Assembly (NCBI GenBank): GCA_002340265.1
Contig: DDLT01000057.1
Span: 1-51,926, forward strand
Source: Lentisphaeria bacterium UBA2565
GTDB taxonomy: Bacteria > Verrucomicrobiota > Lentisphaeria > UBA2565
Length of the DNA: 51,926 bases
Reading direction: 5' to 3'
Below are positions 1 through 51,926 of the stretch, in pieces. How positions within the stretch are numbered: the stretch's first letter is position 1; the number at the start of each line of letters is the position of its first letter. Under the pieces are notes generated by a model. The model did not search any database. It saw nothing but the letters and a program-made list of their open reading frames with translations, and was not told the DNA's origin. The translations under genes were made by a program, and so were the position numbers.

Positions 1-1023
1 GCGGTGACTACAATCGCTAAAGCAGGGGATCATATTATCGCATCATCTTCTCTTTATGGTGGAACTGAAACTCTTTTCCGTCACACGCTTCCTAAATTCG
101 GTATCGAGGTGACATTCCTTGAAGATATTACTGCTGACAAAATTGCAGCAGAAGTGAAAGATAACACACGTCTGGTTTATCTTGAAACTATTGGTAACCC
201 ACGTGGTGATGTGGCAGACCTTAAAGTAATAACTGATGCGGCACACGCTCAGGGACTTCCAGTTCTTATCGATAACACATTCGCTCCGCAGATTTGTAAG
301 CCGATTGAACACGGTGTTGACGTGGTGATTTACTCTTGTACTAAATGGCTTGGTGGACACGGCACATCTGTTGGTGGTGTGATCATCGACAGCGGTAACT
401 TTAACTGGGGACAAGGTCGTCACCCTGAGTTTACCACACCTGATGCAAGTTATCACGATCTTGTATACTGGGATGCACTTGGAAACGTGCCTGGAATGGG
501 TAATGTCGCGTTTATTCTAAAAGCGCGTGTTGAAGGTCTTCGTAATATCGGAATGAGTCAAAGCCCATTTAACTCATTCCAGATTATTCAAGGTATTGAA
601 ACTTTACCACTTCGTGTGAAAAAGCATGGTGAAAATGCGCTTGAGCTAGCAAACTGGCTGAAAGCACAGCCGGAAGTGGCATGGGTTTCATTTACTGGAC
701 TTGAAGAGCATCCAAGTCATGAAACTGCGAAGAAATATCTAAAAGGTAGCTTCGGTTCAGTTCTAGGCTTCGGAGTAAAAGGCGGCGCGGAAGCTGCTGA
801 AAAATTCATCAACAACGTGAAACTTGCGTTCCATTTGGCGAATGTGGGTGATGCGAGAACATTGGTGATTCACCCAGCTTCAACAACGCATCAGCAGCTG
901 TCTGCGGAAGCTCAGGAAGCATGTGGAATAAAACCTGACTTTGTACGTGTTTCGGTTGGTATCGAAGAAATTGCAGATATCAAAGCCGACTTTAAACAGG
1001 CGCTTGAGGCATCTCAGAAGTAA
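1..1023 (+). CDS. metY: O-acetylhomoserine sulfhydrylase/aminocarboxypropyltransferase (PLP-dependent Cys/Met-metabolism family), 5'-truncated by the window edge
   Basis: Frame 1 is open from nt 1. Shows the C-terminal part of a MetY/Met17-type enzyme: PLP-lysine motif SCTKWLGGHG, HPASTTHQQL, and VRVSVGIE near the end. TAA stop is followed by hairpins. Confidence 0.85.
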   Translation, partial: AVTTIAKAGDHIIASSSLYGGTETLFRHTLPKFGIEVTFLEDITADKIAAEVKDNTRLVYLETIGNPRGDVADLKVITDAAHAQGLPVLIDNTFAPQICKPIEHGVDVVIYSCTKWLGGHGTSVGGVIIDSGNFNWGQGRHPEFTTPDASYHDLVYWDALGNVPGMGNVAFILKARVEGLRNIGMSQSPFNSFQIIQGIETLPLRVKKHGENALELANWLKAQPEVAWVSFTGLEEHPSHETAKKYLKGSFGSVLGFGVKGGAEAAEKFINNVKLAFHLANVGDARTLVIHPASTTHQQLSAEAQEACGIKPDFVRVSVGIEEIADIKADFKQALEASQK

Positions 1024-1092
1024 GTACAATTAAAGCCATCTCATAGCGATGGCTTCACTATCCACCTTTTAACAGTGGATTTACTAAAATTC

Positions 1093-1135
1093 AAAGCCGT
1101 TCAGAAAGTGATTTACTTTTTGGACGGCTTTTTTG
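1093..1135 (+). terminator. Intrinsic terminator downstream of metY
   Basis: AAAGCCGTTC (1093-1102) pairs with GGACGGCTTT (1122-1131) with one G-U pair, followed by a T-run. A second short hairpin lies at 1033-1055. Confidence 0.6.
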
Positions 1136-1252
1136 TGTTTGGTGATTGTATAATCGACTTTTCTCTCTATGATTTTATCAGCAAATAAATTGTAGTTATT
1201 GGTGATGAATCGCTGATATTCAGAAATGATAATTAATAAGTTTGGGGAATTT

Positions 1253-3451
1253 ATGAGTTTTAAACATCTATCTGTGATGGCCTTTTTGGGGTTGGCAATC
1301 TGTTCATTTGGAGAATATGAACAGTCTGAAATAAAGTTAACACCGTTTTATGAAAAACAGGGCGGAGTTGGAACGGCATTTGTTAGAGCGGCAAAACAGA
1401 CCGCGATTATAAATAGTCTGCCGAAAGTAAAACGTGTTGAGCGTAAAGCCTGTGTGTTTAAGAGTTATGCAGAACAGTATATTGAATGCCAACGGGTCGG
1501 AAAACTTTTCATGAATCGTGATTTCAAGGCGTTGAATGAGGCTTTGGAGCGTTATAATGGAATGTTGGATGTGGGTGGTTGTTCGTATATCTATGAGTTG
1601 AACTGTTTCATTCAAGGCCGTTTTGGAGGTTTTGAGATTGCGAAGGAGTGGAACTCCGGCAAGTTTAACTCCGGTTTTTCAGAGGCTATTTTGGCGGATT
1701 ATTACATCACCCGAGCTTGGTTTTCACGAACAGATTCTTCGGGGAAGTATGTAACGGATAAGGGTTGGGAGCTGTTTCGTAAATATATCGCTAAGGCACA
1801 TGAACATGCTATGCAGTCATTTAAGAAGAACCCATCACTGTCCCTTGGTGTTTCACCTCTTCTTCGGTGTGTTGGTTCATCTGGAGGAAGCGATAACAGT
1901 GCGTTGTACCTTTGGGCAAATCTGGCTCTGGAAATTGAACCGTGGAATATAGATATAATTCGTTCGACCTATCATTTTTTACAGCCTAAATGGGGCGGCA
2001 GTTTTGAAGCATTAAAGCAAATTGATAGTGAAATTTCTAGTGTTGATCAAAGTTTTGTACCTACTGCGTTAATGAAATTCAAGTTATTCCGTGCTGTGAG
2101 GGTAATTTATGACTGTTCAGGTGCGTCAAGAGAACAGTGGCAGGCAGTCAATCGTGACTGTTTTGAAAGTACAGAGAAAGCTATTCGAGAGAGGCTTATT
2201 ACAAAATTTCCAGATCGGGTCGTTTACATGGAAACGCTTTTGAAGGCTGCGATTTATTTTGGTTATTGGGAGGATTTTGACCGAATCTTCGATGAAGCTG
2301 TTAAAATCTTTCCAAATGAATACATACTTTATTTTCAGAAAAATGAAAAACTGAAGAAAGCTCAGAGTAAAGATTACGAGGCTCGTTTGAAAAACTTAAA
2401 GAAAGCGGAGTCACTTTTCTCAAATGACGGCCTGATTCATTACGAGTTGGCATTAATTGGTAAAGAAAAGCCGGAATTGGTGTCGAAAGCTGAACGTGAT
2501 AACTATCTGAAGCGTGCCGAAGAACTTTTAAATAACTCTGAAAATGTACAGAAGACAAAGCTGTTGAGGTTTGAGCTTTTGGTTCAAGATAAAAAATATG
2601 CTGAAGCTGATGCTTATATAAAATCAATTCCTCCTCATTCTATCACTAAGCAGGACTTTTCAGAAAAAATTGCACTGTTTTATGCTGATGAATCGTATGG
2701 TTTTTTCGATATGGAAAAAGCTTGGCAGTTTTACATGCTTAACTGGACGTTGCGTTATAGGGAAAATTTGGATAAGAATGTACTTGCTCAAAGCAGTGCT
2801 GGCGGCTCGAACGTTTGCAAGGAGTGGGTTCGCATGGGAGATAAGTTTTATGATAAATATACGGATGATTATCGGGGTGCTTATACGCTTTTAAAGATGC
2901 ATTATGGAAAAGCGGAAGCTTATGTAAATGAAAAAACACCTGAGTCGGTGAAATCGGATTTTTTTTATGAAAAAGGGAAGGTTCACTTTTTTACAAACAG
3001 TAATGCGGAGGCTTTTAAGGCATTTGAGAAATCAGTGAGCCTTGAAGAGACATTTAATAACATTTCCTTTTACGCTCGAGCGGCACAGCGGCTAAAGAAA
3101 AATGATGTGATGAATGAATATTTTGAAAAATGTTGGCAGCTTTGTAAGGATGATGAGCATTTGAATTCATATCGATCTTATGTGGCACGAGCTTATGCGA
3201 ATGTACTTCTCAAGCAAAAGAAGTATAACAAGGTGTTACAGATTACGGAAAAGGTTTTGAATTCGAAGTATTTGGATAATTTTGATAACACAGACTGTCT
3301 TTGCTTAAAAGCGGCGGTTTCTTTGCATCGTGAGGAATATGGAAATACCGAAACCCTTTTAACTCAGGCAAATGAAATCTGCGAATATAAATACTTACGT
3401 AAAAAAATTAAAAGATTGCAGGCTAAGCTTAAGAAAGCCCAAAAAAAATAG
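1253..3451 (+). CDS. Secreted helical-repeat (TPR/Sel1-like) protein of unknown function
   Basis: Long ORF. ATG at 1253 is preceded by GGGGA. N-terminal hydrophobic signal-like segment MSFKHLSVMAFLGLAICSFG. Lys/Glu/Tyr-rich helical-repeat composition. No family recognised. Confidence 0.6.
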   Translation: MSFKHLSVMAFLGLAICSFGEYEQSEIKLTPFYEKQGGVGTAFVRAAKQTAIINSLPKVKRVERKACVFKSYAEQYIECQRVGKLFMNRDFKALNEALERYNGMLDVGGCSYIYELNCFIQGRFGGFEIAKEWNSGKFNSGFSEAILADYYITRAWFSRTDSSGKYVTDKGWELFRKYIAKAHEHAMQSFKKNPSLSLGVSPLLRCVGSSGGSDNSALYLWANLALEIEPWNIDIIRSTYHFLQPKWGGSFEALKQIDSEISSVDQSFVPTALMKFKLFRAVRVIYDCSGASREQWQAVNRDCFESTEKAIRERLITKFPDRVVYMETLLKAAIYFGYWEDFDRIFDEAVKIFPNEYILYFQKNEKLKKAQSKDYEARLKNLKKAESLFSNDGLIHYELALIGKEKPELVSKAERDNYLKRAEELLNNSENVQKTKLLRFELLVQDKKYAEADAYIKSIPPHSITKQDFSEKIALFYADESYGFFDMEKAWQFYMLNWTLRYRENLDKNVLAQSSAGGSNVCKEWVRMGDKFYDKYTDDYRGAYTLLKMHYGKAEAYVNEKTPESVKSDFFYEKGKVHFFTNSNAEAFKAFEKSVSLEETFNNISFYARAAQRLKKNDVMNEYFEKCWQLCKDDEHLNSYRSYVARAYANVLLKQKKYNKVLQITEKVLNSKYLDNFDNTDCLCLKAAVSLHREEYGNTETLLTQANEICEYKYLRKKIKRLQAKLKKAQKK

Positions 3452-3504
3452 TTGGCAATCTATATCTGATTTTTGATATTAAGATAACGGAGAATTTGTG
3501 GGTT

Positions 3505-6051
3505 ATGAAAAACGTTTTGTTAAAGGTTGTTGTTCTTTACATTGTTATGATGCTTTTCGGTTGTGCGTCCAGTAAACGTATGATGCGTATTTCGCCGCTT
3601 TCTGAAGAAATTAATGATAAACTGTCGTCTACAACCCGAACTAACGCCTGGCCGGTCTACTATCATGATAATGGTGTTAGTTCGTTATTTTGGCCATTTA
3701 TTGATTGGGATAAAAATGGTTTTGCATTTCGACCTATTTACAACCAGGAAGGAAATGATAAGTCAATTCTGTGGCCGTTGAGTGGATGGAATTCAGAAAA
3801 AGGCGATGGCTGGGCTCTTAGCGCATATTGGCATAATGACTATCATGGGCTATTTCCGATTTACCATTATACACCTGAAGAATTGAGCTATTACCTTCTC
3901 TATTGGAGAAATGGTCGTGATGCTCAGGGACTTTTACCGCTTTACGGGTATAGCAAAGATTATTGTCACTTCCTTAATGTGTATTGGGGACGCGGTAATT
4001 AAAGTGAGGTTTACGGGCTGTTTCCATTTTACTTTCATTCACAAAAATCATCAATGATTCCGTTGATTTATAACCGTACAAGTTCTGCTGATAAATATGA
4101 TTATCTATATTTATTAGGATTAGGAGCTCGCTTTTGCAAAGACAAAAATGGTGAAATGTCTTACGTTGTCCCTTTCTGGTACAACCAGCAGTATGGAAAC
4201 GGTACAGGACTTACAGCGATTACACCTTTTTATTGGAACTGGAAGAGTGCTGAAAATAGCAATTCATCGCTTCTTTTTCCGCTTTATTATCAGAGTTCAA
4301 CTCCTAAAACAAGCCGGATTCATTCCCTTCTAGGTCATAATATTGTAAAAGAGAATGAAGAATCATTTGCCGTCTATCCGCTTTTTTTCAAAGGGAAAAG
4401 CCCGGATATTTCGTATAACTTTCTTGTTCCGCTCTATTATAAGCAGGTTGTTGATGGCGAGTCGTTGTTTGTGACTCCGCTAGGTGGTTATAGTCATGAC
4501 CCGACAGGAAAACATAAATTTACTAATTTCCTCGGACCTGTCTATATAAACCGTAGGGATTCAGATTATTACTTTAATTCGGTGTTTTGGCCGTTTTATG
4601 TGTCGCATGGCGACCAATCATATTCCAGTAGATGGCTTTTTCTGTTTTTTAGAGCTAAACAAGACAATGAGAGTGAACTGTTAAATGTGATGCTGTTGGC
4701 TTACCATTCTGAATCAAATAAGAACGGTGAGTTCTGGAAACATGTTTGTTGGCCTTTTTATATAGATAATGGCGATGCAGACAAAAGAAATACATATTAT
4801 ACACCGTTTTATATGCGACACCGTACCGACGATTTGGATAGGCACCTTTTAATGTTCGGATTGGGGAAATATGAGAAGTGTAATAGAGGTGCTGGTTACC
4901 GAATTTGGCCGTTTGCCTCAGGTTATGACTATAAAACTAAATTCAACCTTTTTGACTACACTATTTACGGAATGCGCCAACGCGGTAAAAAAACAACAAA
5001 CTGGCTTTTTCCATTTTATTACGGATGGAACCGTGAAAACCAGACAGATCGACAGTTCCTGTTATCGATTGCCCGCTCTTACAGCAACGGAGAAAATTAT
5101 AGACGGAGTCTGTGGCCGTTTTTTTTAGTAAGTACGGCTTTTGAGAAGAAAAACTTTTGGGACGACTTAGGACTATTTTTGTTTGAAAACCATAATTATG
5201 AAAATCAAAAACGGTCCGGTTGGTCAACGTTTGGTGTGCTTGGATTTTCGCATGAAAAAAGTGTGCACAAGAATGCTGAACAGTCGTCGTCAAATAACCA
5301 TTTTCTACTGTTCGGGTCTAAGAAAAGTAACAATTATAATTTAAATCAAATTCCCGAGCCACTGACTTATTCATACCAGAGAACCATCAAAAGTAATGAA
5401 TTCAACTATTTGCTTTACTCTGATAGTGAAAATCACTTTAGAGTTTGGGAAAAAGACGCGTTGACGGATGATGAAATGAAAACTATCAGTCATTGGGTTT
5501 ATAAAACCGGACAAAAGTATGGTTCGATGAAAATTAAGAGCTCAGGTATTTCGTTTGACGAAAACTCCGGTACTAACTTTTCATACTATACAAAAGAGAC
5601 CAGTGAAGAGTTAACAGAGAAGGTTAAAGCAATTCTTACTAAATATGAAGTAGACTATGCGTCGGATGAAAAAGCTAAGCTGAGAACTGCCGTCGAAAAA
5701 CTGGCGGAGAAGAAAAGTAACATCACCGTTGAGAGTAATAACGCATTCTGGCCGTTTTATGACTATTCATCAAGTGAAGGAAACCATAAATTTGAGTTCT
5801 TGTTTGGTGTGGCGAGTTCCAAGCGGGTAGGGGACAAGTCAAGAACTACAGTTTTAAAGTATCTCTATCGAAGAGAGCAGGAAGGTGAGAATGTACGTCG
5901 CGATATTTTCCCATTTATAAGTGTAGATAGTGGAGAAAATGGTGGTCATTCATTTTTAGGAAAGTTGTGGAATTTCAGGAAAGGGAAGGAGGGACGTTAT
6001 GGTCACTTCCTTTTTATTCCATGGGGAAAGCATCCAGAAGAAAAAAAATAG
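3505..6051 (+). pseudogene. Aromatic-Pro (WPFY/FPLYY) repeat lipoprotein interrupted by an in-frame TAA at 4000-4002. Could instead be two CDS, 3505..4002 and 4054..6051.
   Basis: Track ORFs 3496..4002 and 4054..6051 share one frame and are separated by a single stop. The repeat continues through it (GRGN*SEVYGLFPFYFHS). A signal peptide plus lipobox (LFGC) exists only on the first part. Confidence 0.6.
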
Positions 6052-6062
6052 GAGTGAAAATA

Positions 6063-6577
6063 TGACTTTAGTATCTGTAAGCTGTAACAGTTGTGGCGCG
6101 GCGTTGAACGTGTCTAATAAAAGCAAGTTTGTAACATGTAATTATTGTAAGTCTCAATTGAAAGTAGAGTCGTCGGGCGAGACTTTTTATACGGAAATCC
6201 TTGATGAAATTAAGGATGTGGCTGATGATGTGGAAACGATCAAGCTTCAAAATCAACTTGAACGATTGGACCGTGAATGGGAGATGAAGTGTAAAAGTTT
6301 TATGGTTCGTGATAATGATGGACATGAACACATACCTACAGCAGGAGGTAGCGCCGCTGGGGGAATTATCGCTGTTGTAGGTGGTATTATCTGGATGATT
6401 TTTACAGCAAGTATGCCGGGAGATCCTGCAATATTTCCTCTTTTCGGATTAGTTTTCATTGCCGTTGGTGTGATTGGTTCATTCTCGAATGGCTCAAAAG
6501 CATCTGAATACCAAACACAAAAACAGCAGTATGATGCGAAGCGTCGACAGTTGATTAAGCAATTAAAGAATCGATAA
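6063..6577 (+). CDS. Zinc-ribbon membrane protein (N-terminal CxxC...CxxC, coiled segment, C-terminal TM helices)
   Basis: ATG at 6063 follows AGGAG. Sequence MTLVSVSCNSCGAALNV...TCNYCKSQLKV. Gly/Ile-rich TM segment. Paralogue of the next gene. Confidence 0.7.
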
Positions 6578-6594
6578 CGGTTTAGGAGTTTAGT

Positions 6595-7128
6595 ATGGAA
6601 ACAGTTTCAGTTTGTTGTGATAGTTGCGGGGCTAGTTTGGAGTTTCCCAATGGTGTTTCTTTTGTCACTTGTAACTATTGCAAATCGAAGTTGAAGGTGA
6701 AACAGACAAGTTCGACATCTTATACTGAGATTGTTGAAGAGGTTCGTGCAATGTCCGAAGATGTAGAGAGCCTTAAGAAGGAGAGTAGACTCGAACGCCT
6801 TGATCGTGAGTGGGAATCTCAGAAAGAGCTTTTTATGATTAAAAAGAAAAATGGATTCTCTTATCTGCCGACTGATGTGGTTTCGTTTAGTCAGTTTATT
6901 CCGGTTCTGTTCGGAGGTTTAATTGGTTTTGTGACGTTGTCTATTGTTCTTTTGAGCGGGAACAAAGTGGAAGGTGTTACAATTTTTATGCTCATCCTTT
7001 CGGTTTTGACCATTCTATTTGGACTGTTCTTAATTCAAAATCGTTATAAAATGAAGAACTTATATCTGAAAGCTGAGTTGAGGTACAAGGATTCTCGCCG
7101 CAAGCTTCTAAAAGAGATGAACTCTTAG
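6595..7128 (+). CDS. Zinc-ribbon membrane protein, tandem paralogue of 6063..6577
   Basis: METVSVCCDSCGASLEF...TCNYCKSKLKV. Shares the LERLDREWE motif and the C-terminal TM region. RBS AGGAG upstream. Confidence 0.7.
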   Translation: METVSVCCDSCGASLEFPNGVSFVTCNYCKSKLKVKQTSSTSYTEIVEEVRAMSEDVESLKKESRLERLDREWESQKELFMIKKKNGFSYLPTDVVSFSQFIPVLFGGLIGFVTLSIVLLSGNKVEGVTIFMLILSVLTILFGLFLIQNRYKMKNLYLKAELRYKDSRRKLLKEMNS

Positions 7129-7195
7129 GTGTGACTTAGGAATTGAAATTGTCGAACTTCCTTGTAGCTTTAGATGTGTTTTCGAACATGTTGAA

Positions 7196-7597
7196 ATGAA
7201 CTATAAGTCAATAATAATGAGGTTATTTATGAGTGATGAGAAGCCAATGTCTATAACAACAAAATCTTCTTTGATTGCTGTGATTCTTACTGCGATTCTT
7301 TTTGTGATGTTTTACCAGCGCTTGAATGGAGTGATCAGTTATATTATTTCGGTTAATATTGTGACATTTATTTATTATGGAATTGATAAATGGTCGGCGA
7401 CGAAAGACTGGAATCGTACTCCGGAAGTGGTTTTGCATGGTTTGGCGCTTGCAGGTGGCTCTCCTGTGGCTTTTCTAGCGCAAAAGGTGTTTAATCACAA
7501 AACTGTTAAAACAGACTTTCAAGTAGTGTATTGGATTATTGTGATTGTGCAGGTTGTCTTGATTTTCTTTTACTTTTTTAAATGGGCAAGGGGGTAG
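7196..7597 (+). CDS. DUF1294 family membrane protein
   Basis: Motif YGIDKWSATKDWNRTPEVVLHGLALAGGSPVAFLAQKVFNHKTVK matches the DUF1294 signature (YGxDKxxA...R.PE..L....GG..GA....FRHKT.K). The start could be an internal ATG. Confidence 0.75.
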   Translation: MNYKSIIMRLFMSDEKPMSITTKSSLIAVILTAILFVMFYQRLNGVISYIISVNIVTFIYYGIDKWSATKDWNRTPEVVLHGLALAGGSPVAFLAQKVFNHKTVKTDFQVVYWIIVIVQVVLIFFYFFKWARG

Positions 7598-7603
7598 TCT
7601 CAA

Positions 7604-7632
7604 CTATCAGTCAGCAGTGAACAGTTATCAGT
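7604..7632. repeat. Heptad-periodic low-complexity tract (nnnCAGT x4)
   Basis: CAGT at 7608, 7615, 7622 and 7629. Confidence 0.7.
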
Positions 7633-7685
7633 TTTTAATGAATAAAAAGTGAAAACGTAAATCACTGGTGGCTAAGGAAGTCATT

Positions 7686-8186
7686 ATGAAAACTGTTTAT
7701 GTAAATGATAAGATGCAGCAGGGGTATAGTTATATCTTGACCGAACCGGAAGGCGAAAATTTTCATCCTGACTTTGAGCCGGAGTTGTCACCCAAGGAGT
7801 TACTTGAGCTTGGTGTGTTCGGTGGAAAGTATATGACTGACTGCCGGGAAGAGTTTCCTGATGAGTGGTTTGTAAGTGCTAAGTTAAGTCCTAATGGTAA
7901 GAATATAGATTTGAACTATTTTGGTGTAGATGCGTCGCAACCGTTAGCGAAGTGGATTGAAAAGGGCTGGATTAATCCCCAGGACCCACGTGGCTGGTTT
8001 CAATGGTATTGTCGTTATTATATGGGGCGTCGTACAGATGATGACTTACGACAGATCAAGCGTTGGCGGGCATTTAGGCGTCATATCGGTGCGATCAAAA
8101 AGTTCTGTAAACCTTTTGATATGGATTGTCGTAAAAAGCAGCGACAGGCACTTTTGCACTGGGCCTACGATTCAAGAAAAATTTAA
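7686..8186 (+). CDS. Conserved hypothetical cytoplasmic protein
   Basis: ATG at 7686 is preceded by AAGGAAG. Trp/Arg-rich motif GWFQWYCRYYMGRRTDDDLRQIKRW. Family not recognised. Confidence 0.6.
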   Translation: MKTVYVNDKMQQGYSYILTEPEGENFHPDFEPELSPKELLELGVFGGKYMTDCREEFPDEWFVSAKLSPNGKNIDLNYFGVDASQPLAKWIEKGWINPQDPRGWFQWYCRYYMGRRTDDDLRQIKRWRAFRRHIGAIKKFCKPFDMDCRKKQRQALLHWAYDSRKI

Positions 8187-8207
8187 AAAAGCAAAGCCGT
8201 GAGATTT

Positions 8208-8684
8208 AACCACGAATGATTCGAATGAAACGAATAAGGGCTCTTTATGAGTGAAATTTTATTCAAAACTGAATCGTATGATATTATTGGTTCTTGTTTT
8301 AATGTTTACAACAATATTGGACATGGTCTGCTTTAACCTATTTATCAAGAGTCGCTTGAATTGGAATTTGATGAGCAACTTGTTCCATTTTGTGCTCAAA
8401 AAGAGTTGGATATTTATTACTGTGGAACCCTGTTAAAGAAAAAATATATCCCCGATTTTATCTGTTATGGAAAGATTATTGTAGAGATAAAATCAGTAAA
8501 GGTTTTGTTACCAGAACACGAGGCTCAGCTTTTCAACTACTTAAGAATAACTGGAATGAAACTTGGCCTCTTAGTTAACTTTGGCTGTTATCCTAAATTG
8601 GAATACAAACAAATAGTCTGTAATACGATTCTTTAGTTTTTAAAAAATTCGTCTCATTTGATTGATTCGTGGTTTAAAATGTGA
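8208..8684 (+). mobile_element. Non-autonomous cassette of about 477 bp inserted in a terminator loop. It has 31-nt imperfect terminal inverted repeats, a flanking 15-bp direct duplication, and carries a GxxExxY gene.
   Basis: AAAGCCGTGAGATTT occurs at 8193-8207 and again at 8685-8699. Left arm 8205-8235 (TTTAACCACGAATGATTCGAATGAAACGAAT) matches the reverse complement of 8647-8677 at 26 of 31 positions. Confidence 0.5.
8247..8636 (+). pseudogene. GxxExxY family protein (PD-(D/E)XK-like, 23S-IVS-associated family) with TAA replacing the signature Glu
   Basis: ATG at 8247 gives MSEILFKTESYDIIGSCFNVYNNIGHGLL*PIYQESLELEF..., in the same frame as track ORF 8361..8636. The motif G-L-L-(E)-P-I-Y carries TAA at 8334-8336 where GAA is expected. 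Confidence 0.75.
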
Positions 8685-8715
8685 AAAGCCGTGAGATTTT
8701 TGCTCTCACGGCTTT
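8685..8715. terminator. Bidirectional intrinsic terminator between convergent genes
   Basis: Perfect 12-bp stem: AAAGCCGTGAGA (8685-8696) with TCTCACGGCTTT (8704-8715). A/T runs on both sides. Confidence 0.7.
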
Positions 8716-8720
8716 GTTGT

Positions 8721-9731
8721 TTAAGCATATAGTGTTTTGCCATTTATCCAACTGAAGTCGATGGGATCATTTGTGAGTTTGCGGCGTTGCGATAGTTTTT
8801 TATACCTCGGAGCCAGTTTGCATAGGAACTCCTGCGCTTTTTCTGCTTCATTTGAAAGTCCCGATAGATTTTTAAGATTCCACTTTTCTACTAGATAACC
8901 GACAATTTCAGCATAATCGTTTGCAGTATAAACACCGGCTTTCTGAGCCACACGGGAAAAGCTGTCATAAAGGTTTTGGTCTTTGCCGTCAAACATCGAT
9001 TGCGACGGCATGGCGATTTGGTGACGCATCATTTTTTCAAACGCCAAGACTACTCCGTTTGGATCGATTTGCAGCATTTTTTCAATGAAAAATTGATAGG
9101 CTTCTTCGTGTCGTTTTTCATCAGCACAGATAGCGGCGCAGATTCTCTGCAACTGTTTATCTCCCGCTTTTGCCGCGAGACGTCCCGTGTTACGATGTGA
9201 AATTTTGGTGGCGCGTTCTTGAAAAGAGGTGTAGATAAATCCAAGATATGGATCAGTTCCAGTGCCGGAATCAAAGCCGTTGTTGATTAGGTGTTGAATT
9301 GTAATTTGCACAGCTTTCATGTCGACTCGCCCGGAAAGTAGTAAATATTGTGACAAAAGGTCACCATGGCGGTTTTCTTCGGCAGTCCAGCCGCGAACCC
9401 ACCTAGAAAGTACATTGCTGCTTGTACCAGTGGGGTCGTGAAAGCCTTCAAGTCGATTGAACCAGCTCATATAAGTCGGCAACGCTTCTTCGGTGATCAT
9501 GTCGCCGACTAATGAAATAATCAGTTCATCTGGCAGGGCTTGAGCACGTTGGCGAAGTTGATGAAGTTGTTCAATACCTTCATCGGTTTGCAGGTCTGGT
9601 AGAAAATCGGCGGGTTGCCAAGATGTTGAAATTGGATTTAAGAGGGTGTCGATATTGTTTTCGATATCTTTTTCTATGCTTTTGAGAACTTCGGTACGAC
9701 TGAGCAGTTCTCGATTTATGGAAGATGACAT
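8721..9731 (-). CDS. Soluble acyl-ACP desaturase (di-iron, plant/mycobacterial DesA type)
   Basis: Two di-iron motifs: TAEENRHGDLL and ADEKRHEEAY. Length and overall pattern fit stearoyl-ACP desaturase. Confidence 0.85.
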   Translation of the reverse strand: MSSSINRELLSRTEVLKSIEKDIENNIDTLLNPISTSWQPADFLPDLQTDEGIEQLHQLRQRAQALPDELIISLVGDMITEEALPTYMSWFNRLEGFHDPTGTSSNVLSRWVRGWTAEENRHGDLLSQYLLLSGRVDMKAVQITIQHLINNGFDSGTGTDPYLGFIYTSFQERATKISHRNTGRLAAKAGDKQLQRICAAICADEKRHEEAYQFFIEKMLQIDPNGVVLAFEKMMRHQIAMPSQSMFDGKDQNLYDSFSRVAQKAGVYTANDYAEIVGYLVEKWNLKNLSGLSNEAEKAQEFLCKLAPRYKKLSQRRKLTNDPIDFSWINGKTLYA

Positions 9732-9849
9732 AACAGTCTCAATTTTATCATTTTAGTTGATCGATGCCTTCCTGAGGTTCGATGCGAAATTGAAAGTATA
9801 CTGTTTTGGTGTCATTTGCAATGAATTGAAGCAAAGTAATCTAAATACA

Positions 9850-9885
9850 AAAAGCCGTGATTGATTTCTCAGTTCACGGCTTTTT
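9850..9885. terminator. Intrinsic terminator downstream of leuD
   Basis: AAAAGCCGTGA (9850-9860) pairs with TCACGGCTTTT (9874-9884), flanked by A and T runs. Confidence 0.65.
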
Positions 9886-9926
9886 AACTTATGTAAAGTG
9901 CGATGGGCAAAAGGTACTAAAAGTTT

Positions 9927-9975
9927 AACCAGTTAGTCACCTAACTATCTAGATAACTAACCACCCAAATAACTA
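9927..9975. repeat. G-poor AAC(T/C)-word tract; one arm of the inverted pair bracketing leuD
   Basis: AACTAACCACCCAAATAACTA (9955-9975) matches the reverse complement of 10530-10550 at 18 of 21 positions. Confidence 0.6.
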
Positions 9976-10512
9976 TTTTGCTATCATTCCGGTTTTGCGG
10001 GCGTGCTCGAAGATTCCGCCGTCGTCAATTACCGGTTTTACATCACCCATGTCGCGAAGATCATAAACTGATCCGTCGGCTTTGGTGATAGTGTTGCTTG
10101 CAAGATCGATTGTAACTTCTTCGCCAGTTGTAAACTTTTCTGTAATACAGTCTGGAGTTTCAACTGGATAAAGCTCGCCGGTTGCAATGCAGTTACGGAA
10201 GAAGATTCGTGCGAATGACTGCGCGATTACAGCTTTACAGCCGGCAGCTCCAAGTGAAATTGGCGCGTGTTCGCGTGAAGAACCGCAACCGAAGTTTTTG
10301 CCAGCAATTACGATGGCGTATTCGGTTTTCATTTCACCTTCTTTTACATATTTATCATAACTGTCTGGAAGACCGATTAGGGCGTAAGAACCAAGCTCTT
10401 CGTACTCTTCTGGAACTGTTGGTACAAGAGTCAGATAGTTTGCTGGAATAATCTGATCGGTATCAATGTTGTCGCCGACAACAAATACTTTTCCTTTAAT
10501 AATATCACTCAT
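9973..10512 (-). CDS. leuD: 3-isopropylmalate dehydratase small subunit
   Basis: GKNFGCGSSREHAP motif and aconitase swivel-domain pattern. Located downstream of leuC. Confidence 0.85.
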   Translation of the reverse strand: MSDIIKGKVFVVGDNIDTDQIIPANYLTLVPTVPEEYEELGSYALIGLPDSYDKYVKEGEMKTEYAIVIAGKNFGCGSSREHAPISLGAAGCKAVIAQSFARIFFRNCIATGELYPVETPDCITEKFTTGEEVTIDLASNTITKADGSVYDLRDMGDVKPVIDDGGIFEHARKTGMIAK

Positions 10513-10528
10513 TTTATAAAATCCTTGT

Positions 10529-10675
10529 CTAGGTATTTAGGTGGCTAGTTGGTTAGTTGGTTAGAGAAATAACCTAGGACTTTCCAATTGCTGACCTTTA
10601 AAATTATACTGAGGCTTCGCCTTTAGGTGGTTAGGTATATGACCTTCGACCTTTCAACTTATGACCTGTGACCAA
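10529..10675. repeat. Heptad-type tracts filling the 163-nt leuC-leuD spacer (TAGGT/TAGTT words, then GACCTnn words)
   Basis: CTAGGTA TTTAGGT GGCTAGT TGGTTAG TTGGTTA ... GACCTTC GACCTTT CAACTTA TGACCTG TGACCAA. Confidence 0.65.
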
Positions 10676-11986
10676 TTATTTGACAAATTCACGTGGGTCT
10701 GTGATGAATCCGGTTAGTGCGGATGCCGCAACTGTCAATGGCGATGCCAGTACAACTTCACCAGTTTTTGAACCCATTCGTCCAATGAAGTTACGGTTTG
10801 TGGTACTGATACAACGGTCTGAGTTGTTGATTCGTCCGTAGGTATCAACTGGTCCGCCAAGACATGCTGCACATGATGGAGGAGCTGGCTTTTCACAACC
10901 TGCTTCTTCGAATACTTCAACAAGAGTTTTACCGCTTGCAAGTTTTGTTGTTTTCATCAGCTGTTCAACTTCACGAGTTGCAGGAACTAGGAATGTGTGG
11001 ATTTTCACTTTGTGTCCTTCCATCAATTCCGCTGCACGGATGAAGTCTTCGATTTTACCACCAGTACAGCTTCCGATGTAGGCGCGGTCAACTTTCATAT
11101 CGCCACAATCTTTCGCGTACGCTTTGTTGTCTGGCGAATGCGGAAGTGCAACTACCGGATCAAGGTTTGCGATATCAAATTCGTAAGTTGATTCATAGCT
11201 CGCGTCTTCGTCAGAGTGGAAGCAGGTGAACTCTTTGTTGTGAATATTACGTTCGTTCACGTATTTCATGGTGATTTCATCTGGTGCGATGATACCATTT
11301 TTACCACCGGCTTCGATTGCCATGTTACAGATGGTGATACGTTCGTCCATTTCCATGTCTTCAAGTGTTGAACCGCAGAACTCCATTGCCTGGTATGTTG
11401 CGCCGTCTACACCAATTGTGCCGATGATTTCAAGAATAATATCTTTCGCCATCACGTGTTTCGGCATTTTCCCGTTTAGGATGAACTTTTTAGAAGCAGG
11501 TACTTTTACAAGAAGTTTACCAGTTCCCATAAGGAATCCGGCATCTGTATTACCAATTCCGGTTGCAAATGCACCGAATGCACCGTGTGAGCAAGTGTGT
11601 GAATCGGTTCCGAAAATCACTTTACCCGGCTGAACGTGTCCTTCCTGTGGAAGTGCAACGTGGCAGACACCTTTGTAGTTGTCTGTCCCCGGCTGGTAGT
11701 AGTATGGAAGTTCTGCTTCTTCAGCGAATTTTGTCATGAATGCCACGTTACGGTGACACATTTTGTCTTCTGTGTAGATGTAGTGATCTGGAATAATCAC
11801 GACTTTGTTTTTGTCCCAAGGCATTGCGTCTTCACCGAATTCGCGGCGAAGGACACCAACAGTTCCCGGTCCGCAGACGTCGTGTGTTAGAAGAATATCA
11901 GCATTTACCCAGATGTTATCGCCGGGTGCTACAGACTCTTTGCCGGCTGCATTGGCAAGAATCTTTTCGGTAATTGTCATTCCCAT
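10676..11986 (-). CDS. leuC: 3-isopropylmalate dehydratase large subunit (short, archaeal-like/homoaconitase-like type)
   Basis: Fe-S ligand motifs DSHTCSHGAFG, GSCTGG and NRNFIGRMG. ATG at 11986 is preceded by GGAG. The track start at 11998 is a TTG. Confidence 0.85.
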   Translation of the reverse strand: MGMTITEKILANAAGKESVAPGDNIWVNADILLTHDVCGPGTVGVLRREFGEDAMPWDKNKVVIIPDHYIYTEDKMCHRNVAFMTKFAEEAELPYYYQPGTDNYKGVCHVALPQEGHVQPGKVIFGTDSHTCSHGAFGAFATGIGNTDAGFLMGTGKLLVKVPASKKFILNGKMPKHVMAKDIILEIIGTIGVDGATYQAMEFCGSTLEDMEMDERITICNMAIEAGGKNGIIAPDEITMKYVNERNIHNKEFTCFHSDEDASYESTYEFDIANLDPVVALPHSPDNKAYAKDCGDMKVDRAYIGSCTGGKIEDFIRAAELMEGHKVKIHTFLVPATREVEQLMKTTKLASGKTLVEVFEEAGCEKPAPPSCAACLGGPVDTYGRINNSDRCISTTNRNFIGRMGSKTGEVVLASPLTVAASALTGFITDPREFVK

Positions 11987-12002
11987 GATGAACTCCAATT
12001 TT

Positions 12003-12030
12003 GTGAATAATGAATAATGAAAAGTGAATA
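12003..12030. repeat. Heptad tract TGAATAA TGAATAA TGAAAAG TGAATAA
   Basis: Four consecutive 7-mers immediately upstream of the leuC start region. Confidence 0.65.
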
Positions 12031-12395
12031 ATCTTATTTCTATAAGTTCTAAATTGCGTTATTGCTCAAAATAAAGAGCTGTTTATTAAAGCAACAAAGA
12101 AATAATGCAATAAAGAAATCTTGTATAAATTATTTTACAGCCCGTAATTTAGCCATTTTTTGACAAATTTCTCATTGAAACTGAGATATTTATGAAATGT
12201 GTTAATTTTGTGATTCGATAGCTGTTTTTTGTTTTGTTTAAGAAAGAAAAGCTTTGAGACGATGTTTGGTGCGAAATTGGCTAAAAAAACCTTAAAACGC
12301 AAATAAACACGTTTTTTGGCGTTTTTTGTTCTGAAAGTTTGTCTCGGCTGTTTGAAAAAGCCGTTGTCGTCGTTATTTTTCTTTGCTTTATAGTT

Positions 12396-12423
12396 TCGCA
12401 CACATCTTTTGTGTGCGATTTTT
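12396..12423 (+). terminator. Orphan intrinsic terminator-like hairpin about 60 nt upstream of gyrB
   Basis: TCGCACACA (12396-12404), 5-nt loop, TGTGTGCGA (12410-12418), then TTTTT. No plus-strand ORF lies upstream. Confidence 0.5.
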
Positions 12424-12465
12424 GTTGATAATTCAATCATTCTAAGATTTTAAACATAATAATAA

Positions 12466-15006
<2,541 letters not shown>

Positions 15007-15053
15007 AGGTATCAGGCGATGGGCGTTAGGCATAAGGAAAACCTAGTAACAGC
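15007..15053. repeat. Heptad tract (AGGnnnn units); left arm flanking the four-helix-bundle gene
   Basis: AGGTATC AGGCGAT GGGCGTT AGGCATA AGGAAAA. 15022-15037 matches the reverse complement of 15454-15469 at 14 of 16 positions. Confidence 0.7.
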
Positions 15054-15083
15054 GTCCTTGTTTGAATAATAAAAAGTTTTCTT

Positions 15084-15440
15084 ATGAGTGGAAAGTTTAG
15101 AGATTTAAGAGTTTGGCAGAGAAGTAAAGCACTTGCTGTTGAAACTTATCGTGCCACAACTGGTGAGTTTTGGGATAGAGACTATGATTTAAGGCGTCAA
15201 ATTCGACGTGCCGCAGTAAGTGTCCCTTCCAACATTGCCGAAGGTGATGGAAGAAGAAGTGATAAAGATTCTTGTCGCTTTTTCTTAATTGCCAATGGTT
15301 CATTGTCTGAACTTTCCACACAATTAGAAATTTCAATGGAAATTGGATACTTGAGTAAGGAGGCTTTTCTAGCTTTCGAAAGTGAAATTCGAGAAATAGG
15401 GCGAGAGCTTGGAGCATTAATTAAGGCACGAAGAGGGTAA
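15084..15440 (+). CDS. Four-helix-bundle protein (23S rRNA intervening-sequence protein family)
   Basis: RVWQRSKALAVETYR...RRQIRRAAVSVPSNIAEGDGRRSDKD...FFLIANGSLSELSTQLEI matches the family signature (SIpsNIAEG.gR.s..e...Fl.iA.GS..E). Confidence 0.85.
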   Translation: MSGKFRDLRVWQRSKALAVETYRATTGEFWDRDYDLRRQIRRAAVSVPSNIAEGDGRRSDKDSCRFFLIANGSLSELSTQLEISMEIGYLSKEAFLAFESEIREIGRELGALIKARRG

Positions 15441-15483
15441 CTGTCACCCTACGCCTTACGCCTAAAGCCAGATGCCTAAAAGG
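15441..15483. repeat. Heptad tract (Cnnnnnn, ...GC|C units); right arm flanking the four-helix-bundle gene
   Basis: CTGTCAC CCTACGC CTTACGC CTAAAGC CAGATGC CTAAAAG. Confidence 0.7.
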
Positions 15484-15491
15484 AAATTATT

Positions 15492-18167
15492 ATGGACGAA
15501 ATTAATGAAAATACAGAAGTAGAAGTTATGGAGGATGCGATCTCTTATAACGATATTCCAGTGAATATCGAAGATGTGATGCATACCAACTACCTTCAAT
15601 ACTCTTTGAGTGTAAATATCGGGCGTGCGATTCCAGATGTACGCGATGGTTTGAAACCGGGTAACCGCCGTATTCTTTATGCGATGCATAAACTTGGTCT
15701 GACTAAGAGTCGCGGATTTGTTAAAAGTGCACGTGTGGTCGGTGAAGTAATCGGTAAATATCACCCACATGGTGACCAGGCTGTTTATGATACAATGGTT
15801 CGTATGGCTCAGGACTTTAACATGTCTGTGCCGCTTGTTGATGGTCAGGGTAACTTCGGTTCGATTGATGGTGATAACGCCGCGGCTCACCGTTATACAG
15901 AGTGTCGTATGGAACGTACTGCTGAGGAACTTCTAGTTGACCTGGAACGCAACACAGTTGACATGGCACCTACTTTTGATGAAAGCATGTTGGAGCCGAC
16001 TGTGCTTCCTGCCCGTTTCCCGAATATTCTGGTAAACGGTGCGACTGGTATCGGTGTGGGTATGGCGACAAGTATTCCTCCTCACAACCTTGGTGAAGTG
16101 GTTCGTGGTACAATTGAACTTATCGACAATCCGGCAATCACAACTGCTGAGTTGATGCAACATGTTCCTGGTCCAGACCTTCCAACAGGTGCATCGATTG
16201 CGGGTCTTCGTGAAATTGTAAAACTTTACGAAACTGGTCGCGGAATCATTCGTATCAAAGCGAAAGCTACAATCGAAGAAAAGAAAGACGGTTCAGAACA
16301 GATTGTCATTACCGAGATTCCTTATGCGGTGAATAAAGAGCGTGCGATTAAAAAGATTGCCGACCTTATCCGCGATAAAGTCATTACCGGAATTCGTGAC
16401 ATTACCGATGCGTCTTCAAAACGTTTGAAAGACAATCCATTTGGTATCAAAATTGTCATTGATGTGAAACGTAACGCGTCGGCAAATGTGGTATTGAATC
16501 AGCTTTATAAACACACACCACTTGCTTCAAGTATGGGATGTCAGCTTCTTGTGATTCACAAGAATCGTCCTGTAACAATGAACCTGAAACAGGTACTTCA
16601 GGCGTATATTGACCACCGCTGGGAAGTGATTCACCGTCGTAACCTTTTTGATCGTGAAAAGGCTCAAGAACGTGCTCACATTTTGGAAGGTTTGTTGAAA
16701 GCTGTTGATAACATTGATGAAGTTGTAAAAATCATCAAAGAGTCTCGCACAAGTGAAGAAGCTGGAGCAGCTCTTCGTCAACGTTTTGAACTGAGCTTCA
16801 AACAGGCGAAAGCGATTCTTGCAATGCGTTTGAGTCAGCTTACCGGACTGGCAATTGATACGCTACAGTCTGAATATGACGAGTTGATGGAACGTATCGC
16901 TTATTTGACTTCTCTGATTGAAAGTCGTGAATTGACAATGGGCGTTGTGCGTGAAGAGCTTGAAGAAATTCACAAGAAATATGCTCAGGATCGTCGAACT
17001 GAATTGATTCCTGGTGAGTCTGAAATCAACCTTGAAGACCTAATTGCGCGTCGTGTGGTAGCGATTACGGTTTCAAATACCGGCTACATCAAGCGTATGA
17101 ATATGGATGAATTCCGTAAACAGAACCGTGGTGGCAAAGGTGTGATTGGTATGAAAACCAAAGAAGATGATCACGTTGAACATCTTTTCACTGCCTGTAC
17201 GCATGATTACATTCTGTTCTTTACTAACAAAGGTCAGATGCGCTGGCTGAAAGCTTACGAGATTCCAGAGTCAGGACGTACCGGTAAAGGTCAGGCGTTG
17301 GTGAATCTGTTTGAACTTGAAGAAGGCGAACAGATCCGTGCAATGTTGACAACCGATTCACTTGACGTGGAAGAGCGTTATGCGATTATGGCAACTAAAA
17401 ACGGTGTAATTAAGAAGACTGAACTGAAAGCGTTCCGTCATCTACGTAAGAAAGGAATCCGTGCGCTGAATATTCGTGAAGGCGATGACCTAATTGACGT
17501 AGCGATTACCGACGGAACAAATCACGTGATGCTTTCAAGTGCACTTGGTAAAGCATGTCGTTTCCGTGAAACCGACGTTCGTCCGATGGGACGTACTGCG
17601 GCGGGTGTTCGTGGTATCACACTTGCCGAAGGTGACAGTGTCGTAGCAATGTCGGTTCTAAATCCGACTGCTGATATTCTGGTAGTGACCGAACTTGGTC
17701 AAGGTAAACGTACTAAAGTTGGTGAAGGAAATGCTGAAGCCGATGCGAACATTGTCGGCGGATATCGTTTGACAAAACGTGGCGGTAAAGGTGTGACCTC
17801 TGTAAAACTCGGCGATGATGACAAAGTAGTTGCGGCGCTTCAGATTGAAGAAGACTGCGATATCATGATGATGTCAATCAAAGGTCAGATGGTACGAATT
17901 GGTACTGATCAGATTCGTCAGATGGGACGTGCTTGTAAAGGTGTCCGCGTGATGAGTTTCAAAGACAAAGGCGACCGTATCAGTTCTGTTTCTAAAATTG
18001 CCGAAATGGCAGAAGAGGAGACTGAACAAGAACTAGATGAAAACGATAACCCAATTGCTCCAGTGGAAAGTAACGAAGCTACCGCTGAAGCAACAGAAGG
18101 TGCAGAAACTGCACCAACCACAGATGGTCCAGAAGCAACTGAAGACTCAGCAGAAACAGCTGAGTAA
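15492..18167 (+). CDS. gyrA: DNA gyrase subunit A
   Basis: Active-site AAHRYTECRM, quinolone-region GKYHPHGDQAVYD, GyrA-box NRGGKGV, and an acidic C-terminal tail. Confidence 0.95.
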   Translation: MDEINENTEVEVMEDAISYNDIPVNIEDVMHTNYLQYSLSVNIGRAIPDVRDGLKPGNRRILYAMHKLGLTKSRGFVKSARVVGEVIGKYHPHGDQAVYDTMVRMAQDFNMSVPLVDGQGNFGSIDGDNAAAHRYTECRMERTAEELLVDLERNTVDMAPTFDESMLEPTVLPARFPNILVNGATGIGVGMATSIPPHNLGEVVRGTIELIDNPAITTAELMQHVPGPDLPTGASIAGLREIVKLYETGRGIIRIKAKATIEEKKDGSEQIVITEIPYAVNKERAIKKIADLIRDKVITGIRDITDASSKRLKDNPFGIKIVIDVKRNASANVVLNQLYKHTPLASSMGCQLLVIHKNRPVTMNLKQVLQAYIDHRWEVIHRRNLFDREKAQERAHILEGLLKAVDNIDEVVKIIKESRTSEEAGAALRQRFELSFKQAKAILAMRLSQLTGLAIDTLQSEYDELMERIAYLTSLIESRELTMGVVREELEEIHKKYAQDRRTELIPGESEINLEDLIARRVVAITVSNTGYIKRMNMDEFRKQNRGGKGVIGMKTKEDDHVEHLFTACTHDYILFFTNKGQMRWLKAYEIPESGRTGKGQALVNLFELEEGEQIRAMLTTDSLDVEERYAIMATKNGVIKKTELKAFRHLRKKGIRALNIREGDDLIDVAITDGTNHVMLSSALGKACRFRETDVRPMGRTAAGVRGITLAEGDSVVAMSVLNPTADILVVTELGQGKRTKVGEGNAEADANIVGGYRLTKRGGKGVTSVKLGDDDKVVAALQIEEDCDIMMMSIKGQMVRIGTDQIRQMGRACKGVRVMSFKDKGDRISSVSKIAEMAEEETEQELDENDNPIAPVESNEATAEATEGAETAPTTDGPEATEDSAETAE

Positions 18168-18182
18168 TTAATAGTATAAGAT

Positions 18183-18222
18183 CAGGCTGGCTTGGCATAT
18201 TGTCAGGTTAGCCTGTTTTTTT
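18183..18222 (+). terminator. Intrinsic terminator after gyrA
   Basis: CAGGCT (18183-18188) pairs with AGCCTG (18210-18215), followed by seven T. Confidence 0.55.
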
Positions 18223-18232
18223 AGGGGTAAAA

Positions 18233-18412
18233 ATGTACAGAACTATTTTCATGCTTTTACTTAAAGTTTTATCTTATATTTTGGCTGCTGTAATTGGTTT
18301 TGTATTGTCGTTTTTGATTGTGCGATCTTTTGCTTCTGAATTGGTCGCGTTTCTTTTTGCTACATTGTTTGGCGCTGAGTTTTTTGCTTTGGTTCTATTT
18401 GTTTATGGATAA
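18233..18412 (+). CDS. Possible 59-aa two-helix membrane peptide (below the ORF-track cut-off)
   Basis: ATG at 18233 follows AGGGG. Sequence MYRTIFMLLLKVLSYILAAVIGFVLSFLIVRSFASELVAFLFATLFGAEFFALVLFVYG. Evidence is hydrophobic composition only. Confidence 0.35.
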   Translation: MYRTIFMLLLKVLSYILAAVIGFVLSFLIVRSFASELVAFLFATLFGAEFFALVLFVYG

Positions 18413-18429
18413 AATTTTTAGGAAAGTCG

Positions 18430-19494
18430 ATGGGAGAGAAAATAATGACTAAAAACAAATTGATTCGTAATTCCACTGCTGAGTTTTTGATTTTTACTGG
18501 GCAAAGTGGGGAAAGCAGTATTGAGGCTCGTTATGAAGACGAGACAATTTGGCTTTCTCAAAAATTGATGGCAGAGCTTTTCGATGTAAATGTTAGAACC
18601 ATAAACGAACATTTGCAGAATATTTACAAAAGTGATGAACTTACGAAAGAGTCAACTATCCGGAATTTCCGGATAGTTCAAACCGAAGGAAACCGTCAAG
18701 TAACACGTAAGGTTGACTTCTACAACCTTGATGTGATTATTTCTGTTGGTTATAGGGTAAATTCAGTTCGTGCCACGCAATTTCGTCAGTGGGCGACAGC
18801 TGTATTGCGTGACTTTGCAGTTAAAGGCTATGTGATCGACCGTGCAAGAATGGAAAACGGGGTTTTTCTTGATGAAAATTATTTTGAGACTCTTTTAGAG
18901 GAAATTCGTGAAATTCGTCTCTCGGAGCGTCAATTTTATCAAAAAATCACTGATATTTATGCTACGAGTGTGGATTATAACAAGGAAGCTCCAACTACGA
19001 GGAAGTTTTTTGCTAAAGTTCAAAATAAATTACATTTTGCAATTCATGGCCACACAGCAGCAGAATTGATTGTCGAACGAGCAGATTCGACTAAGGATAA
19101 AATGGGACTTTCAAACTGGAAAAACTCTCCCGATGGTAAAATTCTTAAATCGGATGTTTCAGTAGCGAAAAACTATTTGAGAAAGAGTGAAGTTGATAAT
19201 TTGGGGAAAATTGTTAATGCCTATCTGGAATTGGCTGAGTTGAGAGCAAAGCGACAGATTCCGATGACCATGGAAGATTGGGCTAAAAGACTTGACCTTT
19301 TCTTGGAGCTCGATGATTGGAATGTTTTAGAAGGTTCAGGTAAAATTACTTCAGCAGTCGCCAAAGATTATGCTGAAAGTGAATTTGAGAAATACCGGAT
19401 TGTCCAAGACAAACTTTTTGAAAGTGATTTTGATAAAATACTACGCCTTTTAGAAGATTCTGTCGAATACACAGTAAAACCTAACAACAATTAG
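18430..19494 (+). CDS. RhuM family (virulence-associated, DNA-binding-like) protein
   Basis: IEARYEDETIWLSQKLMAELFDV...NLDVIISVGYRVNSVRATQFRQWAT is the typical RhuM N-terminal pattern. Alternative start at ATG 18445 with GGAGAG upstream. Confidence 0.75.
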   Translation: MGEKIMTKNKLIRNSTAEFLIFTGQSGESSIEARYEDETIWLSQKLMAELFDVNVRTINEHLQNIYKSDELTKESTIRNFRIVQTEGNRQVTRKVDFYNLDVIISVGYRVNSVRATQFRQWATAVLRDFAVKGYVIDRARMENGVFLDENYFETLLEEIREIRLSERQFYQKITDIYATSVDYNKEAPTTRKFFAKVQNKLHFAIHGHTAAELIVERADSTKDKMGLSNWKNSPDGKILKSDVSVAKNYLRKSEVDNLGKIVNAYLELAELRAKRQIPMTMEDWAKRLDLFLELDDWNVLEGSGKITSAVAKDYAESEFEKYRIVQDKLFESDFDKILRLLEDSVEYTVKPNNN

Positions 19495-19497
19495 AAC

Positions 19498-20418
19498 ATG
19501 ACTAAATTCTGTTATTTTTATGATCGCAATGGCGATACCATTGAACTTTCGAAGGCGGAGGCGCTTCATCTTACTCAAGGTGAAATTGTCGCGCATGGTG
19601 TTATCGTTAGTGACACGGCTTGTGATTGGCAACGTTCAGCTTTTATTCGTGGTGGTGGAAAGTTGATTGCTTCTGGAAAAAATCTTGATGCACTTTGTGA
19701 ACGCCTTGAAGAGTTAAATGTTTCCGCAAATAATTTTAAGATTGTGTCGGAGCCGATTCCACGTTTGCGAAAGGGGGATCATCATGCAATTATTCAGGTG
19801 GCTGATTCGATCAAAGGCCCTGTTGACCTTAAAAATCCGGAAACTGTTTTTGTGCTTATTATAAGTGGTGAAGGATGCTGGTTGAGTGAAAGTGATGAAG
19901 AAGCCGAACAAGCTTGGAAAACTTTAAAATATAAACCTTTTGCTTTTTGTAATGCGTTGCCGATTAAGATTGCACGAGCGATGATTAATTTGACGGCTAC
20001 ACATGGCGATTCTGTTTTTGATCCGTGCTGCGGGTCGGGAACAATTCCATTGATGGCGGCTGAACTCGGCTTTTCTGCAATGGGTGGTGACAAGAGTTGG
20101 CCGAATTTGAATATAAGTCGAAAGAATATAGCTCATTTCGGTTTTGATGCAGAACTGCTACAGGAAGATGCCACGGAAACTAACCGGGCTACAGGCTGCA
20201 TTGTGACGAATCTGCCTTACGGCTTGTATTTGCCGATTTCTGAAGAGGTATTGATTGGAATGCTAAACAATTTTAAGGGGTTAACTAAAAAGGTCTCGAT
20301 TGTGACAACTGACGATATTTCTGAGAAGTTGACAGATTGCGGCTATCAAATCAATCAGCATATTTTGTCTAAAAGTAACAATTTGGTACGTCATATTTAT
20401 TTGACTGAGGTGATTTAA
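19498..20418 (+). CDS. SAM-dependent methyltransferase (UPF0020/Trm11-like, NLPYG catalytic motif)
   Basis: Motif I is VFDPCCGSGTIPLMAA. Motif IV is IVTNLPYG. Starts 3 nt after the rhuM stop. Confidence 0.7.
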   Translation: MTKFCYFYDRNGDTIELSKAEALHLTQGEIVAHGVIVSDTACDWQRSAFIRGGGKLIASGKNLDALCERLEELNVSANNFKIVSEPIPRLRKGDHHAIIQVADSIKGPVDLKNPETVFVLIISGEGCWLSESDEEAEQAWKTLKYKPFAFCNALPIKIARAMINLTATHGDSVFDPCCGSGTIPLMAAELGFSAMGGDKSWPNLNISRKNIAHFGFDAELLQEDATETNRATGCIVTNLPYGLYLPISEEVLIGMLNNFKGLTKKVSIVTTDDISEKLTDCGYQINQHILSKSNNLVRHIYLTEVI

Positions 20419-20825
20419 TGGAGCTCGGCAAGTTTACAATTAACGATTGGTCTTTCAGCTTTGACTTTGTCAGAGCAGCGGGCCCGGGCGGTCAACATGT
20501 GAACAAAACGTCAACAGCCGTCGTTTTACGTTTTAAACTTTACCAAAGCGGTTTGAGTGAAGGCATTATCAATCGATTCAGCAAAAAGTTTGCCAAACGG
20601 TTAACTTCGGATGGAGAATTGATTATTAAATCGATGAGTCACAGAAGTCAGCTTCGAAATCGTGAAGTGGCTTTTGCGCGGCTTGAAGGAATGATTGCGG
20701 AGGTGGCAGTACGTCCGAAGTTCCGTGTGGCGACTAAACCTTCGAAAGGGGCTAAAAAGCGTCGAGTTGAAGGAAAAAAACGACGCTCCGACGTAAAGAA
20801 AAATCGTGGACGCGTCGATTATTAA
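20418..20825 (+). CDS. arfB: Alternative ribosome-rescue factor ArfB (peptidyl-tRNA hydrolase, GGQ)
   Basis: GPGGQHVNKTSTAV GGQ motif, basic C-terminal tail, about 135 aa. Start overlaps the upstream stop (TAATG). Confidence 0.85.
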   Translation: MELGKFTINDWSFSFDFVRAAGPGGQHVNKTSTAVVLRFKLYQSGLSEGIINRFSKKFAKRLTSDGELIIKSMSHRSQLRNREVAFARLEGMIAEVAVRPKFRVATKPSKGAKKRRVEGKKRRSDVKKNRGRVDY

Positions 20826-20826
20826 A

Positions 20827-21051
20827 CTATTGACCGTGAACTCTTATACGTTCAGGTCTTCTGATTAGTAGGTAGAGCAACGCTCCAATCCAGTTCGTCA
20901 GGACGATTATTAAAATCCAGATTAGTTTATCATTTCCCTGATCAGGCTCTTTTGTTGCACAGTCGACTAGCATCCATACCCAAAGTGCAACAGAACCAAC
21001 TCCAATTGCTAAGCATGCTAGCATGAAGACAAGAGCAAAAATTGCAGACAT
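20827..21051 (-). CDS. PLDc_N-type small membrane protein
   Basis: Two TM helices with NDKLIWILIIVLTNWIGALLYLLIRRP, typical of the cardiolipin-synthase N-terminal-like domain. Confidence 0.65.
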   Translation of the reverse strand: MSAIFALVFMLACLAIGVGSVALWVWMLVDCATKEPDQGNDKLIWILIIVLTNWIGALLYLLIRRPERIRVHGQ

Positions 21052-21218
21052 ATTTGTATCCTTTATCTGTTTTGTTAATAGATTACAAGGTAAAGGATGT
21101 TTCCTTCATTGCAACCAGTCTATTATATTTTTAAAAACCTCTTGTTTTCGACTCTATTTTTTACTATGCTTTTCAGCACAAACCGAATTCTTAGCATAAT
21201 TTTATTATCGAGTACAAA

Positions 21219-23165
21219 ATGACCACAGATTCACAACTACCTCCTGAAGTCGAATTGCATTTGAACGATTCTTATCAAATGGCCTATTCTGAAGAAGAGG
21301 ATGATTTAATTCTAGAAAAACAGCAGAACTTTTCTGAATCACAATATTCGGATAAAGAGCTATATGCCGTTGGTGGAATGAAGATGGTTTCCACGGTTTT
21401 AGATGCTAAAACTGACCGAACTATTGCTTTCGCAGAACTGAAAGAGGGTGTCGATTCAAAAGAAAATGTGGGGCGTTTCTTACGTGAGGCACGAATCACG
21501 GCAGCTTTGGAACATCCTAATATTGTGCCGGTTTATGATGTGGGTGTAAAAGATGACGGTTTACCGTATTTTACGATGAAATTTCTCCAAGGGGAAACGC
21601 TGAAGAAGGTTTTGCGTGAACTTTTAAAATCCAACCCGGTCTATGTGAAGAAATACCCGCTTAACTCTCTCTTAGAAGTTTTTATGAAAATTTGCGAAGC
21701 TGTAGCTTTTGCCCACTCTTGCGGCGTGCTTCACCTCGACATAAAACCTGAAAATATCATGATTGGAAAATATGGAGAGGTGTATCTTTGTGATTGGGGA
21801 ATTGCAAAGATTGTGACTAATCATGAAAATCTTCATACAGGAGTGGCGACGCTTGATGCAGATGTGTTGAATGACATTACCCTAAGTGGAGTCGTTAAAG
21901 GTACGTCGGGTTTTATGGCTCCGGAACAGGTTGACGACTCGTTTGGTAAAAAAGATGTTCAGACGGATGTTTATTCTCTCGGCGCACTTTTCTATAATAT
22001 TTTAAGCTTACGTCAACCTTTTTCTGGTAAATCAGCACAAGAGGTCTTGGAGCTGACTGTGTCTAAGGAGACGTTTTCAAACAGGTTTATGTCGAACTGG
22101 GATGTGACTGATGCGTTGAAGGCGATCTGTTTTAAAGCGGCAAGCACGGTTAAATCGAATAGATACGGTTCTGTTGAAGAGCTGATAGCTGACATTCGTT
22201 TTTATCAAAGTGGCTTTGCTACCAAGGCGGAAGACACCAATTTCCGTAAAGAGTTTTTCCTTTACTTTAAGCGTCACAAGTTTTTGGGATTTGGTATACT
22301 GTTTTTTGTTTTGAGTTTTATTTTAATGTTTGTAGTTGTGAGCCACCTAAGCGAAGAGCGCAGTGTTAACGAGAAGTTGATTGTGGAAGAGAATGAAAAG
22401 ACTGTAGAAAAAATAAAGAGTGCTGCAAAGTCCAGGTTTGCGCGATATGAACGGTCAATCGACAAACTTACCGATTTGCTTAAAGATGAAAAGTTAAAGT
22501 TAGCTGAATTCAAATTGAAGTACGAACCGGTAGCTATCAGCATCAACTTTACCGACGGTGGAGCCGGTTTTTATGCGTCGAAGTCTAATAGAGCAGGAGT
22601 GTATGAACGTGGCTATTGGATGACTCATGCAGGGCGCTGGGAAAGTGGGATATCAACAATAGAATATTTGCGAAATAGTGATGGGGTGGAGACTGAAGTT
22701 GCTTTTCAAATTGCTGAAGGTGCTAGAATTGGAGGAGCTCACGGATCTGACTTTCTAGAGTTAAATAATGACAAAGCCCGCTTTAATAATGTAATGATGG
22801 AGAATTGGACCGACTTTTATGGTACTGCAAGCATTAAGTTTTCAGGACTAAGTAGCTTTGCCTCTGAATATGATGTAATTGTGTATTCTTCTAGACCAAA
22901 CAAAGGTTACAGAGCAAAGTTCTCAATAGAAGATAGACATTTGTTTGTAAATGTGGAAGAAAGACCATCCAGTAGTTTTGTGCGAAGCTCTGCAAGATCT
23001 CTCGAAGAGTTGAGCGAAAATGAAGCATCTACAAATTATGTGGTATTTGAGTCTTTAAAAGGTGACAGTCTTGAACTAAAAATAGAAAATATCTCAAATC
23101 ATTGGGCTGCCATTTCCGGTATTCAAATTGTCCAAAAACAATTACCCATTATTGGTAATCAGTAA
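21219..23165 (+). CDS. Transmembrane Hanks-type Ser/Thr protein kinase with an extracytoplasmic beta-sandwich (malectin/CBM-like) domain
   Basis: HLDIKPENIM, CDWGIAK (DFG equivalent), GFMAPEQ. One TM segment (FLGFGILFFVLSFILMFVVV). C-terminal roughly 250 aa ends ...WAAISGIQIV. Confidence 0.85.
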   Translation: MTTDSQLPPEVELHLNDSYQMAYSEEEDDLILEKQQNFSESQYSDKELYAVGGMKMVSTVLDAKTDRTIAFAELKEGVDSKENVGRFLREARITAALEHPNIVPVYDVGVKDDGLPYFTMKFLQGETLKKVLRELLKSNPVYVKKYPLNSLLEVFMKICEAVAFAHSCGVLHLDIKPENIMIGKYGEVYLCDWGIAKIVTNHENLHTGVATLDADVLNDITLSGVVKGTSGFMAPEQVDDSFGKKDVQTDVYSLGALFYNILSLRQPFSGKSAQEVLELTVSKETFSNRFMSNWDVTDALKAICFKAASTVKSNRYGSVEELIADIRFYQSGFATKAEDTNFRKEFFLYFKRHKFLGFGILFFVLSFILMFVVVSHLSEERSVNEKLIVEENEKTVEKIKSAAKSRFARYERSIDKLTDLLKDEKLKLAEFKLKYEPVAISINFTDGGAGFYASKSNRAGVYERGYWMTHAGRWESGISTIEYLRNSDGVETEVAFQIAEGARIGGAHGSDFLELNNDKARFNNVMMENWTDFYGTASIKFSGLSSFASEYDVIVYSSRPNKGYRAKFSIEDRHLFVNVEERPSSSFVRSSARSLEELSENEASTNYVVFESLKGDSLELKIENISNHWAAISGIQIVQKQLPIIGNQ

Positions 23166-23182
23166 AAAGTTATCTTGTATGT

Positions 23183-23215
23183 CTGTTAACTGCTGACTAC
23201 TTACTGTTAACTGTT
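23183..23215. repeat. Heptad tract (CTG/ACTG every 7 nt); arm flanking the ECF sigma gene stop
   Basis: CT(G/A) trinucleotide (CTG, CTA at 23197) at 23183, 23190, 23197, 23204 and 23211. The reverse complement reads AACAGTT AACAGTA AGTAGTC AGCAGTT. Confidence 0.7.
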
Positions 23216-23803
23216 TTACTCCAGCATTTCACGGAGATTTCTTATTTCCGCATATAATTTCTGCTTTACACGATTTTTATAGATGTAAATTGTGTTCTCT
23301 TCCAAACCGAGCCGTTGAGCTGTTTCTGCAACTGGTTCGTTCCTTAAACTGGCTTGAAAGCACTCCATCGCCTGGGCTGACACTTTTTCTTTAATGGTAT
23401 TGAATGCCCGTTCGGATATATACTTTTCCCATTCATTATGAATTATCTTGTTAATCTCTGCCTTATTGTGACCATCGCTGAATGACTTGAACTCTTCACG
23501 ACTCTTTAAAAGATTTTTATTGGCTTTGATAAAGCTGATAACGGTATTACGGGTAATTGTATAAAGCCAGTTTCTAAAGTAGCCCTTTTTCTGATTATAA
23601 TCGAAGTTCGGAAGTGCCTGCCAAATCTTTAAAAGTGTTTTCTGCGCCAGATCATCACAATCAGACTCATTTACACCCATCTTGATAATTATCGAATAGA
23701 TGAACTTCTTGTAGTAACGATAAAACTCTTCCCACGAACTCTCCGAATCGGAATTCTTGAGTTTCTTGAGCAGTGTTTGTCTTGTGAGATATGTATCAGT
23801 CAT
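23216..23803 (-). CDS. ECF-type RNA polymerase sigma factor (kinase-associated type)
   Basis: Region 2 (DDLAQKTLLKIWQALPNFD...FRNWLYTITRNTVISF) and region 4 HTH (ETAQRLGLEENTIYIYKNRVKQKL). No adjacent anti-sigma gene. Confidence 0.8.
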   Translation of the reverse strand: MTDTYLTRQTLLKKLKNSDSESSWEEFYRYYKKFIYSIIIKMGVNESDCDDLAQKTLLKIWQALPNFDYNQKKGYFRNWLYTITRNTVISFIKANKNLLKSREEFKSFSDGHNKAEINKIIHNEWEKYISERAFNTIKEKVSAQAMECFQASLRNEPVAETAQRLGLEENTIYIYKNRVKQKLYAEIRNLREMLE

Positions 23804-23807
23804 TTTT

Positions 23808-23830
23808 TTCAGTTATCAGTTAGTAGTTAC
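23808..23830. repeat. Heptad tract (TTCAGTT ATCAGTT AGTAGTT); arm flanking the ECF sigma gene start
   Basis: 23810-23827 matches the reverse complement of 23196-23213 at 16 of 18 positions. Confidence 0.7.
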
Positions 23831-24001
23831 ATCTAGCCTTTCGCATCTCGCATCAAAAAAATCAAAAAAACTTAAAAAAGTTGTCCAATAGCAATAAGTG
23901 AAAAGTATACTGGTTTGAATGATTCTTAAAATATCGTGTGATATTTGAATGTCAATTGAATGATTTTTTATAAACAAAAACAACAACATGAGAGGAAGAT
24001 T

Positions 24002-27000
24002 ATGAGTACGTTTCTTAAGAAAGGTATGTTTGCTGGATTGCTTCTGACTGGAAGTATGGCAATGGCTGTTGACTTCACTACAAGTGATGCAACAAACGGT
24101 GATGTGTCACCATATTCAACTACCCCATGGAGTCTAAATAGTAGATTCCAGATTAAGGGGGTGTCGGTTACAGGAGAGAATTCAACGTCAATTAATACGT
24201 CTGCGTTAAGTCCAGTCGCTTACTTGGATGACTTTTCTTCTGCTGGTAACGAGGAAAGTGTCGATGTTTATAAGGGGGCTGGTTATAGCTTTAGCATTAC
24301 GCTTCGTGACAATGTAAATGGAACAGGCTGGATTGATGGACAAGTCTGGGTGGACTGGAACCGTGACGGTGACTGGAATGATGCAGGTGAAGCTCTTGGT
24401 CTAATTGGAAACGGTAGTAATCTAGGGCAACAAGAAAAAGCTTTAGTCAAAATAATCAACGTGCCTAGTGGAGCCGCTACGGGTAAAACACGTATGCGTA
24501 TACGTGTCGCAGATGGTGGTGGAGCACACGACTCAAACATGACTCCAGATAGCAACAGCCCAATTGGTTATGGTTATGCTCAGGATTATACAATTAACAT
24601 CACAGCTCCTGCTGTGGCGACACCTGTACTATCTACGTCATTTACTGATTCAGTTATCAACCTATCATGGACTCAAAATGGAAGTGTTGATAATTTCACA
24701 ATTGAAGTAGCTGAAGATGCTGGTTTCTCAACAATGGTTACTGGATATCCAAAAACTACGGCTGATGATACAGTGTTGTCAGATACTGTGACAGGTCTAA
24801 ATCCAGGGCAAACTTATTATGTTCGAGTTAAGTCTAATTCTGGAGCAGCTAGCTCGCCTTACGCGGTTGACTCTGCACGAATCTATCAGAATAAAGTTAG
24901 CAACGATGGTGTAGATTACTATAACTATACTTGGGGAACAAATCGCTTCCAGATTAGAAATGTACAGACAACTAATGCTTCTGTTAATATTAATTATTCT
25001 GATCCAGATAATCAAAGTGATACAACTAACCCTCCATATTTCTCAGACCATGCCGGTGATGTAGTGCCTGCTCAAGTACTACAGAATAGCTCATTTGATC
25101 TAAGTGTTACTCTTAAGAGATAGAACAAACGGTGGTGGTTGGGCAGCTGGTAAAGTATGGATTGACTGGAATGCTGACGGTGACTGGGATGACGCCAATG
25201 AAGAAATAGGTGAAATGAGCGCTGCTGTCGGTGGCCAGGAAGTTGTATATCCATTCTCAGTAACTGTTCCAGCAGGAACAGCTCTAGGTAATAAGCGTAT
25301 GCGTATTCGCACTAATGACAACTCGACAGCTATTGATCCACACGGAGCCGATGGCAGATCAGGTACAGCACAGGACTACTTGATTGCAGTTGTTGATGTA
25401 GTTCCAGATATCGAAATCACTGGTTACGATGCAATTTCAGATGTACTTGTAAGAGCAAACGATACCGCAGTGGATACAGTTGCTGAAGTTCAGGGGTTAC
25501 TACCTTCTACTGTAACTATTAGCGGAACTTCTGATACGCGTTCCGTAACATGGACTACTGATAGTACTCCTGCTTATGATAACTCTTCGGCTGGTACATA
25601 TGTGTTTACTGCGACTCTTGGTGCAATTCCAAGTGGTTATAAAGACGATACTGCTGAAACTGTAACCGCAAATGTGGTTGTAACTGATTCATTCGGTGTA
25701 GAGGTTTTAACAGCTGCTGACTCAATTGTGTCTACAGCAAATCTTACAGGTACTGCGTTCAGTATGTCAGGATAGATCAAAGTTGATAGCACTGGTGCAA
25801 GAGGTTGTTTTGCGACAATTGGTACAGATGGAACAGATGCAACGGATGTAAATCCAAACGCATTTGGTTTTTGGGTTACGCCATCAACTGGACTATTACA
25901 GTTCTGGAATGGAACATTCACTAGTGTTCCTGTTGAAACCTACGTACTACCAAGAGATCAATGGCTTCACATTGCAATTACTGGATCAACAACGTCATCT
26001 AATAAACTGTATGTGAATGGTACGATGGTATGGGATACCACCGTAAATCAAGGTGCAGTTACTGGCGCAACACTTGAACTAGGTGCGACAAATTCGAATA
26101 ATCCAGATGAATCCATTAGTAAAGTCTCTTATGATGAAATAGCTGTGTTCTCTAAAGAATTAACTGCTCAGGAAGTGTCTGATATTTACGATGGAGGAAC
26201 TGGTCACGAACTGGATTCTTCATATGACAGTATGGAATTATACTGGAGATTTGAGGATGACCCTCAAGCCTCTACAGTTGCCGACAGTGATGATGGCAAT
26301 GACTCTGCAGGAACTATCTCAGGAACACAAGGTACTTCGTTCCGTTGGGTTTCTGGTGTAACAGTAGGTTCTGTAATTACCCCTGCGATCGGTCTTGAAC
26401 TATCTCTTGAAGGTACAGAACTTGTTTGGACCGTTGAAGATGAAGTTGGTGTAAAAGAGTACCGTATTATCAATGCTGCAACTAAAGAGGTTCTAGAAGT
26501 TGTTCTAGCTGTTGATGCAGACTTCTACTCTGTTGAAGTTCCAGAAGGTGTTGAAGTAGAACTTGTGGTTGTTGACGAATCTGGTTTCTCAAAACCTTAT
26601 GCGCCAACTGACGGTAATGTAAAAATCGAGATCTACGACCTTGCAGAAGGTTGGAACTTGATCGCGATCACGTCTGATGATGCGGATCTTGAAACGCTTA
26701 AAGATGAAACCGTCGGCGTACTTTGGGGCTGGAACGGGTTCGCTTACGAAGTAACTGAAACAGCAAGCGCTACAGACGCTGTATGGGTTTACTCTCCAAT
26801 CGCGAAACAGGTTTACGTTTCAGGTACTAAATCTGATACAAAAATCAATCTAAATCTTGGTTGGAACATGGTTGGTCCAGTTACAGAAACTGAAGTTCCA
26901 GCAGAAGCTGCGTCAGTATTCAGCTGGGGCGACAAGATCTACAATACAATTGCTGAAGAACAGGGTGTTCTAATTGGCGGAAAAGGTTACTGGATCTTCT

Positions 27001-27008
27001 CTCTATAA
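24002..27008 (+). pseudogene. Secreted GEVED x2 / Fn3 / Ig-like / LamG protein with the shared C-terminal domain, disrupted by a 1-nt insertion (about 25115) and an in-frame TAG (25773-25775)
   Basis: Track ORFs 23960..25123, 25104..25775 and 26013..27008 join into one protein colinear with 29940..32957. SVTL|RDRTNGGGW repeats the earlier SITLRDNVNGTGW after a +1 shift. The TAG aligns with the conserved LamG Trp (FMTWVNV in the paralogue). Confidence 0.75.
26379..27008 (+). repeat. Shared C-terminal domain module, copy 1
   Basis: TPAIGLELSLEGTELVWTVEDE...EGWNLIAITSDDADLETLKDETVGVLWGWNG...LNLGWNMVGPV...GGKGYWIFSL. Long near-identical nucleotide runs with copies 2 and 3. Confidence 0.85.
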
Positions 27009-27080
27009 GGTTTCAGGTTACAAGTTGTAAGGTTGCAAGTTTTTAACCTGTAACCTTTAACTTTAAAACCTTTAACTTAG
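27009..27080. repeat. Heptad tract that switches from GGTT/AGTT words to AACC/AACT words
   Basis: GGTT or AGTT at 27009, 27016, 27023, 27031 and 27038. AACC or AACT at 27045, 27052, 27059, 27067 and 27074. Confidence 0.7.
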
Positions 27081-27127
27081 ATAAAATTTCTTCTCCCTAG
27101 AATGCGGACGGTTTTCCGCATTCGGTT

Positions 27128-27157
27128 AGCTGCGATCGAAAGGTCGCAGCTTTTTTT
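27128..27157 (+). terminator. Intrinsic terminator
   Basis: AGCTGCGA-tcgaaagg-TCGCAGCT followed by seven T. Confidence 0.8.
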
Positions 27158-27243
27158 GTTTAAACAATTGAACTGCGGTGAGAAGTCGATAGCTTAGAAT
27201 ATCTATTAGATTGAGTTAAACTTTATTTTACATGTTAGTTTTT

Positions 27244-29163
27244 ATGAGTGAATTGGATTTCGACAATTTATCTGAAAGCCTTCAGGACAAACTTCAGGAT
27301 TTTTATCATAGCCCTGAAGAGGAAAGTGAGTCGTCGGTAATTGCAGATGAGTTTTTATCTCTGGAGAAACGCTTCGGGACAAAAACACAGCATGCAAAAG
27401 GCGGTATGAAGCAGGTTTTTAAGGTTGATGACCTTAGAACAAGACGACCTGTGGCACTTGCAGCTTTACGGGATGAAAGCACGGTTTCGAGTGAAAACAT
27501 TGGTCGTTTTTTGCGAGAAGCGCGTATTACAGCGGCTTTGGAACATCCGAACATTGTGCCGATATATGACATTGGTATGGATGAGGTTGGAAAACCGTTT
27601 TTTACAATGAAGTTTCTAAAGGATCAAAGTCTGAAAAAGATTCTAAAGGAGTTGGCAAAACAAAATCCTATTTATACAAAGAAATATACTTTTACCGTAC
27701 TTTTAGATATTTTCATGAAAATCTGCGATGCCGTTGGGTTTGCTCATTCCTGCAAAATTATTCACCTCGATCTGAAACCTGAAAATATTATGATTGGAGA
27801 CTACGGTGAGGTTTATGTCTGCGACTGGGGTCTGGCAAAGCTTCTAGGTTCAGTGGATGAGGATATTACTGGAACTCGCAAACTCGACCCGACAGAATTG
27901 AATTCCTATACGCTTTCCGGAGTTATAAAAGGCACACCCGGTTTTATGGCTCCAGAACAAGTTGATTTAACCTTTGGAACTAAAGATTTTCGAACCGATG
28001 TATATGCTCTTGGCGCGTTGTTGTATGCACTGCTTACTTTTCGACAGCCATTTTATGGATTAAAGAATGATAAGATCCTTGAAAAAACGCTTCATGATTT
28101 GCCAAAGCCAATTGAAGAGTTGAGTTATCGACCTGTACCGGAGGGCATTACTGCAATCTGCCGAAAAGCAATGGCAAAAAATCCTGATATTAGATATCAA
28201 AATGTGAATCAGTTAATTAAAGATATCCGCTTTTTCCAGGAAGGTTTCGCGACAAAGGCTGAAGAAATTACAATTAAAAAATCATTGGTACTTTCTTATA
28301 AACGTAACAAATTCAAATATGTTGTTTTTTCTTTGATTGCGACTTTCTCGTTAATTGCATACTTTGCGATTTCCACTAAAATGGATTCAATGCAAAAAGA
28401 TTTCGATGCAAAATATCAGCAACTTAGTGACAAGAAAGATCAAAAATTTGAGAAGTTTAGAGAACGCGCATTAAAAAGTTCTTCAAAATTGAAAAAGAGT
28501 TTGAGTCAGTCAGCTGTGTCGTACGAATCGTTAGAGAAAAACTATGACAACATTGTGCTAAGTCCTCCGTTATTTGTCGGAGACGGGATAACCTTTGAGG
28601 CTAATGGCTCGGCGCTTGCTGATGAAAATTTCATTTTTCGTTCTGGAACACTTTCTTTCTGGTTTAAAATTAAAGAAGGTTCAGCCAATCAAGTGTCATT
28701 CTTCCAGCTGGGAAATATGAAATGGTATCTCGATAACCGTAAAGGGCAAGACAAAGTTAGCGTTAAGGGGGCATCGGTTGCTTTTTCATCTAAAATCTTG
28801 GGTAACTCACAATGGGAAGGCTGGCACCACTTTGCCTGTACGGTTTTGAAAAGCGGAGTTGTAATGCTTTACCTCGATGGAAATTCTCAGTACATAGGAG
28901 CTATTTATGATGGTAAGCAACTAGGGATGAGTTTAGGTGCAGTCGTTTCAACGACAGTAATTCCAAGTTTCAGTGGAAGTTTAGATGAGATTACAGTTTG
29001 GCAAAAGGTCCTCTCGCCGAATGATATAAAGATGCTGCATCATAAAGGAATTAGAGGCGATGAAGAAGGATTAAAAGCCTACTATAACCTTAATAAAGAC
29101 CTTAAAGATTCTGTAGGTAATGAACCCGAATTGAAAGTGCTGGGAAAAATTCGTTTCGATTAA
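27244..29163 (+). CDS. Transmembrane Hanks-type Ser/Thr protein kinase with an extracytoplasmic LamG-like domain
   Basis: HLDLKPENIM, CDWGLAK, GFMAPEQ. TM segment YVVFSLIATFSLIAYFAI. LamG pattern GTLSFWFKIK...WHHFACTV...MLYLDGNS...GSLDEITVWQKVLS. Track start 27232 is also possible. Confidence 0.85.
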   Translation: MSELDFDNLSESLQDKLQDFYHSPEEESESSVIADEFLSLEKRFGTKTQHAKGGMKQVFKVDDLRTRRPVALAALRDESTVSSENIGRFLREARITAALEHPNIVPIYDIGMDEVGKPFFTMKFLKDQSLKKILKELAKQNPIYTKKYTFTVLLDIFMKICDAVGFAHSCKIIHLDLKPENIMIGDYGEVYVCDWGLAKLLGSVDEDITGTRKLDPTELNSYTLSGVIKGTPGFMAPEQVDLTFGTKDFRTDVYALGALLYALLTFRQPFYGLKNDKILEKTLHDLPKPIEELSYRPVPEGITAICRKAMAKNPDIRYQNVNQLIKDIRFFQEGFATKAEEITIKKSLVLSYKRNKFKYVVFSLIATFSLIAYFAISTKMDSMQKDFDAKYQQLSDKKDQKFEKFRERALKSSSKLKKSLSQSAVSYESLEKNYDNIVLSPPLFVGDGITFEANGSALADENFIFRSGTLSFWFKIKEGSANQVSFFQLGNMKWYLDNRKGQDKVSVKGASVAFSSKILGNSQWEGWHHFACTVLKSGVVMLYLDGNSQYIGAIYDGKQLGMSLGAVVSTTVIPSFSGSLDEITVWQKVLSPNDIKMLHHKGIRGDEEGLKAYYNLNKDLKDSVGNEPELKVLGKIRFD

Positions 29164-29165
29164 GA

Positions 29166-29744
29166 CTACTCAAGAAAGTCTCTAAGATTTTTAATCTCAG
29201 CAGTGAGCGCGTTTTTAACCCGCATTTTATATACGTAAACACTATTTTCTGACAAGCCGTGCTTCTTTGCAGTAACTTCAGTTTTCTCTCCCTCAAGGCT
29301 TGCCAAAAACACCTGCATTGCAACTTCCGATACCTTTTCTTTTACTGTATTGAAGGCCAGTGCGGAGATGTGCTTTTCCCATTCATCCCTGATAATGCGG
29401 TCTACTTCCGGCTTGCTGTACTTCTCATCAATCGCAACCACATTCTGCTTTTTGATCTTTCCTTCAGAAATAAAGTTCAAAACCGTATTTTGCGTCACTT
29501 TATAAAGCCAACTTCTAAACTGGCCTTGAGCCTGATTATAATCAAAATTCGGGATTGCCTTCCACACTTTAAGCAGAACACGTTGAAACAAATCATCAGA
29601 ATCCGAATCACTAATCCGCATCTTATTAAAAATCGAAAAGATAAAGCGACGATAATAGTGAACAAATTCCTCCCATGACAACTCGTCATCAGCAGACTTA
29701 AGGCGCTTAAGCAGTGTTTCTCTAGTTAAATATGTGTCAGCCAT
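29166..29744 (-). CDS. ECF-type RNA polymerase sigma factor, paralogue of 23216..23803
   Basis: Same length and motifs (DDLFQRVLLKVWKAIPNFD, FRSWLYKVTQNTVLNF, SENSVYVYKMRVKNAL). Its stop lies 2 nt from the kinase stop. Confidence 0.8.
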   Translation of the reverse strand: MADTYLTRETLLKRLKSADDELSWEEFVHYYRRFIFSIFNKMRISDSDSDDLFQRVLLKVWKAIPNFDYNQAQGQFRSWLYKVTQNTVLNFISEGKIKKQNVVAIDEKYSKPEVDRIIRDEWEKHISALAFNTVKEKVSEVAMQVFLASLEGEKTEVTAKKHGLSENSVYVYKMRVKNALTAEIKNLRDFLE

Positions 29745-29939
29745 AATTACATTTATATATTTATTTCCAAAAAAGTGTAAGGATCTTATAATTGTCCTGT
29801 AGTCTGAAGTGAAGATTGAAAAATAGAACTAGTATTCAACCTTTCTAACATGCTGAAAAAAGTTCTAAAGTCAATGCCGTATGTGCTTAATCGGTATCGT
29901 AAAGAAATCTTTTACCAAAAATTAACAGGAGTAAACAAA

Positions 29940-32900
29940 ATGGGAATGAAGAAAACGTTGGCGGCACTTCTCTGTGCTACAGGTTTAATGAGTATGAACC
30001 TTCAAGCGGGGGTTACCGAAAACTTTGATAGTGCATCCTTAGGGACTATCGAGGCAGATGGTTCAACAACAATTAATGGAACTGTTTATATCGGTTCCTC
30101 TGCTGATACAACTAACAGTACGGGAGCGCCTACAAATCCTTATCCTACACAAATCAAAAATAGTGGTGGTGATGGCTATATTTCTTTGTGGTGTGAGGAT
30201 GATACTAAAGGAAATATTGGTTGGGATGCCGTAACTGGTGAACCTACGAGTGCAACACCAGTTAGCAATGTAGTAATTGACTTTGGTGCCGATGCCAATA
30301 AAGATGTGGTAAGCTTCTCGGCTGATATCTCTCGTAGTTCTAACGGTGCGTGGTGGTATCGTGTTCAAAGTTCAATTGATAATGGAACGACTTGGCAGTC
30401 TATCAAACAAATTTCTGGTAGGATTACTACAGGTACTTTAGCTATAAATGAATCAGGCCTCAGTCTTACAGGTGTTGATAGAATTCGTATTAATGTCTGG
30501 CGAAATGGAGGTACTGACCCAGGTGAAATGAAAATTGACAACCTTGTTGTGTATAATGTTTTGACAACAGGTCTTACAGCAACAGCTCCCGTTGGAACTG
30601 ACTTTGACCTAAGTTGGGATGCAGCAACTGGCGCAACTGGATACACTGTAGTAGTTTCTACAAAAGCTGACCTTTCTAACCCTGTTCAGACATACACTCC
30701 TGTGGGCACTTCTCAATCAGTTACAGGTCTTTCTAGTGGTTCTCTTTACTACTGTGGGGTGACTGCAGTTATAGGCGGAAGTGTTGCCAGTACAGCAACC
30801 ACTGTTGTTGACCTTAGACCAAAGGAAGCACTAGCTGCAGGTGATGTGATTGCGGTTGACTATGCTTCCGCTAATGGTAGTGCGACAAACTTCAATATCC
30901 TTGATACTGGTGCGACATCAATTACAAGCGGCAATGTGGTAAAATACTCAGGCACAGCTGTTGCTCAGAATGTAACCGTTACCCACACTGGTGGAGGTAA
31001 TTTTGCGAGAGACTCAGGTGGTGACAATTGGGGTGGAGTGGCTGCTGATCCATACTACAATTCTGAGGCTGCCGGTGATATTGTTTATGCCGGAGTTCAA
31101 ACAGTATTTGGTGGACTTGACACCAATCTTGCTTATAATGTTCGTGTATATGCACTTCTTGTTGGTGGACCTCAAAGTAACAACATTACGGTAACTGGTG
31201 AGAGTGTAGCTACTGATACTACAAACAGTCGCACCCGCTTTACTTACGGGACTCTTGAAGAGGCAGGTCTAGTCTTCTCAAATGTAGTTCCAACTGCCGG
31301 CGGTGAGATTACTATTGGTGCTGAAGTATTCTATAATGCAATCGTAATTGAAGCAGTGACTCCTGCACCAGCGGTCGTAGAAATTACTGGTTATGAAGCA
31401 ATTGAAGACGTGGCTGTAAGGTCTGGTGATACTGCAGTAGATACACTTGCTGAGGTTCAGGCTCTACTGCCTTCTACTGTGACAATTGATGGAACGTCTG
31501 ATACACGTGACGTCACTTGGACTACAGATAGTGTTCCATCTTATGATAACTCTTCGACTGGGACATACGTGTTTACCGCAACTCTCGGCGCAATCCCAGA
31601 GGGCTATACAGATGACCCAGCTGAAACAGTGACTGCAAATGTAATTGTAACAGATACATTTGGTGTGGAAATCACTGATGGAGCTGACTCCCAGATCACA
31701 TCCCCTTACAATTTGAGTGGCGATGATATGACTTTTATGACTTGGGTCAATGTGCCTTCAGGAACTCCGCTAAGTACATTCTTTACTATGGAAGAGAATG
31801 GAGTCGCGCAGGCACGCATGGGACTCTATCTCCAATCTTCTACAGCAGGTGACAGCAGTACTGATTTCGGCTATTTTGCAGGAAGTGGCAGTGAAAATTA
31901 TTCAACGGCTTTCCCTCTTGATAGTTGGGTTCATTTAGCAATTGTGACAAAAATAGATGGCACTACTGCAATTTACATTAATGGTGTTTCAGAGACAGGA
32001 GCTAAAACAAATCTACGTACTACGACTATTAATAATGCGTTGCTGAAATTGAATAATAGTGGTACTCCAGTTAATGGAGCGATTTACGATGAAGTAGCAG
32101 TATTCTCCAGAGCATTGACTTCAGCTCAAATTACTGATATTTACAATTCAGGAACCGGTGCTGAACTAGATTCTGCTTATGCAGGAATGGAGCTTTACTG
32201 GCGATTTGAGGATGAGCCTCAAGCTTCTACTGTTGCCGATAGCGATAATGATGCTGACAGTGCCGGAACAATCTCAGGTTCATCATTTAACTGGGTGCTA
32301 GGTAAATCTGTGGGTGAAACAGTTACACCTGCGATTGGTCTTGAAGTGTCTCTTGAAGGTACAGAACTTGTATGGGCAGTTGAAGACGAAGTAAGTGTTC
32401 AAGCATACGAAGTGACTTATACACTTAACGGTGAACCTAAAACTCAAACTGTTCTAGCTGTTGATGCTGACTTCTACACTGTAGACCTTCCAGAAGGTGC
32501 AACTGATGTAAAACTTGTTGTAGTAGACAAATCAGGCTACCGCGATACTAACCTTCCAGAAGATGGTAATGTGAAGATTGAGGTTTACGACCTTGAAGAG
32601 GGTTGGAACTTGATTGCTATCACATCTGAAGATGCTGACCTTGAAACTCTTAAAGATGAAACTGTCGGCGTACTTTGGGGCTGGAACGGTTCTGGTTACG
32701 AAGTAATCGAAACTGCAAAAGCTACAGATGCTGTATGGGTTTACTCTCCAATTGCGAAACAGGTATACATTTCAGGTACTAAATCTAATGCGAAGATCAA
32801 GTTAAACCTTGGTTGGAACATGGTTGGTCCAGTTGAAAATGGCTACATTCCAGAAAAAGCTGATACAGTTTACAGCTGGAGTGCAGTGTATGACTTAATC

Positions 32901-32957
32901 GCCGGCGAAGACAAAGTGCTTATCGGTGGAAAAGGTTACTGGATCTTCTCTCTATAA
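29940..32957 (+). CDS. Secreted multidomain protein: CBM-like, Fn3, Ig-like, LamG, shared C-terminal domain
   Basis: ATG at 29940 follows AGGAG. Signal peptide MGMKKTLAALLCATGLMSMNLQAG. LamG pattern WVHLAIV...IYINGV...YDEVAVFSRALT. C-terminal ...GGKGYWIFSL. Confidence 0.85.
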   Translation: MGMKKTLAALLCATGLMSMNLQAGVTENFDSASLGTIEADGSTTINGTVYIGSSADTTNSTGAPTNPYPTQIKNSGGDGYISLWCEDDTKGNIGWDAVTGEPTSATPVSNVVIDFGADANKDVVSFSADISRSSNGAWWYRVQSSIDNGTTWQSIKQISGRITTGTLAINESGLSLTGVDRIRINVWRNGGTDPGEMKIDNLVVYNVLTTGLTATAPVGTDFDLSWDAATGATGYTVVVSTKADLSNPVQTYTPVGTSQSVTGLSSGSLYYCGVTAVIGGSVASTATTVVDLRPKEALAAGDVIAVDYASANGSATNFNILDTGATSITSGNVVKYSGTAVAQNVTVTHTGGGNFARDSGGDNWGGVAADPYYNSEAAGDIVYAGVQTVFGGLDTNLAYNVRVYALLVGGPQSNNITVTGESVATDTTNSRTRFTYGTLEEAGLVFSNVVPTAGGEITIGAEVFYNAIVIEAVTPAPAVVEITGYEAIEDVAVRSGDTAVDTLAEVQALLPSTVTIDGTSDTRDVTWTTDSVPSYDNSSTGTYVFTATLGAIPEGYTDDPAETVTANVIVTDTFGVEITDGADSQITSPYNLSGDDMTFMTWVNVPSGTPLSTFFTMEENGVAQARMGLYLQSSTAGDSSTDFGYFAGSGSENYSTAFPLDSWVHLAIVTKIDGTTAIYINGVSETGAKTNLRTTTINNALLKLNNSGTPVNGAIYDEVAVFSRALTSAQITDIYNSGTGAELDSAYAGMELYWRFEDEPQASTVADSDNDADSAGTISGSSFNWVLGKSVGETVTPAIGLEVSLEGTELVWAVEDEVSVQAYEVTYTLNGEPKTQTVLAVDADFYTVDLPEGATDVKLVVVDKSGYRDTNLPEDGNVKIEVYDLEEGWNLIAITSEDADLETLKDETVGVLWGWNGSGYEVIETAKATDAVWVYSPIAKQVYISGTKSNAKIKLNLGWNMVGPVENGYIPEKADTVYSWSAVYDLIAGEDKVLIGGKGYWIFSL
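32325..32957 (+). repeat. Shared C-terminal domain module, copy 2
   Basis: Colinear with 26379..27008 and 36407..37027. The homology continues about 50 nt past the stop into copy 3's 3' UTR. Confidence 0.85.
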
Positions 32958-33055
32958 TCGTCCTATGTATTACGTAGTACGCACTACGTAGCACTTATTA
33001 CGAAATAAAAAATGCTCTCTCCCTGGATGGGGTGTGTTGTCCCGTCCGTTCTTAT

Positions 33056-33084
33056 GGCTACGACTGAAAGGTCGTAGCCTTTTT
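33056..33084 (+). terminator. Intrinsic terminator
   Basis: GGCTACGAC-tgaaag-GTCGTAGCC followed by TTTTT. Confidence 0.8.
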
Positions 33085-33145
33085 GGGTATTGATTGCTGT
33101 AAATGTACAGAAAGAGTTTATTAAAATAATAATAGGATACTAAAA

Positions 33146-36100
33146 ATGGGAATAAAAAAGGCGTTGACGGCTTTATGCTGTGCGGTGGGGATAACAGGTT
33201 CTCTTTTTGCAACAACGGCATTGGAAATTGTTAATGGAGCAAGTGGCTATGTTGAAAGTCAGAGAAATATCACAGGTTCCACATTTACCTCCATTATGTG
33301 GGTGAAGATGAATCCGACCGGAGGCAATGGAGCACTTTATGGTCTAGGTTCTTCCTCGACTAATGCAAATACAGCATTTTGGGTTAACAGTTCGGGAACA
33401 TTAACGTTTTACAATAAATGGCCGGAAGGGTATGCCACTAATGACGGTTTGATGACAAGTCATTTTAATAAATGGACACATTTAGCATTTGTCGGAGTTG
33501 CCGGCGAAGGCGTTAAAGTTTATATAAACGGTACTCTGGCTTGGACAGTTACAGATACAAAATCAACTGCCGTGGCACAGGATATTACTGCCAATGGCTT
33601 TGTGACTCTAGGCCGAAACTTAGACGGATTAGAACCACAAAATGGAACATCCTATGACGAATTCTCTCTGTGGAGTAAAGCGTTTTCAGATGCGGAAGTC
33701 TTAGCAAACTACAACAATGGAGGCGGCACTGAATTCACAGGAAGTGAGCAAAATCTTGAACTTTATTGGAAGTTTGAAGATGGTGCCGGAAGTGCAATTG
33801 CAACCGATTCTTCACAGCAAGCTCGTAACGGTTCTATCGCTGGAACAGAGGGAACGGATTATAAATGGACATTCAGTAAAGATGTCACAATTTATGACGA
33901 TTTTGAAAATGGTTATGCTAAATGGACTGCAACAGGAACTGCATTTGGTTCAAATCCTATCAACACTGCAACCACCAACAGCAGTGGCTATTATGCGATT
34001 AGTATAAATGACAGCTCAGCGACAGGACTGTTGACATCAGAAACCTTTACTGTTGATAAAGATTTTATTAACTTCAAACTAACAGGTGGAGCAGAACCGA
34101 CTCAGGGAATTCGCTTGGTTATTGGTGGAACACCCGTTATAACTTGGTCAGGAAATGTGGGCTGGGGTAGCGCAAATGTGGCCAATTTTATCTTAGAATC
34201 ATGGGATGTTAGTGACTATAAAGGACAAACAGCTCACTTTGAAATCTTTGATAATGGATCTGATGCCAAAGATTGGGTTGCCGTTGATGATATCACTTTT
34301 TCGACAAAAGCGTTACAAAAGGGAACAGTTTTCGAACTACAACAGCCAAGTTATATGGAGTGGCATTACACTAAACGCATGGCAAATTTTGCTACGAACG
34401 ACAGTTCTGTTCCAACAAACTCTACAGTTTTATTGGGTGACTCAATCACAGAAGTCTTTCCAATGGGAAATGCTCCGGCTAGATGGAATCTTGTGAACCG
34501 TGGAATTCAGGGTGACTGTGTTGGTGGTTGGAAATACCTTGGACTTTATGATCGTCTTCAAGAGTGCGTATATCAACATCAGCCAGCGAATGTTTTCATC
34601 GCCATTGGTATTAACGATATTGTACAATGGTACCCTAGTTACGGAACATCAGCGACCGTTGATCAACTAGAGGCAGGCTACAAAGCCATTGTTGAAGGTA
34701 TTCAAGCAAATAGTCCTAGTACAAAGATCTATCTACAAACGGTTCTACCAACCACTGGGCAATATGCAGAGTATAATGACGAAGTAATAGCTGTCAATAC
34801 ACGCATTGCCAAAGTAGCAACAGAAACAGGTGTAAACTTTCTTGATACCCATAGCGACTTTAAAAATAGTTCAGGAGAGCTTGAAGCGGCATACAGTAGT
34901 GATGGTATCCATTTAACAAGTGCGGGGTATGCAGTCTGGTATGCTGCTCTAACAAAAGTTTTAGATGGACAAGAAGAACAAGTGGAGTTCGAGACTGCAA
35001 AAGAGATTACCTTAGAAGGTTACGATTCCAAAACTTTTGAGACTCCAACAAATCCTTCAAACGGAACTCTGACTCCAGCAGCCGACTTTACAACAAGCGG
35101 TAAAGTGACTTACACTCCAAATTCGGGTTATTCCGGTGCTGACAGCTTCACCTACACAGTTACAGGAGACAGCCGTCCATTTACGGTTTATATCAATGTA
35201 GAAGAATCACCAGCAAACATCCCGGGTCCGGCAATAGGAAAATCACTACAGATTACATCAACTACTGCTGATACAGGGCAGGTAGTTAAAGATTTGTCGG
35301 CTCACACGGCTCTGAATGAACTGACCTTCGAGTTCTGGGCTAAAGTTCCTACTGCTGCAAACTCCAAAAACTGGGTATCGTTGATAATGCTTGAATCGTC
35401 TATGGCTCCAGTAGGCTTGGCTATGGGGGGCACAGGAGGCTTGGTTCCTTACACAGGAGGGAACGCACACAACTATATTAATATTGATGATAGATTTTTG
35501 AACCAATGGCATCATTATGCAATTACTATAGAATTATCCGCAACTGGCGATCCTATACCTGCCGACAAAAATGAGGCTGGACGCAGAGCTACTAGAGTTT
35601 ACATAGATGGTTATAATATTTTCACGGAACAGAATGAGCTACGTTTTGTTTCCAGCATTGGGGATTTGAGTTCATCATGGGGGAATGGTAGCAATGGATA
35701 CCCTGCAGTTATTGATTTGGGTGACCTTACATGCGGTGGATGGACTTCTGGAGCGACTTTTGAGATTGATGAAATTCGTATCTGGAAAGAAGCGCGTACA
35801 CAGACGCAAATTCGTGAAAATATGAATAGAACTAATGTCAATGGAGCTAATCTACTTGTTAATTACAAATGTGATGGAGATACCGCTGACCTTGTTGATT
35901 CTTCCAGTACAGGTAGCACTGCGACTAATGTCGTAACAGGTAACTTAGGTCGTACGACAAGTTACGCTCAAGTATTTGATGCCTCTCCTTTATCTGGCTG
36001 GAATTTCCCAGATTCGATTGGGGAAAGCAAAACCGCAACACGTACTGACGGCGGACTTAAAGTTGATAATGCAACCGTGACAGCGGGAGATTATGTAGTT

Positions 36101-37027
36101 GAAACTGCTATTAACAGTAGCGAAGAGGTGGTCACAACAGAGCTACCTATTGGCATTGTTGAGCGTTTTGAACGTGAATGGTTTGTGCAGGAAGTTGGAA
36201 CTGTCGTCGCTGACATGACCTTTGATACCACAAATATTGTTGACACTTTACCAGCTCAAAGCGAAGCAAAACTTCTTTATCGCTCTACAACTTCTGAAGA
36301 TTTCACAGAAGTGGCAACAGCCTCTTCATCTAACGGCAATGAGTTCACATTCTCTTCAGTATCCTTTATGTCAGGTTATTATACTTTCGGTGCATCGACA
36401 ACCCTTACTCCTTCGATTGGTCTTCAGGTTTCGCAAACTGATGATGAATTGACTTGGACAGTTGAAGATGAAATTGGTGTGAAAGAGTACCAAATCTTCG
36501 TTGACGGTGAACTTTTCGATATAGTTCAAGCTGTGGATGCTGACTTCTACTCTTTAGAAGTTCCAGTAGATGCAAAAGTCGAACTTAAAGTTGTTGATGA
36601 GTCCGGTTATTCTAAGACTTACCTTCCGCAAGATGGCAATACGACAATTGAAGTCTACGACCTTGAAGAGGGTTGGAATTTGGTTGCTATCACTTCGGAT
36701 AAAGCAGATTTAGAAACACTTAGGAATGAAACAGTCGGCGAACTTTGGGGCTGGAACGGTTCCGGTTACGAAGTGGTTGAAACAGCAAAAGCGACAGATG
36801 CAGTTTGGGTATACTCTCCAATTGCAAAACAGGTTTACATTTCAGGTACTAAATCTGATGCGAAGATCAAGTTGAACCTTGGTTGGAACATGGTTGGTCC
36901 AGTTGAAAATGACTTCATTCCAGAAGGTGCTGATACAGTATACAGTTGGAGCGAAGTGTACGATGTAATCGCCGGTGAAGACAAAGTCCTAATCGGCGGA
37001 AAAGGTTACTGGATCTTCTCTCTATAA
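33146..37027 (+). CDS. Secreted multidomain protein: LamG, beta-sandwich, SGNH/GDSL hydrolase, cadherin/Ig-like, LamG, shared C-terminal domain
   Basis: Signal peptide MGIKKALTALCCAVGITGSLFA. SGNH blocks LLGDSITE, GINDI, DGIHLT. LamG patterns (FTSIMWVKM...WTHLAFV...VYINGT; LTFEFWAKV...WHHYAITI...FEIDEIRIW). Ends GGKGYWIFSL. Confidence 0.85.
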   Translation: MGIKKALTALCCAVGITGSLFATTALEIVNGASGYVESQRNITGSTFTSIMWVKMNPTGGNGALYGLGSSSTNANTAFWVNSSGTLTFYNKWPEGYATNDGLMTSHFNKWTHLAFVGVAGEGVKVYINGTLAWTVTDTKSTAVAQDITANGFVTLGRNLDGLEPQNGTSYDEFSLWSKAFSDAEVLANYNNGGGTEFTGSEQNLELYWKFEDGAGSAIATDSSQQARNGSIAGTEGTDYKWTFSKDVTIYDDFENGYAKWTATGTAFGSNPINTATTNSSGYYAISINDSSATGLLTSETFTVDKDFINFKLTGGAEPTQGIRLVIGGTPVITWSGNVGWGSANVANFILESWDVSDYKGQTAHFEIFDNGSDAKDWVAVDDITFSTKALQKGTVFELQQPSYMEWHYTKRMANFATNDSSVPTNSTVLLGDSITEVFPMGNAPARWNLVNRGIQGDCVGGWKYLGLYDRLQECVYQHQPANVFIAIGINDIVQWYPSYGTSATVDQLEAGYKAIVEGIQANSPSTKIYLQTVLPTTGQYAEYNDEVIAVNTRIAKVATETGVNFLDTHSDFKNSSGELEAAYSSDGIHLTSAGYAVWYAALTKVLDGQEEQVEFETAKEITLEGYDSKTFETPTNPSNGTLTPAADFTTSGKVTYTPNSGYSGADSFTYTVTGDSRPFTVYINVEESPANIPGPAIGKSLQITSTTADTGQVVKDLSAHTALNELTFEFWAKVPTAANSKNWVSLIMLESSMAPVGLAMGGTGGLVPYTGGNAHNYINIDDRFLNQWHHYAITIELSATGDPIPADKNEAGRRATRVYIDGYNIFTEQNELRFVSSIGDLSSSWGNGSNGYPAVIDLGDLTCGGWTSGATFEIDEIRIWKEARTQTQIRENMNRTNVNGANLLVNYKCDGDTADLVDSSSTGSTATNVVTGNLGRTTSYAQVFDASPLSGWNFPDSIGESKTATRTDGGLKVDNATVTAGDYVVETAINSSEEVVTTELPIGIVERFEREWFVQEVGTVVADMTFDTTNIVDTLPAQSEAKLLYRSTTSEDFTEVATASSSNGNEFTFSSVSFMSGYYTFGASTTLTPSIGLQVSQTDDELTWTVEDEIGVKEYQIFVDGELFDIVQAVDADFYSLEVPVDAKVELKVVDESGYSKTYLPQDGNTTIEVYDLEEGWNLVAITSDKADLETLRNETVGELWGWNGSGYEVVETAKATDAVWVYSPIAKQVYISGTKSDAKIKLNLGWNMVGPVENDFIPEGADTVYSWSEVYDVIAGEDKVLIGGKGYWIFSL
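36407..37027 (+). repeat. Shared C-terminal domain module, copy 3
   Basis: TPSIGLQVSQTDDELTWTVEDE...EGWNLVAITSDKADLETLRNETVGELWGWNG...GGKGYWIFSL. Confidence 0.85.
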
Positions 37028-37119
37028 TCGTCCTATGTGTTACGTAGTACGTACTACGTAGCACTTAATGTGAAATAAAAATTTCTTCTCCCTAGAATGT
37101 TTGAGTTCGACATTTGCTC

Positions 37120-37148
37120 AGCTGCGATCGAAAGTTCGCAGCTTTTTT
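37120..37148 (+). terminator. Intrinsic terminator
   Basis: AGCTGCGA-tcgaaagt-TCGCAGCT followed by TTTTTT. Nearly identical to 27128..27157. Confidence 0.8.
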
Positions 37149-37311
37149 ATTGAGTATTGTGCAGTTACCAATGTAACAATTTTGAGAAAAAAGTTGTTAA
37201 AATTCCTCAAATCCTAGTGATTTAGTTGATTCCTTTTTTATATTACGCGGTCTTGTGAACTCTGACGTGAGTAATTTTAAAGACGAATTTAATTTTTTAT
37301 GGGGAGTTTTT

Positions 37312-39216
37312 ATGCAATTTGACCTAGGCGTGGTTCTTAATTTTTCTATCGTTGCTTCAGTGTTTCTAGTTGCCACGATTCTTGTATCTGCTTTTTTGAC
37401 AAAAAGACTGATTACCCTTCTTCCTAAACTCGGTCTTGTTGATATACCAGGCGGTCGACATATTCACAAAAATATGACTCCTAAAGGTGGAGGCTTAAGT
37501 TTCATCCTCACAACAGGTCTTTGTGCAATCCTTATAATTCTCCTCATGCCTCCACAAAGAAGGGCATTTTTTCTTTCAAGCCGTATGCAAGTTTTCTATT
37601 TTGTTGCAGGTGGGTTTGCTATCAGTTTGATAGGTTTTCTTGACGATAAATATGATATATCTCCTAAAATTAAGCTTTTAGCACAGATTGCTGTGGCTAG
37701 TTTTTCCTGGTATGTCGGATTCAAGTTTAACTCGATTTTTGGGTTACAACTTCATCCAATTATTTCTTATGGAATAACCGTTTTCTGGATTATTAGTTTT
37801 ATTAATGCGTTTAACTTAATTGATGGATTGGATGGACTTGCAAGTGGCGTTTCAGTGATTTCAGCTGGGACATTGGCGGCCATTTTCTTTATAAGTGGTA
37901 ACCCAGGTGTTGCGTTGTTCCTAATAATTCTAATGGGGGGACTGATTGGCTTTCTTGTTTACAATTTCCATCCGGCAAAAATTTTTATGGGTGATACAGG
38001 TTCAATGTTTTTGGGCTATACATTTGCTATTATTTGTTTTGTATCCGTTAACAAGGCCGCAACTTTTACGTCGATTCTTATTCCTGTCTTAGCAACTGGA
38101 GTTCCTTTCTTTGATGTTGTTCTTGCAATCTGGCGGCGCCTAGGAAAACGTTGGCTACACAAGCTTGAGGGTAAAAATGAAGAAAGTAAAGTAATGGGAG
38201 CAGATAAAGAGCACCTTCATCACCGCATTATGGATCGAGCAGGATCTCAACGTAAAACAGTTACTGTTATCTATTCAATATCGGTGATTTTTGCTGTAAT
38301 GGCAATTGTTTTATATACCATGGAAAGCAAATCTAAGGCAATGGCTTATTTGTTTCTGTTTACTGTTGTTGCAGTGCTTGTTCGTTCTGTGGCTTACATA
38401 GAATTTCATAATTCTGGTAAAGTTCTAGTTCATGGTCTACATAAGCCTAGTGCGGGCAACCTTGTACTTATTCTTCATCCAATTTTCGATAGTATTGTGA
38501 TTTGTGCATCATACGTATGCTTTTATAAGGTTTTTTCATATGCGGTGGGGCATGGTGAGTTTGAAAGCTTTTCCTGGTTTCAAGGTATGGTAATTCACGC
38601 ACTCCCTTTGATGTTTGTCTTCTTTGTATCGGGAGTTTATAAAATTGTTTGGCAGCATGCATCTGGTTTCGCTTATATGAAAGTTCTGCGTCTTGTTGCT
38701 TTTACATCTCTTTTTACAATTGTTTTTATAGCTGTAATAAGTGAAATAAAATGGCCTCTGATTTTTCTGCTTAAAGAATATTGCTTTGTGGCTACAACAG
38801 TTTTCTTAATTCTGGGTGAGAGAATGATTATTAGGTACTTCAAAACTATGATTTATCATACATCAATAAAAAGACACCTTTATGATGAAGGTGTAGAGCG
38901 TGTGCTTGTATACGGAGCGGGGATGCATTTTCGTTATCTTGTAGATACTCTTCAGGCAAGGCAACTTGAAGATGAGTCATGTATTTCAACTGTAATTGAT
39001 GATGATACATTTATGCAAGGAAGGCATATAGCCGGATTTGCAGTCGATGGAACACTTGATGATATCGAAATGATTTATGGAAAAAAACCTTTTGATAAAA
39101 TAATGGTAACTTGTGAATTAACTCCTGCAAACTTACGCAAACTTAAAAAGATTTCGAATCAGTTTTCGATTCCTGTAGTCAAGTGGGACGTTTCTGAAAG
39201 TGAAGTATCACTTTAG
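37312..39216 (+). CDS. Glycosyltransferase family 4 (WecA/MraY-type polyprenyl-phosphate sugar-1-P transferase) fused to a C-terminal membrane plus Rossmann-like extension
   Basis: NAFNLIDGLDGLASG and IFMGDTGSMFLGY motifs. ATG at 37312 follows GGGGAG. The C-terminal half has more TM helices and RVLVYGAGMHFRYLV. Confidence 0.75.
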   Translation: MQFDLGVVLNFSIVASVFLVATILVSAFLTKRLITLLPKLGLVDIPGGRHIHKNMTPKGGGLSFILTTGLCAILIILLMPPQRRAFFLSSRMQVFYFVAGGFAISLIGFLDDKYDISPKIKLLAQIAVASFSWYVGFKFNSIFGLQLHPIISYGITVFWIISFINAFNLIDGLDGLASGVSVISAGTLAAIFFISGNPGVALFLIILMGGLIGFLVYNFHPAKIFMGDTGSMFLGYTFAIICFVSVNKAATFTSILIPVLATGVPFFDVVLAIWRRLGKRWLHKLEGKNEESKVMGADKEHLHHRIMDRAGSQRKTVTVIYSISVIFAVMAIVLYTMESKSKAMAYLFLFTVVAVLVRSVAYIEFHNSGKVLVHGLHKPSAGNLVLILHPIFDSIVICASYVCFYKVFSYAVGHGEFESFSWFQGMVIHALPLMFVFFVSGVYKIVWQHASGFAYMKVLRLVAFTSLFTIVFIAVISEIKWPLIFLLKEYCFVATTVFLILGERMIIRYFKTMIYHTSIKRHLYDEGVERVLVYGAGMHFRYLVDTLQARQLEDESCISTVIDDDTFMQGRHIAGFAVDGTLDDIEMIYGKKPFDKIMVTCELTPANLRKLKKISNQFSIPVVKWDVSESEVSL

Positions 39217-39464
39217 GTTGCTTGAATTTTATGTGCCAGTATAATATAAATTAGTAATGTGTTTCGGTAGATTACGATTATATAGCCTACCCCTTTTTTA
39301 GAAGGATGCCCCTTTTTTTTCTTTTGACAAAGTTCGTTCTCTTTAGCGTGTACTCCCGCTAAAAGTCTGACTCTATTGGTCTTGAATAAGTGTTTGTTTA
39401 AAAGATATTATGCTGTATGATGGATAAAAATTTGTTTTATTAAAAAGAATTTTCAAGTATCTGA

Positions 39465-39495
39465 AAGGCAGTCCGCAAGGGCTGCCTTTTTTTTT
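39465..39495 (+). terminator. Orphan intrinsic terminator (GNRA-looped hairpin plus T9), about 250 nt past the nearest upstream stop
   Basis: AAGGCAGTCC-gcaa-GGGCTGCCTT followed by a long T-run. No ORF ends nearby. Confidence 0.65.
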
Positions 39496-39663
39496 GAAGT
39501 CAATAGCTTTCGAAAAGTGTTTGTTAGTTTTCTGTTACAATTATTGTTTATGACTCAATCCTTTTTGTTGTTGCTATTGAAAAAGTTATAACTTTGGCTA
39601 TGTTTGAATTCTCAGAAATAATACATTTTTTTAATTTGAACTAAAAAAACAAAAAAGGTGATT

Positions 39664-40101
39664 GAAATGAAAGGCTTGTTTGTCTGCGCGTGCTTGTCAG
39701 TCCTTGCATTTATTTTGATTCGTGATTTACAGAGTGTCTCTTTTGAGATGGATAAGGTGGATGAACGCTTTGCTCAACTTGAACAACCTTTCATGCAAAT
39801 TAAGCTTTATGAAGGCAAAGATGGTGAGACGGCTTCTGTTAAAATTATTGATAAAGCTGGACGAAAGGCTTTTGTACAGTTGAAAAATCCTATGGAACTT
39901 CTTCACCCTAGAAAGCTGTTTATCAGCATCAATAAGAGACCGGTTAAGAAGATCGAAGAGACTCGCAAGATGCTTGAAGCGCTTTTCATTCGTTATGGTA
40001 AAACGGATAAGGAACTTCTTAAAGGACTGAAATATGTGAGAACACCTTCACGTTATTACGTGAATCTTGCATACGATAAAGTAGTGCAATTTGCTAACTA
40101 G
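39664..40101 (+). CDS. Small exported hypothetical protein
   Basis: MKGLFVCACLSVLAFILI signal-like N-terminus. No family recognised. Overlaps the convergent DUF2851 gene by 8 nt. Confidence 0.5.
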   Translation, partial: EMKGLFVCACLSVLAFILIRDLQSVSFEMDKVDERFAQLEQPFMQIKLYEGKDGETASVKIIDKAGRKAFVQLKNPMELLHPRKLFISINKRPVKKIEETRKMLEALFIRYGKTDKELLKGLKYVRTPSRYYVNLAYDKVVQFAN

Positions 40102-41512
40102 AAAGCAGTAGCTTTACTAGCGGATGATGAGGCGAAAGGTTATTGATATCTTTCGTCTCTTTTATTAACTTGATCATACCTTGCTGAACTCCGTTGTTTT
40201 TCATTATCTCTTTGGCACGGGCTGTTGGAATCAGAAACCTGTTCACGGCTTCTTTTATCAGGTGATTGTTTTGCAATGTTGGAAGGTTTATAAAACCTTC
40301 ACAAGCTTTGGCATTCTTCGATTCGTTCAAAGCGGCTGTAAATGGTAAAAGAATATTGGCGATGATCTCACGTTTACGGCTTTCTCCAAGCAGAGCTGTC
40401 GGACTTTTGGTTTTAGTTTTAAAACTTGTCAACGATTCCCAAATCTCATTCTTGATTTGAAGCACCTCTTCAAAATTTTTCACTAAATCTGAGTCGCTTT
40501 CACTCAGTCTAATTATCTGATCTATTATTGACTCCGGTGGAGCTGTCAGTTCCGCTAGCGCAGCTAGTCGTCGTTCAGGAGAGTTAAACGGTCTGCCGCG
40601 TCTGACCCACTTAAATTCAGGCAAGTTATCAACCCGTTTATCCCACCACTTTTCCCAAAGGTTTTTTATATATCCTTTCAATTCCGGTAAAATCGCTTCA
40701 GATGTGTAGTCTGGTAAAAGTCCGGAAGTTCCGAAAATTACAGCAAAGATATCACCTTTTGAAGAGAATTTTTTAATTGCTTTGTAGTTTAGAAATGTAG
40801 TCAGCGCGTTGAACGGTTCGCGGTTGTTTTTATAACCAAGCGCATCTGCAATCCCTTGATAAAGAGCTTGCTCTCGTCCGACTTTGATGATGTGTCGCTT
40901 GAAGGTATTCACTTTTTCTTCGAATCTGATAATTGCTGCGGCAGTGAAAAAGTTTTGGAGATCTTTGTTTGATTTAACAACGAGATATGGCGCAAGCGGG
41001 CAGGGCGGAAATTTCATTCCATCGGGATAATAAATCCAGTCAAATGAACTGACTTGTTCAAGGCTTTCCTGGTCCAGTTGGTTTTTCAGACAAACTGTAG
41101 GAATATGTTCGGGAAACACAAGAGACTCTTCCCAAATCACATGAAGAATGACATTGTCAAACTCTGGATTATTTTCATGTTTGTGATTATACCAATCTGC
41201 AGCTTTTAGATGAAGCTCTATATCTCCTTGTTTTGTAGTTTCCACATCATTGTTTATGAATGTCACTTTACCGTCTTTGAAGTCCGGACCAGACTCATCG
41301 TTCCAAGTTCCAGAATAATCTATTCGAACCTGTCTGTTGTCAAGAGTCGTAAAAATTCTGTTCTGCGCCTTTTCATTCCACACTGCCTGAATGAATACTT
41401 CTTTTAAATTGTCATTAAATTCCTCTTCGCGCACTTCCAGATTTTGCCCTGACTTCAGCTGTTGAAAAAGAGTTCTAAGTTTGTTGATTTCAGATAAAAA
41501 AGGTTGGTTCAT
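40094..41512 (-). CDS. DUF2851 family protein
   Basis: WNDESGPDFKDGKV...GDIELHLKAADWYNHKHENNPEFDNVILHVIWEE matches the DUF2851 core (GPDF...G.vEiH...SdW..H.H..D..YdnVILHVV). Confidence 0.75.
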   Translation of the reverse strand: MNQPFLSEINKLRTLFQQLKSGQNLEVREEEFNDNLKEVFIQAVWNEKAQNRIFTTLDNRQVRIDYSGTWNDESGPDFKDGKVTFINNDVETTKQGDIELHLKAADWYNHKHENNPEFDNVILHVIWEESLVFPEHIPTVCLKNQLDQESLEQVSSFDWIYYPDGMKFPPCPLAPYLVVKSNKDLQNFFTAAAIIRFEEKVNTFKRHIIKVGREQALYQGIADALGYKNNREPFNALTTFLNYKAIKKFSSKGDIFAVIFGTSGLLPDYTSEAILPELKGYIKNLWEKWWDKRVDNLPEFKWVRRGRPFNSPERRLAALAELTAPPESIIDQIIRLSESDSDLVKNFEEVLQIKNEIWESLTSFKTKTKSPTALLGESRKREIIANILLPFTAALNESKNAKACEGFINLPTLQNNHLIKEAVNRFLIPTARAKEIMKNNGVQQGMIKLIKETKDINNLSPHHPLVKLLLSS

Positions 41513-41693
41513 GGCATCCCCCTAACAATTCTCAAATAGTTCATCATGCGGAACTTTTAGGTAATCTAATTGGGTTTATAAAAAAAATCTTACAAGAATG
41601 TTCAAAAAAACTGAAATATCTATTTTTATGCCCTTGTTTTTTGTTCAAATTCTTACTATTTGTAGTTCAAGTTATAGTTAATTTGAGGAAGCG

Positions 41694-41972
41694 ATGAAAT
41701 ACCTATTTTTTATACCATTTATTACACTTTTTATTCTGCTGTCGTTTTCGGCTTTGTCGGAGTACAATCGCTATTGCGGTGCCGTATCCGAATACAAAGA
41801 AGTCGATTGTGAACTTGCGGAACTTGATAGCGAGTGTAATAAAATCAAACAGCTGATTCGCGACTTGAAGGAAAATCCACGTGCGGTTGAACGCGTGGCC
41901 CGCGAAGACTTCGGCTGGTGCCGTGAAGGCGAGAAGATTTATAATTTCTCTTCTCCATCTCAGTGGCAATAA
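41694..41972 (+). CDS. ftsB: Septum formation initiator (FtsB/DivIC family)
   Basis: N-terminal TM, coiled coil, and C-terminal NPRAVERVAREDFGWCREGEKIY, typical of FtsB. Confidence 0.7.
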   Translation: MKYLFFIPFITLFILLSFSALSEYNRYCGAVSEYKEVDCELAELDSECNKIKQLIRDLKENPRAVERVAREDFGWCREGEKIYNFSSPSQWQ

Positions 41973-42037
41973 TTCCTCCTATACTACCGAGCGTGGTAGC
42001 TTCCTCCCTTTTTTACAGTTTAACAGGATATGATATT

Positions 42038-43876
42038 GTGGCAGATAACAAGGCGCACGCATATACAGATGATAAAATCCAGACGCTGAGTGCGTTGGAG
42101 CACATTAAACTTCGTCCCGGAATGTATATCGGGCGAATGGGTAATGGCTCCCATCCGGATGATGGTATTTACGTTCTTTTAAAAGAGATTATTGATAATA
42201 GTATTGATGAGTTTGTGATGGGCTACGGACGCAAGGTCGAAATTGCCATCACTGATGACCGTGAAGTACGAATTCGTGACTTCGGACGCGGAATTCCCCA
42301 GGGAAAACTTGTGGATTGTGTATCGATTATCAATACTGGTGCGAAATATAACAGCGATGTATTCCAGTTTTCCGTTGGTCTTAACGGTGTGGGTACAAAG
42401 GCGGTTAATGCATTGTCCGACTCTTTTATCGCAATTTCTTATCGTGAAGGAAAATATAAAAAGGTGACATTTGCCGATGGTGAACTTCTCTCGGAAGAGG
42501 AGGGCGCGACTGATCAGGAAAATGGAACTGAAATTATCTTTATTCCAGCCGAACAGCATTTCCCTAAATTTAAGTATGACCTTAAGTTTGTCCGCCGCAA
42601 ACTGTGGAACTACGCCTATTTGAACAGTGGTTTGAGTCTTATTTTTGAAGGCGAAAAGTTCTTCTCTAGAAATGGACTTCTTGATCTGATTAACGAAAAG
42701 GTCGGAGGTGAATCACAGTACGATGCGATTTACTTTAAGGATCAGACGCTCGAATTTTCTCTCACGCACACCTCAAACTTCGGGGAAAGTTACTACTCTT
42801 TTGTAAATGGTCAGTATACTAATGACGGTGGAACGCACCAGTCGGCTTTCCGTGAAGGGGTTTTGAAAGGTATCAACGAATATGCCGGGAAAAACTATAA
42901 CGGTGACGATGTACGTAATGGCTGTTTTGGTGCGGTTGCGGTAAAATTGAAAGAACCGATTTTTGAATCTCAAACTAAGAACAAGCTTGGAAATACGGAG
43001 ATTCGTTCTGAAATTGTTCAGAAGGTAAAACAGGTCATTGTTGAATATCTTTATAAAAACACGGATATTGCAGAAGTTCTGATTGCGAAAGTGGTTCAGA
43101 ATGAGAAAATTCGTAAAGAGATTCAGGATATTAAGAAGAAAGCGAAGGGAACTGCCAAGAAAGCGGCAATTAAGATTCCGAAGCTTCGCGATTGTAAATA
43201 TCACCGTACAGATTCGGCAGAAAAGAAGAAACGTGCGGCTCGTAAAGGTAAGAAGACCGGCGACGATTCTATGATTTTTATTACAGAGGGACAGTCGGCT
43301 TCCGGTTCTATGGTAAGTTGTCGAAACCCATTGAATCAGGCAATTTTCTCTCTGAAGGGTAAACCGCTGAATAGTTGGGGTAAGAAACGCGACCTGATTT
43401 ATAAGAATGAAGAGTTGTATTACATCACACAGGCATTGAATATTGAAGATAGCATGGATGATCTTCGTTATGAAAAAGTGGTTATTGCAACCGATGCCGA
43501 TGTTGACGGTCTTCATATTCGAAACCTTCTAATCACCTTCTTTTTACACTATTTTGAACAGCTGATTCTTTCTGAACATGTCTTTATTCTCGAAACGCCG
43601 CTTTTCAGGGTTCGAAACAAGAAAGAGACAATTTACTGTTACGATGAAGATGAGAAAGAAGAGGCTATTGCCAAACTTGGTAAAACACATGAAATTACCC
43701 GATTTAAGGGACTTGGTGAGATTTCTCCGAAAGAGTTTGGTCAATTTATCGGCGAAGATATTCGTATTGCACCTGTGACAGTTGAGAACATTGCGGAAAT
43801 TCCTGGACTTCTCGATTTCTACATGGGACAGAATACGCCTGACAGAAAAAAATATATAATGAACAACCTGATTTAA
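42038..43876 (+). CDS. parE: Type IIA topoisomerase subunit B (topoisomerase IV ParE-like)
   Basis: LEHIKLRPGMYIG, EIIDNSIDE, Toprim EGQSASGS and IATDADVDGLHI. Shorter than gyrB. Start is uncertain: GTG 42038 preferred over GTG 41963, which overlaps ftsB. Confidence 0.85.
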   Translation: MADNKAHAYTDDKIQTLSALEHIKLRPGMYIGRMGNGSHPDDGIYVLLKEIIDNSIDEFVMGYGRKVEIAITDDREVRIRDFGRGIPQGKLVDCVSIINTGAKYNSDVFQFSVGLNGVGTKAVNALSDSFIAISYREGKYKKVTFADGELLSEEEGATDQENGTEIIFIPAEQHFPKFKYDLKFVRRKLWNYAYLNSGLSLIFEGEKFFSRNGLLDLINEKVGGESQYDAIYFKDQTLEFSLTHTSNFGESYYSFVNGQYTNDGGTHQSAFREGVLKGINEYAGKNYNGDDVRNGCFGAVAVKLKEPIFESQTKNKLGNTEIRSEIVQKVKQVIVEYLYKNTDIAEVLIAKVVQNEKIRKEIQDIKKKAKGTAKKAAIKIPKLRDCKYHRTDSAEKKKRAARKGKKTGDDSMIFITEGQSASGSMVSCRNPLNQAIFSLKGKPLNSWGKKRDLIYKNEELYYITQALNIEDSMDDLRYEKVVIATDADVDGLHIRNLLITFFLHYFEQLILSEHVFILETPLFRVRNKKETIYCYDEDEKEEAIAKLGKTHEITRFKGLGEISPKEFGQFIGEDIRIAPVTVENIAEIPGLLDFYMGQNTPDRKKYIMNNLI

Positions 43877-43879
43877 AAT

Positions 43880-46336
43880 ATGAGTGACGAAGTTAACAAT
43901 GGTGAAGAGGTAGTGGAGTTGGCTGCTCACGAGAGCGGCCGTTCTGATATTCATGAGATGATGGATCGTCATTTTCTTGAATATGCGTCTTATGTGATTA
44001 AAGATAGGGCGATTCCGGATATTAATGACGGTTTAAAACCTGTACAGCGCCGAATACTTCATTCGTTGAATAAGATGGATGACGGTAAATTTCACAAGGT
44101 GGCGAATGTCATTGGTCATACGATGCAGTATCATCCGCATGGTGATGCGTCGATTGGTTCTGCTCTGGTAAACCTTGCCAATAAAGAGTTTTTCATCGAG
44201 AAACAGGGAAACTTCGGTAACATCATGACAGGAGACGTGGCATCGGCTCCGCGTTATATCGAATGTCGTCTGACACCGCTTGCCAGAGAGGTTCTGTTTA
44301 ACAAAGAGCTTACCGATTTTGTCGAATCCTACGACGGTCGTAACCTTGAACCGATTACACTTCCTTGTAAACTTCCGGCGCTTCTTATGCAGGGTGCAGA
44401 AGGTATTGCGGTTGGTATGGCAACCAAAATTATGCCGCACAACTTCAACGAACTTTTAAATGCTCAGATTGCGATTATTCGTGGCGAGGCTTTTGAACTT
44501 TACCCTGACTTCCTTCAGGGCGGAATTATGGATGTATCCGATTACCAAGATGGCAACGGGAAACTGAAAGTTCGTGCAAAAATCGAAAAATCCAAAGAGT
44601 CGACCAAAGCACTTCTTATTAAAGAAATTCCTCCTACAACTACTACAGAATCTGTGATTCACTCTATCGAAGAGGCGACGCGAAAGAACAAGATTAAAGT
44701 CTCTTCTATTCATGATTATACGGCTGAAAATGTCGAGATTGAGGTGATTCTTCAGCGTGGTGTAAATGTGGATAAAGCAATCATGGCGCTTTACGCCTAC
44801 ACCGATTGTGAAGTGTCGATTTCACCGAACTTGATGTTGATTAAGGACAACCGACCTGTCAAAATGTCGGTGACAGAAGTGCTTAAGTACAACACGGAAA
44901 TGTTGGTTGCGGTTCTGAAAAAAGAGCTGGAGATTGAGCTTGGTAAATTGGAAGATCAGTTCCATGCCAAAACTCTTGAACAGATCTTTATTGAACATCG
45001 AATCTACAAACGCATTGAAGAGTGCGAGAACTATGAAGATGTAATTTCCGCAGTTGATGAAGGTTTGAAACCGTTTGCGCATCTATTGAAACGTGAAGTG
45101 ATAACTGCTGATATTGAACGACTTTTAGAGATTCGTATTAAGCGTATTTCCCGCTTTGATATTAACAAGAACCGAAAAGATATCGAAGAAATTATCGCGA
45201 AGATTGATGAAGTTGTCGGTCACCTCTGTAATCTGAAGAAATACACAATCAACTTCATTAAATCGATTCTGAAAAAATACGGTGAGAAATATCCGCGTCG
45301 TACTTCAATGGAACGCTTTAAACAGATTGATGTGAAAAAAGTGGCGCTTCGTAATGTGAAAGTCGGCTATGATCGTAGTAGCGGAATGCTGGGAACAGCA
45401 GTGAAAAGTGAAGAAACTCTTGCATGTACCGAGTTTGACCGTTTGGTGCTATTCTCCAAAAAAGATGGAATCTGTAAGATTATTCCGATTCAGGACAAAC
45501 TTTATATCGGTAAAGGTGTCGAAGTCTTCAAAGCCGATAAAAATCAGATCTATAGCATGATTTATCGCGATAAGAAAAGTGATGCAGTTTACGCAAAACG
45601 TTTCCGAGTTTCGAAATATATCATGGAAAAAGAATACAATGCGATTCCGAAAGGTTGTCGAATTGACCGCATTTATATCAATGCAGGTGTGGTTGTACGC
45701 TGCGAATTTGAACCTGCAAAACGTCAGCAGATTACCTCATGTGACATTGTATTTGATGATATCACAATGCGTTCTCTGACAGCTCGTGGTTTTAAAATTA
45801 CCGACAAGAAGGTGAAGAAATATACACTTCTTGAACGTGACAATGAGGCGGCTGTGCATCAGGAAGTGAAGGATGACAAACCGACAAGTTCTGAAACTGA
45901 AGAAGTGGAAGAAACAAAAGCGGTTGTTCCGAAACTTAACCGTGAATTGAATCGCATGTTTGCAGATTCAAAAGAGATGTATAAGAACCGTTCGTTCAAC
46001 GGGGAAGTCGTTCCAGAAGCGGAAGTGGTCGAAGAAGAGATTGTTGAGCCAGTCGAACCAATTGAGAAAGCTGAAACCGCTGAAAAAGCGGAATCAATCG
46101 AATCCGTTGAATCAATCGAAGAAGTTGATGAAAAAGCCGAATTAATTGAGCCTGTTGAGAAGGCTGAGCCTGTCGAATCAATTGAAGACGTTGATGAAAA
46201 AATCGAAGAACCAGAAGCTACAGAAGAACCTGAGAAACCTAAAAAATCTACAGGTTACCGCGAACTGTCGCTTGAAGAACGTGCCAAACGCTTTAAAATT
46301 GATGAAAGCACTCCATTTTCTCTAGAAATGGATTAG
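43880..46336 (+). CDS. parC: Type IIA topoisomerase subunit A (topoisomerase IV ParC-like) with a long acidic repeat tail
   Basis: Active-site SAPRYIECRL and MQYHPHGDASIGSAL. No GyrA-box. C-terminal Glu/Pro/Val/Ile repeat tail. Confidence 0.85.
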   Translation: MSDEVNNGEEVVELAAHESGRSDIHEMMDRHFLEYASYVIKDRAIPDINDGLKPVQRRILHSLNKMDDGKFHKVANVIGHTMQYHPHGDASIGSALVNLANKEFFIEKQGNFGNIMTGDVASAPRYIECRLTPLAREVLFNKELTDFVESYDGRNLEPITLPCKLPALLMQGAEGIAVGMATKIMPHNFNELLNAQIAIIRGEAFELYPDFLQGGIMDVSDYQDGNGKLKVRAKIEKSKESTKALLIKEIPPTTTTESVIHSIEEATRKNKIKVSSIHDYTAENVEIEVILQRGVNVDKAIMALYAYTDCEVSISPNLMLIKDNRPVKMSVTEVLKYNTEMLVAVLKKELEIELGKLEDQFHAKTLEQIFIEHRIYKRIEECENYEDVISAVDEGLKPFAHLLKREVITADIERLLEIRIKRISRFDINKNRKDIEEIIAKIDEVVGHLCNLKKYTINFIKSILKKYGEKYPRRTSMERFKQIDVKKVALRNVKVGYDRSSGMLGTAVKSEETLACTEFDRLVLFSKKDGICKIIPIQDKLYIGKGVEVFKADKNQIYSMIYRDKKSDAVYAKRFRVSKYIMEKEYNAIPKGCRIDRIYINAGVVVRCEFEPAKRQQITSCDIVFDDITMRSLTARGFKITDKKVKKYTLLERDNEAAVHQEVKDDKPTSSETEEVEETKAVVPKLNRELNRMFADSKEMYKNRSFNGEVVPEAEVVEEEIVEPVEPIEKAETAEKAESIESVESIEEVDEKAELIEPVEKAEPVESIEDVDEKIEEPEATEEPEKPKKSTGYRELSLEERAKRFKIDESTPFSLEMD

Positions 46337-46371
46337 CAGTCAACAATTAAAAAATAGCGGAGAGCTTCTTC

Positions 46372-46962
46372 ATGAAATGTGATCTTTGCCACATCAACGA
46401 AGCAAGTATTACCATAAAAGGCGACGTGCCGGGCATCGGTTTTAAAGAACTGAACATCTGTACCAGTTGCGCCGCCAAACAGGGCTTTGATGCCCTCGAG
46501 AATATCGTCAAAGGCGTCGGCCTTACCAAACTTTTCGAATCCATGTCCGCCAATCCTGGAGAGAAACTCGCTTTGGACTTTGCCGAAGATGAGGCTGAAG
46601 TTTACGAAGATGGACTGCAGACAGTTTGCGATAGCTGTGGGCACACTCTCAATGATCTAAAGAAATCAGGTAAATTCGGTTGCGTCGATTGTTATGACTC
46701 TTTTTCCGAAATCATCATGCAGGTTCTTGCCAATATGCACAAGGGCGTGATTCATATTCCGCGTGATAATCAGCGCGGCGCAATCAATGTCGAAGTGGCA
46801 AGCGTCGTCGAATTGACTCTGGAAATTTCCCGCAAGCAGAAAGACCTTCAAACTGCTATTAAAAGCGAACATTTTGAAAAAGCCGCACAGCTTCGTGATG
46901 AAATCAGCGAGCTACAGAAAAAACTTGATGACTGCATCAGCAATAATGAGGACGAAAAATGA
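46372..46962 (+). CDS. mcsA: McsA-like protein-arginine-kinase activator (zinc fingers plus UVR motif)
   Basis: N-terminal CDLC...CTSC and CDSC...CVDC pairs. C-terminal UVR-like LQTAIKSEHFEKAAQLRDEISELQKKL. Overlaps mcsB (ATGA). Confidence 0.75.
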   Translation: MKCDLCHINEASITIKGDVPGIGFKELNICTSCAAKQGFDALENIVKGVGLTKLFESMSANPGEKLALDFAEDEAEVYEDGLQTVCDSCGHTLNDLKKSGKFGCVDCYDSFSEIIMQVLANMHKGVIHIPRDNQRGAINVEVASVVELTLEISRKQKDLQTAIKSEHFEKAAQLRDEISELQKKLDDCISNNEDEK

Positions 46963-48035
46963 GTTCGTTTGTTGATGAATTAATCAAAAAAAATATTCCG
47001 TGGCTAAGTTCCGAATCCCAGAGTTCGCCGATTGCCATAAGTTCGCGAATCCGTTTTGCCCGAAATGTCACGGGTTATAATTTCCCGCCAAAACTGAATG
47101 ATGAAAACCGCAATGCGATTTACGAAATTGTCACGCATGCGGTCGAATCATGCCCAATTTTCAAAAACGCCCACCATTGCCAGATTAATGAACTGGAAGA
47201 ATTTGCCCGTGAAGTGCTTTTGGAACGTCATCTTATTAGTGCCGAGCACATGGTAAGTTCGGAAGCGGGCAGGGGAATCGTGGTGAGCGAAGACGAAAAC
47301 TTCAGCATTATGGTCAACGAAGATGATCATGTGCGACTTCAGGGGTTGCGTTCGGGACTTCAACTTCGCGAAATTCATGCCGATCTTCTGCAAATTGATG
47401 AAGCAATGGATAAAAAACTTCACTATGCGTATCGTGATGATATCGGTTATCTTTCTTCCTCTCCTATGAATGTGGGAACCGGAATGCGCGTGTCGGTGAT
47501 GTTGCATCTTCCCGGATTGGTTTACTCCAAACAGATTGATCAGGTGATTAATGCGTTGTCGAAAATGGGAATTATTGTCCGTGGAATTTTCGGTGAGGGA
47601 AGTACGGCGTTAGGTAACCTTTTCCAAATCTCAAACAATTCGACACTTGGCGAAAGCGAAGCGCAAATCGTTGATCGTCTGACAAAAGTGGTAAATCAAG
47701 TCATAATTCATGAAGAGAATGCAAGGCAAACTCTTTTAACTGTAAACGAAACTTTTACCTACGATTTAATCGGTCGCGCTTATGGCGTATTGAAACATGC
47801 CTACCTCTTAGATACAAGAGAGGCGTTGTCAAAACTGTCTGCATTGCGTTTAGGTGTTGATTTAGGAATCTTCGCATTTTTGACCACTGCAAAGGTGAAC
47901 GAACTCTTTGTCGCCACACAGCCGGGGCATCTTCAGATGTACGCTCAAAAAGCGTTGTCACCCGAAGACTGTGAAATCTTCCGAGCAAATCTAGTCCGAA
48001 ACAAACTCTCAGGAATGGGACTAGAACTGGACTAA
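46959..48035 (+). CDS. mcsB: Protein arginine kinase (ATP:guanido phosphotransferase)
   Basis: NEDDHVRLQ and SPMNVGTGMRVSVMLHLPGL motifs of the phosphagen-kinase fold. About 358 aa. Confidence 0.85.
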   Translation: MSSFVDELIKKNIPWLSSESQSSPIAISSRIRFARNVTGYNFPPKLNDENRNAIYEIVTHAVESCPIFKNAHHCQINELEEFAREVLLERHLISAEHMVSSEAGRGIVVSEDENFSIMVNEDDHVRLQGLRSGLQLREIHADLLQIDEAMDKKLHYAYRDDIGYLSSSPMNVGTGMRVSVMLHLPGLVYSKQIDQVINALSKMGIIVRGIFGEGSTALGNLFQISNNSTLGESEAQIVDRLTKVVNQVIIHEENARQTLLTVNETFTYDLIGRAYGVLKHAYLLDTREALSKLSALRLGVDLGIFAFLTTAKVNELFVATQPGHLQMYAQKALSPEDCEIFRANLVRNKLSGMGLELD

Positions 48036-48090
48036 TTTAGTTAGCAGTTAGTAGTAAACAGTTAGCAGTAAATTTAAACTTTAAATTTAA
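48036..48090. repeat. Heptad tract (TTTAGTT AGCAGTT AGTAGTA AACAGTT AGCAGTA AATTTAA ACTTTAA)
   Basis: AGT at 48039, 48046, 48053, 48060 and 48067, followed by A/T heptads. Confidence 0.7.
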
Positions 48091-48106
48091 TTATAGAGGG
48101 TGAATA

Positions 48107-48427
48107 ATGATTGGTGAGATTTTTAAACTATTTATTTTGATTTTTAATTTTGTGTTATTTCCAATATCCGTAATTTTAATCTTCAAGATTTTTGGTTACA
48201 CACAAAGATCCGAACAGGAAATAAAAGAGTTAAGTTCTGAAATTGATAAGTTGCGTAAAAGCATTGGCCTATTGGTTGCCGAGGCTGAATTCCCGGAAGA
48301 GTTTAAAGATAGAATGAAAAAGGTCTTAAAAAATATTGGTGAGGATTCTGCTTTTGCACTTATAAAAGAAGAGTTTTCTCTGGAAGATAGTCAAGTGAGA
48401 CTGGTTTTTGAAAAGATACTTGCCTGA
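48107..48427 (+). CDS. Small membrane-anchored hypothetical protein
   Basis: N-terminal TM (IFKLFILIFNFVLFPISVILIFKIF) followed by a charged helix. RBS GAGGG upstream. Confidence 0.5.
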   Translation: MIGEIFKLFILIFNFVLFPISVILIFKIFGYTQRSEQEIKELSSEIDKLRKSIGLLVAEAEFPEEFKDRMKKVLKNIGEDSAFALIKEEFSLEDSQVRLVFEKILA

Positions 48428-48480
48428 ACTGGAGAATTTGCTTTACTGCTCTTTAAAAGAAAGAGAGCAATAAAGCAATA

Positions 48481-48530
48481 AATAGCTAGTCAATCAAGCT
48501 AACAAACTAACTAACCAACTAAAACAACAT
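48481..48530. repeat. G-poor CTAAC/AACTA word tract (weakly periodic)
   Basis: caatcaagctaacaaactaactaaccaactaaaacaac. Opposite-sense vocabulary to 48036-48090, on the other side of the small gene. Confidence 0.45.
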
Positions 48531-48680
48531 TACTTCAGTTTGTCGATGTGTAAGAAATCCGACACTTCTCGGCGCTTCATCATCGGTTTTAATAGGTATA
48601 TGTATTGCGGTAAATCTTGTGGCGTATAGAAACTTTTATGGCTTTGTAAACTAATCTAAAAAATGATTGAATAATTTTAT

Positions 48681-51600
48681 ATGAAGCGAATTGTATTTAT
48701 TGATACGGAAGTCGATTTTCAGGGTAAGGGGATTAATGACTTTGGAGCTGTTTCTTATGATGGTTTGCAGTTTCATAATAAATCCGCTGGTGAATTTGGA
48801 ACTTTTGTCAAAGATTTTGAATTTGTTTGCGGTCACAACGTTATTAATCATGATCTAAAGTTTATTAATCAGTTTACGAATTGTGACCTGAGTAATTTGA
48901 AGGCTATTGATACCCTGTTTTTGTCGCCGCTTTTATTTCCGATGTTGCCCTATCACAAACTTGTTAAAGATGACAAGCTACAATCTGAAGAGTTGAATAA
49001 TCCTTTGAATGATGCAATTAAGGCTCGTGATCTCTTTTATGATGAGGTTACTGCTTTTAAAGAACTTCCTGTGAAGTTGCAACAGATTTATTTGAGACTT
49101 TTGAACAGAGAAAGGTGTTTTGAGAACTTCTTTAAATTTATAGGTTTGAATTCTACTGATGAAAGTTTGGAGAGTGTTATTCATGAACAATTTAGAAAAA
49201 GCATTTGTCAAAAGGTTAACCTCAGCAGGTTAATTGATGAATCTCCAGTTGAATTAGCCTACTGCCTAGCTTTGATAAACTGTAATAGTCGTTATTCGGT
49301 GACTCCTCCCTGGGTGATAAAAAACTATCCTGATGTGGAGCGTGTTTTTTATTTATTGAGGAACAATCCCTGTTTATCTGGTTGTAGTTACTGTAATCAG
49401 GCTTTGGATGCGAAGGTTGGGTTGAAGAAGTTTTTTGGCTTTGATTCATATCGTAGTTATGGTGGTGAGGCACTACAGGAAAAGGCGGTAAATGCTGCAA
49501 TTGGCAATAAATCATTGGTTGCCGTTTTTCCTACTGGTGGTGGCAAATCAATCACTTTTCAGGTTCCTGCTTTGATGAGCGGGATAAATGTGAAAGGTTT
49601 AACTGTTGTTATCTCGCCTCTTCAGTCACTGATGAAAGATCAGGTTGATAACCTTGAGAGTTCTAACATAACTGATGCGGTAACGATTAATGGCTTGCTA
49701 GATCCCATCGCAAGGCAGAAATCTTTTGAAAGGGTACAGAATGGTTCTGCTACGCTTTTGTATATCTCTCCGGAATCTTTACGCTCGAAATCTATTGAAC
49801 ATCTTCTTCTTGGTCGTAATGTGGTTCGTTTTGTTATTGACGAAGCACACTGCTTTTCATCATGGGGACAGGACTTTCGTGTGGATTACCTTTACATTGG
49901 CGATTTTATAAAATCTTTGCAAGAAAAAAAGTGTCTTGATCGCCCAATTCCAGTTTCATGTTTTACAGCAACAGCCAAGCAGAATGTTATTGAGGATATT
50001 AAAAATTATTTTAAAACGAAACTTAACCTACAACTTGAGACATTTAGTGCTAAGGCGTCGCGTACGAATCTCACTTATAAGGTAATTCCTCAAGAGAGTG
50101 AGGAAGGTAAATACAATAAATTGCGACATTTAATTGATGGTAAGAAATGTCCAACAATTGTTTATGTGTCTAGAACAAAACGAGCATGGGAGATTGCTGA
50201 CAGACTTTCTAGTGATGGTTATGCCGCTAAACCGTATCACGGAAAAATGGAGAAGCAGGAGAAATCGGATAATCAAGATGCGTTTATTCGTGGAGATGTT
50301 GACATTATGGTGGCGACTTCTGCTTTTGGTATGGGGGTGGATAAGAAAGATGTGGGAATGGTTATCCATTATGAACTTTCCGATTCTCTAGAAAACTATG
50401 TGCAGGAGGCCGGACGAGCTGGTCGAGATGAAAATATTACTGCTGATTGTTATGCCCTGTTTAATGAGGAAGATTTGGATAAACACTTTATTCTTCTTAA
50501 TCAGACTAAACTTCATATTAAGGAGATTCAGCAGGTTTGGCGAGCAATTAAGAGTATTACTAAGTTTAGGTCGAAAGTCTCTAATTCAGCATTGGAGATT
50601 GCTAGAGAAGCTGGTTGGGATGGCAGTGTTGTGGAAATTGAAACACGGGTCACTACCGCCATTTCGGCATTGGAGGAGGCTGGCTATTTAAAGCGTGGTC
50701 AAAATATGCCTCGTATTTTTGCTAATAGTATTTTGACTAAGAATGCAATGGAGGCAATCGAGAAGATAAATAGTTCTGAGCGCTTTAATCAATCACAGAA
50801 AGTGAATGCTACTCGTATTATCAAAAAACTGTTTTCGACCAAAAGCAGAAAACAGGCCACTGATGAGGTTGCCGAGTCGAGAGTAGATTATATCTCTGAT
50901 CATCTTGGGATTGTGAAAGAAGATGTAATCAGTGCAATCAACTTGATGCGGGAAGAGCAGATTTTAGCGGATACAAAAGATTTGACGGCATTTATTAAAC
51001 GTGGGGAACAGAAGAATCGGTCTCTAAATATCGTCAAATCTGTTAGTAAATTAGAACGGTTTTTGCTTAGTAAGTTTGATGAACAGGAGAAGACATTTCA
51101 TATCAAAGAACTTAATGAGTCAGCAGAAGAGTTTGGTTGCAAAGGTGTGACTCCCAAAAGATTAATTACTGTAATTAACTTTTGGGTAATAAAGCAGTTG
51201 ATTAAGCGGAAAACTCATAAGTCTAAGAATCATTTTACGATTTTGGCGAACTACTCTCGAGATGAATTGAAGGTTAAGCTCGAAGCACGTTATACACTTT
51301 CTATTTTTATTGTTAACTATCTTTTTGAAAAAAGTAGTGAAGGTTTAACCAGAAAAGAGTTGAAAGCTGATATGGTTCTTGTTGAGTTTTCTGTACATGA
51401 ATTGAAGGATGAATTTGAGAGACAGAACACTTTGTTGAATTTAAAAACTACAATTGCTGAAATTGAGGATGCACTGTTCTACCTTTCCCGAATTGGGTCG
51501 ATTAAGATTGAGGGTGGCTTTCTTGTTGTATATAACAAGTTGACTATAGAACGATTAGAGAAAGACAGTAGAATTAACTATAAAAATGATGACTATAAGA

Positions 51601-51926
51601 CCTTGAAACGCTTTTATGAAAACAGAATGCAGCAGATTCATATTGTTGGTGAATATGCTAAAAAAATGATTAGCGACTATAAAGAGGCACTGCAGTTTGT
51701 CGAGGACTATTTTCAGTTGAATTACAGCTCGTTCTTGAATAAATATTTTAAAGGGAGCCGAATGAGTGAGATTAAACGGAATGTAACTCCGGCAAAATTT
51801 CGTCAACTGTTTGGCGAACTGTCACCTTCTCAGTTATCGATAATTAACGATCGGTCTCAGTATATTGCAGTAGCAGCGGGGCCAGGTAGCGGTAAAACAA
51901 GAGTATTAGTTCATAAATTGGCATCG
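48681..51926 (+). CDS. Giant helicase, 3'-truncated by the window edge: DnaQ-like exonuclease-like N-terminus, RecQ-family core, linker, then the start of a UvrD/PcrA-type helicase domain
   Basis: Frame 3 is open from ATG 48681 (in-frame stop at 48672) to the window end, and is absent from the ORF track. Motifs: IDTEVD and GHNVINHDLKF; FPTGGGKS (about 49527); DEAH (49839-49850); TATA; VATSAFGMGVDKKDV; QEAGRAGRDE; AAGPGSGKT (51873-51899). Confidence 0.85.
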   Translation, partial: MKRIVFIDTEVDFQGKGINDFGAVSYDGLQFHNKSAGEFGTFVKDFEFVCGHNVINHDLKFINQFTNCDLSNLKAIDTLFLSPLLFPMLPYHKLVKDDKLQSEELNNPLNDAIKARDLFYDEVTAFKELPVKLQQIYLRLLNRERCFENFFKFIGLNSTDESLESVIHEQFRKSICQKVNLSRLIDESPVELAYCLALINCNSRYSVTPPWVIKNYPDVERVFYLLRNNPCLSGCSYCNQALDAKVGLKKFFGFDSYRSYGGEALQEKAVNAAIGNKSLVAVFPTGGGKSITFQVPALMSGINVKGLTVVISPLQSLMKDQVDNLESSNITDAVTINGLLDPIARQKSFERVQNGSATLLYISPESLRSKSIEHLLLGRNVVRFVIDEAHCFSSWGQDFRVDYLYIGDFIKSLQEKKCLDRPIPVSCFTATAKQNVIEDIKNYFKTKLNLQLETFSAKASRTNLTYKVIPQESEEGKYNKLRHLIDGKKCPTIVYVSRTKRAWEIADRLSSDGYAAKPYHGKMEKQEKSDNQDAFIRGDVDIMVATSAFGMGVDKKDVGMVIHYELSDSLENYVQEAGRAGRDENITADCYALFNEEDLDKHFILLNQTKLHIKEIQQVWRAIKSITKFRSKVSNSALEIAREAGWDGSVVEIETRVTTAISALEEAGYLKRGQNMPRIFANSILTKNAMEAIEKINSSERFNQSQKVNATRIIKKLFSTKSRKQATDEVAESRVDYISDHLGIVKEDVISAINLMREEQILADTKDLTAFIKRGEQKNRSLNIVKSVSKLERFLLSKFDEQEKTFHIKELNESAEEFGCKGVTPKRLITVINFWVIKQLIKRKTHKSKNHFTILANYSRDELKVKLEARYTLSIFIVNYLFEKSSEGLTRKELKADMVLVEFSVHELKDEFERQNTLLNLKTTIAEIEDALFYLSRIGSIKIEGGFLVVYNKLTIERLEKDSRINYKNDDYKTLKRFYENRMQQIHIVGEYAKKMISDYKEALQFVEDYFQLNYSSFLNKYFKGSRMSEIKRNVTPAKFRQLFGELSPSQLSIINDRSQYIAVAAGPGSGKTRVLVHKLAS

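Follow-up and report, generated by a model that had tools for sequence, protein, structure and literature searches.

Repeat tracts in the intergenic spacers

The window, that is the whole stretch of 51,926 nucleotides analysed, comes from an uncultured Lentisphaerae-like bacterium and is not cyanobacterial. Short repeat tracts lie in its spacers, next to gyrB and gyrA, leuC and leuD, mcsB, an ECF sigma gene and small genes of other kinds. The eleven tracts reported in the first-pass annotation were all recovered. Their description as heptad-periodic holds for eight of them; in two others the period is 4 nt, and the last mixes 7 and 8. The match fraction by lag, compared with mononucleotide shuffles, was highest at lag 7 or 14 (z 3.6-5.9) for 7604-7632, 12003-12030, 15007-15053, 15441-15483, 23183-23215, 23808-23830, 27009-27080 and 48036-48090. 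Lag 4 was best for 9927-9975 and 48481-48530, both previously graded as weak, and lags 8 and 7 were mixed in 10529-10675.

Because these coordinates had been picked beforehand, every intergenic segment (32 segments, 4.2 kb) was also scanned without selection for at least 16 of 21 matches at lag 7. This period-7 scan of the window gave three hits in the intergenic segments, compared with 0.05 in 200 dinucleotide shuffles; coding sequence, over 47 kb, had none. The same intergenic scan yielded two hits at lag 8 and two at lag 9. TRF independently reported period 7 or 14 at 7605, 12004, 23183, 27042, 32967, 37041 and 48039, and two period-7 tracts, 32965-33005 and 37035-37075, had been overlooked in the annotation.

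The tracts begin 0-7 nt past stop codons or immediately precede a ribosome-binding site or start codon, in agreement with the earlier description. The compositional skew also described there is found in several tracts (no C in 12003-12030, three G in the 49 nt of 9927-9975 and three G in the 50 nt of 48481-48530) but is weak for the ECF sigma pair. None of the tracts coincides with a terminator-like site in the terminator scan, the canonical terminators being located farther downstream, and no Rfam family was matched. In the lineage of the UBA2565 window, strong lag-7 tracts have a density of 5.8-7.2 per 100 kb; in sequence totalling 1.44 Mb and drawn from 80 unrelated genomes, the figure is 0.69 per 100 kb. 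The tracts are supported as one family.

Inverted pairing and putative gene cassettes

The majority of the tracts belong to imperfect inverted repeats as their arms, which fold into a hairpin or have a small gene between them. Pairing was scored by RNAduplex against shuffles, and opposite-sense tracts were found around all four genes for which this had been proposed: the four-helix-bundle gene (z -6.4), leuD (z -4.4), the ECF sigma gene (z -6.0) and the gene at 48107-48427 (z -3.85). The flanks of the GxxExxY gene, which were not among the proposed pairs, gave z -9.1 with a duplex of -32.1 kcal/mol, and the arms of cassettes in relatives gave z -3.9 to -9.1. Pairing of the leuC flanks was not significant, and no partner arm was found for the tracts at 7604, 12003 and 10636. 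The mismatches of 39 stems include 40 G.U and 42 A.C; since G.U is not in excess, selection on a sense RNA helix is not detectable. The arms look like decaying copies at the DNA level. Complementary brackets of the kind suggested as cistron-bracketing RNA stems exist, but the G.U count leaves a selected function for them unsupported.

The gyrB-gyrA spacer contains a G-rich left arm of AGGCnnn heptads (15007..15053; lag 7 z 3.6), which begins on the base immediately past the gyrB stop codon, and a C-rich right arm of GCCTnnn heptads (15441..15483; lag 7/14 z 4.2-4.5), which stops 2 nt short of the gyrA ribosome-binding site. They enclose the forward-strand four-helix-bundle gene (15084..15440), whose product belongs to the S23p family (TIGR02436, NCBIfam E 2e-33; PF05635 23S_rRNA_IVP in Pfam). 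The arms pair at -39.3 kcal/mol, which was equalled by none of 500 shuffles. The terminator scan found no intrinsic terminator between gyrB and gyrA, the first being at 18183-18215. The cargo gene is missing from this spacer in three relatives, L090 with a spacer of 8 nt and L085 and L087 with 77-79 nt. In L089 and L175 the spacer has an unrelated four-helix-bundle gene (22-25% identity) with GAACA/TGTTC arms. GyrB of L085 and L175 is 99% identical (95.5% at the nucleotide level), yet the entire cassette differs; homology is lost precisely at the gyrB stop codon and regained about 15 nt ahead of the gyrA ATG. Comparison of close relatives thus reveals insertion and deletion polymorphism, as gain, loss and replacement of cassettes.

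The cargo of a second cassette is the forward-strand GxxExxY gene (8247..8636; TIGR04256 / PDDEXK_3, C-terminal part matched at NCBIfam E 1e-25). Its left arm of period-9 units CGAATGAnn (8205..8235; TRF period 9) and its right arm (8647..8677) make up inverted repeat I1, 31 nt and 84% complementary. The cassette is flanked by an exact 15-bp direct repeat, AAAGCCGTGAGATTT, with the left copy at 8193..8207 and the second at 8685. The second copy is the left arm of an intact bidirectional terminator hairpin (8685..8715; 12 pairs in the terminator scan), so that the repeat is a duplication of that arm; positions 8186-8204 also form an outer pairing with 8700-8722 (z -6.6). The GxxExxY gene is interrupted at 8334-8336 by an in-frame TAA, its N- and C-terminal parts sharing a frame, and is probably a pseudogene. 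Another contig, L178, has a GxxExxY gene between inverted period-9 arrays, CGGAATAAA / AATTCCGTT.

A third kind of cargo is the 106-aa ORF at 48107..48427 on the forward strand. It has an N-terminal hydrophobic segment and a weak FtsL-like match below the NCBIfam threshold, with no other match. The left arm is the AGCAGTT/AGTAGTA heptad tract at the mcsB stop codon (48036..48090; lag 7 z 4.8) and the right arm a G-poor CTAA/CTAAC tract (48481..48530; lag 4 z 4.2). The McsB relatives L179 and L180 have kept the left arm with one unit fewer, and homology among these two and the window stops at its end; the right arm is missing from both and the ORF was not found in them by tblastn.

Tracts at resident genes, solo arrays and empty hairpins

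At leuD, a G-poor tract of CTAA/CTAACC words at the stop codon (9927..9972; lag 4 z 4.2) pairs at -30.8 kcal/mol with a C-poor tract of TAGGT / GGTTAG words (10529..10564), which lies 16 nt before the start; the former also has a possible self-fold on the mRNA strand, made with G.U pairs (z -2.7). The leuC-leuD spacer keeps its first 31 nt in L175, the remainder being replaced, and does not fold significantly. The TGACCnn heptad array at the leuC stop codon (10636..10675) has a homologous GAC-type array at the equivalent position in L085 and L175, and its pairing with 10526-10570 is not significant (z -0.5). Directly before the leuC ribosome-binding site is a TGAATAA x4 array (12003..12030; lag-7 match fraction 0.81, z 4.4). 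The same site has TTAGGAA/TTAAGAA units in L175 and about 1.5 units in L085, and a TGAATAA array is also found at a non-orthologous site of L175. Array families recur across non-homologous loci.

The ECF sigma gene has a CTGTTAA-type heptad tract at its stop codon, between convergent genes (23174..23215; lag 7 z 5.7), and a CAGTTAn heptad tract in its leader (23808..23830; lag 7 z 4.7), which pairs with 23180-23215. The former is identical in L175 over 42 of 42 nt, compared with about 88% identity in the adjoining aligned coding DNA and 75% across the wider block; it is missing in L176. In place of the latter L175 has four other arrays, while L176 has a similar array without the 3' tract. Each tract occurs independently of the other in relatives, and the pair is complementary but not conserved.

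The remaining tracts have no gene between arms. Four nnnCAGT heptads (7604..7632; lag-7 fraction 0.68, z 5.1; TRF period 7) form a solo array 6 nt past the stop of a DUF1294 gene (7196-7597), with a modest local hairpin (z -3.0). An empty hairpin, in which GGTTnnn units make up the first arm and AACCnnn units the second (27009..27080; MFE -24.5 kcal/mol, z -3.9), begins on the base immediately 3' of a stop codon; it belongs to one of three paralogous 3' regions that have differing hairpins in the same slot past the stop codon. TACGTAG-type heptad hairpins follow the stops of the genes at 29850-32957 (32965..33005; lag 7/14 z 4.7-5.0, hairpin z -3.75) and 33146-37027 (37035..37075; lag 7 z 5.1, hairpin z -4.5).

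Arrays at other four-helix-bundle genes

Enrichment and arm complementarity were examined in 52 clusters of unrelated metagenomic four-helix-bundle genes, with 182 ORFs as controls. A lag-7 flank was found in 67% compared with 7% of the controls, and the period was 7 in 57 of 61 periodic flanks. The two flanks were complementary in 58%, compared with 2% in the controls and 3% for non-cognate flanks. The upstream arm was G-rich and the downstream arm C-rich at 19 loci, and the opposite at none. The arrays are about 39-40 nt, roughly 5-6 units, and the heptamer type tracks similarity of the four-helix-bundle protein even across non-homologous genomic contexts. At 53 of 68 loci the four-helix-bundle gene and the one upstream of it have the same orientation.

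Origin of the tracts

The tracts are probably terminal arms, decayed single arms or empty hairpins of selfish IVS-like cassettes. This is the best of the three roles proposed in the first-pass annotation, considering the S23p and GxxExxY cargo, the presence and absence of cassettes and the arms of a 23S IVS. The anatomy, the gain, loss and replacement in close relatives, the recurrence of array families and the like architecture of a true rRNA IVS are all observed. An element consists of two inverted arrays, each of 3-6 degenerate units of 7, sometimes 8 or 9, nt, enclosing a few bases as a hairpin or a single small promoterless ORF. The usual cargo is a four-helix-bundle S23p protein, otherwise a GxxExxY protein or another small ORF, and the element spans the spacer from the base past the upstream stop codon to shortly before the next ribosome-binding site. 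The arms may pair in the transcript as a long imperfect stem with the cargo looped out, bringing the gyrB stop codon beside the gyrA ribosome-binding site. By analogy with rRNA IVS the stem could be cleaved by RNase III, and insertion within an operon would thereby be tolerated. The arrays may arise and homogenise at the DNA level, through slippage and inter-arm copying. Sequence is not shared between the arms of one cassette and another, which leaves no obvious site for a single recombinase, and of the window genes that were annotated none was recognised as a transposase or integrase. The bracketing of leuD and the ECF sigma gene, which are conserved resident genes, counts against cassettes, as do the several tracts that have no partner arm; the perfect conservation of 23174-23215 is a poor fit to junk turning over rapidly, and the 7-nt period itself is left unaccounted for. 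If correct, the interpretation would connect bacterial heptamer repeats of a class that has long gone unexplained with a mobile element.

It is unlikely that the arrays are binding sites of the cargo protein, with about five heptads wrapped around one S23p pentamer ring for autoregulation or propagation. Avd, a relative of S23p, has nucleic acid and reverse transcriptase as its binding partners in DGRs. The array length and the covariation of heptamer type with protein are consistent with binding, and S23p of X. campestris is a homopentameric toroid (PMC4990558). However, the same architecture is found with unrelated cargo (the 106-aa ORF, GxxExxY) or with none, two complementary arms cannot be read alike as single strands, and different cassettes have no single heptamer in common, which weighs against the protein-binding arrays proposed earlier. 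The covariation follows equally from arms travelling with the ORF or from shared host ancestry, and Coxiella S23p is apparently not produced in vivo (PMC4990558). Ordinary neutral microsatellites that belong to no element, in which 7-nt units are the favoured product of slippage in AT-rich spacers and template switching gives inverted pairs, seem distinctly unlikely. They are already disfavoured by the gene association, the flank complementarity and the 19:0 polarity, and they account neither for nearly identical arrays at loci that are unrelated nor for the 42-nt tract with perfect conservation. Slippage agrees with the concerted change of units at the leuC site, the lack of preference for G.U over A.C and the unit counts, which differ between relatives at mcsB as they do among Coxiella strains with 2-3 tandem GACAGAT heptamers in the IVS (PMC4990558); it has also been put forward as the cause of the over-representation of heptanucleotide repeats in bacteria (PMC4692102).

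The arms could be terminal inverted repeats of MITE-like non-autonomous transposons mobilised by a transposase in trans, RNA structure being irrelevant. The GxxExxY cassette with its inverted termini and 15-bp direct repeat, presence or absence among near-identical genomes, a strand-symmetric mismatch spectrum and dispersed array families would all fit. The termini are wholly different among cassettes of the 52-kb window (AGGC, CGAAT, CAGTT and GGTT types), however, so one transposase could not recognise all of them. A consistent target duplication is lacking at the other cassettes, transposon ends would not be expected to fit exactly from stop codon to ribosome-binding site or to have a G-rich-first polarity, and rRNA IVSs of like build are cleaved at the RNA level (PMC4990558), all of which makes this improbable. 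Host regulatory RNA (terminators, attenuators, Rho-loading sites or stabilising 3' hairpins), with the small genes incidental, is very improbable. Tracts do start directly past stop codons, three are significant hairpins, one is conserved in 42 of 42 nt, and heptamer repeats in Xanthomonas are similarly placed about 28 nt past the upstream ORF. Against this stand the terminator scan, the lack of an Rfam match, the leuC-leuD spacer without a significant fold, and the replacement or loss of most tracts in relatives with flanking genes 95% identical.

Comparison with known systems

A resemblance to cyanobacterial STRR heptamers had been suggested. In the window the canonical STRR heptamers show no enrichment and no tandem arrangement, and the resemblance therefore lies in the class of repeat and not in its sequence. 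The selfish IVS-like cassettes proposed here are comparable with the IVS of Coxiella, which combines an S23p ORF with a 28-bp terminal stem cleaved by RNase III (PMC4990558). An rRNA IVS sits in rRNA helices, whereas the cassettes of the window sit in spacers between protein-coding genes. Azospirillum lipoferum AZO_p2 has a four-helix-bundle ORF within LSU rRNA (Rfam 904 bits), and the heptad arms of this true 23S rRNA IVS (-74.7 kcal/mol, z -7.7) are like those of the window cassettes, as are the heptad arms of four-helix-bundle genes on cyanobacterial plasmids.

Periodic tracts in the intergenic DNA

All eleven low-complexity tracts that the first-pass annotation had listed between 7604 and 48530 were found in their places. 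Nine of them had been described as built from 7-nt units and two as weakly periodic. Eight are best matched at a lag of 7 or 14 (z 3.6-5.9), whereas the tract at 10529-10675 mixes lags 8 and 7, and the two weak tracts have a period of 4. A scan of all intergenic DNA in the window gave three strong lag-7 windows compared with 0.05 in shuffled sequence, and there were none in the 47 kb of coding DNA. TRF agrees on the periodicity and adds two tracts that had been missed, 32965-33005 and 37035-37075. At least seven unit types are present within the window. The tracts abut stop or start codons as described, beginning 0-7 nt past stops or lying just 5' of ribosome-binding sites. No tract coincides with a terminator-like site, and a reading as intrinsic terminators was rejected; Rfam families and tRNAs were absent throughout the window.

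Opposite-sense tracts had been claimed to flank four genes, and in each case the complementarity of the flanks well exceeds that of shuffles: the four-helix-bundle gene (z -6.4), leuD (z -4.4), the ECF sigma gene (z -6.0) and a 106-aa ORF (z -3.85). The flanks of the GxxExxY gene are likewise complementary (z -9.1), while those of leuC show no complementarity beyond shuffles. Three tracts are plain hairpins (27006-27085, z -3.9; 32958-33012, z -3.75; 37028-37082, z -4.5). The leuC-leuD spacer was tried as a self-contained hairpin and ruled out (fold z 0.1, arm pairing z -0.5).

The likeness of the units to the short tandem heptamer repeats of cyanobacteria (STRR), with the consensus units CCCCAGT, TTGGTCA and CAACAGT, did not hold at the level of sequence. 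Each of the three occurs 2-9 times on both strands, where about 6 are expected, and never in tandem. The window shows no enrichment of the canonical heptamers of Xanthomonas (GGGAATC), Nostoc (GGGGATT) or Coxiella, and the first two are never found in tandem.

Among named homologues, those nearest to GyrB, to McsB and to a Ser/Thr kinase come from Lentisphaerae, Verrucomicrobiota and Kiritimatiellota, and the host, an uncultured bacterium, is therefore not a cyanobacterium. Scanning GTDB genomes with GyrB gave a best match of 53% identity and no close genome. Window-like contigs, 99.995-100% identical, are present in several metagenomes. The contigs that carry the window's own four-helix-bundle protein (L001-L004) are identical to the window at this same level, so that no polymorphism can be read from them.

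The gyrB-gyrA spacer and its relatives

The four-helix-bundle gene (15084-15440), a member of the S23p / 23S_rRNA_IVP family (TIGR02436, E 2e-33; PF05635), lies between gyrB (12484-15006) and gyrA (15492-18167). Its flanks, 15007-15053 and 15441-15483, pair at -39.3 kcal/mol (z -6.4) and are both heptad-periodic (lag-7 z 3.6-4.5). Two such inverted arrays with a small gene between them are here called a cassette, and arms without a gene an empty hairpin.

The spacer was compared in contigs fetched for relatives whose GyrB is 78-92% identical in amino acids. It is 8 nt long in L090 and 77-79 nt, without a gene, in L085 and L087. In L087 the same left arm as in the window's cassette is followed by a short loop and a worn right arm, and the spacer is therefore an empty hairpin. 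L089 and L175 carry another four-helix-bundle gene, 22-25% identical to that of the window (L089 without a BLASTP alignment), and here the arms consist of GAACAnn / nnTGTTC heptads. Gain or loss of a whole cassette is seen between L085 and L175: their GyrB is 99% identical (95.5% in nucleotides) and only L175 has the cassette. Homology between the two ends exactly at the gyrB stop codon and returns about 15 nt 5' of the gyrA ATG. A short TAA/ATAA target duplication at the cassette borders was considered and dropped, being indistinguishable from the stop codon and the AT-rich context.

Elsewhere in L087 (1-160 and 1656-2140) two four-helix-bundle genes are set in inverted period-8 arrays of the GGTGTGAC / TATGACGG types, with a single DUF1573 gene between the two cassettes. 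The arrays abut the stop codons of the neighbouring gene and of the cassette's own gene, and one reaches about 18 units.

Other cassettes, hairpins and array families

The GxxExxY gene (8247-8636) follows a DUF1294 gene (7196-7597). The GxxExxY insert is flanked by a 15-bp direct repeat, which duplicates the left arm of the adjoining terminator hairpin. The gene contains an in-frame TAA (8334-8336) in place of an expected glutamate codon, and the same stop is present in identical metagenome contigs.

The 106-aa ORF (48107-48427) follows mcsB (46959-48035). Two related contigs, L179 and L180, have kept the CAGT-type tract after mcsB with one unit fewer than the window, and lack both the ORF and its right arm; the three sequences part company exactly at the end of the tract. 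L179 and L180 have identical McsB and different downstream genes, the split lying immediately 3' of the heptad tract (region 1703-1735 of both contigs). A long ORF that starts at 48681 in the window and runs off its end (51926) has helicase-like motifs as judged by eye, and its ortholog in L179 sits directly after mcsB. After gyrA the window has a RhuM-like gene and a methyltransferase (18430-20825), and the RhuM-like gene is missing from L087. Both regions, 18430-20825 and 48681-51926, are possibly variable or defence-related content.

Three paralogous large genes (ends at 27008, 32957 and 37027) differ only in a slot directly after the stop codon, which is occupied by a GGTT/AACC hairpin in one of them and by a TACGTAG hairpin in both others. 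At 26990-27175, 32940-33095 and 37010-37160 they have the identical coding end TGGATCTTCTCTCTATAA, and their common 3' module consists of AAATTTCTTCTCCCTAGAATG, the variable hairpin and the terminator AGCTGCGATCGAAAGnTCGCAGCTTTTTT.

Array families are found at more than one site. The TGTTC arm of the L175 cassette recurs 7 kb away (19/20 identical), TGAATAA arrays lie 5' of leuC in the window and 5' of the ECF sigma gene in L175, and CAGTTA arrays occur at four different sites. The leuC-leuD spacer, between two genes on the minus strand, has kept a tiny GGC-TTCG-GCC hairpin, GAGGCTTCGCCT, in both the window (10611-10622) and L085 (7970-7981), and the similar hairpin CAGGCTTCGCCTG follows mcsB in a third genome (L181, about 9438-9450).

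The brackets around the ECF sigma gene and leuD are less easily read. The sigma gene (23216-23803) is convergent with the kinase gene, and the tract after its stop codon (23174-23215) is identical at 42/42 nt in L175 (11962-12003), where identity is about 88% in the adjoining coding DNA and 75% over the wider block. There is no terminator-like hairpin at 23174-23215 between the convergent genes. L176, a further relative, has the leader tract and lacks the 3' tract. Four other arrays take the place of the leader tract in L175, following each other at 12592-12740 as TGAATAA x3, a CCCTTACGCC type, a TGTTC arm that matches the right arm of the gyrB-gyrA cassette at 19/20 positions, and a CTAACC type. 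This leader has the look of single arms piled up. As for leuD, a resident gene, its upstream tract is partly kept and partly replaced in relatives. Since the sigma tracts are not jointly conserved and the tract of a resident leuD is in part replaced, the complementarity of these brackets is real and its meaning uncertain.

Four-helix-bundle genes in metagenomes

Searching metagenomes with four aligned four-helix-bundle proteins as query gave 80 loci with a GC content of 35-67%. A strongly periodic flank was found for 66% of the 70 genes with full flanks, whereas for 182 control ORFs on these contigs the figure is 8%; 57 of the 61 periodic flanks have period 7. The two flanks of a gene are complementary to each other in 50% of the 70 genes; for controls the proportion is 2%, and for non-cognate pairs of flanks 3%. 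When each of the 52 clusters formed at 80% identity is represented once, the proportions are 67% compared with 7% for periodicity and 58% compared with 2% for complementarity. Enrichment of tracts beside four-helix-bundle genes and pairing of arms, both proposed as tests in the first-pass annotation, extend beyond the window. For GxxExxY genes two further loci were informative, one with period-9 inverted arrays and one without such arrays.

Upstream arrays are G-rich by 34 to 2 and downstream arrays C-rich by 28 to 2. Where a locus has both arms, the G-rich one comes first in 19 cases and the C-rich one in 0. This order is the same on either strand and is therefore a property of the element, not of gene orientation. 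The downstream array begins a median of 3 nt past the stop codon, and in 53/68 loci the gene and its upstream neighbour point the same way. The heptamer type tracks protein similarity, even where the contexts are non-homologous. Mismatches in 39 stems are 40 of G.U type and 42 of A.C type; without asymmetry between them, selection for a sense RNA helix is not visible. The arms look like decaying DNA-level copies. A search for rRNA around 40 of the metagenomic four-helix-bundle genes found none.

In a set of 80 unrelated genomes, the strong lag-7 tracts are concentrated on two contigs from Pyrinomonadaceae (Acidobacteria), at L030 19709-19800 and L073 17560-17700, where they form inverted pairs, CAGTAGT/ACTACTG and GAGTTTn/nAAACTC.

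Named organisms and rRNA intervening sequences

Plasmids that carry a four-helix-bundle homologue are cyanobacterial in 19 of 21 cases. Inverted heptamer arrays surround the gene in Nostoc edaphicum (GGGAACA/TGTTCCC), Calothrix brevissima, Nostoc ATCC 53789, Geminocystis and Stanieria, and are absent around one Calothrix four-helix-bundle gene. On two plasmids the gene lies between cas6 and cas4, with inverted GGTGACA / TGTCACC arrays in Anabaena sp. 90 (pANA02, L183) and direct arrays, AAAGCTA x14 and AAAGCCA x10, in Pseudanabaena galeata (pPg_01, L173). The match in Azospirillum lipoferum AZO_p2 sits inside LSU rRNA (Rfam, 904 bits) and is therefore a true rRNA intervening sequence (IVS). 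Its arms are also heptad-periodic (lag-7 match fraction 0.54-0.67) and pair at -74.7 kcal/mol.

The IVS of Coxiella is described as selfish; its loop contains an S23p ORF, its 28-bp terminal stem is cut by RNase III, and it has two or three tandem GACAGAT heptamers, the number varying between strains (PMC4990558). The GGGAATC arrays of Xanthomonas mostly have 4 units and lie about 28 nt after the upstream ORF; 70-75 convergent inverted pairs were reported, without known function, and four-helix-bundle genes are not mentioned (Rehm et al. 2015, PMC4692102).

Origin and meaning of the tracts

The best-supported interpretation is that the tracts are arms, worn single arms or empty hairpins of IVS-type cassettes sited between protein-coding genes. 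The cassettes have a common anatomy and recurring cargo families, are gained, lost and replaced over short times, have arrays that disperse, and are built in the same way as true IVS. In the transcript the arms would pair and loop the cargo out. The first base after the gyrB stop would then form a pair with one lying 2 nt 5' of the gyrA ribosome-binding site, giving a short effective spacer comparable to the 8 nt of L090. By analogy with rRNA IVS, RNase III may cut the stem. The G-rich-first order may shield the C-rich arm from Rho while the loop is transcribed.

Other origins explain the data in part. Neutral microsatellites would account for some of the observations and leave others unexplained, and the same applies to hairpins with a regulatory role for the host. 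Binding arrays for a pentameric cargo protein are conceivable in so far as S23p of Xanthomonas campestris forms a pentameric toroid (PMC4990558), and this reading too covers only a part of the data. As to MITE-like transposon ends, array families recur at unrelated loci, the arms differ among the cassettes of the window and the 15-bp duplication is found at one cassette only; some parts of the data are explained and others are not.

The cassette interpretation can be carried further, to a proposal that we put forward tentatively and regard as rather doubtful. Heptanucleotide repeats generally (STRR, the Xanthomonas GGGAATC arrays and the tracts of the window) might all derive, as arms or footprints, from a single widespread family of selfish, IVS-like cassettes with four-helix-bundle or GxxExxY ORFs. 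Such cassettes would settle in whatever spacer or helix is transcribed, be it rRNA, RNase P RNA, an operon junction or a cas operon. How the element is made or recognised would then account for both its 7-nt unit and its G-rich-first polarity. A toroidal, pentameric S23p might grip about five heptads; alternatively, the C-rich arm might have to stay hidden from Rho. The literature searched, of incomplete coverage, describes no link between non-rRNA four-helix-bundle genes and inverted or flanking heptamer arrays, which is weak evidence.

To our knowledge the heptamer repeats, reported from cyanobacteria since about 1990 and from Xanthomonas since 2015, have no accepted origin or role, and we know of no function for the four-helix-bundle S23p family outside DGRs. 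Both puzzles gain a common testable frame from three results: heptamer repeats form the paired ends of cassettes with just these genes, true rRNA IVS have the same build, and cassettes turn over between genomes with 99% identical GyrB. In this frame a selfish element survives inside essential operons (gyrBA, cas), the arms folding it out of the RNA. The four-helix-bundle genes in cas loci may accordingly be passengers rather than CRISPR partners, and the hypervariability of the spacers at cassette sites offers a ready strain marker.

Comparison with known systems

One of the closest known systems is the S23p-type 23S rRNA IVS of Coxiella burnetii, Leptospira and Azospirillum. Like the window element it carries an S23p ORF in its loop, has inverted repeats at its ends that pair into a long stem enclosing the ORF, and shows tandem terminal heptamers of variable copy number; it is regarded as selfish, with an ORF that is often decaying. 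It sits in helix 25 or 45 of 23S rRNA, whereas the window elements lie between protein-coding genes (gyrB/gyrA, after mcsB, beside a terminator), and some of these hold different cargo or are empty. RNase III cuts the Coxiella IVS and may cut the window elements likewise. Three features of the S23p-type IVS were found and the 23S rRNA location was not, which sets the window element apart from the IVS members.

The repeats of Xanthomonas and Nostoc PCC 7120 (GGGAATC; GGGGA(C/T)T) are similarly intergenic, have about 4 units, lie near the 3' end of the upstream ORF, form convergent inverted pairs in Xanthomonas and vary rapidly in length and sequence between related species. In each genome a single G-run unit dominates, and these repeats were studied for G-quadruplex formation, whereas the window has many unit types in 52 kb and few G runs. 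Cyanobacterial STRR are short tandem heptanucleotide arrays in non-coding DNA, as in the window, and at some sites lengthen a helix. Cyanobacterial plasmids (Nostoc, Anabaena, Calothrix, Stanieria, Geminocystis) share with the window the inverted heptamer arrays around four-helix-bundle genes. In contrast to STRR, the window belongs to a host that is not a cyanobacterium (heterocyst-forming or other), the consensus units are neither enriched nor tandem, and the arrays are short and degenerate.

Integron cassettes resemble those of the window in being compact, promoterless, single-ORF units co-oriented with upstream genes, in their presence or absence and in forming arrays of remnants; attC sites, like the arms, are imperfect inverted repeats in which structure is kept rather than sequence. 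An attC is a single palindrome 3' of each ORF, whereas in the window two tandem-repeat arrays bracket the ORF, and no integrase gene or attI was recognised among the annotated window genes. REP/BIME and MITEs are also small, dispersed, strain-variable inverted-repeat elements in intergenic DNA after stop codons. REP and MITE families each have one conserved sequence without an internal tandem period, whereas the arms in the window are low-complexity arrays of many types.

Follow-up and report, generated by a model that had tools for sequence, protein, structure and literature searches.

An arm-bounded cassette with a disrupted GxxExxY nuclease gene at a terminator hairpin of a Lentisphaeria bacterium

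Two convergent genes of Lentisphaeria bacterium UBA2565 share one bidirectional terminator, and between the first of them and this terminator lies a small nuclease gene enclosed by inverted repeats. What is this piece of DNA, and how did it come to lie there? We studied it within a 51.9-kb stretch of contig DDLT01000057.1 (positions 1 to 51,926; the window). We conclude with moderate confidence that positions 8208-8684 are one copy of a promoterless cassette with a single gene, of a kind that is widespread and moves horizontally, and that this copy entered the loop of the terminator and duplicated 15 nt of it.

The gene upstream of the cassette (7686..8186, + strand, from the ORF list) encodes a conserved protein of 166 aa. 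Its homologs number in the thousands (70-92% identity), and searches of Pfam, NCBIfam, PADLOC and PHROGs gave no match to it. The convergent gene (8721..9731, - strand) encodes an acyl-ACP desaturase (PF03405, E 3e-132). No rRNA or tRNA was found in the window, and the cassette lies between two protein-coding genes. Rfam at gathering thresholds gave no match in the whole window; sub-threshold matches of the cassette and of one gene-less hairpin were to generic (miRNA-type) hairpins only.

The terminator, the repeat and the arms

The bidirectional terminator hairpin (8685-8715) is intact. Its arms (8685-8696 and 8704-8715) form 12 perfect pairs of 12 around a 7-nt loop, as the sequence-only reading of this locus had stated. 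The hairpin folds with -19.1 kcal/mol on the + strand and -19.5 kcal/mol on the - strand (z = -5.2 and -7.5, respectively), and a terminator scan recovers it as well. The first 15 nt of the hairpin (8685-8699) are repeated exactly at 8193..8207 (+ strand), where the copy comprises the left arm of the terminator and three loop bases. This 15-mer, AAAGCCGTGAGATTT, has no third copy in the 51.9 kb even if two mismatches are allowed. In the flank test, a direct repeat of at least 15 nt did not occur in any of 200 shuffles.

Joining position 8207 to 8700 gives TAAAAAAGC-AAAGCCGTGAGA-TTTTTGC-TCTCACGGCTTT, i.e., a clean terminator that would start 6 nt past the stop codon of the 166-aa gene. An allele with 8208-8699 deleted would accordingly read ...GCAAAGCCGTGAGATTTTTGCTCTCAC..., and the junction sequence bears out the claim that such a deletion restores the terminator. 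However, the two copies of the repeat are not placed symmetrically. The left copy directly adjoins the left arm of the cassette, whereas 7 nt separate the right arm from the right copy, namely the filler AATGTGA (8678..8684, + strand), which is read directly from the sequence. A fixed-length target-site duplication abutting both ends is thus not what is found here, and the 7-nt filler together with a 15-nt repeat does not agree with a classical one.

The left arm of the cassette (8205..8235, + strand) has a TTTAA-CCAC end, behind which three 9-nt units (AACCACGAA / TGATTCGAA / TGAAACGAA) stand in tandem. The right arm (8647..8677, + strand), found both by an inverted-repeat search and in the RNA fold, is its inverted copy. 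The arms are 31 nt long and paired at 26 of 31 positions (84% complementary), precisely as had been noticed before. Such terminal inverted repeats are expected of a miniature inverted-repeat transposable element (MITE) and, as a stem of about 28 bp, of an rRNA intervening sequence (IVS). Folding the transcript had been proposed as a check. The arms pair in both the minimum-energy and the centroid fold of 8180-8725 (z = -5.0), so that the ORF is enclosed by a stem of about 28 bp. With only a short artificial loop between them, the two arms fold with -31.6 kcal/mol (z = -8). In the same RNA fold the left repeat copy pairs with the right arm of the terminator (8704-8718) and stacks under the cassette stem. 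A strand test of arm mismatches counted nine G-U against eight A-C, and with no excess of G-U nothing favours pairing in the sense RNA over symmetry at the level of DNA. The GC content of the cassette is 31.4% compared with 43-44% in the neighbouring genes, so that by its composition the cassette is foreign.

A nuclease gene and its stop codon

The cargo of the cassette is a GxxExxY / PDDEXK_3 nuclease gene of 129 codons (8247..8636, + strand). It is disrupted by an in-frame TAA (8334..8336, + strand) exactly at the glutamate of the GxxExxY motif, which had been overlooked in the earlier reading. If the stop codon is read as glutamate, the translation matches TIGR04256 (GxxExxY; E 7e-38, 129.5 bits against a cut-off of 35) and PF13366 (E 1.6e-36, 125.7 bits against a cut-off of 22). 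The assignment of the cargo to the GxxExxY family (PD-(D/E)XK-like) is therefore upheld, but the gene is a pseudogene here. Gene callers report only its tail of 91 aa with a TTG start at 8361.

The corresponding codon is GAA in two relatives (L007 and L008). The TAA is identical in three independent JGI metagenome assemblies, so that this copy is a recent pseudogene. The change from GAA to TAA has destroyed the glutamate of the catalytic motif, and this copy of the cassette is no longer autonomous. Its catalytic set is otherwise kept (P69, D70, E80 and K82). Against 29 invariant columns the window copy, read from its translation, differs only at E30 (the stop codon) and at R122 (Q). E30, P69, D70, E80 and K82 are invariant among 25 diverse homologs. 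Between the cassette genes of the window and of L007 there are 56 synonymous and 13 non-synonymous codon differences, which points to strong purifying selection on this gene in the past. The intact homologs P0001 and P0002 have 91% and 89% amino-acid identity to the window cargo. The AlphaFold model (pLDDT 91.5) most resembles Cas4 SSO0001, lambda-exonuclease-like enzymes, splicing endonucleases and Hjc; given this model and the invariant residues, the nuclease is predicted to be active in the relatives. Sequence searches with the nuclease in PADLOC, PHROGs and PDB gave no match.

A scan of the interval between the 166-aa gene and the ATG of the cassette gene gave no promoter-like site, and the 166-aa gene probably supplies the transcript that runs into the promoterless cassette.

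Relatives, rivals and the cassette family

In four relatives (L007, L008, L025 and L060) the cassette lies between a DUF1294 gene and the 166-aa gene, i.e., before the 166-aa gene and not after it as in the window. An empty site in relatives had been suggested as a check, and an uninterrupted orthologous hairpin is indeed found in L007 (5044-5075) and L060. The only empty site is that of a species about 20% diverged, in which some 100 nt separate the stop codon from the terminator, compared with 6 nt in the window. For a cassette-free allele of the very same site we scanned the metagenome and genome collections with the predicted junction pattern GCAAAGCCGTGAGATTTTTGC. None was found; as a 21-mer the pattern is too short for this to weigh much, and each collection gave one chance match to unrelated coding sequence (in one case an outer-membrane-receptor-like ORF of high GC content, in the other an ORF from Christensenellales). 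Other candidate relatives, with homologs of the 166-aa protein at 92% and 79% identity and of the desaturase at 82% and 75%, have either no synteny or the arrangement of L007.

The interval from the DUF1294 gene to the 166-aa gene, which the cassette occupies in these relatives, is represented in the window by AAATCAC-TG-GTGGCTAAGG (7659..7677, + strand). In a MAFFT alignment this site matches the outer arm ends TTTAACCAC...GTGGTTTAGA of L007, L008 and L025. It may be a scar or a landing site; by a hand estimate the match alone is not significant, and a scar is suggested only weakly.

Mobility is seen in the comparison of L007 with L008. Their 166-aa genes are 76.2% identical and their flanking genes have about 76% DNA identity, whereas their cassette genes are 96.2% identical. 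The block of high identity opens at the first base of TTTAACCAC. Since this step falls exactly at the left arm, the alignment demonstrates that the unit from arm to arm moves horizontally. A gene-bearing element thus bounds an identity step between diverged genomes at one and the same site.

The window cassette itself is a different case. Its DNA identity to the L007 cassette is 79%, and that of the host genes is 81%. The cassette is therefore about as diverged as its host, and vertical descent followed by a local rearrangement fits these values equally well as a new insertion. According to this rather unlikely explanation, the ancestral order was cassette, 166-aa gene, terminator. The segment that begins with the left arm and ends in the terminator loop was duplicated in tandem, the first cassette and the second copy of the gene were then lost, and the 15-nt repeat is the junction of the duplication. 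The cassette is indeed displaced by exactly one gene from its position in the relatives, and the possible scar (7659-7677) lies at the old site. A repeat that abuts the left arm and not the right one is predicted by such a junction and not by a target-site duplication. Moreover, T-runs in which a junction could form are present in the terminator loop (GATTTTT) and before the arm in L007 (TTTTTTTAACC) and L008 (ATATTTAACC). However, three events are needed instead of one, the filler AATGTGA is not recognisable as a remnant of the 166-aa gene, and for a class of cassettes that moves between genomes an insertion needs no special assumption.

To see which of these features are general we turn to the family. 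At least 20 of 26 Watson-Crick pairs are formed by the arms of 11 of the 15 GxxExxY genes examined, which come from several phyla. These arms share one architecture: a CCAC-type end and then three tandem 9-nt units. Cultivable carriers of such genes include Bacteroides finegoldii and Prevotella nigrescens. Observed units include CACGAAT, CACAGAT, CACAGAG, CGCGAAAAG, CAGATGAAC and CACAGAGGA (from Bacteroides, viral contigs and one further group); the arms in Treponema are shorter and weaker. Outside the 4-6 nt end the arm sequence varies from cassette to cassette, and the unit sequence co-varies between the two sides of each cassette. In every cassette with annotated or called neighbours the orientation is that of the upstream gene. 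Two cassettes can be found within 1.5 kb (L013), while the 52-kb window contains one. A scan of viral contigs for GxxExxY genes gave five loci, which are useful for the anatomy of the arms and too few for statistics. The motif AACCACGAAT-N4-CGAAT-N4-CGAAT occurs in 25 stretches of viral contigs, with less than one expected by a rough estimate.

Arms also occur without the gene. There are gene-less hairpins with the same arms (L012, 3450-3775, and L039, 3932-4024), and viral contigs devoid of a GxxExxY gene often contain solo arms. Palindromes in which the two ends are fused adjoin cassettes or stand at cassette-free sites (L007, 4950-4966; L016; L060; L012, 3616; L013, 4362).

Neither a significant flanking direct repeat nor a split host hairpin was found at any of 11 other cassettes (0 of 11 in both cases). 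Hairpin targeting and a fixed target-site duplication were therefore rejected as traits of the family, and the 15-bp duplication belongs to the single event in the window and not to a family signature. The sequence-only reading had described the locus as a mobile insertion that targets hairpins. Its first half gains from the foreign GC content and from the arm-to-arm transfer between L007 and L008; its second half is not supported.

The same data bear on a non-autonomous, MITE-like transposon, in which the nuclease is a passenger and the arms are bound by a transposase from another locus, which cuts with a 15-bp stagger. We regard this as unlikely. Terminal inverted repeats with a direct repeat at the window site, gene-less hairpins (L012, L039) and solo arms in viral contigs would all suit it. 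Against it, the other cassettes have no direct repeats (0 of 11), arms that differ outside a 4-6 nt end are unlikely to be a shared binding site of one transposase, and the cargo belongs to the GxxExxY family in all gene-bearing arm pairs examined. The sequence-only reading had seen no transposase, and a Pfam scan of 33 window ORFs likewise gave no transposase or integrase domain.

Still less likely is a domesticated RNA-processing module, i.e., arms that serve as an RNase III site uncoupling or stabilising the messages of the neighbours, with an incidental ORF and immobile DNA. The predicted long closing stem (z = -5) and the constant location of cassettes within operons or ahead of terminators, in the orientation of the upstream gene, are in its favour, and of the Coxiella IVS it is the RNA and not the protein that was judged relevant (PMC4990558). 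On the other hand, the step from 76% to 96% identity at the arm reflects recent horizontal transfer, the GC content is foreign, the arms have no G-U bias, and the ORF, with its invariant catalytic residues, has been under strong purifying selection.

An integron-type cassette with arms as an attC-like folded site for an integron integrase is hardly credible and is rejected on geometry: in spite of a promoterless single ORF, foldable imperfect inverted repeats and a left end (ATTTAAC) that by eye fits the RYYYAAC core, the ORF has an arm on either side where a single site at its 3' side would be expected, GTTTAAA at the right end departs from GTTRRRY, no cassette array is present, the scanned window ORFs include no tyrosine recombinase, and the cassettes are single and lie inside ordinary operons. 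IS200/IS605 elements have sub-terminal hairpins and are devoid of terminal inverted repeats; the window cassette has such repeats, and this reading was rejected as well.

We return to the insertion of a mobile cassette, i.e., of a small PD-(D/E)XK nuclease gene enclosed by inverted arms that are about 28-31 nt long. Either this cassette or a sister copy across the 166-aa gene would have entered the loop of the shared terminator, and the insertion would have duplicated the left terminator arm with three loop bases (15 nt). Owing to this arrangement, transcription from the upstream gene would still run through the cassette, behind which the terminator would remain complete. In the transcript the arms would pair as a long double-stranded stem stacked on the stem that the duplicated half of the terminator forms. 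An rRNA intervening sequence is laid out in the same way, and the cassette RNA is therefore probably trimmed off the host message by RNase III. The nuclease, in turn, probably spreads the cassette by cutting cassette-free sites, where repair would copy the cassette in. Short CCAC..GTGG palindromes at cassette-free sites are candidate targets of the nuclease, for example the candidate TTACCAC-AC-GTGGTAGA, which is found at such sites.

A broader proposal can be made only tentatively: GxxExxY genes with 9-nt-periodic arms may be an undescribed class of autonomous hairpin elements present in several phyla. Their nuclease would recognise CCAC..GTGG palindromes or folded arms and drive both insertion and spread, leaving gene-less hairpins, solo arms and short palindromic scars. 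In the context of protein genes the class might correspond to ORF-bearing rRNA IVSs, and these could have arisen from it. GxxExxY / PF13366 is a very common family annotated as "function unknown", which in several phyla reaches many copies per genome, and we found no description of the organisation or spread of these genes in the literature. The picture given here is concrete and testable: an arm-to-arm unit, co-varying arms of three 9-nt repeats, invariant catalytic residues, and palindromes at cassette-free sites. It links two puzzles, namely the nature of ORF-bearing rRNA IVSs and the small nuclease and four-helix-bundle genes that litter operons. It also explains annotations such as truncated "PDDEXK_3" calls of 91 aa and odd peptide-like repeats at the ends of ORFs.

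Comparison with known systems

Several known systems share parts of this organisation. Correia (NEMIS) elements of Neisseria are MITEs that are processed by RNase III; they carry no gene and make a TA duplication. With the cassette they share terminal inverted repeats of about 26-31 nt, an intergenic location, co-transcription and a long RNA hairpin. The cassette differs by the presence of a gene and by the absence of a flanking duplication in 11 of 12 cases.

REP/REPIN sequences with their RAYT genes are similar in that one gene stands between inverted hairpin-forming repeats, which also occur as gene-less hairpins and as shorter intergenic remnants. However, the cassette encodes a PD-(D/E)XK nuclease (PF13366) and not an HuH/Y1 transposase as RAYT genes do. 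Unlike REP, its arms consist of three 9-nt repeats whose sequence differs between cassettes, and many gene-bearing copies are possible in one genome, as the two within 1.5 kb in L013 illustrate.

Free-standing homing endonuclease genes include those of PD-(D/E)XK enzymes such as I-Ssp6803I. Like them, the cassette has a small nuclease gene between host genes, with intact catalytic residues in the relatives, and in diverged genomes it is found at one and the same site, with an abrupt change of identity at its ends. Unlike the cassette, homing endonuclease genes normally have neither terminal inverted repeats nor gene-less hairpins, and the window cassette is at a second site.

The cassette also resembles ORF-bearing IVSs of 23S rRNA (Coxiella, Leptospira; S23p / PF05635), a likeness that the sequence-only reading had already pointed out. 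In Coxiella the IVS combines a terminal stem of 28 bp with an ORF and short direct repeats, and RNase III cleaves it (PMC4990558); the arms of the cassette form a stem of the same kind around its ORF. Shared features are a total length of about 430-490 nt, terminal inverted repeats of about 28 bp whose pairing encloses a single small ORF, short direct repeats in the region of the stem, and a location in the loop of a host helix whose stem is stacked under that of the element. A GC content below that of the host, a sporadic and horizontal distribution and an ORF that is often decaying are also common to both (PMC4990558). In the literature searched, PF05635 is tied to IVSs, and no link of GxxExxY to IVSs, as stated in the sequence-only reading, was found. 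In contrast to an rRNA IVS, the cassette lies outside 23S and 16S rRNA helices, its host helix is an mRNA terminator, its cargo is a PD-(D/E)XK nuclease instead of a four-helix-bundle protein, and a 15-nt duplication is present. The window itself contains a cassette of the other kind: between gyrB and gyrA, an IVS-protein gene (PF05635, by Pfam) has its own arms (15084-15440), and the predicted fold closes the ORF (z = -6).

Anatomy of the cassette and its arms

The cassette (8208-8684) lies between a gene for a 166-aa protein (7686..8186, plus strand) and a convergent acyl-ACP desaturase gene (8721..9731, minus strand). The exact 15-mer AAAGCCGTGAGATTT occurs at 8193-8207 and 8685-8699, with no third copy in the window at up to two mismatches. 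A repeat finder and a terminator scan agree that the second copy begins a perfect 12-bp hairpin with a 7-nt loop (8685-8715), and a deletion joining 8207 to 8700 rebuilds this terminator 6 nt 3' of the stop codon of the upstream gene. Inverted arms at 8205-8235 and 8647-8677, complementary at 26 of 31 positions, enclose an ORF that matches TIGR04256 (GxxExxY) and PF13366 (PDDEXK_3) far over the cut-offs. Among the 33 window ORFs searched against Pfam, none showed a transposase or integrase domain. The repeat, the hairpin, the arms, the GxxExxY ORF and the lack of a transposase had been proposed in the sequence-only reading and were recovered here.

The terminator hairpin is nearly equally stable on the two strands (-19.1 vs -19.5 kcal/mol). 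Each arm consists of three tandem 9-nt units. The left repeat copy abuts or overlaps the left arm, and a 7-nt AATGTGA separates the right arm from the right repeat copy. The cassette has a GC content of 31.4%, compared with 43-44% in its neighbours; the value for the window is 40%. On the minus strand, 8197-8215 makes a weak hairpin resembling a terminator, TCGTGG-TTAAATC-TCACGG followed by CTTTGCTTTT, out of the left repeat copy and the end of the left arm. This hairpin could halt antisense read-through towards the 166-aa gene, or may be coincidental.

We compared the GxxExxY genes of loci L012/L062, two in an rml operon (L013), five on viral contigs, and plasmid or chromid copies from Treponema, a fusobacterium, Bacteroides and Prevotella. 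Of 15 GxxExxY genes, 11 are bracketed by inverted arms in which 20 or more of 26 positions make Watson-Crick pairs. An arm begins with an end of the (TT)AACCAC-, TCACCAC- or GTCCAC- type, followed by three 9-nt units. The units vary by cassette (CACGAAT, CACAGAT, CACAGAG, CGCGAAAAG, CAGATGAAC, CACAGAGGA) and are always the same in both arms of any one cassette. In one variant the left arm and an extra inner right arm make a small 5' hairpin before the gene (L007, L008, L054); in another, gene-less hairpins stand in tandem 3' of the gene (L012). A free gene-less hairpin of perfect 28 bp was seen on a viral contig (L039, 3932-4024). In L013, two different cassettes with unlike arm units (3001-3384 and 4426-4800) have entered an rmlA-rmlC-rmlD-rmlB-type operon between adjoining genes; several cassettes can thus colonise one operon with gene order undisturbed.

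Some short palindromes resemble a fusion of the two outer arm ends; they occur at cassette-free sites or immediately next to a cassette (L007, 4950-4966; L016, 3434-3448; L060, ~1296-1280, reverse strand; L013, 4362-4374; L012, 3616-3624). Their forms are TTACCAC-AC-GTGGTAGA, AGCCAC-A-GTGGCT and CCAC-T-GTGG. In L007, L016 and L060 the first follows the 166-aa gene by 6 nt, counted from its stop codon, near the position of the window's cassette; in L012 and L013 the palindromes adjoin the cassettes. These palindromes could be excision scars or nuclease target sites. The pattern AACCACGAAT-N4-CGAAT-N4-CGAAT, or the arm motif AACCACGAATnnCACGAATnnCACGAAT, is found in 25 stretches of IMG/VR viral contigs (L026-L050). 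Most are solo arms just 5' of phage genes, several ending 1-25 nt before an ATG, and no GxxExxY gene is near any of the 25. No Rfam family matches, and a literature search found no paper on such an organisation of gene and arms.

Transfer of the cassette and decay of its nuclease

The repaired protein has its nearest intact homologs in P0001 (91% identity) and P0002 (89%). These lie on contigs with synteny to the window, where the cassette stands between a DUF1294 gene and the 166-aa gene (L007, L008-L011, L025, L060), i.e., upstream of the gene that it follows in the window. Between L007 and L008, DNA identity is 76.2% in the 166-aa gene and 96.2% in the cassette gene; the upstream flank gives ~21-31 matches per 40-column window (roughly 52-78%). 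The left arm has TTTAACCAC as its outer end; the block of high identity opens on the first base of this sequence and extends through the right arm. Synonymous sites are free to vary, as 56 synonymous differences between the window and L007 copies demonstrate, so 96% identity can arise only from recent common ancestry. This means that the cassette passed between diverged genomes and settled at one and the same site. We hold the anatomy and the mobility of this class with high confidence. In a separate pair, L008 (~3830-3960) and L025 (~3870-3950), flanks and cassette gene are 99-100% identical, and a sharp difference is confined to the loop from left arm to inner right arm (25-31 matches per 40 columns and a 42-nt indel). 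This loop is a fast-changing segment within the 5' hairpin of the cassette.

In the window, the E of the GxxExxY motif is replaced by TAA at codon 30 (8334-8336), so gene callers give only a 91-aa tail. The same 611 bp, stop codon included, are 100% identical across three independent JGI metagenome assemblies, which rules out an assembly error. Against the L007 copy, 13 non-synonymous codon differences accompany the 56 synonymous ones, a ratio that shows long purifying selection. By our own reading against the alignment, the window copy keeps all invariant family columns except E30 (stop) and R122 (Q), and was therefore inactivated recently: it is a fresh relic.

The 15-nt duplication and the empty terminator

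The proposal that the insertion targets hairpins did not hold for the family. A significant flanking direct repeat or split host hairpin was found for the window cassette only, out of 12 cassettes with flanks tested, so the family does not in general insert by targeting hairpins and duplicating a fixed target. All cassettes with known neighbours are co-oriented with the upstream gene and usually sit only a few bases from the start codon that follows; no promoter-like site was found 5' of the window cassette. Together these indicate promoterless cassettes that depend on host transcripts.

The only transcribed intergenic DNA 3' of the 166-aa gene in the window is the terminator itself. Insertion there with duplication of its left half would keep the cassette transcribed and leave both convergent genes a whole terminator. 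The duplication may have come from a staggered break, from a template switch at a stalled hairpin, or from a tandem-duplication junction followed by losses. The last is the main rival to insertion, and would account for the fact that, of the two repeat copies, only the left one abuts an arm. At the former site (7659-7677), a sequence with a weak likeness to an arm end is compatible with both accounts.

An empty site was found in relatives. L007 and L060, where the desaturase gene follows the 166-aa gene as in the window, carry the unbroken terminator AAAGCCGTGAAAC-TTTTTG-GTTTCACGGCTTT, though in a species ~20% diverged in DNA and with the hairpin ~100 nt from the stop codon. No same-species empty allele was found: two scans of large collections used a 21-mer, which was too short and gave chance matches only. 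We consider the duplication, with moderate confidence, to be the mark of insertion into the terminator.

In L016, upstream of a 92%-identical 166-aa gene in another context (after a sulfatase gene), short strings at 2815-2925 (CGAATAAATAG, AAAAATAGG) agree with parts of the L007 cassette, namely its inner left arm and the region before the ATG, and may be what is left of a decayed cassette.

Proposed mechanism and known systems

The suggestion that the arms form an IVS-like stem was borne out by folding the transcript 8180-8725, in which they pair (z = -5.0). The left repeat copy pairs with the right arm of the terminator directly under this stem, a layout like that of an rRNA intervening sequence (IVS) seated on its host helix. 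The Coxiella IVS, of 428-444 nt and lower GC content, encloses a small ORF; its terminal stem spans 28 bp, with short direct repeats in that region, and is cleaved by RNase III (PMC4990558). By analogy, RNase III would reasonably be expected to process the arm stem. The arm mismatches (9 G-U vs 8 A-C) reveal no strand bias.

A second IVS-style cassette is present in a protein-coding operon of the window. An IVS-protein gene (PF05635, E 2.5e-33; 118 aa, ORF 15084-15440, plus strand, element 15016-15477) stands alone between gyrB (12484-15006) and gyrA (15492-18167). Its imperfect inverted arms are AGGCGATGGGCGTTAGGCATAAGG and CCCTACGCCTTACGCCTAAAGCCAGATGCCT, and the second contains two copies of the heptamer TACGCCT. 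In the RNA fold (z = -6) the arms make a stem that closes the ORF. IVS architecture thus exists outside rRNA with either cargo.

Elsewhere, the window has tandem paralogous zinc-ribbon membrane proteins (5999-6577, 6595-7128), a RhuM-family gene adjoining a DNA methylase (18430-20418), and two sigma-70-family (region 2) sigma-factor genes (21219-29744), each downstream of a Ser/Thr kinase gene on the opposite strand. A parE/parC-like pair (41963-46336) accompanies the gyrB/gyrA-like one (12484-18167), both type II topoisomerase gene pairs. The names of homologs hint at kinship with Verrucomicrobiota and Planctomycetota.

Cassette DNA would spread by nuclease-driven homing with occasional insertion elsewhere. 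Catalytic E, D, E and K do not vary among the aligned homologs, and the fold is predicted with confidence to be that of a PD-(D/E)XK nuclease, nearest to Cas4, lambda-exonuclease-like enzymes, splicing endonucleases and Hjc. These residues and fold, the same site in diverged genomes, and palindromes at cassette-free sites point to homing. The homing and RNase III steps remain predictions of low to moderate confidence.

We regard the element as a selfish, stem-bracketed gene cassette with a putative mechanism. A MITE was rejected because target duplication is inconsistent among cassettes, and tests for an integron cassette failed. REPIN/RAYT systems also shed gene-less hairpins, but the cassette has no HuH transposase gene. 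Free-standing homing endonuclease genes resemble it in population genetics, but it has inverted arms. The closest in geometry is the ORF-bearing rRNA IVS, from which the cassette differs in residing outside rRNA.

Follow-up and report, generated by a model that had tools for sequence, protein, structure and literature searches.

A probable hairpin cassette of the 23S intervening-sequence kind in the gyrB-gyrA spacer of a Lentisphaeria bacterium

Results

A four-helix-bundle gene lies between gyrB and gyrA

The window, the whole stretch of DNA that was analyzed, comprises 51,926 nucleotides of a contig from Lentisphaeria bacterium UBA2565. It contains gyrB and gyrA in the same orientation, separated by a spacer in which an earlier note on this DNA had seen only a single gene for a four-helix-bundle (4HB) protein (Table 1). 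The list of open reading frames (ORFs), Pfam and NCBIfam agree with this description. The gene is enclosed by two period-7 tracts of opposite sense, and the arrays could be read in both flanks as had been proposed, the sense of the 3' arm array being the reverse complement of the 5' arm. The match of 14 out of 16 positions between 15022-15037 and the reverse complement of 15454-15469 was also recounted, with the same result.

Table 1. Positions of the gyrase genes, of the cassette between them and of a second, similarly built cassette (numbering of the window)
Feature	Position	Strand	Size	Sequence or location	Basis
gyrB	12484..15006	+	840 aa		ORF list; Pfam HATPase_c, DNA_gyraseB, Toprim, DNA_gyraseB_C
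Entire cassette (5' arm, PF05635 ORF, 3' arm)	15007..15477	+	471 nt		MFE closing stem, duplex statistics
5' arm, heptad array, sense strand G-rich	15007..15037	+		AGGTATC AGGCGAT GGGCGTT AGGCATA AGG	
4HB gene, PF05635 / TIGR02436	15084..15440	+	118 aa		Profile searches
3' arm, heptad array, C-rich	15447..15477	+		CCCTACG CCTTACG CCTAAAG CCAGATG CCT	
gyrA ribosome-binding region and ATG	15478..15494	+		AAAAGGAAATTATT + ATG, just outside the stem	
gyrA	15492..18167	+	891 aa		ORF list; Pfam GyrA domains
Sister cassette with PF13366 (PD-(D/E)XK, GxxExxY) ORF	8205..8680	+	476 nt	Arms TTTAACCACGAATGA... and ...ATTCGTGGTTTAAA	

The MFE fold of positions 15001-15500 (500 nt) pairs 15007-15031 with 15453-15477, giving 21 bp in 25-nt arms (z = -6.6), with A15007 and U15477 as the closing pair. 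The TAA stop of gyrB (15004-15006) directly adjoins the first base of the stem, so that the stem begins 1 base past the gyrB stop and finishes 14 nt ahead of the gyrA ATG. In silico excision of 15007-15477 leaves TAA-AAAAGGAAATTATT-ATG, and the ribosome-binding region with its ATG is the same in the window and in three metagenome contigs of close relatives (L006-L008). The size of the insert, previously given as about 475 nt, is refined to 471 nt.

The outer junctions carry TAAAGG (15004-15009) and TAAAAGG (15477-15483), both present as had been noted. They form the sole direct repeat at the cassette ends, which is composed partly of the arm and partly of the Shine-Dalgarno sequence of gyrA. 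A further pair that had been pointed out closer to the gene, GTAACAG facing CTGTCAC, does exist and matches at 6 of 7 positions, but it is not conserved in L006; it is absent from the full-length MFE fold and is used in the two-flank duplex. A scan of the + strand predicted neither a sigma-70-like promoter nor an intrinsic terminator inside the cassette. Separately, the start region of the 4HB gene shows an apparent 24-nt pairing with 15299-15322, with coding constraint on both sides.

The arms pair more strongly than expected by chance

The RNA duplex formed by both flanks was calculated at -39.3 kcal/mol, compared with -22.2 +/- 3.8 kcal/mol for dinucleotide shuffles, none of which was as stable (0/2000). 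Equally spaced random positions in the window matched this energy in 0.2% of cases, and the 5' flank paired with the 3' flanks of other loci reached it in 1.4%. The in silico check suggested in the earlier note thus predicts an interrupted 21-bp stem, with pairing that exceeds chance by all three comparisons. Significant stems were also obtained for six other loci (L095, L005, L080, L065, L094 and L009).

We additionally looked for a G·U bias among the arm mismatches of 41 stems and found none (44 G·U-compatible mismatches vs 49 A·C and 102 transversions). Since G·U is not in excess over A·C, nothing in these data shows selection on the RNA stem itself, and we do not claim covariation support. 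Such a mismatch pattern, which does not indicate selection for pairing in the sense RNA, means that the similarity of the arms may be kept by a process at the DNA level (common origin, slippage or conversion). Rfam searches of the whole window at the gathering threshold, and of 14900-15600 at a permissive setting, returned no meaningful family and no rRNA.

The cassette protein belongs to the 23S-IVS four-helix-bundle family

The middle gene had been assigned to the four-helix-bundle family of 23S rRNA intervening sequences (IVSs), and the profile searches bear this out with scores above both curated cut-offs. The 118-aa protein matches Pfam PF05635 with 114.9 bits (cut-off 33.8, E = 2.5e-33) and NCBIfam TIGR02436, "four helix bundle protein", with 114.6 bits (cut-off 24, E = 2.4e-33). 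Among PDB profiles it matches 2GSC (E = 1e-28). The AF2 model (pLDDT 95.5) consists of four long helices and resembles Xcc0516 (2GSC, TM 0.89), BT_0352 (2RLD, TM 0.81) and bAvd (4DWL, TM 0.77). The solved homologues have five chains per PDB entry, and Xcc0516 is referred to as a homopentameric toroid in work cited in PMC4990558.

The family has a conserved motif, GxxRxxxSxxxNxxE (PMC3936711). In the window protein, the RxxxSxxxNxxE part comprises R42, S46, N50 and E53, which are invariant or nearly so in the subfamily alignment, and the position of the first G is taken by Q39 in this subfamily. Comparison of the ORF with that of L006 gave a dN/dS of 0.07 at a dS of 0.84, indicating that the 4HB protein is maintained by purifying selection. 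PADLOC found no match to known defense-system models for the window protein or for the cassette protein of L005.

Cassettes turn over at the gyrB-gyrA site

By its GyrA, the window falls in Lentisphaerae/Victivallales. In a GyrA scan of genome contigs, the best species representatives were only 50-58% identical, and the close relatives (L006-L008, L095 and others) were retrieved by exact-protein look-ups of the cassette proteins. L006-L008 and L095 come from coral or marine samples. Contigs L006-L008 carry the same cassette as the window, hereafter cassette A, with a 4HB protein that is 92% identical and a 5' array of ~9 units. Contig L093 has cassette A directly after gyrB, with a 4HB protein of 71% identity and a 3' array of at least 14 units. 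Array copy number is therefore unstable among carriers of cassette A.

Contig L095 is syntenic with the window (GyrB 91% and GyrA 96% identical at the amino acid level) and has an unrelated PF05635 cassette, cassette B, of another subfamily at this site. Its arms are built of GAACATC and GTTCGAT, and its boundaries are the same stop codon and Shine-Dalgarno region as those of cassette A. The gyrA gene of L095 is 96.6% identical in nucleotides to that of L007, a cassette A carrier. As cassette A is common to the window and L006-L008, L095 looks like a recent replacement.

A third cassette, with TAATCGT/AACTCTT arms, is found in L005, a distant member of the Lentisphaerae (GyrA 50% identical), and its ORF has an internal deletion. 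No cassette is present in L004, whose GyrA is 95% identical to that of L005, or in L003 (GyrA about 58% identical). The spacers of L004 and L005 are not homologous, so this pair provided no alignable empty site and defined no target duplication. The comparison of junctions among relatives that had been recommended revealed presence and absence of the insert, plus outright replacement of one cassette by another.

A sister cassette carries an unrelated protein and has moved

The earlier note had remarked on a GxxExxY cassette of comparable size elsewhere in the window. It shows the same build, and we refined its limits from 8208-8684 to 8205-8680 (Table 1). Its PF13366 ORF has an in-frame TAA at a conserved Glu. 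L095-L098 have this cassette, arms included, one gene upstream of the window position, and its protein is intact there (89-91% identical to the window copy). The terminator that is broken by the cassette in the window is whole in L095-L098, and the window copy is flanked by a 15-nt direct repeat that corresponds to the left half of the terminator hairpin. Given that the 4HB and PF13366 cassettes are alike in build and that the latter has relocated, two unrelated small proteins share one type of vehicle, and this vehicle moves. Taken together, these comparisons show cassettes that come and go, relocate and replace one another at fixed operon junctions.

Heptad tracts are frequent in the spacers of this genome, with at least 11 intergenic period-7 tracts in the window, several of them unpaired. 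They include TAACTGA-type arrays at 7598, 23183, 23802 and 48037, period-7 hairpins with empty loops (27003-27080, 32959-32998 and 37029-37070) and an inverted heptad pair that brackets an ECF sigma gene. Because of this background, periodicity alone is not diagnostic, and the diagnostic feature is inverted pairing around a small ORF.

Inverted arms are a common feature of PF05635 loci

A metagenome scan yielded 80 diverse PF05635 loci, 72 of which had both 120-nt flanks and were scored by comparing the 5' flank with the reverse complement of the 3' flank, with flanks paired between different loci as a control. The PF05635 genes reached a median score of 29.5 with their own flanks, and 57% of them lay above the 99th percentile of the control (n = 72), although one subfamily is over-represented in this set since the metagenome loci were picked by similarity to the window protein. 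The inter-locus control had a median of 15 (1% above the 99th percentile by definition), as did the flanks of the same 72 loci compared in direct orientation (median 15). For 139 neighboring genes of the same loci the median was likewise 15, and 1.4% exceeded the control's 99th percentile. About 40% of the PF05635 loci were without a significant inverted repeat within 120 nt.

The arms repeat a 7- or 8-nt unit in tandem, frequently right up to the start and stop codons. On the 5' side, no tandem period other than 7 or 8 was found. The period is equal in both arms at 19 of 20 loci, with a median of ~4.2 units per arm. On the sense strand, the upstream arm is G-rich (34% G, 12.5% C) and the downstream arm is its mirror image. 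The unit sequence varies by cassette, even between two cassettes located 1.1 kb apart on one contig (L019), and similarity of flank 6-mers co-varies with protein similarity (0/1000 permutations). Arms of the GGCNNNN type accompany related proteins (57-92% identity) in three contexts, of which one is gyrBA and the other two lie ahead of an NTP_transf_5 gene and of a cysN-like gene, and a cassette with GGRTTCAA octads was found again in several contexts. The co-variation of arms and protein, together with the recurrence of arm types across contexts, indicates that the arms travel with the gene.

Co-orientation with the downstream neighbor holds for 86% of the PF05635 loci (median gap 46 nt), and with the upstream neighbor for 83%. 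Other housekeeping junctions with cassettes, whose neighbors were identified by eye from the flanking sequence, are rfbB-rfbA (L013 and L019) and the region upstream of prfA (L038 and L055). Two more metagenomic cassettes (L065 and L080) are located beside gyrA or between the B and A genes of a type IIA topoisomerase. PF05635 genes have also been noticed inside cas loci, where they were interpreted as functional partners (PMC3936711).

Discussion

Proposed nature of the gyrB-gyrA cassette

We consider it very probable that the 4HB gene is a hitchhiker carried by a cassette. The cassette between the gyrase genes is probably a small hairpin element without a promoter that belongs with the ORF-bearing 23S IVSs, residing in the gyrB-gyrA spacer and not in rRNA. 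The view of the earlier note, that this is an IVS-type element and not an ordinary fixed gene, is borne out by the IVS-like anatomy, the family-wide build and the turnover at the site.

In the model that we propose, the cassette would be transcribed within the gyrBA mRNA, and its arms would pair into an interrupted stem of ~21 bp with the 4HB message looped out. Through this looping, the gyrB stop would come to lie next to the ribosome-binding site of gyrA, which would limit damage to the host operon. RNase III might moreover cut the stem and release separate gyrB, 4HB and gyrA RNAs, a step that we advance tentatively. Spacers of essential co-transcribed genes may act as safe harbors in which only precise deletions survive.

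Alternative explanations

The arms could instead belong to an element that works at the DNA level, in which the arrays would be terminal repeats or recombination sites for a trans-acting enzyme, or would promote template-switching at hairpins; the cassette would then be a MITE-like unit with cargo, and its RNA stem would be incidental. The precise relocation and replacement of cassettes and the instability of array copy number agree with such an element, as do the arm mismatches, with their many transversions and no bias of G·U over A·C, and the 15-nt stretch of half a terminator hairpin that is directly repeated around the PD-(D/E)XK sister cassette. However, the co-orientation in 86% of loci and the fixed polarity with the G-rich arm upstream point to a constraint at the transcript level, transposase and integrase are absent within ~12 kb, and RNA processing has been demonstrated for the homologous cassettes in rRNA (PMC4990558). 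We regard the DNA-level element as a serious rival, if a rather unlikely one, and it is compatible with our main model.

A role of the 4HB protein as a host factor tied to type IIA topoisomerases, for instance a gyrase modulator that is co-expressed and whose repeats are regulatory, appears very unlikely to us. The window clade, L095, L005, L065 and L080 are five independent instances of a PF05635 gene beside a gyrase or topoisomerase subunit gene, and the strong purifying selection on the 4HB ORF would suit a host function. Yet the PF05635 subfamilies and arms at these junctions are unrelated to each other, the close relatives L004 and L003 are without the gene, the copy in L005 is internally deleted, and the same build recurs at rfbB-rfbA, upstream of prfA and of the cysN-like gene, in cas loci and in rRNA. 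Unrelated subfamilies at one site, relatives that do without the gene and one build at many junctions make a dedicated gyrase function unlikely. The flank complementarity could also be a coincidence in a low-complexity, heptad-rich genome, a thought prompted by the number of period-7 tracts in the 52-kb window, several of which are unpaired. This last explanation is extremely improbable, as the observed duplex energy is hardly ever reached by shuffles or random positions, orthologous cassettes keep paired arms, and inverted repeats are in far greater excess at PF05635 genes than at their neighbors; it is effectively refuted by the shuffle, random-position and neighbor-gene controls.

A broader proposal is speculative, and we think it improbable as a whole. 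The cassettes with PF05635 genes, along with those of like build that carry PF13366, might constitute a widespread, unrecognized class of autonomous mini-elements. The 4HB protein, presumed to be pentameric and homologous to Avd, the RNA-binding factor of DGRs, would recognize its own heptad or octad arrays of ~4-5 units and direct maintenance, processing or site-specific exchange at hairpin-forming junctions (rRNA helices, gyrBA, rfbBA and prfA) without a known recombinase. Such a mechanism would account for the link between repeat unit and protein subfamily, and for the way in which unrelated cassettes take each other's place at identical boundaries.

Novelty and implications

The PF05635 family and its occurrence in rRNA IVSs are already known, as are the heptamers of Coxiella and the homology with Avd. 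In the literature that we searched, inverted heptad arms around PF05635 or GxxExxY genes are not described outside rRNA. The same holds for a family-wide enclosure by inverted 7- or 8-nt arrays, for arm-protein co-variation and for cassette replacement at fixed operon junctions. ORF-bearing rRNA IVSs have puzzled the field for 30 years, and the present results suggest that the copies in rRNA represent a small part of a much larger population of hairpin-bounded single-gene cassettes that occupy spacers of essential operons in many phyla. For annotation, this means that a PF05635 gene met "inside" a cas locus or a gyrase operon is probably a passenger and not a functional partner. The system offers several experimental handles: a conserved polar motif with a cognate repeat, stems in the mRNAs of essential genes, and strain pairs that differ only by a cassette.

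Comparison with known systems

The Avd proteins of DGRs (bAvd, 4DWL; DGR RNP, 8UB7) share the homologous four-helix-bundle fold with the window protein. Assignment of the window protein as a DGR Avd was rejected, with 24.9 bits against NF033474 (cut-off 80) and no reverse transcriptase nearby: none of the 18 other ORFs scanned within ~12 kb has a reverse transcriptase domain. Recombinase, integrase and transposase domains were likewise absent from the neighboring ORFs within ~12 kb.

Integron cassettes resemble the window cassette in being small, promoter-less single-ORF units that are exchanged at a fixed position and expressed by the host. They differ in that the window cassette is without an integrase or attI and has an imperfect inverted repeat on both sides of its ORF instead of a single 3' attC, and in that PF05635 cassettes use many different operon spacers. 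Of the characteristics of transposons and MITEs, inverted termini are present, and the TAAAGG/TAAAAGG repeat overlaps the arm and the gyrA Shine-Dalgarno sequence. Correia elements of Neisseria and ERIC/IRU sequences are inverted-repeat elements in transcribed spacers that are co-transcribed with operons. RNase III can act on their RNA hairpins, which can also affect expression of flanking genes. Unlike the window cassette, they follow a fixed consensus and produce TA duplications, and they are not known to carry an ORF or to have arms built as tandem heptad arrays.

Intergenic tandem heptamers comparable to those described here are the cyanobacterial STRR. In Beggiatoaceae, Cyanobacteria and Bacteroidetes, TAACTGA heptamers form arrays of direct repeats with a possible post-transcriptional role (PMC4679880). 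They share with the cassette arms the short arrays of 7-nt units, the intergenic position and the abutment on start codons, but they are not described as inverted pairs around a specific gene family, while the units in the window are cassette-specific.

The ORF-bearing 23S IVSs of Coxiella and Leptospira are like the window cassette in that an S23p / PF05635 protein gene lies in sense orientation within the loop and that the terminal inverted repeats pair into a stem, which measures about 20-28 bp in both. They also have no promoter and rely on host transcription, as is predicted for the window cassette. The IVS of Coxiella burnetii is 428-444 nt long, and has a 28-bp terminal inverted-repeat stem and a sense S23p ORF; 2-3 GACAGAT heptamers stand in tandem ahead of the S23p ATG, their number differing from strain to strain (PMC4990558). 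Its size is thus similar to the 471 nt found here, and heptamers of variable copy number upstream of the ATG are a feature of both. The two differ in their hosts, which are helix 25 or 45 of 23S rRNA for the IVS and the spacer from the gyrB stop to the gyrA Shine-Dalgarno sequence for the window cassette, and in the latter both arms are heptad arrays. The Coxiella stem is cleaved by RNase III (PMC4990558), and such excision is suggested for the window cassette by analogy only. Finally, the Coxiella ORF is decaying and probably untranslated, whereas the ORF between gyrB and gyrA is under strong purifying selection.

A different PF05635 gene at the same gyrB-gyrA site

In L095, a contig from a close relative whose GyrA is 96% identical to that of the window, the position between the gyrB stop and the gyrA Shine-Dalgarno sequence is also occupied by a PF05635 gene (121 aa, in the region 17445-17915), at exactly the same site as the window cassette. 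This gene belongs to another subfamily, is unrelated to the PF05635 gene of the window, and its arms are formed by heptads of the GAACATC type.

The window region directly downstream of gyrA (18430-20418) holds two genes, one of the RhuM family and one resembling DNA/RNA methyltransferases, which may constitute a small accessory island. In the metagenome contig L006, the match to the window and L095 ends after about 250 nt of gyrA, and the gene calls past position 940 match COX3 and COX4 families. Therefore, this contig is probably chimeric.

PF05635 cassettes at recurrent junctions

The same housekeeping junctions repeatedly hold PF05635 cassettes with differing arms in unrelated metagenomic organisms (L013/L019, L038/L055, L065, L080); the rfb and prfA neighbor genes were named by eye from the flanking sequence. 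In L002, another Lentisphaerae MAG, gyrA is preceded at a distance of about 900 nt by a PF05635-like gene, which is encoded on the other strand. It is flanked by AAGGGGTAAGAGG / CCTCTTACCCCTT repeats, and an additional hairpin built from these units was found upstream of it. Many PF05635 ORFs extend into their 3' repeat array (C-termini of protein alignment A2; L022/L033 group in alignment A4), so that the repeats encode their C-terminal tails; these tails are short and variable (e.g. PITHDP, SPPRAQSPAPHA, THHP).

The PD-(D/E)XK cassette in the window and its relatives

On both sides of the PD-(D/E)XK (GxxExxY, PF13366) cassette of the window (8193-8207 and 8685-8699) lies the direct repeat AAAGCCGTGAGATTT, 15 nt in length, which corresponds to a terminator hairpin's left half. 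In the ORF of the cassette, the codon of the conserved Glu is replaced by an in-frame TAA (8335-8337). In contrast to the window, the terminator is uninterrupted in the relatives (L095-L098), where the cassette is intact, has the same arms and is located one gene further upstream. The spacer holding it there is the one that carries the CAGTNAN-type heptad tract in the window.

Coordinates of cassettes, repeat arrays and associated elements (window unless a locus is named)
Feature	Location	Strand
PD-(D/E)XK cassette region	8193-8715	
PD-(D/E)XK cassette and terminator comparison regions	L095 9840-10440 and 11030-11080	
Junctions with PF05635 cassettes	rfbB-rfbA (L013, L019); upstream of prfA (L038, L055)	
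Junctions with PF05635 cassettes (L065, L080)	upstream of gyrA; type IIA topoisomerase B-A gene spacer	
Region of the PF05635-like gene (107 aa)	L002 4600-5150	minus
Heptad-only hairpins (inverted or palindromic units), no ORF inside	27003-27080, 32959-32998, 37029-37070	
Conserved element (~80 nt), one after each hairpin	27076-27160, 33003-33090, 37068-37155	
Unpaired heptad array in spacer, CAGTNAN type	7598-7640	
Unpaired heptad array in spacer, TGAATAA type	11998-12035	
Unpaired heptad array in spacer, CAGTTAG type	48037-48071	
ECF sigma-70 family gene	23216-23803	minus

Heptad arrays beyond the cassettes

The heptad-only hairpins, each immediately preceded by the stop of the upstream gene, are 'empty' versions of the cassette arms. 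The conserved element comprises AAAAATTTCTTCTCCCTAGAATG, a variable hairpin and the terminator GCTGCGATCGAAAGGTCGCAGC-T6, in this order, with a mean column identity of 77% among the three window copies; none of them matched Rfam.

Inverted TAACTGA-type heptad arrays (23183-23217 and 23802-23832) also bracket the ECF sigma-70 family gene. The TAACTGA repeats are located directly upstream of its ATG, an arrangement known from Beggiatoaceae (PMC4679880).

Follow-up and report, generated by a model that had tools for sequence, protein, structure and literature searches.

The window analyzed here, a 51,926-nucleotide stretch from Lentisphaeria bacterium UBA2565 (contig DDLT01000057.1, positions 1-51,926), contains two tandem units, each composed of a receptor Ser/Thr kinase gene, an ECF sigma factor gene, and genes for secreted proteins, hereafter cargo (Table 1). 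The units repeat with a period of about 5.95 kb, and direct DNA repeats between them keep a single register (5941-5967 nt). Both sigma genes lie on the (-) strand, tail-to-tail with the kinase gene (gap of 50 nt in module 1 and 2 nt in module 2), and each is divergent from the cargo gene of its own module. The twofold three-part arrangement proposed in the first-pass annotation is borne out by ORF coordinates, paralogy, and repeat register. Its claim that no anti-sigma factor is encoded also stands: searches with Pfam and NCBIfam returned no anti-sigma gene or domain, and in both modules the intergenic gaps leave no space for one.

Table 1. Features of the two modules, in positions of the window
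Feature	Position	Strand	Description
K1	21219..23165	+	single-pass receptor Ser/Thr kinase, 648 aa; Pfam Pkinase 121.7 bits; kinase domain about residues 45-340
K1 TM segment	22272..22358	+	residues 352-380 (hydropathy)
K1 extracytoplasmic domain	22359..23162	+	residues 381-648; no known family
K1 motifs			G-loop Lys55; Ala72 at β3 Lys position; H172-L-D174; D192-W-G (PknB alignment)
S1	23216..23803	-	ECF sigma factor, 195 aa; Sigma70_r2 56 bits
Candidate ECF-type promoter, cargo 1	23882..23910	+	TGTCCA-N17-GTATAC
Cargo 1 (C1)	24002..27008	+	pseudogene; three ORF fragments; 60-77% homology to C2
C1 domains			signal peptide, GEVED x2, fn3, Big_4, LamG-like segment (Pfam, homology)
C1 C-terminal domain	26352..27005	+	
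Intrinsic terminator after cargo 1	27128..27151	+	10-bp stem plus T-run; nearly identical to that after C3
K2	27232..29163	+	single-pass receptor Ser/Thr kinase, 643 aa; Pfam Pkinase 117.5 bits
K2 TM segment			residues 361-382 (hydropathy)
K2 Laminin_G_3	28612..29031	+	residues 461-600; 45.6 bits (Pfam)
K2 motifs			G-loop Lys60; Ala77 at β3 position; H178-L-D180; D198-W-G
S2	29166..29744	-	ECF sigma factor, 192 aa (Pfam, NCBIfam, 54% identity to S1)
Candidate ECF-type promoter, C2	29776..29804	+	TGTAAG-N17-GTAGTC
C2	29940..32957	+	secreted, 1005 aa; signal peptide, fn3, Big_4, LamG-like segment about residues 573-760
C2 C-terminal domain	32301..32954	+	
Intrinsic terminator after C2	33056..33079	+	between C2 and C3
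C3	33146..37027	+	secreted, 1293 aa; signal peptide, N-terminal LamG-like segment, Big_9, SGNH/GDSL esterase (residues 430-597), Laminin_G_3 (about 721-889)
C3 C-terminal domain	36380..37024	+	
Intrinsic terminator after C3	37120..37143	+	

The sigma factors are a clear paralogue pair, as first described, with a full-length similarity far beyond chance (E=7e-80). For the kinases, paralogy holds for the cytoplasmic part (52% identity over 340 aa, E=6e-113) and fails for the extracytoplasmic domains, which are unrelated: that of K2 is LamG, and that of K1, 30% identical to its counterpart in a related kinase (locus L008), has no Pfam match at E<0.06. The K2 start given earlier (27244) is the second Met of the ORF. 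With about 52-60% protein identity between copies, the tandem duplication of the unit appears to be old, and the cargo gene of module 1 would have decayed after it.

The kinases depart from the canonical active site. Whereas PknS of Xanthomonas citri displays GxGGMG, HRD, and DFG motifs (PMC13147305), K1 and K2 have GGMK, Ala at the β3 Lys position, HLD, and DWG. The canonical β3 lysine is missing and a Gly-loop Lys present in all partner kinases (55/55), while the αC Glu, the catalytic Asp/Lys/Asn, and the Mg-binding Asp are invariant (57/57 kinase sequences). Among the nearest relatives plus K2, loss of the β3 Lys covaries with gain of the Gly-loop Lys and loss of the HRD Arg, 87 sequences carrying the Gly-loop Lys/β3 Ala signature or a one-position variant and 34 the canonical G(A)/K/R. 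Judging from these sequences, the partner kinases are probably active, with catalytic residues intact and the ATP-binding Lys relocated to the Gly-loop. Eukaryotic WNK kinases likewise lack the β3 catalytic Lys, and a Lys takes the place of the third Gly in their Gly-rich loop (PKA G55 / WNK1 K233; PMC1821047). The difference is that the K1/K2-type kinases are bacterial and PknB-like, with the HRD Arg lost (HLD) and DFG changed to DWG; because PknB heads their PDB matches (E about 1e-31) and none of the 60 listed matches is a WNK, the shared lysine trait is best regarded as convergent. An active site of this kind is unusual and was an unexpected result.

S1 is also recognized by TIGR02937 (sigma70-ECF, 71.8 bits; cutoff 42.9), and a protein identical to S2 occurs on three other metagenome contigs, with the same neighbors. 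The first-pass annotation regarded both sigmas as ECF43-type. Members of that group have, by definition, lost the acidic DAED/DxxD patch in region 2.2, where they carry a conserved phospho-acceptor Thr (PMC13147305, PMC8999054). The window sigmas retain D48, D50, D51, and Q54, an acidic DxxDxxQ patch that binds RNAP, and D48, D/E50, D/E51, and Q54 are 91-100% conserved across 79 family members; an ECF43 identity was therefore rejected. The accompanying statement that phosphorylation control had been demonstrated in only one Vibrio system is outdated, as tests have also covered X. citri EcfK/PknS and a Hyphomonas pair (PMC13147305, PMC8999054). The ECF43 pairs V. parahaemolyticus EcfP/PknT and X. 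citri EcfK/PknS nevertheless resemble the units in the window in that an ECF sigma adjoins a single-pass transmembrane Ser/Thr kinase and an anti-sigma factor is absent, with an output locus close by under the pair's control (PMC13147305, PMC8999054). Their outputs are polymyxin resistance or T6SS, in contrast to the secreted glycan-active proteins of the window. By their published description, the kinase-linked groups ECF59, ECF61, ECF62, and ECF217 of Planctomycetes and relatives (Casas-Pastor et al. 2021, PMC7826278) share with S1 and S2 their occurrence in the PVC superphylum, lack of an anti-sigma factor, retention of a DAED-like motif, and experimentally uncharacterized status (PMC7826278, PMC8999054). 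Rhodopirellula sallentina, from which the ECF62 reference protein comes, has a truncated member of the family. The searchable literature yielded no account of cargo linked to such pairs, of the domain that ends the cargo proteins, or of the relocated kinase lysine.

Every cargo protein begins with a signal-peptide-like segment. Their earlier designation as LamG-type holds in part: C3 is the only one in which Pfam detects Laminin_G_3 (30 bits with the segment scanned alone); in C1 and C2 a LamG-like segment is visible only by BLAST to C3, and the remaining domains are varied (GEVED x2, fn3, Big_4, Big_9, SGNH/GDSL esterase). C1, previously taken for an intact gene, carries a frameshift inside 25104-25123 and an in-frame TGG>TAG nonsense codon (25773-25775) at a position occupied by Trp in the paralogues. 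The same TAG is present in a JGI contig that is 100% identical over 25611-34661 and may share the window's sample (L001). Since C1 is dead and K1 and S1 are intact, these two may serve other targets or be in decay themselves.

The cargo proteins end in a common C-terminal domain (60-69% identity), so the shared domain is real; "private", as it had been called, does not fit a domain that, at E<=1e-30, forms the end of at least 177 representative clusters, most of them of LamG proteins or CAZymes. Its 215 residues comprise an FN3-like half and a beta domain; no Pfam or NCBIfam family matched the whole, and no PDB entry matched the beta domain at E<=0.001. Within one lineage, it always forms the very C-terminal end of secreted multidomain proteins of great diversity, as do the conserved modules of the T9SS CTD, PEP-CTERM, and LPXTG systems in their own proteins; from these it differs in being much larger and in ending (GYWIFSL) without a hydrophobic or basic tail. 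The domain is lineage-specific and probably has a role in surface retention or sorting.

The sigma-kinase pair belongs to a PVC-wide family with members in Lentisphaera, Pontiella, Verrucomicrobiota, and Planctomycetota. In named PVC genomes, the sigma gene directly adjoins a family kinase gene in 33 of 48 cases and lies at most one gene away in 38 of 48; a family kinase adjoins the sigma in almost every metagenome locus of sufficient length. Lentisphaera marina (L056, L079) and a Planctomycetota MAG (L059) contain tandem arrays of the form sigma-kinase-sigma-kinase. Among close relatives, synteny is kept: L008 contains two modules (cargo GH95+GEVED+C-terminal domain and LamG+C-terminal domain), and one each is found in L043 (LamG+Big_9), L044 (LamG), L045 (LamG+C-terminal domain; GH29+LamG+C-terminal domain), and L095 (layout as in window module 2). 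Two further modules, with cargo GH20 plus LamG-C-terminal domain and GH2, lie on L092 (GC 40.4%), another contig of the same JGI metagenome sample and likely a sister contig. The triad layout thus recurs in related genomes, and the proposal of a modular, duplicating unit, in which an ECF sigma that is linked to a kinase and lacks an anti-sigma factor is physically attached to exported carbohydrate-type proteins, holds as well. Overall, the observations of the first-pass annotation were partly confirmed and its interpretation is partly supported.

In the close clade, wherever enough sequence is available, the gene divergent from the sigma always encodes a LamG, GEVED, or CAZyme protein, usually with the C-terminal domain. 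Sensor type tracks cargo type: K1-type extracytoplasmic domains pair with GEVED cargo (window module 1, L008), and LamG extracytoplasmic domains with LamG cargo (window module 2, L044, L045). Neighbors across relatives include GH2, GH20, GH29, GH95, SASA, sulfatases, and esterases; in the wider family a sulfatase, GH2+CBM6, an acetyl-xylan esterase with NPCBM, and a GH31-like protein were encountered. The high CAZyme gene density of these genomes inflates chance adjacency outside the close clade. To call the cargo function undescribed was too strong, given that cargo and neighbors are CAZymes, esterases, and lectin-like proteins (SGNH in the window).

Intergenic matches to TGTMM-N18-GT occur only twice in the window, upstream of cargo 1 and C2. 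The pattern was defined post hoc, after data inspection. Of 11 related sigma-cargo spacers, 7 have it on the cargo strand and none on the opposite strand, and 0 of 5000 shuffles reached seven. In the L095 spacer orthologous to that of C2, the -35 and -10 blocks (GTGTAAGGAT and CCTGTAGTCTGAA) are kept and the intervening spacer has diverged. An alternative shared word, TTGTCC-N9-AAGTGAA, would align the window's two spacers in another register and is not conserved in L095. The shared promoter motif that the first-pass annotation suggested looking for thus has a candidate upstream of 24002 and 29940; TGTMM-N18-GT was found neither upstream of C3 (33146) nor of the sigma or kinase genes and is missing from 4 of the 11 related spacers, and a motif search upstream of the sigma genes yielded no family-wide motif.

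On balance, we lean toward reading each unit as a module for glycan-sensing signaling in a bacterium of the PVC superphylum (Lentisphaerota/Kiritimatiellota type), probably a polysaccharide-responsive switch for polysaccharide-digesting genes and a variant of known kinase-linked ECF systems. On the outer side of the cytoplasmic membrane, the receptor kinase would display a C-terminal domain of variable, lectin-like type (LamG in K2, an unassigned family in K1), whose ligand would presumably be a polysaccharide fragment from algae or a host. In the ligand-bound state, the cytoplasmic kinase domain would act on the cognate ECF sigma encoded tail-to-tail, and the activated sigma would transcribe the divergent neighbor from an ECF-type promoter (TGTMM-N17/18-GTa), giving a Sec-exported multidomain glycan-binding or glycan-degrading protein that ends in the 215-residue domain. 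The glycan ligand, the phosphorylation of the sigma by the kinase and its site, the action of the sigma on the cargo promoter, and the role of the C-terminal domain are all inferred.

The acidic patch bears directly on how the kinase might act. The only proven activation mechanism, that of ECF43, in which phosphate provides the missing charge (PMC8999054), cannot apply to S1 and S2 because their region 2.2 patch is complete. With that patch retained, the sigma should bind RNAP unaided, and such a fully functional sigma would call for an inhibitor instead, which argues against phospho-activation. The kinase might then replace the anti-sigma factor as a membrane-anchored tether, holding active sigma until ligand, with or without autophosphorylation, frees it; its classical anti-sigma topology (N-terminal cytoplasmic domain, one TM, C-terminal external sensor) and the lack of a canonical β3 Lys fit this scheme. 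However, every other catalytic residue is invariant, and a Lys at the WNK position, whose gain strictly covaries with the loss, compensates for the missing one; this favors catalysis over a pseudokinase scaffold. Nor was any anti-sigma domain signature found with Pfam or NCBIfam. We consider such tethering unlikely, if worth keeping in mind.

Also conceivable, if rather doubtful, is that the sigma-kinase pair serves general envelope or stress signaling and has its regulon elsewhere, adjacency reflecting dense glycan-active genes and segment co-duplication. Wider-family neighbors are indeed mixed (HZS_alpha-domain and DUF6288/HEAT proteins occur, as do housekeeping genes at L052 and L053), orientation to the kinase differs among loci, C3 lies behind a terminator and lacks a candidate promoter, and cargo 1 is a pseudogene despite intact K1 and S1. 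Against this stand the LamG/GEVED/CAZyme gene divergent from the sigma at every sufficiently long close-clade locus, its match to the sensor-domain type, and a strand-specific shared motif located in exactly the sigma-cargo spacers. It is very improbable that the locus is a decaying relic of an old duplication, its module 1 output gene lost and the system perhaps non-functional here. The two lesions in cargo 1, the K2 orthologue of L095 split into two ORFs, and the fragmentation of the sigma-adjoining region of L042 into many short ORFs point that way, but the ORFs of K1, S1, K2, S2, C2, and C3 are all intact and keep the conserved residues of catalysis and family, several independent samples carry identical S2/K2 proteins, and assembly errors may explain breaks in short metagenome contigs.

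Under the favored glycan-sensing reading, the modules invite comparison with the PUL regulators of Bacteroidota, in which many paralogous sensor-regulator units with an extracytoplasmic glycan-sensing domain adjoin the glycan-degrading genes that they control. The likeness to these ECF sigma/anti-sigma pairs and hybrid two-component systems is functional only, with no homology: SusC/SusD genes are absent here, and a Hanks kinase takes the place of the anti-sigma factor or histidine kinase. The host of the modules is a marine bacterium of the PVC group.

Two tandem units, each consisting of a receptor Ser/Thr kinase gene (K1, K2), an ECF sigma factor gene (S1, S2), and secreted cargo protein genes (C1, C2, C3), are borne out by ORF order and domain matches, as the first-pass annotation had proposed. 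Each sigma gene lies tail-to-tail with its own kinase gene across a gap of 50 nt (S1/K1) or 2 nt (S2/K2), and head-to-head with a cargo gene across a spacer of 198 nt (module 1) or 195 nt (module 2). The absence of an anti-sigma gene, also claimed, was upheld: ORF inspection together with Pfam and NCBIfam searches located no anti-sigma gene or domain (ASD/ZAS, RskA, FecR) inside or between the module genes, and the gaps leave no space for one. By hydropathy, each kinase has a single hydrophobic segment (residues 352-380 in K1 and 361-382 in K2), from which an N-terminal kinase domain in the cytoplasm and an outer domain of ~265 residues are predicted. All three cargo proteins begin with a signal-peptide-like segment, and 3' of each cargo gene stands a strong, near-identical terminator hairpin (AGCTGCGATCGAAAG[G/T]TCGCAGCT, then a T-run; 27128-27151, 33056-33079, and 37120-37143) that is preceded by a second conserved hairpin.

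Genes of the two modules, with strand and the evidence for each assignment
Feature	Coordinates	Strand	Evidence
K1, kinase	21219-23165	+	Pfam Pkinase 121.7 bits
S1, ECF sigma	23216-23803	-	TIGR02937 71.8 bits
C1 (cargo 1), broken gene	24002-27008	+	ORF map, translation
K2, kinase	27232-29163	+	Pfam Pkinase 117.5 bits
S2, ECF sigma	29166-29744	-	TIGR02937 68.1 bits
C2, secreted protein	29940-32957	+	ORF map, Pfam
C3, secreted protein	33146-37027	+	ORF map, Pfam

The tandem duplication of the module is real and old. S1 and S2 share 54% identity over their full length (E=7e-80), and K1 and K2 share 52% identity across 340 cytoplasmic residues (E=6e-113); the paralogous pairing described earlier thus holds for the entire sigma factors and for the cytoplasmic part of the kinases, and does not extend to the kinase outer domains, which are unrelated. 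Direct DNA repeats between the modules fall in a single register of 5941-5967 nt, with the cargo 3' end present in a third copy 4070 nt beyond, within C3. Cargo 1, initially listed as a secreted-protein gene, is a pseudogene: its frame shifts within 25104-25123, and an in-frame TAG at 25773-25775 stands where the paralogues have Trp (FSMSG*IKV vs FMTWVNV). The same TAG is present in a JGI contig (L001) that is 100% identical to window 25611-34661, which is weak independent support because this contig may share the window's sample. The best-supported reading is that one output gene has been lost since the unit was duplicated. An intact cargo 1 orthologue was also sought, and the best candidates (P0032 and P0033) proved to be C2-like.

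S1 and S2 are ECF (group 4) members of the sigma-70 family, as judged from their TIGR02937 scores (cutoff 42.9) and from Sigma70_r2 matches of 56 bits (S1) and 49 bits (S2), accompanied by weak Sigma70_r4_2 matches. Like ECF43 factors, to which they had been likened, they are co-encoded with a Hanks-type Ser/Thr kinase and lack an anti-sigma factor. In ECF43, by definition, region 2.2 has lost its acidic DAED/DxxD patch; S/QTTA takes its place and includes a conserved phospho-acceptor Thr, which brings the charge back when phosphorylated (PMC13147305, PMC8999054). Unlike ECF43, S1 (DCDDLAQ) and S2 (DSDDLFQ) retain the acidic patch, and across 79 non-redundant family members conservation is 91% for D/E48, 92% for D/E50, and 100% for both D/E51 and Q54, with no conserved S/T within the DxxDxxQ motif. 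The ECF43-type assignment therefore fails and, as far as sequence can tell, the ECF43 mechanism cannot apply. Conserved Ser/Thr residues are found elsewhere in the 79 members, namely T7 and T10 (99%) in the N-terminal TRxTLL and S168 in sigma-4; these may be structural and not regulatory, because E. coli RpoE has a Thr at the position matching T7.

Since the acidic RNAP-binding patch is retained, control would proceed through a phosphorylation or release mechanism other than that of ECF43. The S1/S2 family keeps the very patch whose absence explains ECF43 activation, and therefore provides a defined case for how other kinase-linked ECF groups work. Such groups include ECF59-62, 217, 267, and 283, several of which are planctomycetal and retain a DAED-like motif, their mechanism not being known (PMC7826278, PMC8999054). 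Compared by description only, the S1/S2 family is consistent with the kinase-linked PVC groups ECF59/61/62/217 in taxonomic range and DAED retention. The statement that kinase control had been demonstrated for only one Vibrio system is outdated, as tests also exist for X. citri EcfK/PknS and for a Hyphomonas pair (PMC13147305, PMC8999054).

The partner kinases, i.e., those adjoining sigma genes of the S1/S2 family, display an altered nucleotide-binding region within an otherwise intact Hanks-type active site. The alphaC Glu, the catalytic Asp/Lys/Asn, and the Mg-binding Asp (E59, D138, K140, N143, and D156 in PknB numbering) are invariant in 57/57 sequences, K1 and K2 included. The canonical beta3 "VAIK" lysine is missing, with Ala72 in K1 and Ala77 in K2 at this position; aligned to PknB, it is Ala in 54/55 partner kinases and once Gly, while all 55 carry Lys at the third position of the Gly-loop (GGMK). 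HLD for HRD and DWG for DFG are common to K1, K2, and 53 other non-redundant partner kinases. The kinases with this signature are encoded at window 21219-22300 and 27232-28300 and in loci L003-L090, and two ordinary kinases in the same loci, which provide an internal control, read GGMG, VAVK, HGD, and DFG. Among the 120 nearest database relatives plus K2, the K/A/L signature was counted 82 times, near-variants differing at one position 5 times, and canonical G(A)/K/R 34 times, with no mixed K/K or G/A forms in this set. The three positions (Gly-loop Lys, beta3 Ala, and HLD) co-vary strictly.

WNK kinases likewise lack the beta3 Lys and possess a Lys at the PKA G55-equivalent of the Gly-loop, a likeness of mechanistic class and not of homology. 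According to a 2007 survey, WNK stands alone among functional eukaryotic-type kinase families in having no beta3 Lys (PMC1821047), and the ECF43 partner kinase PknS is canonical (PMC13147305). The relocated Gly-loop Lys may take on the catalytic role in a WNK-like arrangement, and a catalytic site that co-varies and is otherwise intact speaks for genuine catalysis; the strict three-way covariation would then repeat the WNK solution in bacteria as a convergent kinase active site. No earlier description of a bacterial WNK-like kinase was found in a partial literature library, absence from which is not proof of novelty. The lysine relocation is not limited to sigma-linked kinases, an idea that was rejected when a 428-aa housekeeping kinase downstream of clpX was found to share the signature. 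This gene, from Lentisphaerota bacterium ZTH (CP119760.1; L093 5001-6287), lies in the order tig-clpP-clpX-kinase, and its surroundings contain no sigma gene. The lysine relocation is thus either older than the sigma-linked receptor kinases or independent of them.

The three-gene layout recurs in related genomes, as the first-pass annotation had anticipated for a modular system. Identical S2 and K2 proteins are encoded on three other metagenome contigs, and close sigma homologues (45-57% identity) display the same gene layout. Locus L008 contains two sigma genes, one divergent from a gene for a 1914-aa GH95+GEVED+CTD protein and accompanied by a convergent kinase gene, the other divergent from a LamG+CTD gene (CTD denoting the shared ~215-residue C-terminal domain of the cargo proteins). 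In L045, a LamG+CTD gene and a GH29 fucosidase+LamG+CTD gene are divergent from the sigma gene, and the convergent kinase has a LamG outer domain. L044 and L043 carry LamG cargo, and L095 corresponds to module 2 in a diverged form. L092, a further contig from JGI sample 3300010012 (GC 40.4%), encodes two further sigma-kinase pairs, neighbored by GH20, by GH20 and a 1380-aa LamG-CTD protein, and by GH2; the CTD of the 1380-aa protein is 78.5% identical to that of C3. Counting the modules of the window together with the L092 pairs, at least four modules exist in the organism or in its population.

A scan of GTDB species genomes with a broad sigma alignment recovered the family from PVC lineages only, with hosts comprising Lentisphaera marina (at least 9 loci), Lentisphaerales MAGs, Pontiella, Verrucomicrobiota, Pirellulaceae, Fuerstiella, and an Akkermansia MAG; an alignment of close homologues gave no match in the same scan. 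The sigma gene sits directly beside a family kinase gene in 33/48 cases and within one gene of it in 38/48, and tandem sigma-kinase pairs were observed in L056, L079, and L059. Neighbors in the wider family include a sulfatase, GH2+CBM6, an acetyl-xylan esterase with NPCBM, and a GH31-like protein, along with some unrelated genes.

Some related loci are interrupted or truncated. The K2 orthologue of L095, which comes from a related strain or species (6573-8503, 80% identical), is split into two ORFs of 315 and 334 aa, corresponding to the kinase and LamG parts, which reflects either a frameshift pseudogene or an assembly error; GEVED+LamG and SASA+LamG genes lie upstream. Many 35-89-aa ORFs occupy L042 1-2776, beside the sigma homologue P0002, where a cargo gene is expected, and could represent a decayed cargo gene or poor assembly. 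In Rhodopirellula sallentina SM41, a sigma-family remnant (125-aa ORF, L088 9881-10258) stands beside a beta-helix-like secreted protein gene with no kinase gene adjacent.

The description of the cargo as LamG-type proteins stands in part. A Laminin_G_3 match at the Pfam level was obtained for C3 (residues ~721-889; 30.0 bits vs a cutoff of 27.6, with the segment scanned alone), and a LamG-like segment detectable by BLAST only is common to all three proteins, those of C1 and C2 scoring below the Pfam gathering threshold and being seen through BLAST to C3 (E 6e-17 to 1e-20). The remaining architecture consists of other domains: GEVED x2, fn3, and Big_4 in C1, fn3 and Big_4 in C2, and an SGNH/GDSL esterase and Big_9 in C3. 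The outer domain of K2 matches Laminin_G_3 with 45.6 bits, and that of K1 matches no family. Close paralogy between kinase outer domains and cargo LamG segments was considered and rejected, their similarity being weak and at superfamily level (E 0.005-0.07).

The CTD had been regarded as private to these proteins, a description that does not survive wider searching. A word-indexed search returned 5 relatives only, and an exhaustive profile search gave larger counts among representative proteins: 1116 with E<=1e-3, of which 259 reach E<=1e-10 and 177 reach E<=1e-30. The domain occupies the extreme C-terminus in essentially all listed proteins, which range from 190 to 2200 residues, and most end in YWIFSL or a close variant. 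An N-terminal hydrophobic leader was present in 96/145 CTD proteins. Laminin_G_3 was found in 24 of the 46 that were scanned for domains, and others contained fn3, GEVED, Big_9, SASA acetylesterase, BNR_assoc_N, beta-helix, CBM96, GH18, GH2, or CBM6/35. Compared with the wider sigma family, the CTD is confined to a close clade. AlphaFold modeling from a 6-sequence alignment was poor (pLDDT 62), and a 26-sequence alignment yielded a confident model (pLDDT 93, pTM 0.86) in which an FN3-like domain precedes a beta-rich domain of ~125 residues. Foldseek revealed no PDB match to the model at E<=0.001, the FN3 half alone aligning weakly, and no Pfam or NCBIfam family was matched, which sets the CTD apart from known C-terminal sorting domains (T9SS CTD, PEP-CTERM, and similar). 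It behaves as a lineage-specific C-terminal module with a probable role in anchoring or sorting and, as a tag borne by many secreted proteins of an uncultured lineage, offers a handle for cargo discovery.

The DNA encoding the CTD (26352-27005, 32301-32954, and 36380-37024) is 74-90% identical among the three cargo genes, a similarity that takes in the final 30 nt and the downstream terminator hairpins; outside the CTD, C2 and C3 share only ~29% protein identity. This pattern suggests gene conversion or very strong constraint on the domain.

A shared promoter upstream of both cargo and sigma genes had been envisaged, and a candidate was identified for cargo 1 and C2 and not for C3 or the sigma genes. 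In the orthologous spacer of L095, the blocks GTGTAAGGAT and CCTGTAGTCTGAA are kept and the 17 nt between them have diverged, which led to the candidate pattern TGT[AC][AC]-N18-GT. On the cargo strand it occurs in 7/11 sigma-cargo spacers (6/10 independent), and on the opposite strand of the same 11 spacers it never occurs; in 5000 shuffles, 7 was never reached (maximum 4), these statistics being optimistic because the pattern was set after looking at the data. Its only intergenic matches in the window are 23882-23910 and 29776-29804. The pattern is absent upstream of C3, which lies behind a terminator, and upstream of the sigma and kinase genes, and K-mer enrichment upstream of 80 family sigma genes gave no convincing shared (autoregulatory) motif. 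We take the candidate to resemble the B. subtilis sigma-X/W/M ECF promoters (TGnAAC-N16/17-CGTa). An earlier candidate, TTGTCC-N9-AAGTGAA, is exact in the two window spacers only and was ruled out as a core element, as it is not conserved in the L095 orthologue, is absent from related loci, and has a copy downstream of C2 that falls inside a 3' hairpin.

Regulation of the cargo by the adjacent sigma factor is probable, a reading drawn from conserved synteny, from the way sensor type pairs with cargo type, and from the candidate promoter. In the best-supported reading, the receptor kinase and ECF sigma factor would form a switch that senses an extracellular glycan and then turns on the adjacent gene for a secreted glycan-binding or -degrading protein, as a PVC analogue of PUL regulation. 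Phosphorylation might act at a site other than that used in ECF43, or the kinase domain might hold and release an intrinsically active sigma factor. The first-pass annotation is partly confirmed in its observations and partly supported in its interpretation.

A broader and distinctly tentative proposal is that a dedicated clade of receptor Ser/Thr kinases, with a WNK-like lysine and interchangeable lectin-type outer domains, may serve as the polysaccharide sensor across Lentisphaerota, Kiritimatiellota, Verrucomicrobiota, and Planctomycetota, switching individual glycan-degrading loci through patch-retaining ECF sigmas under non-ECF43 control. If true, this would constitute the PVC counterpart of PUL regulation in Bacteroidota. 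Much of the breakdown of recalcitrant sulfated and fucose-rich algal polysaccharides is due to PVC bacteria such as Lentisphaera, Pontiella/Kiritimatiellales, and marine Verrucomicrobiota, which possess hundreds of CAZyme and sulfatase genes. For substrate sensing and control of these genes, the kinase-sigma unit, which is conserved, occurs in multiple copies beside them, and has sensor domains varying with cargo, is a concrete candidate regulator. Kinase-linked ECF systems are of an already known kind. The systematic linkage of this family to CAZyme/CTD cargo and the WNK-like active site were not found described, and a kinase-ECF-CAZyme link in PVC bacteria was likewise not found in the partial literature library.

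The modules lie in the core chromosome, with gyrB and gyrA upstream and parE, parC, mcsA, and mcsB downstream. GC content is ~40% throughout, mobile-element hallmarks are absent, and Rfam and tRNA scans of the window gave no matches. Among named organisms, the sigma and kinase proteins have their nearest relatives in Lentisphaerota, Kiritimatiellota, and Verrucomicrobiota.

Other features of the window are recorded here. Two adjacent small proteins of 192 and 177 aa (5999-7128), with weak zinc-ribbon matches and no assigned family, adjoin two large proteins (1226-3451 and 4054-6051), one without a family match and one with a weak DUF4034 match. Between gyrB and gyrA (12484-18167) sits a small gene whose product belongs to the "23S rRNA-intervening sequence protein" family (15084-15440; 115 bits with Pfam). 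Directly upstream of K1, 18430-20825 encodes a RhuM-family protein, a DNA/RNA methyltransferase-like protein (UPF0020/N6_N4_Mtase), and a small RF-1-domain (ArfB-like) protein; between the last of these and K1 lies a 74-aa two-TM ORF (MSAIFALVFMLACLAIG...WILIIVLTNWIGALLYLLIRRPE; 20827-21051, minus strand), which we presume to resemble PLD-nuclease N-terminal (PLDc_N) small membrane proteins. Directly downstream of C3, 37255-39216 encodes a 653-aa WecA/MraY-type Glycos_transf_4 fusion, the other region of which is similar to polyprenyl glycosylphosphotransferases (EPS_sugtrans/WcaJ). The modules lie between the gyrB/gyrA pair and another pair of type II topoisomerase genes (parE/parC-like, 41963-46336) found 24 kb downstream of the first. 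At 46372-48035, this PVC-type genome has an mcsA-like (UVR motif) and mcsB-like (ATP:guanido phosphotransferase) gene pair, a protein-arginine kinase system known above all from Firmicutes.

Follow-up and report, generated by a model that had tools for sequence, protein, structure and literature searches.

WRN and S. aureus DinG each place an N-terminal DEDD-fold 3'-5' exonuclease domain ahead of a helicase motor in one polypeptide chain. Nhi, Hna, Hachiman, type II Gabija and RecBCD/AddAB couple one or two motors to a nuclease. Such genes occur alone or paired with a nuclease gene in defence islands, and the presumed trigger of these machines is aberrant DNA ends or replication intermediates (compare PMC13069673). 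Here, we describe a gene from Lentisphaeria bacterium UBA2565 whose product also couples motors to a nuclease-like part. It comprises, in order, a DEDD-type 3'-5' exonuclease-like head, a helical domain, a RecQ-family SF2 motor, four winged-helix units, a helical connector, a compact UvrD/PcrA-type SF1A motor and a small C-terminal domain. Both motors have their full set of motifs, with hardly any variation in the family, and at the sequence level their catalytic motifs are intact. Compared with WRN and DinG, the fusion lacks the RecQ C-terminal-domain region but has the winged-helix units and a second (SF1) motor; its Exo III residue is Asn rather than Tyr or His, and no similarity of its head to known families is detectable by sequence. 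Unlike WRN, it is also bacterial and mobile. It differs from RecB plus RecD in that its motors belong to different superfamilies and are both predicted to run 3'-5'.

The window (the whole stretch of DNA analysed, 51,926 nucleotides) holds the 5' two-thirds of this gene, with the following parts:

48681..51926, + strand: fusion gene, 5' two-thirds (aa 1-1082 of ~1597 codons); open frame, cut by the window end
48681..49070, + strand: putative DEDD/DnaQ-like 3'-5' exonuclease-fold domain (aa 1-130); AF2 model (pLDDT 88), Foldseek, conservation
49071..49415, + strand: helical domain (aa 131-245) between exonuclease fold and RecQ core; model secondary structure
49416..50531, + strand: RecQ-family SF2 helicase core (aa 246-617); Pfam, TIGR00614, E. 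coli RecQ 1oyw
50574..51554, + strand: four winged-helix-like units (~aa 632-958); AF2 model of aa 600-1047, Foldseek
51585..51821, + strand: helical connector (aa 969-1047) into the SF1 helicase; model secondary structure
51822..51926, + strand: UvrD/PcrA/Rep-type SF1A helicase, first 35 residues; PF00580, aa 1048-1081

Translation of 48681-51926 agrees with the original prediction: frame 3 is open for 1082 codons from the ATG at 48681 to the last base, with an in-frame TAA ahead of it at 48672-48674. The frame is missing from the program-made ORF list only because it runs off the window, as had been supposed. A homologue, P0001 (98% identical in protein and 97% in nucleotides, over 3262 nt), has 1597 aa and a complete SF1 helicase, and hence this is one gene, not two; the stop that might have split it into ordinary recQ and uvrD genes was not found. 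The locus L001 is 97% identical in nucleotides and carries its fusion gene at 157-4950. Full-length homologues have 1597-1620 aa, and M1 of the window protein lines up with M1 in 32 of them, so the start at 48681 is correct. Pfam, NCBIfam, the fold matches and P0001 all agree with the claim that a nuclease-like head and two motors of different families share one polypeptide. That a misassembly or frameshift joined separate recQ and uvrD genes is highly improbable. In Nostoc NC_010632 the annotation gives a RecQ gene and, separately, a UvrD-domain protein, and P0272 is a UvrD-only form of 1177 aa, but the protein recurs at a fixed length of ~1600 aa, with the linker at a constant position, in hundreds of independent assemblies drawn from several phyla. 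Linker and connector are, moreover, highly conserved coding sequence, and together with the family-wide length this effectively refutes an artefact.

The head escapes profile methods. Searches of Pfam, NCBIfam and PDB with aa 1-245 found no match, even to DEDD family models (RNase_T, DNA_pol_A_exo1), and a homologue search with the same residues returned only fragments of the same family; at that sensitivity, then, no other architecture shares the head. Its AlphaFold model (pLDDT 88) matches exclusively DEDD/RNase-H-like exonuclease domains in Foldseek. The exonuclease domain of S. aureus DinG is the top PDB match, accompanied by the exonuclease domains of PolB, PolA and phi29 and by EXD2 (E 2e-3 to 0.1), and viral PolA exonuclease and DnaQ-like proteins match as well (E down to 1e-5). 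From these matches, whose E-values are weak, we infer a DEDD/DnaQ-like exonuclease fold. The motifs are in keeping with the DnaQ-like domain originally proposed: D8/E10 form Exo I, H52-N53...D58 Exo II, and N106-x4-D111 an Exo III-like motif. The acidic tetrad D8/E10/D58/D111 is the same in all 52 sequences compared, which come from two phyla, and so are H52, N53, H92, N106 and P108. DEDD exonucleases carry a His (DEDDh) or Tyr (DEDDy) in Exo III, four or five residues before the last Asp. At this general-base position, where no clear histidine had been seen before, the family has the invariant Asn, N106, and catalytic activity of the head is therefore uncertain. The invariant H92, in a low-confidence loop of the model, might act as a substitute. 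The helical domain that follows contains a cysteine cluster (C176, C231, C235 and C238) conserved in the Bacteroidota clade only.

The RecQ core is complete, as had been read from the letters. Pfam places DEAD at aa 265-436 and Helicase_C at aa 477-582 of the window protein, and the NCBIfam family model recQ_fam (TIGR00614) is passed at 274.8 bits against a cut-off of 219.8 (aa 248-612). The motifs PTGGGKS (Walker A, aa 284), DEAH (aa 387; nt 49839-49850), SWGQDFR (the aromatic-rich loop, aa 394), TATA (aa 429) and QEAGRAGRD (aa 575) are present. Helicase motifs and aromatic-rich loop are shared with housekeeping RecQ, but the alignment with E. coli RecQ (1oyw, E 1.8e-53) is confined to the helicase core, running from chain residue 12 and stopping at residue 344, and the fusion is about three times longer. 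The C-terminal part of RecQ consists of the Zn-binding/WH and HRDC domains. The housekeeping equivalog TIGR01389 is matched only over positions 5-351 of 591, which leaves its C-terminal 240 positions unmatched, and it fails at 306 bits against a cut-off of 640; PRK11057 likewise fails, at 233 against 1015. The view that this is not a housekeeping RecQ is thus upheld.

The protein could still be specialised for repair, recombination or replication restart in the service of whatever genome carries it: a WRN-like machine with an added UvrD-type protein-stripping motor, acting on stalled or regressed forks, D-loops or transcription-replication conflicts, and spreading since it is useful and self-contained. 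We consider this unlikely, though it has points in its favor. The order of exonuclease then RecQ is that of WRN, and the RecQ core is homologous to WRN's (E ~1e-37; range 1e-36 to 1e-38) as well as to that of E. coli RecQ (2e-53, rounded). The absent RecQ C-terminal-domain region and the failed housekeeping model argue the other way.

What had been described as a helical linker of about 480 aa proves, on the AlphaFold model, to be mostly something else: four tandem winged-helix units plus a helical connector. In the model of aa 600-1047 (pLDDT 77), a strand/helix/helix/hairpin pattern repeats, and the top Foldseek matches, with weak E-values, are RPC62 (four extended WH domains), ORC WH domains, BlaI, PadR and MarR. 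A segment of the connector, YxxxxxHIVGEYA...FxxDYF, is strongly conserved. A search with the linker matched 706 clusters at 50% identity; complete proteins that bear it are nearly all 1585-1745 aa long and always have it at ~600-1050, and the shorter matches look like fragments.

Walker A of the second motor, AAGPGSGKT, begins at nt 51873, exactly where a UvrD/PcrA/Rep-type helicase had been predicted to open. Within the window this part (aa 1048-1082) scores 21.7 bits against PF00580, just under the 23-bit cut-off. In P0001, aa 1048-1471 contain the full UvrD-helicase (PF00580, 1.1e-32), AAA_19 (2.2e-23) and UvrD_C (PF13361, 2.2e-19), and all SF1A motifs are there: GPGSGKT (1067), DEAQD (1173), GDDDQ (1202), HKAKGKEF (1428) and VAMTRAK (1458). 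The part beyond the window, ~aa 1083-1597, ends in a C-terminal domain of ~125 aa that has no Pfam match. In the PDB the UvrD part is closest to PcrA (4.5e-27), followed by UvrD (1.2e-23) and Gabija GajB (2e-13); since PcrA, UvrD and Rep work in repair and replication, closeness to them would suit a repair function. GajB is aligned over most of its length (1e-46 with the PADLOC model), and the SF1 half is as compact as GajB. Unlike UvrD, PcrA, Rep and GajB, however, this SF1 half is joined to a RecQ and followed by the C-terminal ~125 aa without family match.

None of the described defence systems accounts for the whole protein, and no PADLOC model spans more than one of its domains. Gabija was rejected: the SF1 half matches GajB models, but a GajA-like (OLD/TOPRIM) partner is absent from the most frequent neighbour families at 80 loci. 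The best PADLOC matches, DpdF (6e-94) and PsyrT (4e-75), arise through the RecQ-like core. Membership of Dpd was rejected since the NCBIfam DpdF model fails (219.5 bits against a cut-off of 550) and no dpd cluster lies nearby, and membership of PsyrTA (RqlHI) since no PsyrA-like partner does; weak DpdE-like or PDC-S62 matches are the sole exceptions among the neighbours.

The family occurs in Bacteroidota, Campylobacterota, Pseudomonadota and cyanobacteria; besides chromosomes, its genes reside on plasmids and integrated elements. Its history is incongruent with that of housekeeping ParC. The window protein is 71-76% identical to Bacteroidota proteins of other orders and classes, and only 80% identical to that of its closest syntenic relative, whose ParE and ParC are 96% and 88% identical; the best ParC found apart from that one is at 57%. 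A metagenome scan with McsB found no relatives and one with ParC only distant ones (at most 58%), so that sister genomes with and without the gene could not be compared and parC loci served as the control instead. None of these relatives' 80 parC loci carries the fusion gene. By sequence comparison, then, the family is widespread, horizontally mobile and accessory, and not the universally conserved core gene whose discovery would have spoken against the original prediction. Identity of 62-76% across a phylum is very high, which a repair enzyme would explain; the discord with ParC, the copies on plasmids and integrated elements and the 80 parC loci without the gene are what it would not.

Plasmid records that cover at least 80% of the query number 27, and the copies inspected adjoin parAB/rep, a type I R-M system, or WYL plus type I-D CRISPR. 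A function for the mobile element itself therefore has to be weighed. A plasmid, ICE or prophage might use the protein to process its own DNA (in establishment after transfer, replication or recombination), or to counter restriction or RecBCD-like degradation, and chromosomal copies such as the window's would be remnants of integration. The Aliarcobacter pACIB copy, between parAB/rep and the type IV secretion coupling protein, fits such a role, as does that of a Bacteroides finegoldii plasmid, near ssb and parA/parG; copies on IMG/VR contigs stand amid serine and tyrosine recombinases, integrases, methyltransferases and restriction enzymes. UvrD-like helicases are known, too, in plasmid 'polyvalent proteins' (PMC5512222). 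We nevertheless think such a role improbable, more so than repair. IMG/VR yields only 12 loci among 2.9 million contigs, and 50,697 phage genomes give no full-length match; their partial matches, to the RecQ core only, led us to reject a phage-encoded gene. HNH, type IV-like or McrBC nucleases as partners are more typical of host defence genes, and integrase, transposase and transfer genes are absent both from the 12 kb upstream of the window's copy (Pfam scan) and from downstream of the copy in L002, a syntenic relative with an 80% identical fusion.

The 80 GTDB loci, with 123 immediate-neighbour proteins, bear most directly on defence. Neighbour clustering found no universal or conserved partner, the largest cluster covering 11 loci, and most neighbours are ordinary metabolic and transport genes (150 Pfam families among the 123 proteins). 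Directly upstream at 12 of the 80 loci, however, lies an HNH nuclease gene (10 loci, three architectures, seven with a 4-bp overlap) or a methyltransferase-HIT gene (2 loci), usually overlapping the fusion start. The PADLOC model PDLC04132 carries the name 'HNH'. Other adjoining genes include McrBC, HipBA, PLD-ResIII-DUF3427, NOV_C, AbiEii (AbiE), SoFic and type I R-M. The immediate neighbours match 156 PADLOC families against 33 for 123 random ORFs of parC loci, about five times as many; this is a rough comparison, counting families rather than proteins and using metagenome parC loci of other genomes, and the 33 are mostly redundant GajB models on one helicase. The co-occurrence with defence genes that had been suggested as a check is thus seen in the family as an enrichment. 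Upstream HNH partners that mostly overlap the start, and an excess of R-M, Abi and TA genes, are unexpected for a repair gene. A possible second fusion copy in L021 was rejected, as the other 1604-aa ORF there is a TPR-CHAT protein; the large ORFs of L023 and L033 encode an alpha-2-macroglobulin and SprA.

At the locus in the window the picture is different. The gene order is parE-parC-mcsA-mcsB, then the fusion gene, with these features between:

48045..48666, + strand: strain-variable segment of 622 bp with a 106-aa ORF; absent from L001 (blastn alignment breaks at 48044/48667)
48428..48680, no strand: upstream intergenic region, with a hairpin, a CTAA tract and, last, the putative fusion-gene promoter region

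The heptad tract (AGTTAGC x4.4, 48039-48069) and small membrane-protein gene (48107-48427, one N-terminal hydrophobic helix, single TM) said to set the fusion apart are both present; the hairpin (48438-48478) lies 3' of that ORF and the CTAA tract is at 48499-48522. A scan upstream of the fusion gene found no sigma-70-type promoter or terminator consensus above chance. The gene has a GC content of 33-39%, lower than the 40-45% found upstream. In L001 about 40 nt separate mcsB from the start of the fusion gene, a spacing that points to co-transcription with a stress-response operon. In L002 it is followed by nitroreductase, RRM protein, Na/H exchanger, frr and pyrH. With housekeeping genes downstream there, a partner beyond the window, where the original prediction would have sought one, is unlikely, and the gene appears to stand alone downstream of mcsA-mcsB. 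The proposed anti-phage or anti-plasmid setting, and the defence island looked for around it, hence find support in the family at large, whose neighbours are rich in defence and mobile genes, and not at this locus or in L002. A housekeeping setting (parEC, for topoisomerase IV, and mcsAB upstream; frr and pyrH beyond in L002) and synteny kept within genera (L041/L059, L015/L019 and window/L001/L002) are what a repair enzyme would show.

The ORF makes up the first 1082 codons of one ~1600-codon mobile accessory gene, and on balance we put at about even the chance that its product is a self-contained machine that targets the DNA of invaders, be it from phages, plasmids or conjugation. Genomic context suggests that the family probably has a defence role. 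RecQ and UvrD families are known for 3'-5' movement, and that polarity, with cooperation of the two motors, is predicted here by analogy. The fusion protein would load at a nick, gap, end or fork; the RecQ and UvrD motors would engage the two strands or arms; and the exonuclease head would trim the freed 3' end, while the winged-helix array might hold duplex DNA or sense the trigger. The upstream HNH or methyltransferase-HIT gene (~15% of loci) would probably supply the entry nick or an extra effector. Mismatch repair offers a parallel in the MutH nick, UvrD unwinding and digestion by a 3' exonuclease. More specifically, and only tentatively, the family may be a single-gene immune system: same-polarity RecQ and UvrD motors, tethered by the winged helices, would unwind foreign DNA both ways from an entry site, the DEDD exonuclease would destroy the freed 3' strand, and optional, swappable HNH/HIT partners would provide the entry lesion. 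If true, this would be the first instance of SF1 and SF2 motors working together for defence within a single chain, and bacteria would have a counterpart of WRN's exonuclease-helicase layout. Our literature search found no paper describing an exonuclease-RecQ-UvrD fusion, nor an experiment on the family.

Thousands of database entries labelled 'RecQ family ATP-dependent DNA helicase' hide this seven-part architecture and its three predicted catalytic activities, and under a defence or a repair reading alike the present annotation understates the protein. If its role is in defence or against plasmids, the family would form a new single-gene class, abundant in Bacteroidota (gut Bacteroides, Phocaeicola plasmids) and Campylobacterota, and a tractable bacterial model for the cooperation of exonuclease and RecQ, as in WRN, and for SF1-SF2 coupling. 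Should its role be in repair instead, the family would amount to a repair module exchanged horizontally, itself an unusual case.

The reading frame that leaves the window is a real and very long one. Frame 3 is open from the ATG at 48681 to the last base, 1082 codons without a stop when translated, and a TAA lies ahead of it in the same frame at 48672–48674, as originally predicted; its absence from the ORF list is due solely to its running off the window end. ATG 48681 is the right start, since residue 1 aligns with residue 1 in 32 full-length homologues. The complete gene is represented by P0001, a database protein of 1597 aa that is 98% identical to the fusion and whose 5-kb contig, L001, shares 97% DNA identity with window positions 48667–51926. 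P0001 contains an entire SF1A helicase at aa 1048–1471 (UvrD-helicase, AAA_19 and UvrD_C domains), with the motifs GPGSGKT, DEAQD, GDDDQ, HKAKGKEF and VAMTRAK; its last ~125 residues match no family. Given this full helicase, and the SF1 and RecQ matches in structure databases, the fusion is a single polypeptide with two motors of different superfamilies, as had been proposed from the truncated sequence. The alternative, that the long ORF is an artefact, is effectively excluded.

Pfam domains in the fusion (+ strand)
aa 265–436, +, DEAD
aa 477–582, +, Helicase_C
aa 1048–1081, +, first 35 residues of UvrD-helicase (21.7 bits; cut-off 23 bits)

The UvrD-helicase score falls just below its cut-off because the window stops there; the Walker A motif does begin at 51873. 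The RecQ core is complete, as claimed, with its DEAH box correctly placed at 49839–49850, and this middle part belongs to the RecQ family by NCBIfam TIGR00614 (274.8 bits against a cut-off of 219.8). It is not a housekeeping RecQ: the equivalog model TIGR01389 is not matched (306 bits against 640, and at model positions 5–351 of 591 only). In the PDB the closest matches of the core are E. coli RecQ (aligned over chain residues 12–344; 1.8e-53), BLM, RECQ5 and WRN, and those of the SF1 half are PcrA (4.5e-27), UvrD and Rep. The SF1 half also aligns with most of the length of Gabija GajB (2e-13 in the PDB; 1e-46 with the PADLOC GajB model).

The N-terminal head was predicted to be DnaQ-like. Sequence-based searches (Pfam, PDB profile) return no match for it, but its predicted fold (residues 1–250, pLDDT 88) supports the assignment: all meaningful Foldseek matches are DEDD/RNase-H-like 3'–5' exonuclease domains. 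They include, in the PDB, S. aureus DinG, family A and B polymerases, phi29 polymerase, EXD2 and RNase AS (E 2e-3 to 0.1) and, among viral models, PolA exonuclease domains, YprB-like and DnaQ-like proteins (E as low as 1e-5). All 52 sequences compared, drawn from Bacteroidota and Campylobacterota, share D8 and E10 (Exo I), H52-N53 and D58 (Exo II), N106, P108 and D111 (Exo III), and H92 without exception. In the linker these two sets have only 25–30% identity with the window protein, and the acidic tetrad is therefore under selection. No clear Exo III histidine had been seen, and indeed Asn (N106) stands in place of the usual His or Tyr; with this substitution, the predicted DEDD head is likely, though not certain, to be an active exonuclease. 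Four cysteines, C176, C231, C235 and C238 (nt ~49206–49394; NNPCLxGCxYC plus C176), are invariant in the Bacteroidota clade only, and are missing or replaced in the Campylobacterota clade. Lying before the RecQ core, not after it, they may form a lineage-specific zinc site.

The region between the motors, described earlier as about 480 aa of helical linker, looks different when modelled. Residues 600–1047 (pLDDT 77) are predicted to fold into four repeats of winged-helix pattern plus a helical connector. The best fold matches—RPC62, which has four extended winged helices, ORC winged-helix domains, BlaI, PadR and MarR—have weak E-values and are mutually consistent. Repeats and matches together point to a winged-helix array.

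Proteins of this kind form a large family. A linker search of 1.84 billion representative proteins yielded 706 clusters (50% identity level), of which 202 reach E ≤1e-30. Complete members are nearly all 1585–1745 aa long, with the linker at ~600–1050, and so the architecture is fixed; shorter matches resemble fragments. Members at 62–76% identity occur in every Bacteroidota order. Copies 63–69% identical to the Bacteroidota protein lie on contigs L018, L021, L011, L024, L060, L070 and L076, which bear the labels Desulfobacter, Methylophilus, Spirochaetia, Bifidobacterium, Alkaliphilus and Desulfobacula; they are explained either by a recent transfer between phyla or by contaminated bins. Over the window protein, the Campylobacterota clade shows 36% identity, and copies at ~30% occur in Gammaproteobacteria, Alphaproteobacteria and cyanobacteria. 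On the Nostoc punctiforme plasmid NC_010632 the region is annotated as two genes (RecQ and a UvrD-domain protein), and P0272, from Aliarcobacter cibarius, has 1177 aa and no N-terminal part; either might be a pseudogene of the fusion or a split that arose naturally. RefSeq names members ‘RecQ family ATP-dependent DNA helicase’. No Pfam, NCBIfam or PADLOC model spans more than one of the fusion's domains, and we found no description of an exonuclease–RecQ–UvrD architecture in the literature. The building blocks are already known, as is the theme of helicase–nuclease fusions in conflict systems.

In the window, the fusion follows a short run of genes.

Genes upstream of the fusion
41963–43876, parE
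43880–46336, parC
46372–46962, McsA-like protein with UVR motif
46959–48035, McsB-like arginine kinase (ATP:guanido phosphotransferase)
48107–48427, 106-aa ORF with one hydrophobic N-terminal helix (single-TM)

The McsA-like/McsB-like pair (46372–48035) sits directly downstream of parE–parC; mcsA–mcsB is best known from the ctsR–mcsA–mcsB–clpC operon of Firmicutes. The ParE ORF is listed from GTG 41963, and aligns with the ParE of L002, a syntenic metagenome contig, only from residue 26; judged by this alignment, its true start is probably ~25 codons downstream. Between mcsB and the fusion, the predicted heptad tract (AGTTAGC, 48039–48069) and small membrane-protein gene are both present. The 622 bp at 48045–48666, comprising the 106-aa ORF, a hairpin (48438–48478) and a CTAA tract, are missing from the 97%-identical L001 (compare L001 116–140), where ~40 nt separate the mcsB stop from the fusion ATG. 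The indel, which starts within the heptad tract, could reflect insertion of a small cassette or a deletion mediated by repeats. L002 keeps the order parE–parC–mcsA–mcsB–fusion and continues, all on the opposite strand, with nitroreductase, RRM protein, Na/H exchanger, frr and pyrH genes. Neither partner genes, which had been placed beyond the window if they existed, nor a defence island are therefore expected past its end. Beyond 51926 the ORF should continue for ~1.55 kb, to an end near the C-terminus of P0001 (...LPELKFSRK, residue 1597), and then, following L002, meet a convergent nitroreductase gene.

Elsewhere the company is richer. Clustering of six genes on each side in 80 GTDB loci gave no universal partner. 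The most frequent neighbour encodes an HNH endonuclease and immediately precedes the fusion, in the same orientation, in 10 of the 80 loci; in seven of these it overlaps the fusion start by 4 bp. It is found so in L024, L025, L029, L031, L067, L079, L021, L040 and L080, in three architectures.

Architectures of the upstream HNH protein
1, commonest: ~320 aa (e.g. L031); N-terminal domain of ~200 aa with conserved APHKPxLLL and no Pfam match
2: ~257 aa (L040); PADLOC ‘HNH’ PDLC04132 (5.5e-97) and a type II restriction HNH model
3: L080; PF01844-type HNH

In L031, HNH genes flank the fusion on both sides; in L021, a TPR-CHAT protein of 1604 aa is encoded 3.4 kb upstream. An operonic alternative to HNH is a methyltransferase–HIT fusion of ~290 aa that abuts the giant helicase start in two Bacteroidia MAGs (L027, 9129–10001; L082, 9137–9997), its HIT part weakly matching the PADLOC ThsC model. 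Other adjoining genes encode McrB–McrC (L013, L026), a SWIM/PDC-S62 protein with HipB–HipA (L004, L005), PLD-ResIII-DUF3427 (L075), NOV_C (L027), AbiEii, SoFic and type I R–M systems. At E ≤1e-8, the 123 immediate neighbours, many of them ordinary genes, match 156 PADLOC families, against 33 (for the most part redundant GajB models hitting a single helicase) for a rough control of 123 random ORFs from parC loci. The anticipated co-occurrence with defence genes thus holds for the family, but not for the window locus.

The gene family is also mobile.

Identity of proteins between the window and L002
ParE, 96%
ParC, 88%
McsB, 87%
Fusion, aa 1–1082, 80%
McsA, 74% (least conserved)

By comparison with ParE and ParC, the fusion evolves a little more quickly than topoisomerase IV when close relatives are compared. 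It is nevertheless 71–76% identical to proteins of other orders and classes, whereas the ParC proteins found beyond L002 reach 57% at best and typically 46%; such compression is the pattern that horizontal transfer makes. None of mcsA, mcsB and the fusion occurs in 80 metagenome loci holding ParC relatives (44–58% identity). The fusion gene has 33–39% GC, against 40–45% for the upstream genes. Plasmid records covering at least 80% of the query number 27; the fusion lies beside a type I R–M system and HNH in Allochromatium, WYL and type I-D CRISPR in Thiothrix, and parAB/rep in Aliarcobacter. Twelve IMG/VR contigs carry it beside large serine recombinases, tyrosine integrases, methyltransferases, restriction enzymes and transposases; in the phage genome collection, no genome matched beyond the RecQ core. 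That the protein serves the mobile element itself seems improbable.

Helicases of the RecQ and UvrD/PcrA/Rep families travel along single-stranded DNA in the 3'–5' direction, and 3' ends are the substrate of DEDD exonucleases. In WRN, a DEDD exonuclease is joined to a RecQ motor; in mismatch repair, UvrD loads at nicks and cooperates with a nicking endonuclease and 3' exonucleases. A repair or restart enzyme, traded horizontally, is a somewhat stronger candidate than an element-serving function, yet still unlikely. The fusion combines three predicted catalytic modules, whose active-site residues are conserved, with a winged-helix array; its family is mobile and occurs in defence-rich contexts with swappable nuclease partners. 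The reading we favour, at about even confidence, is that the fusion acts against invading DNA. From what is known of these families, we infer that the protein would enter DNA at a nick, gap, end or fork, that its two motors would pull on two strands or arms, and that its own exonuclease would remove the released 3' strand. Where an HNH partner is present, it would make the entry nick.
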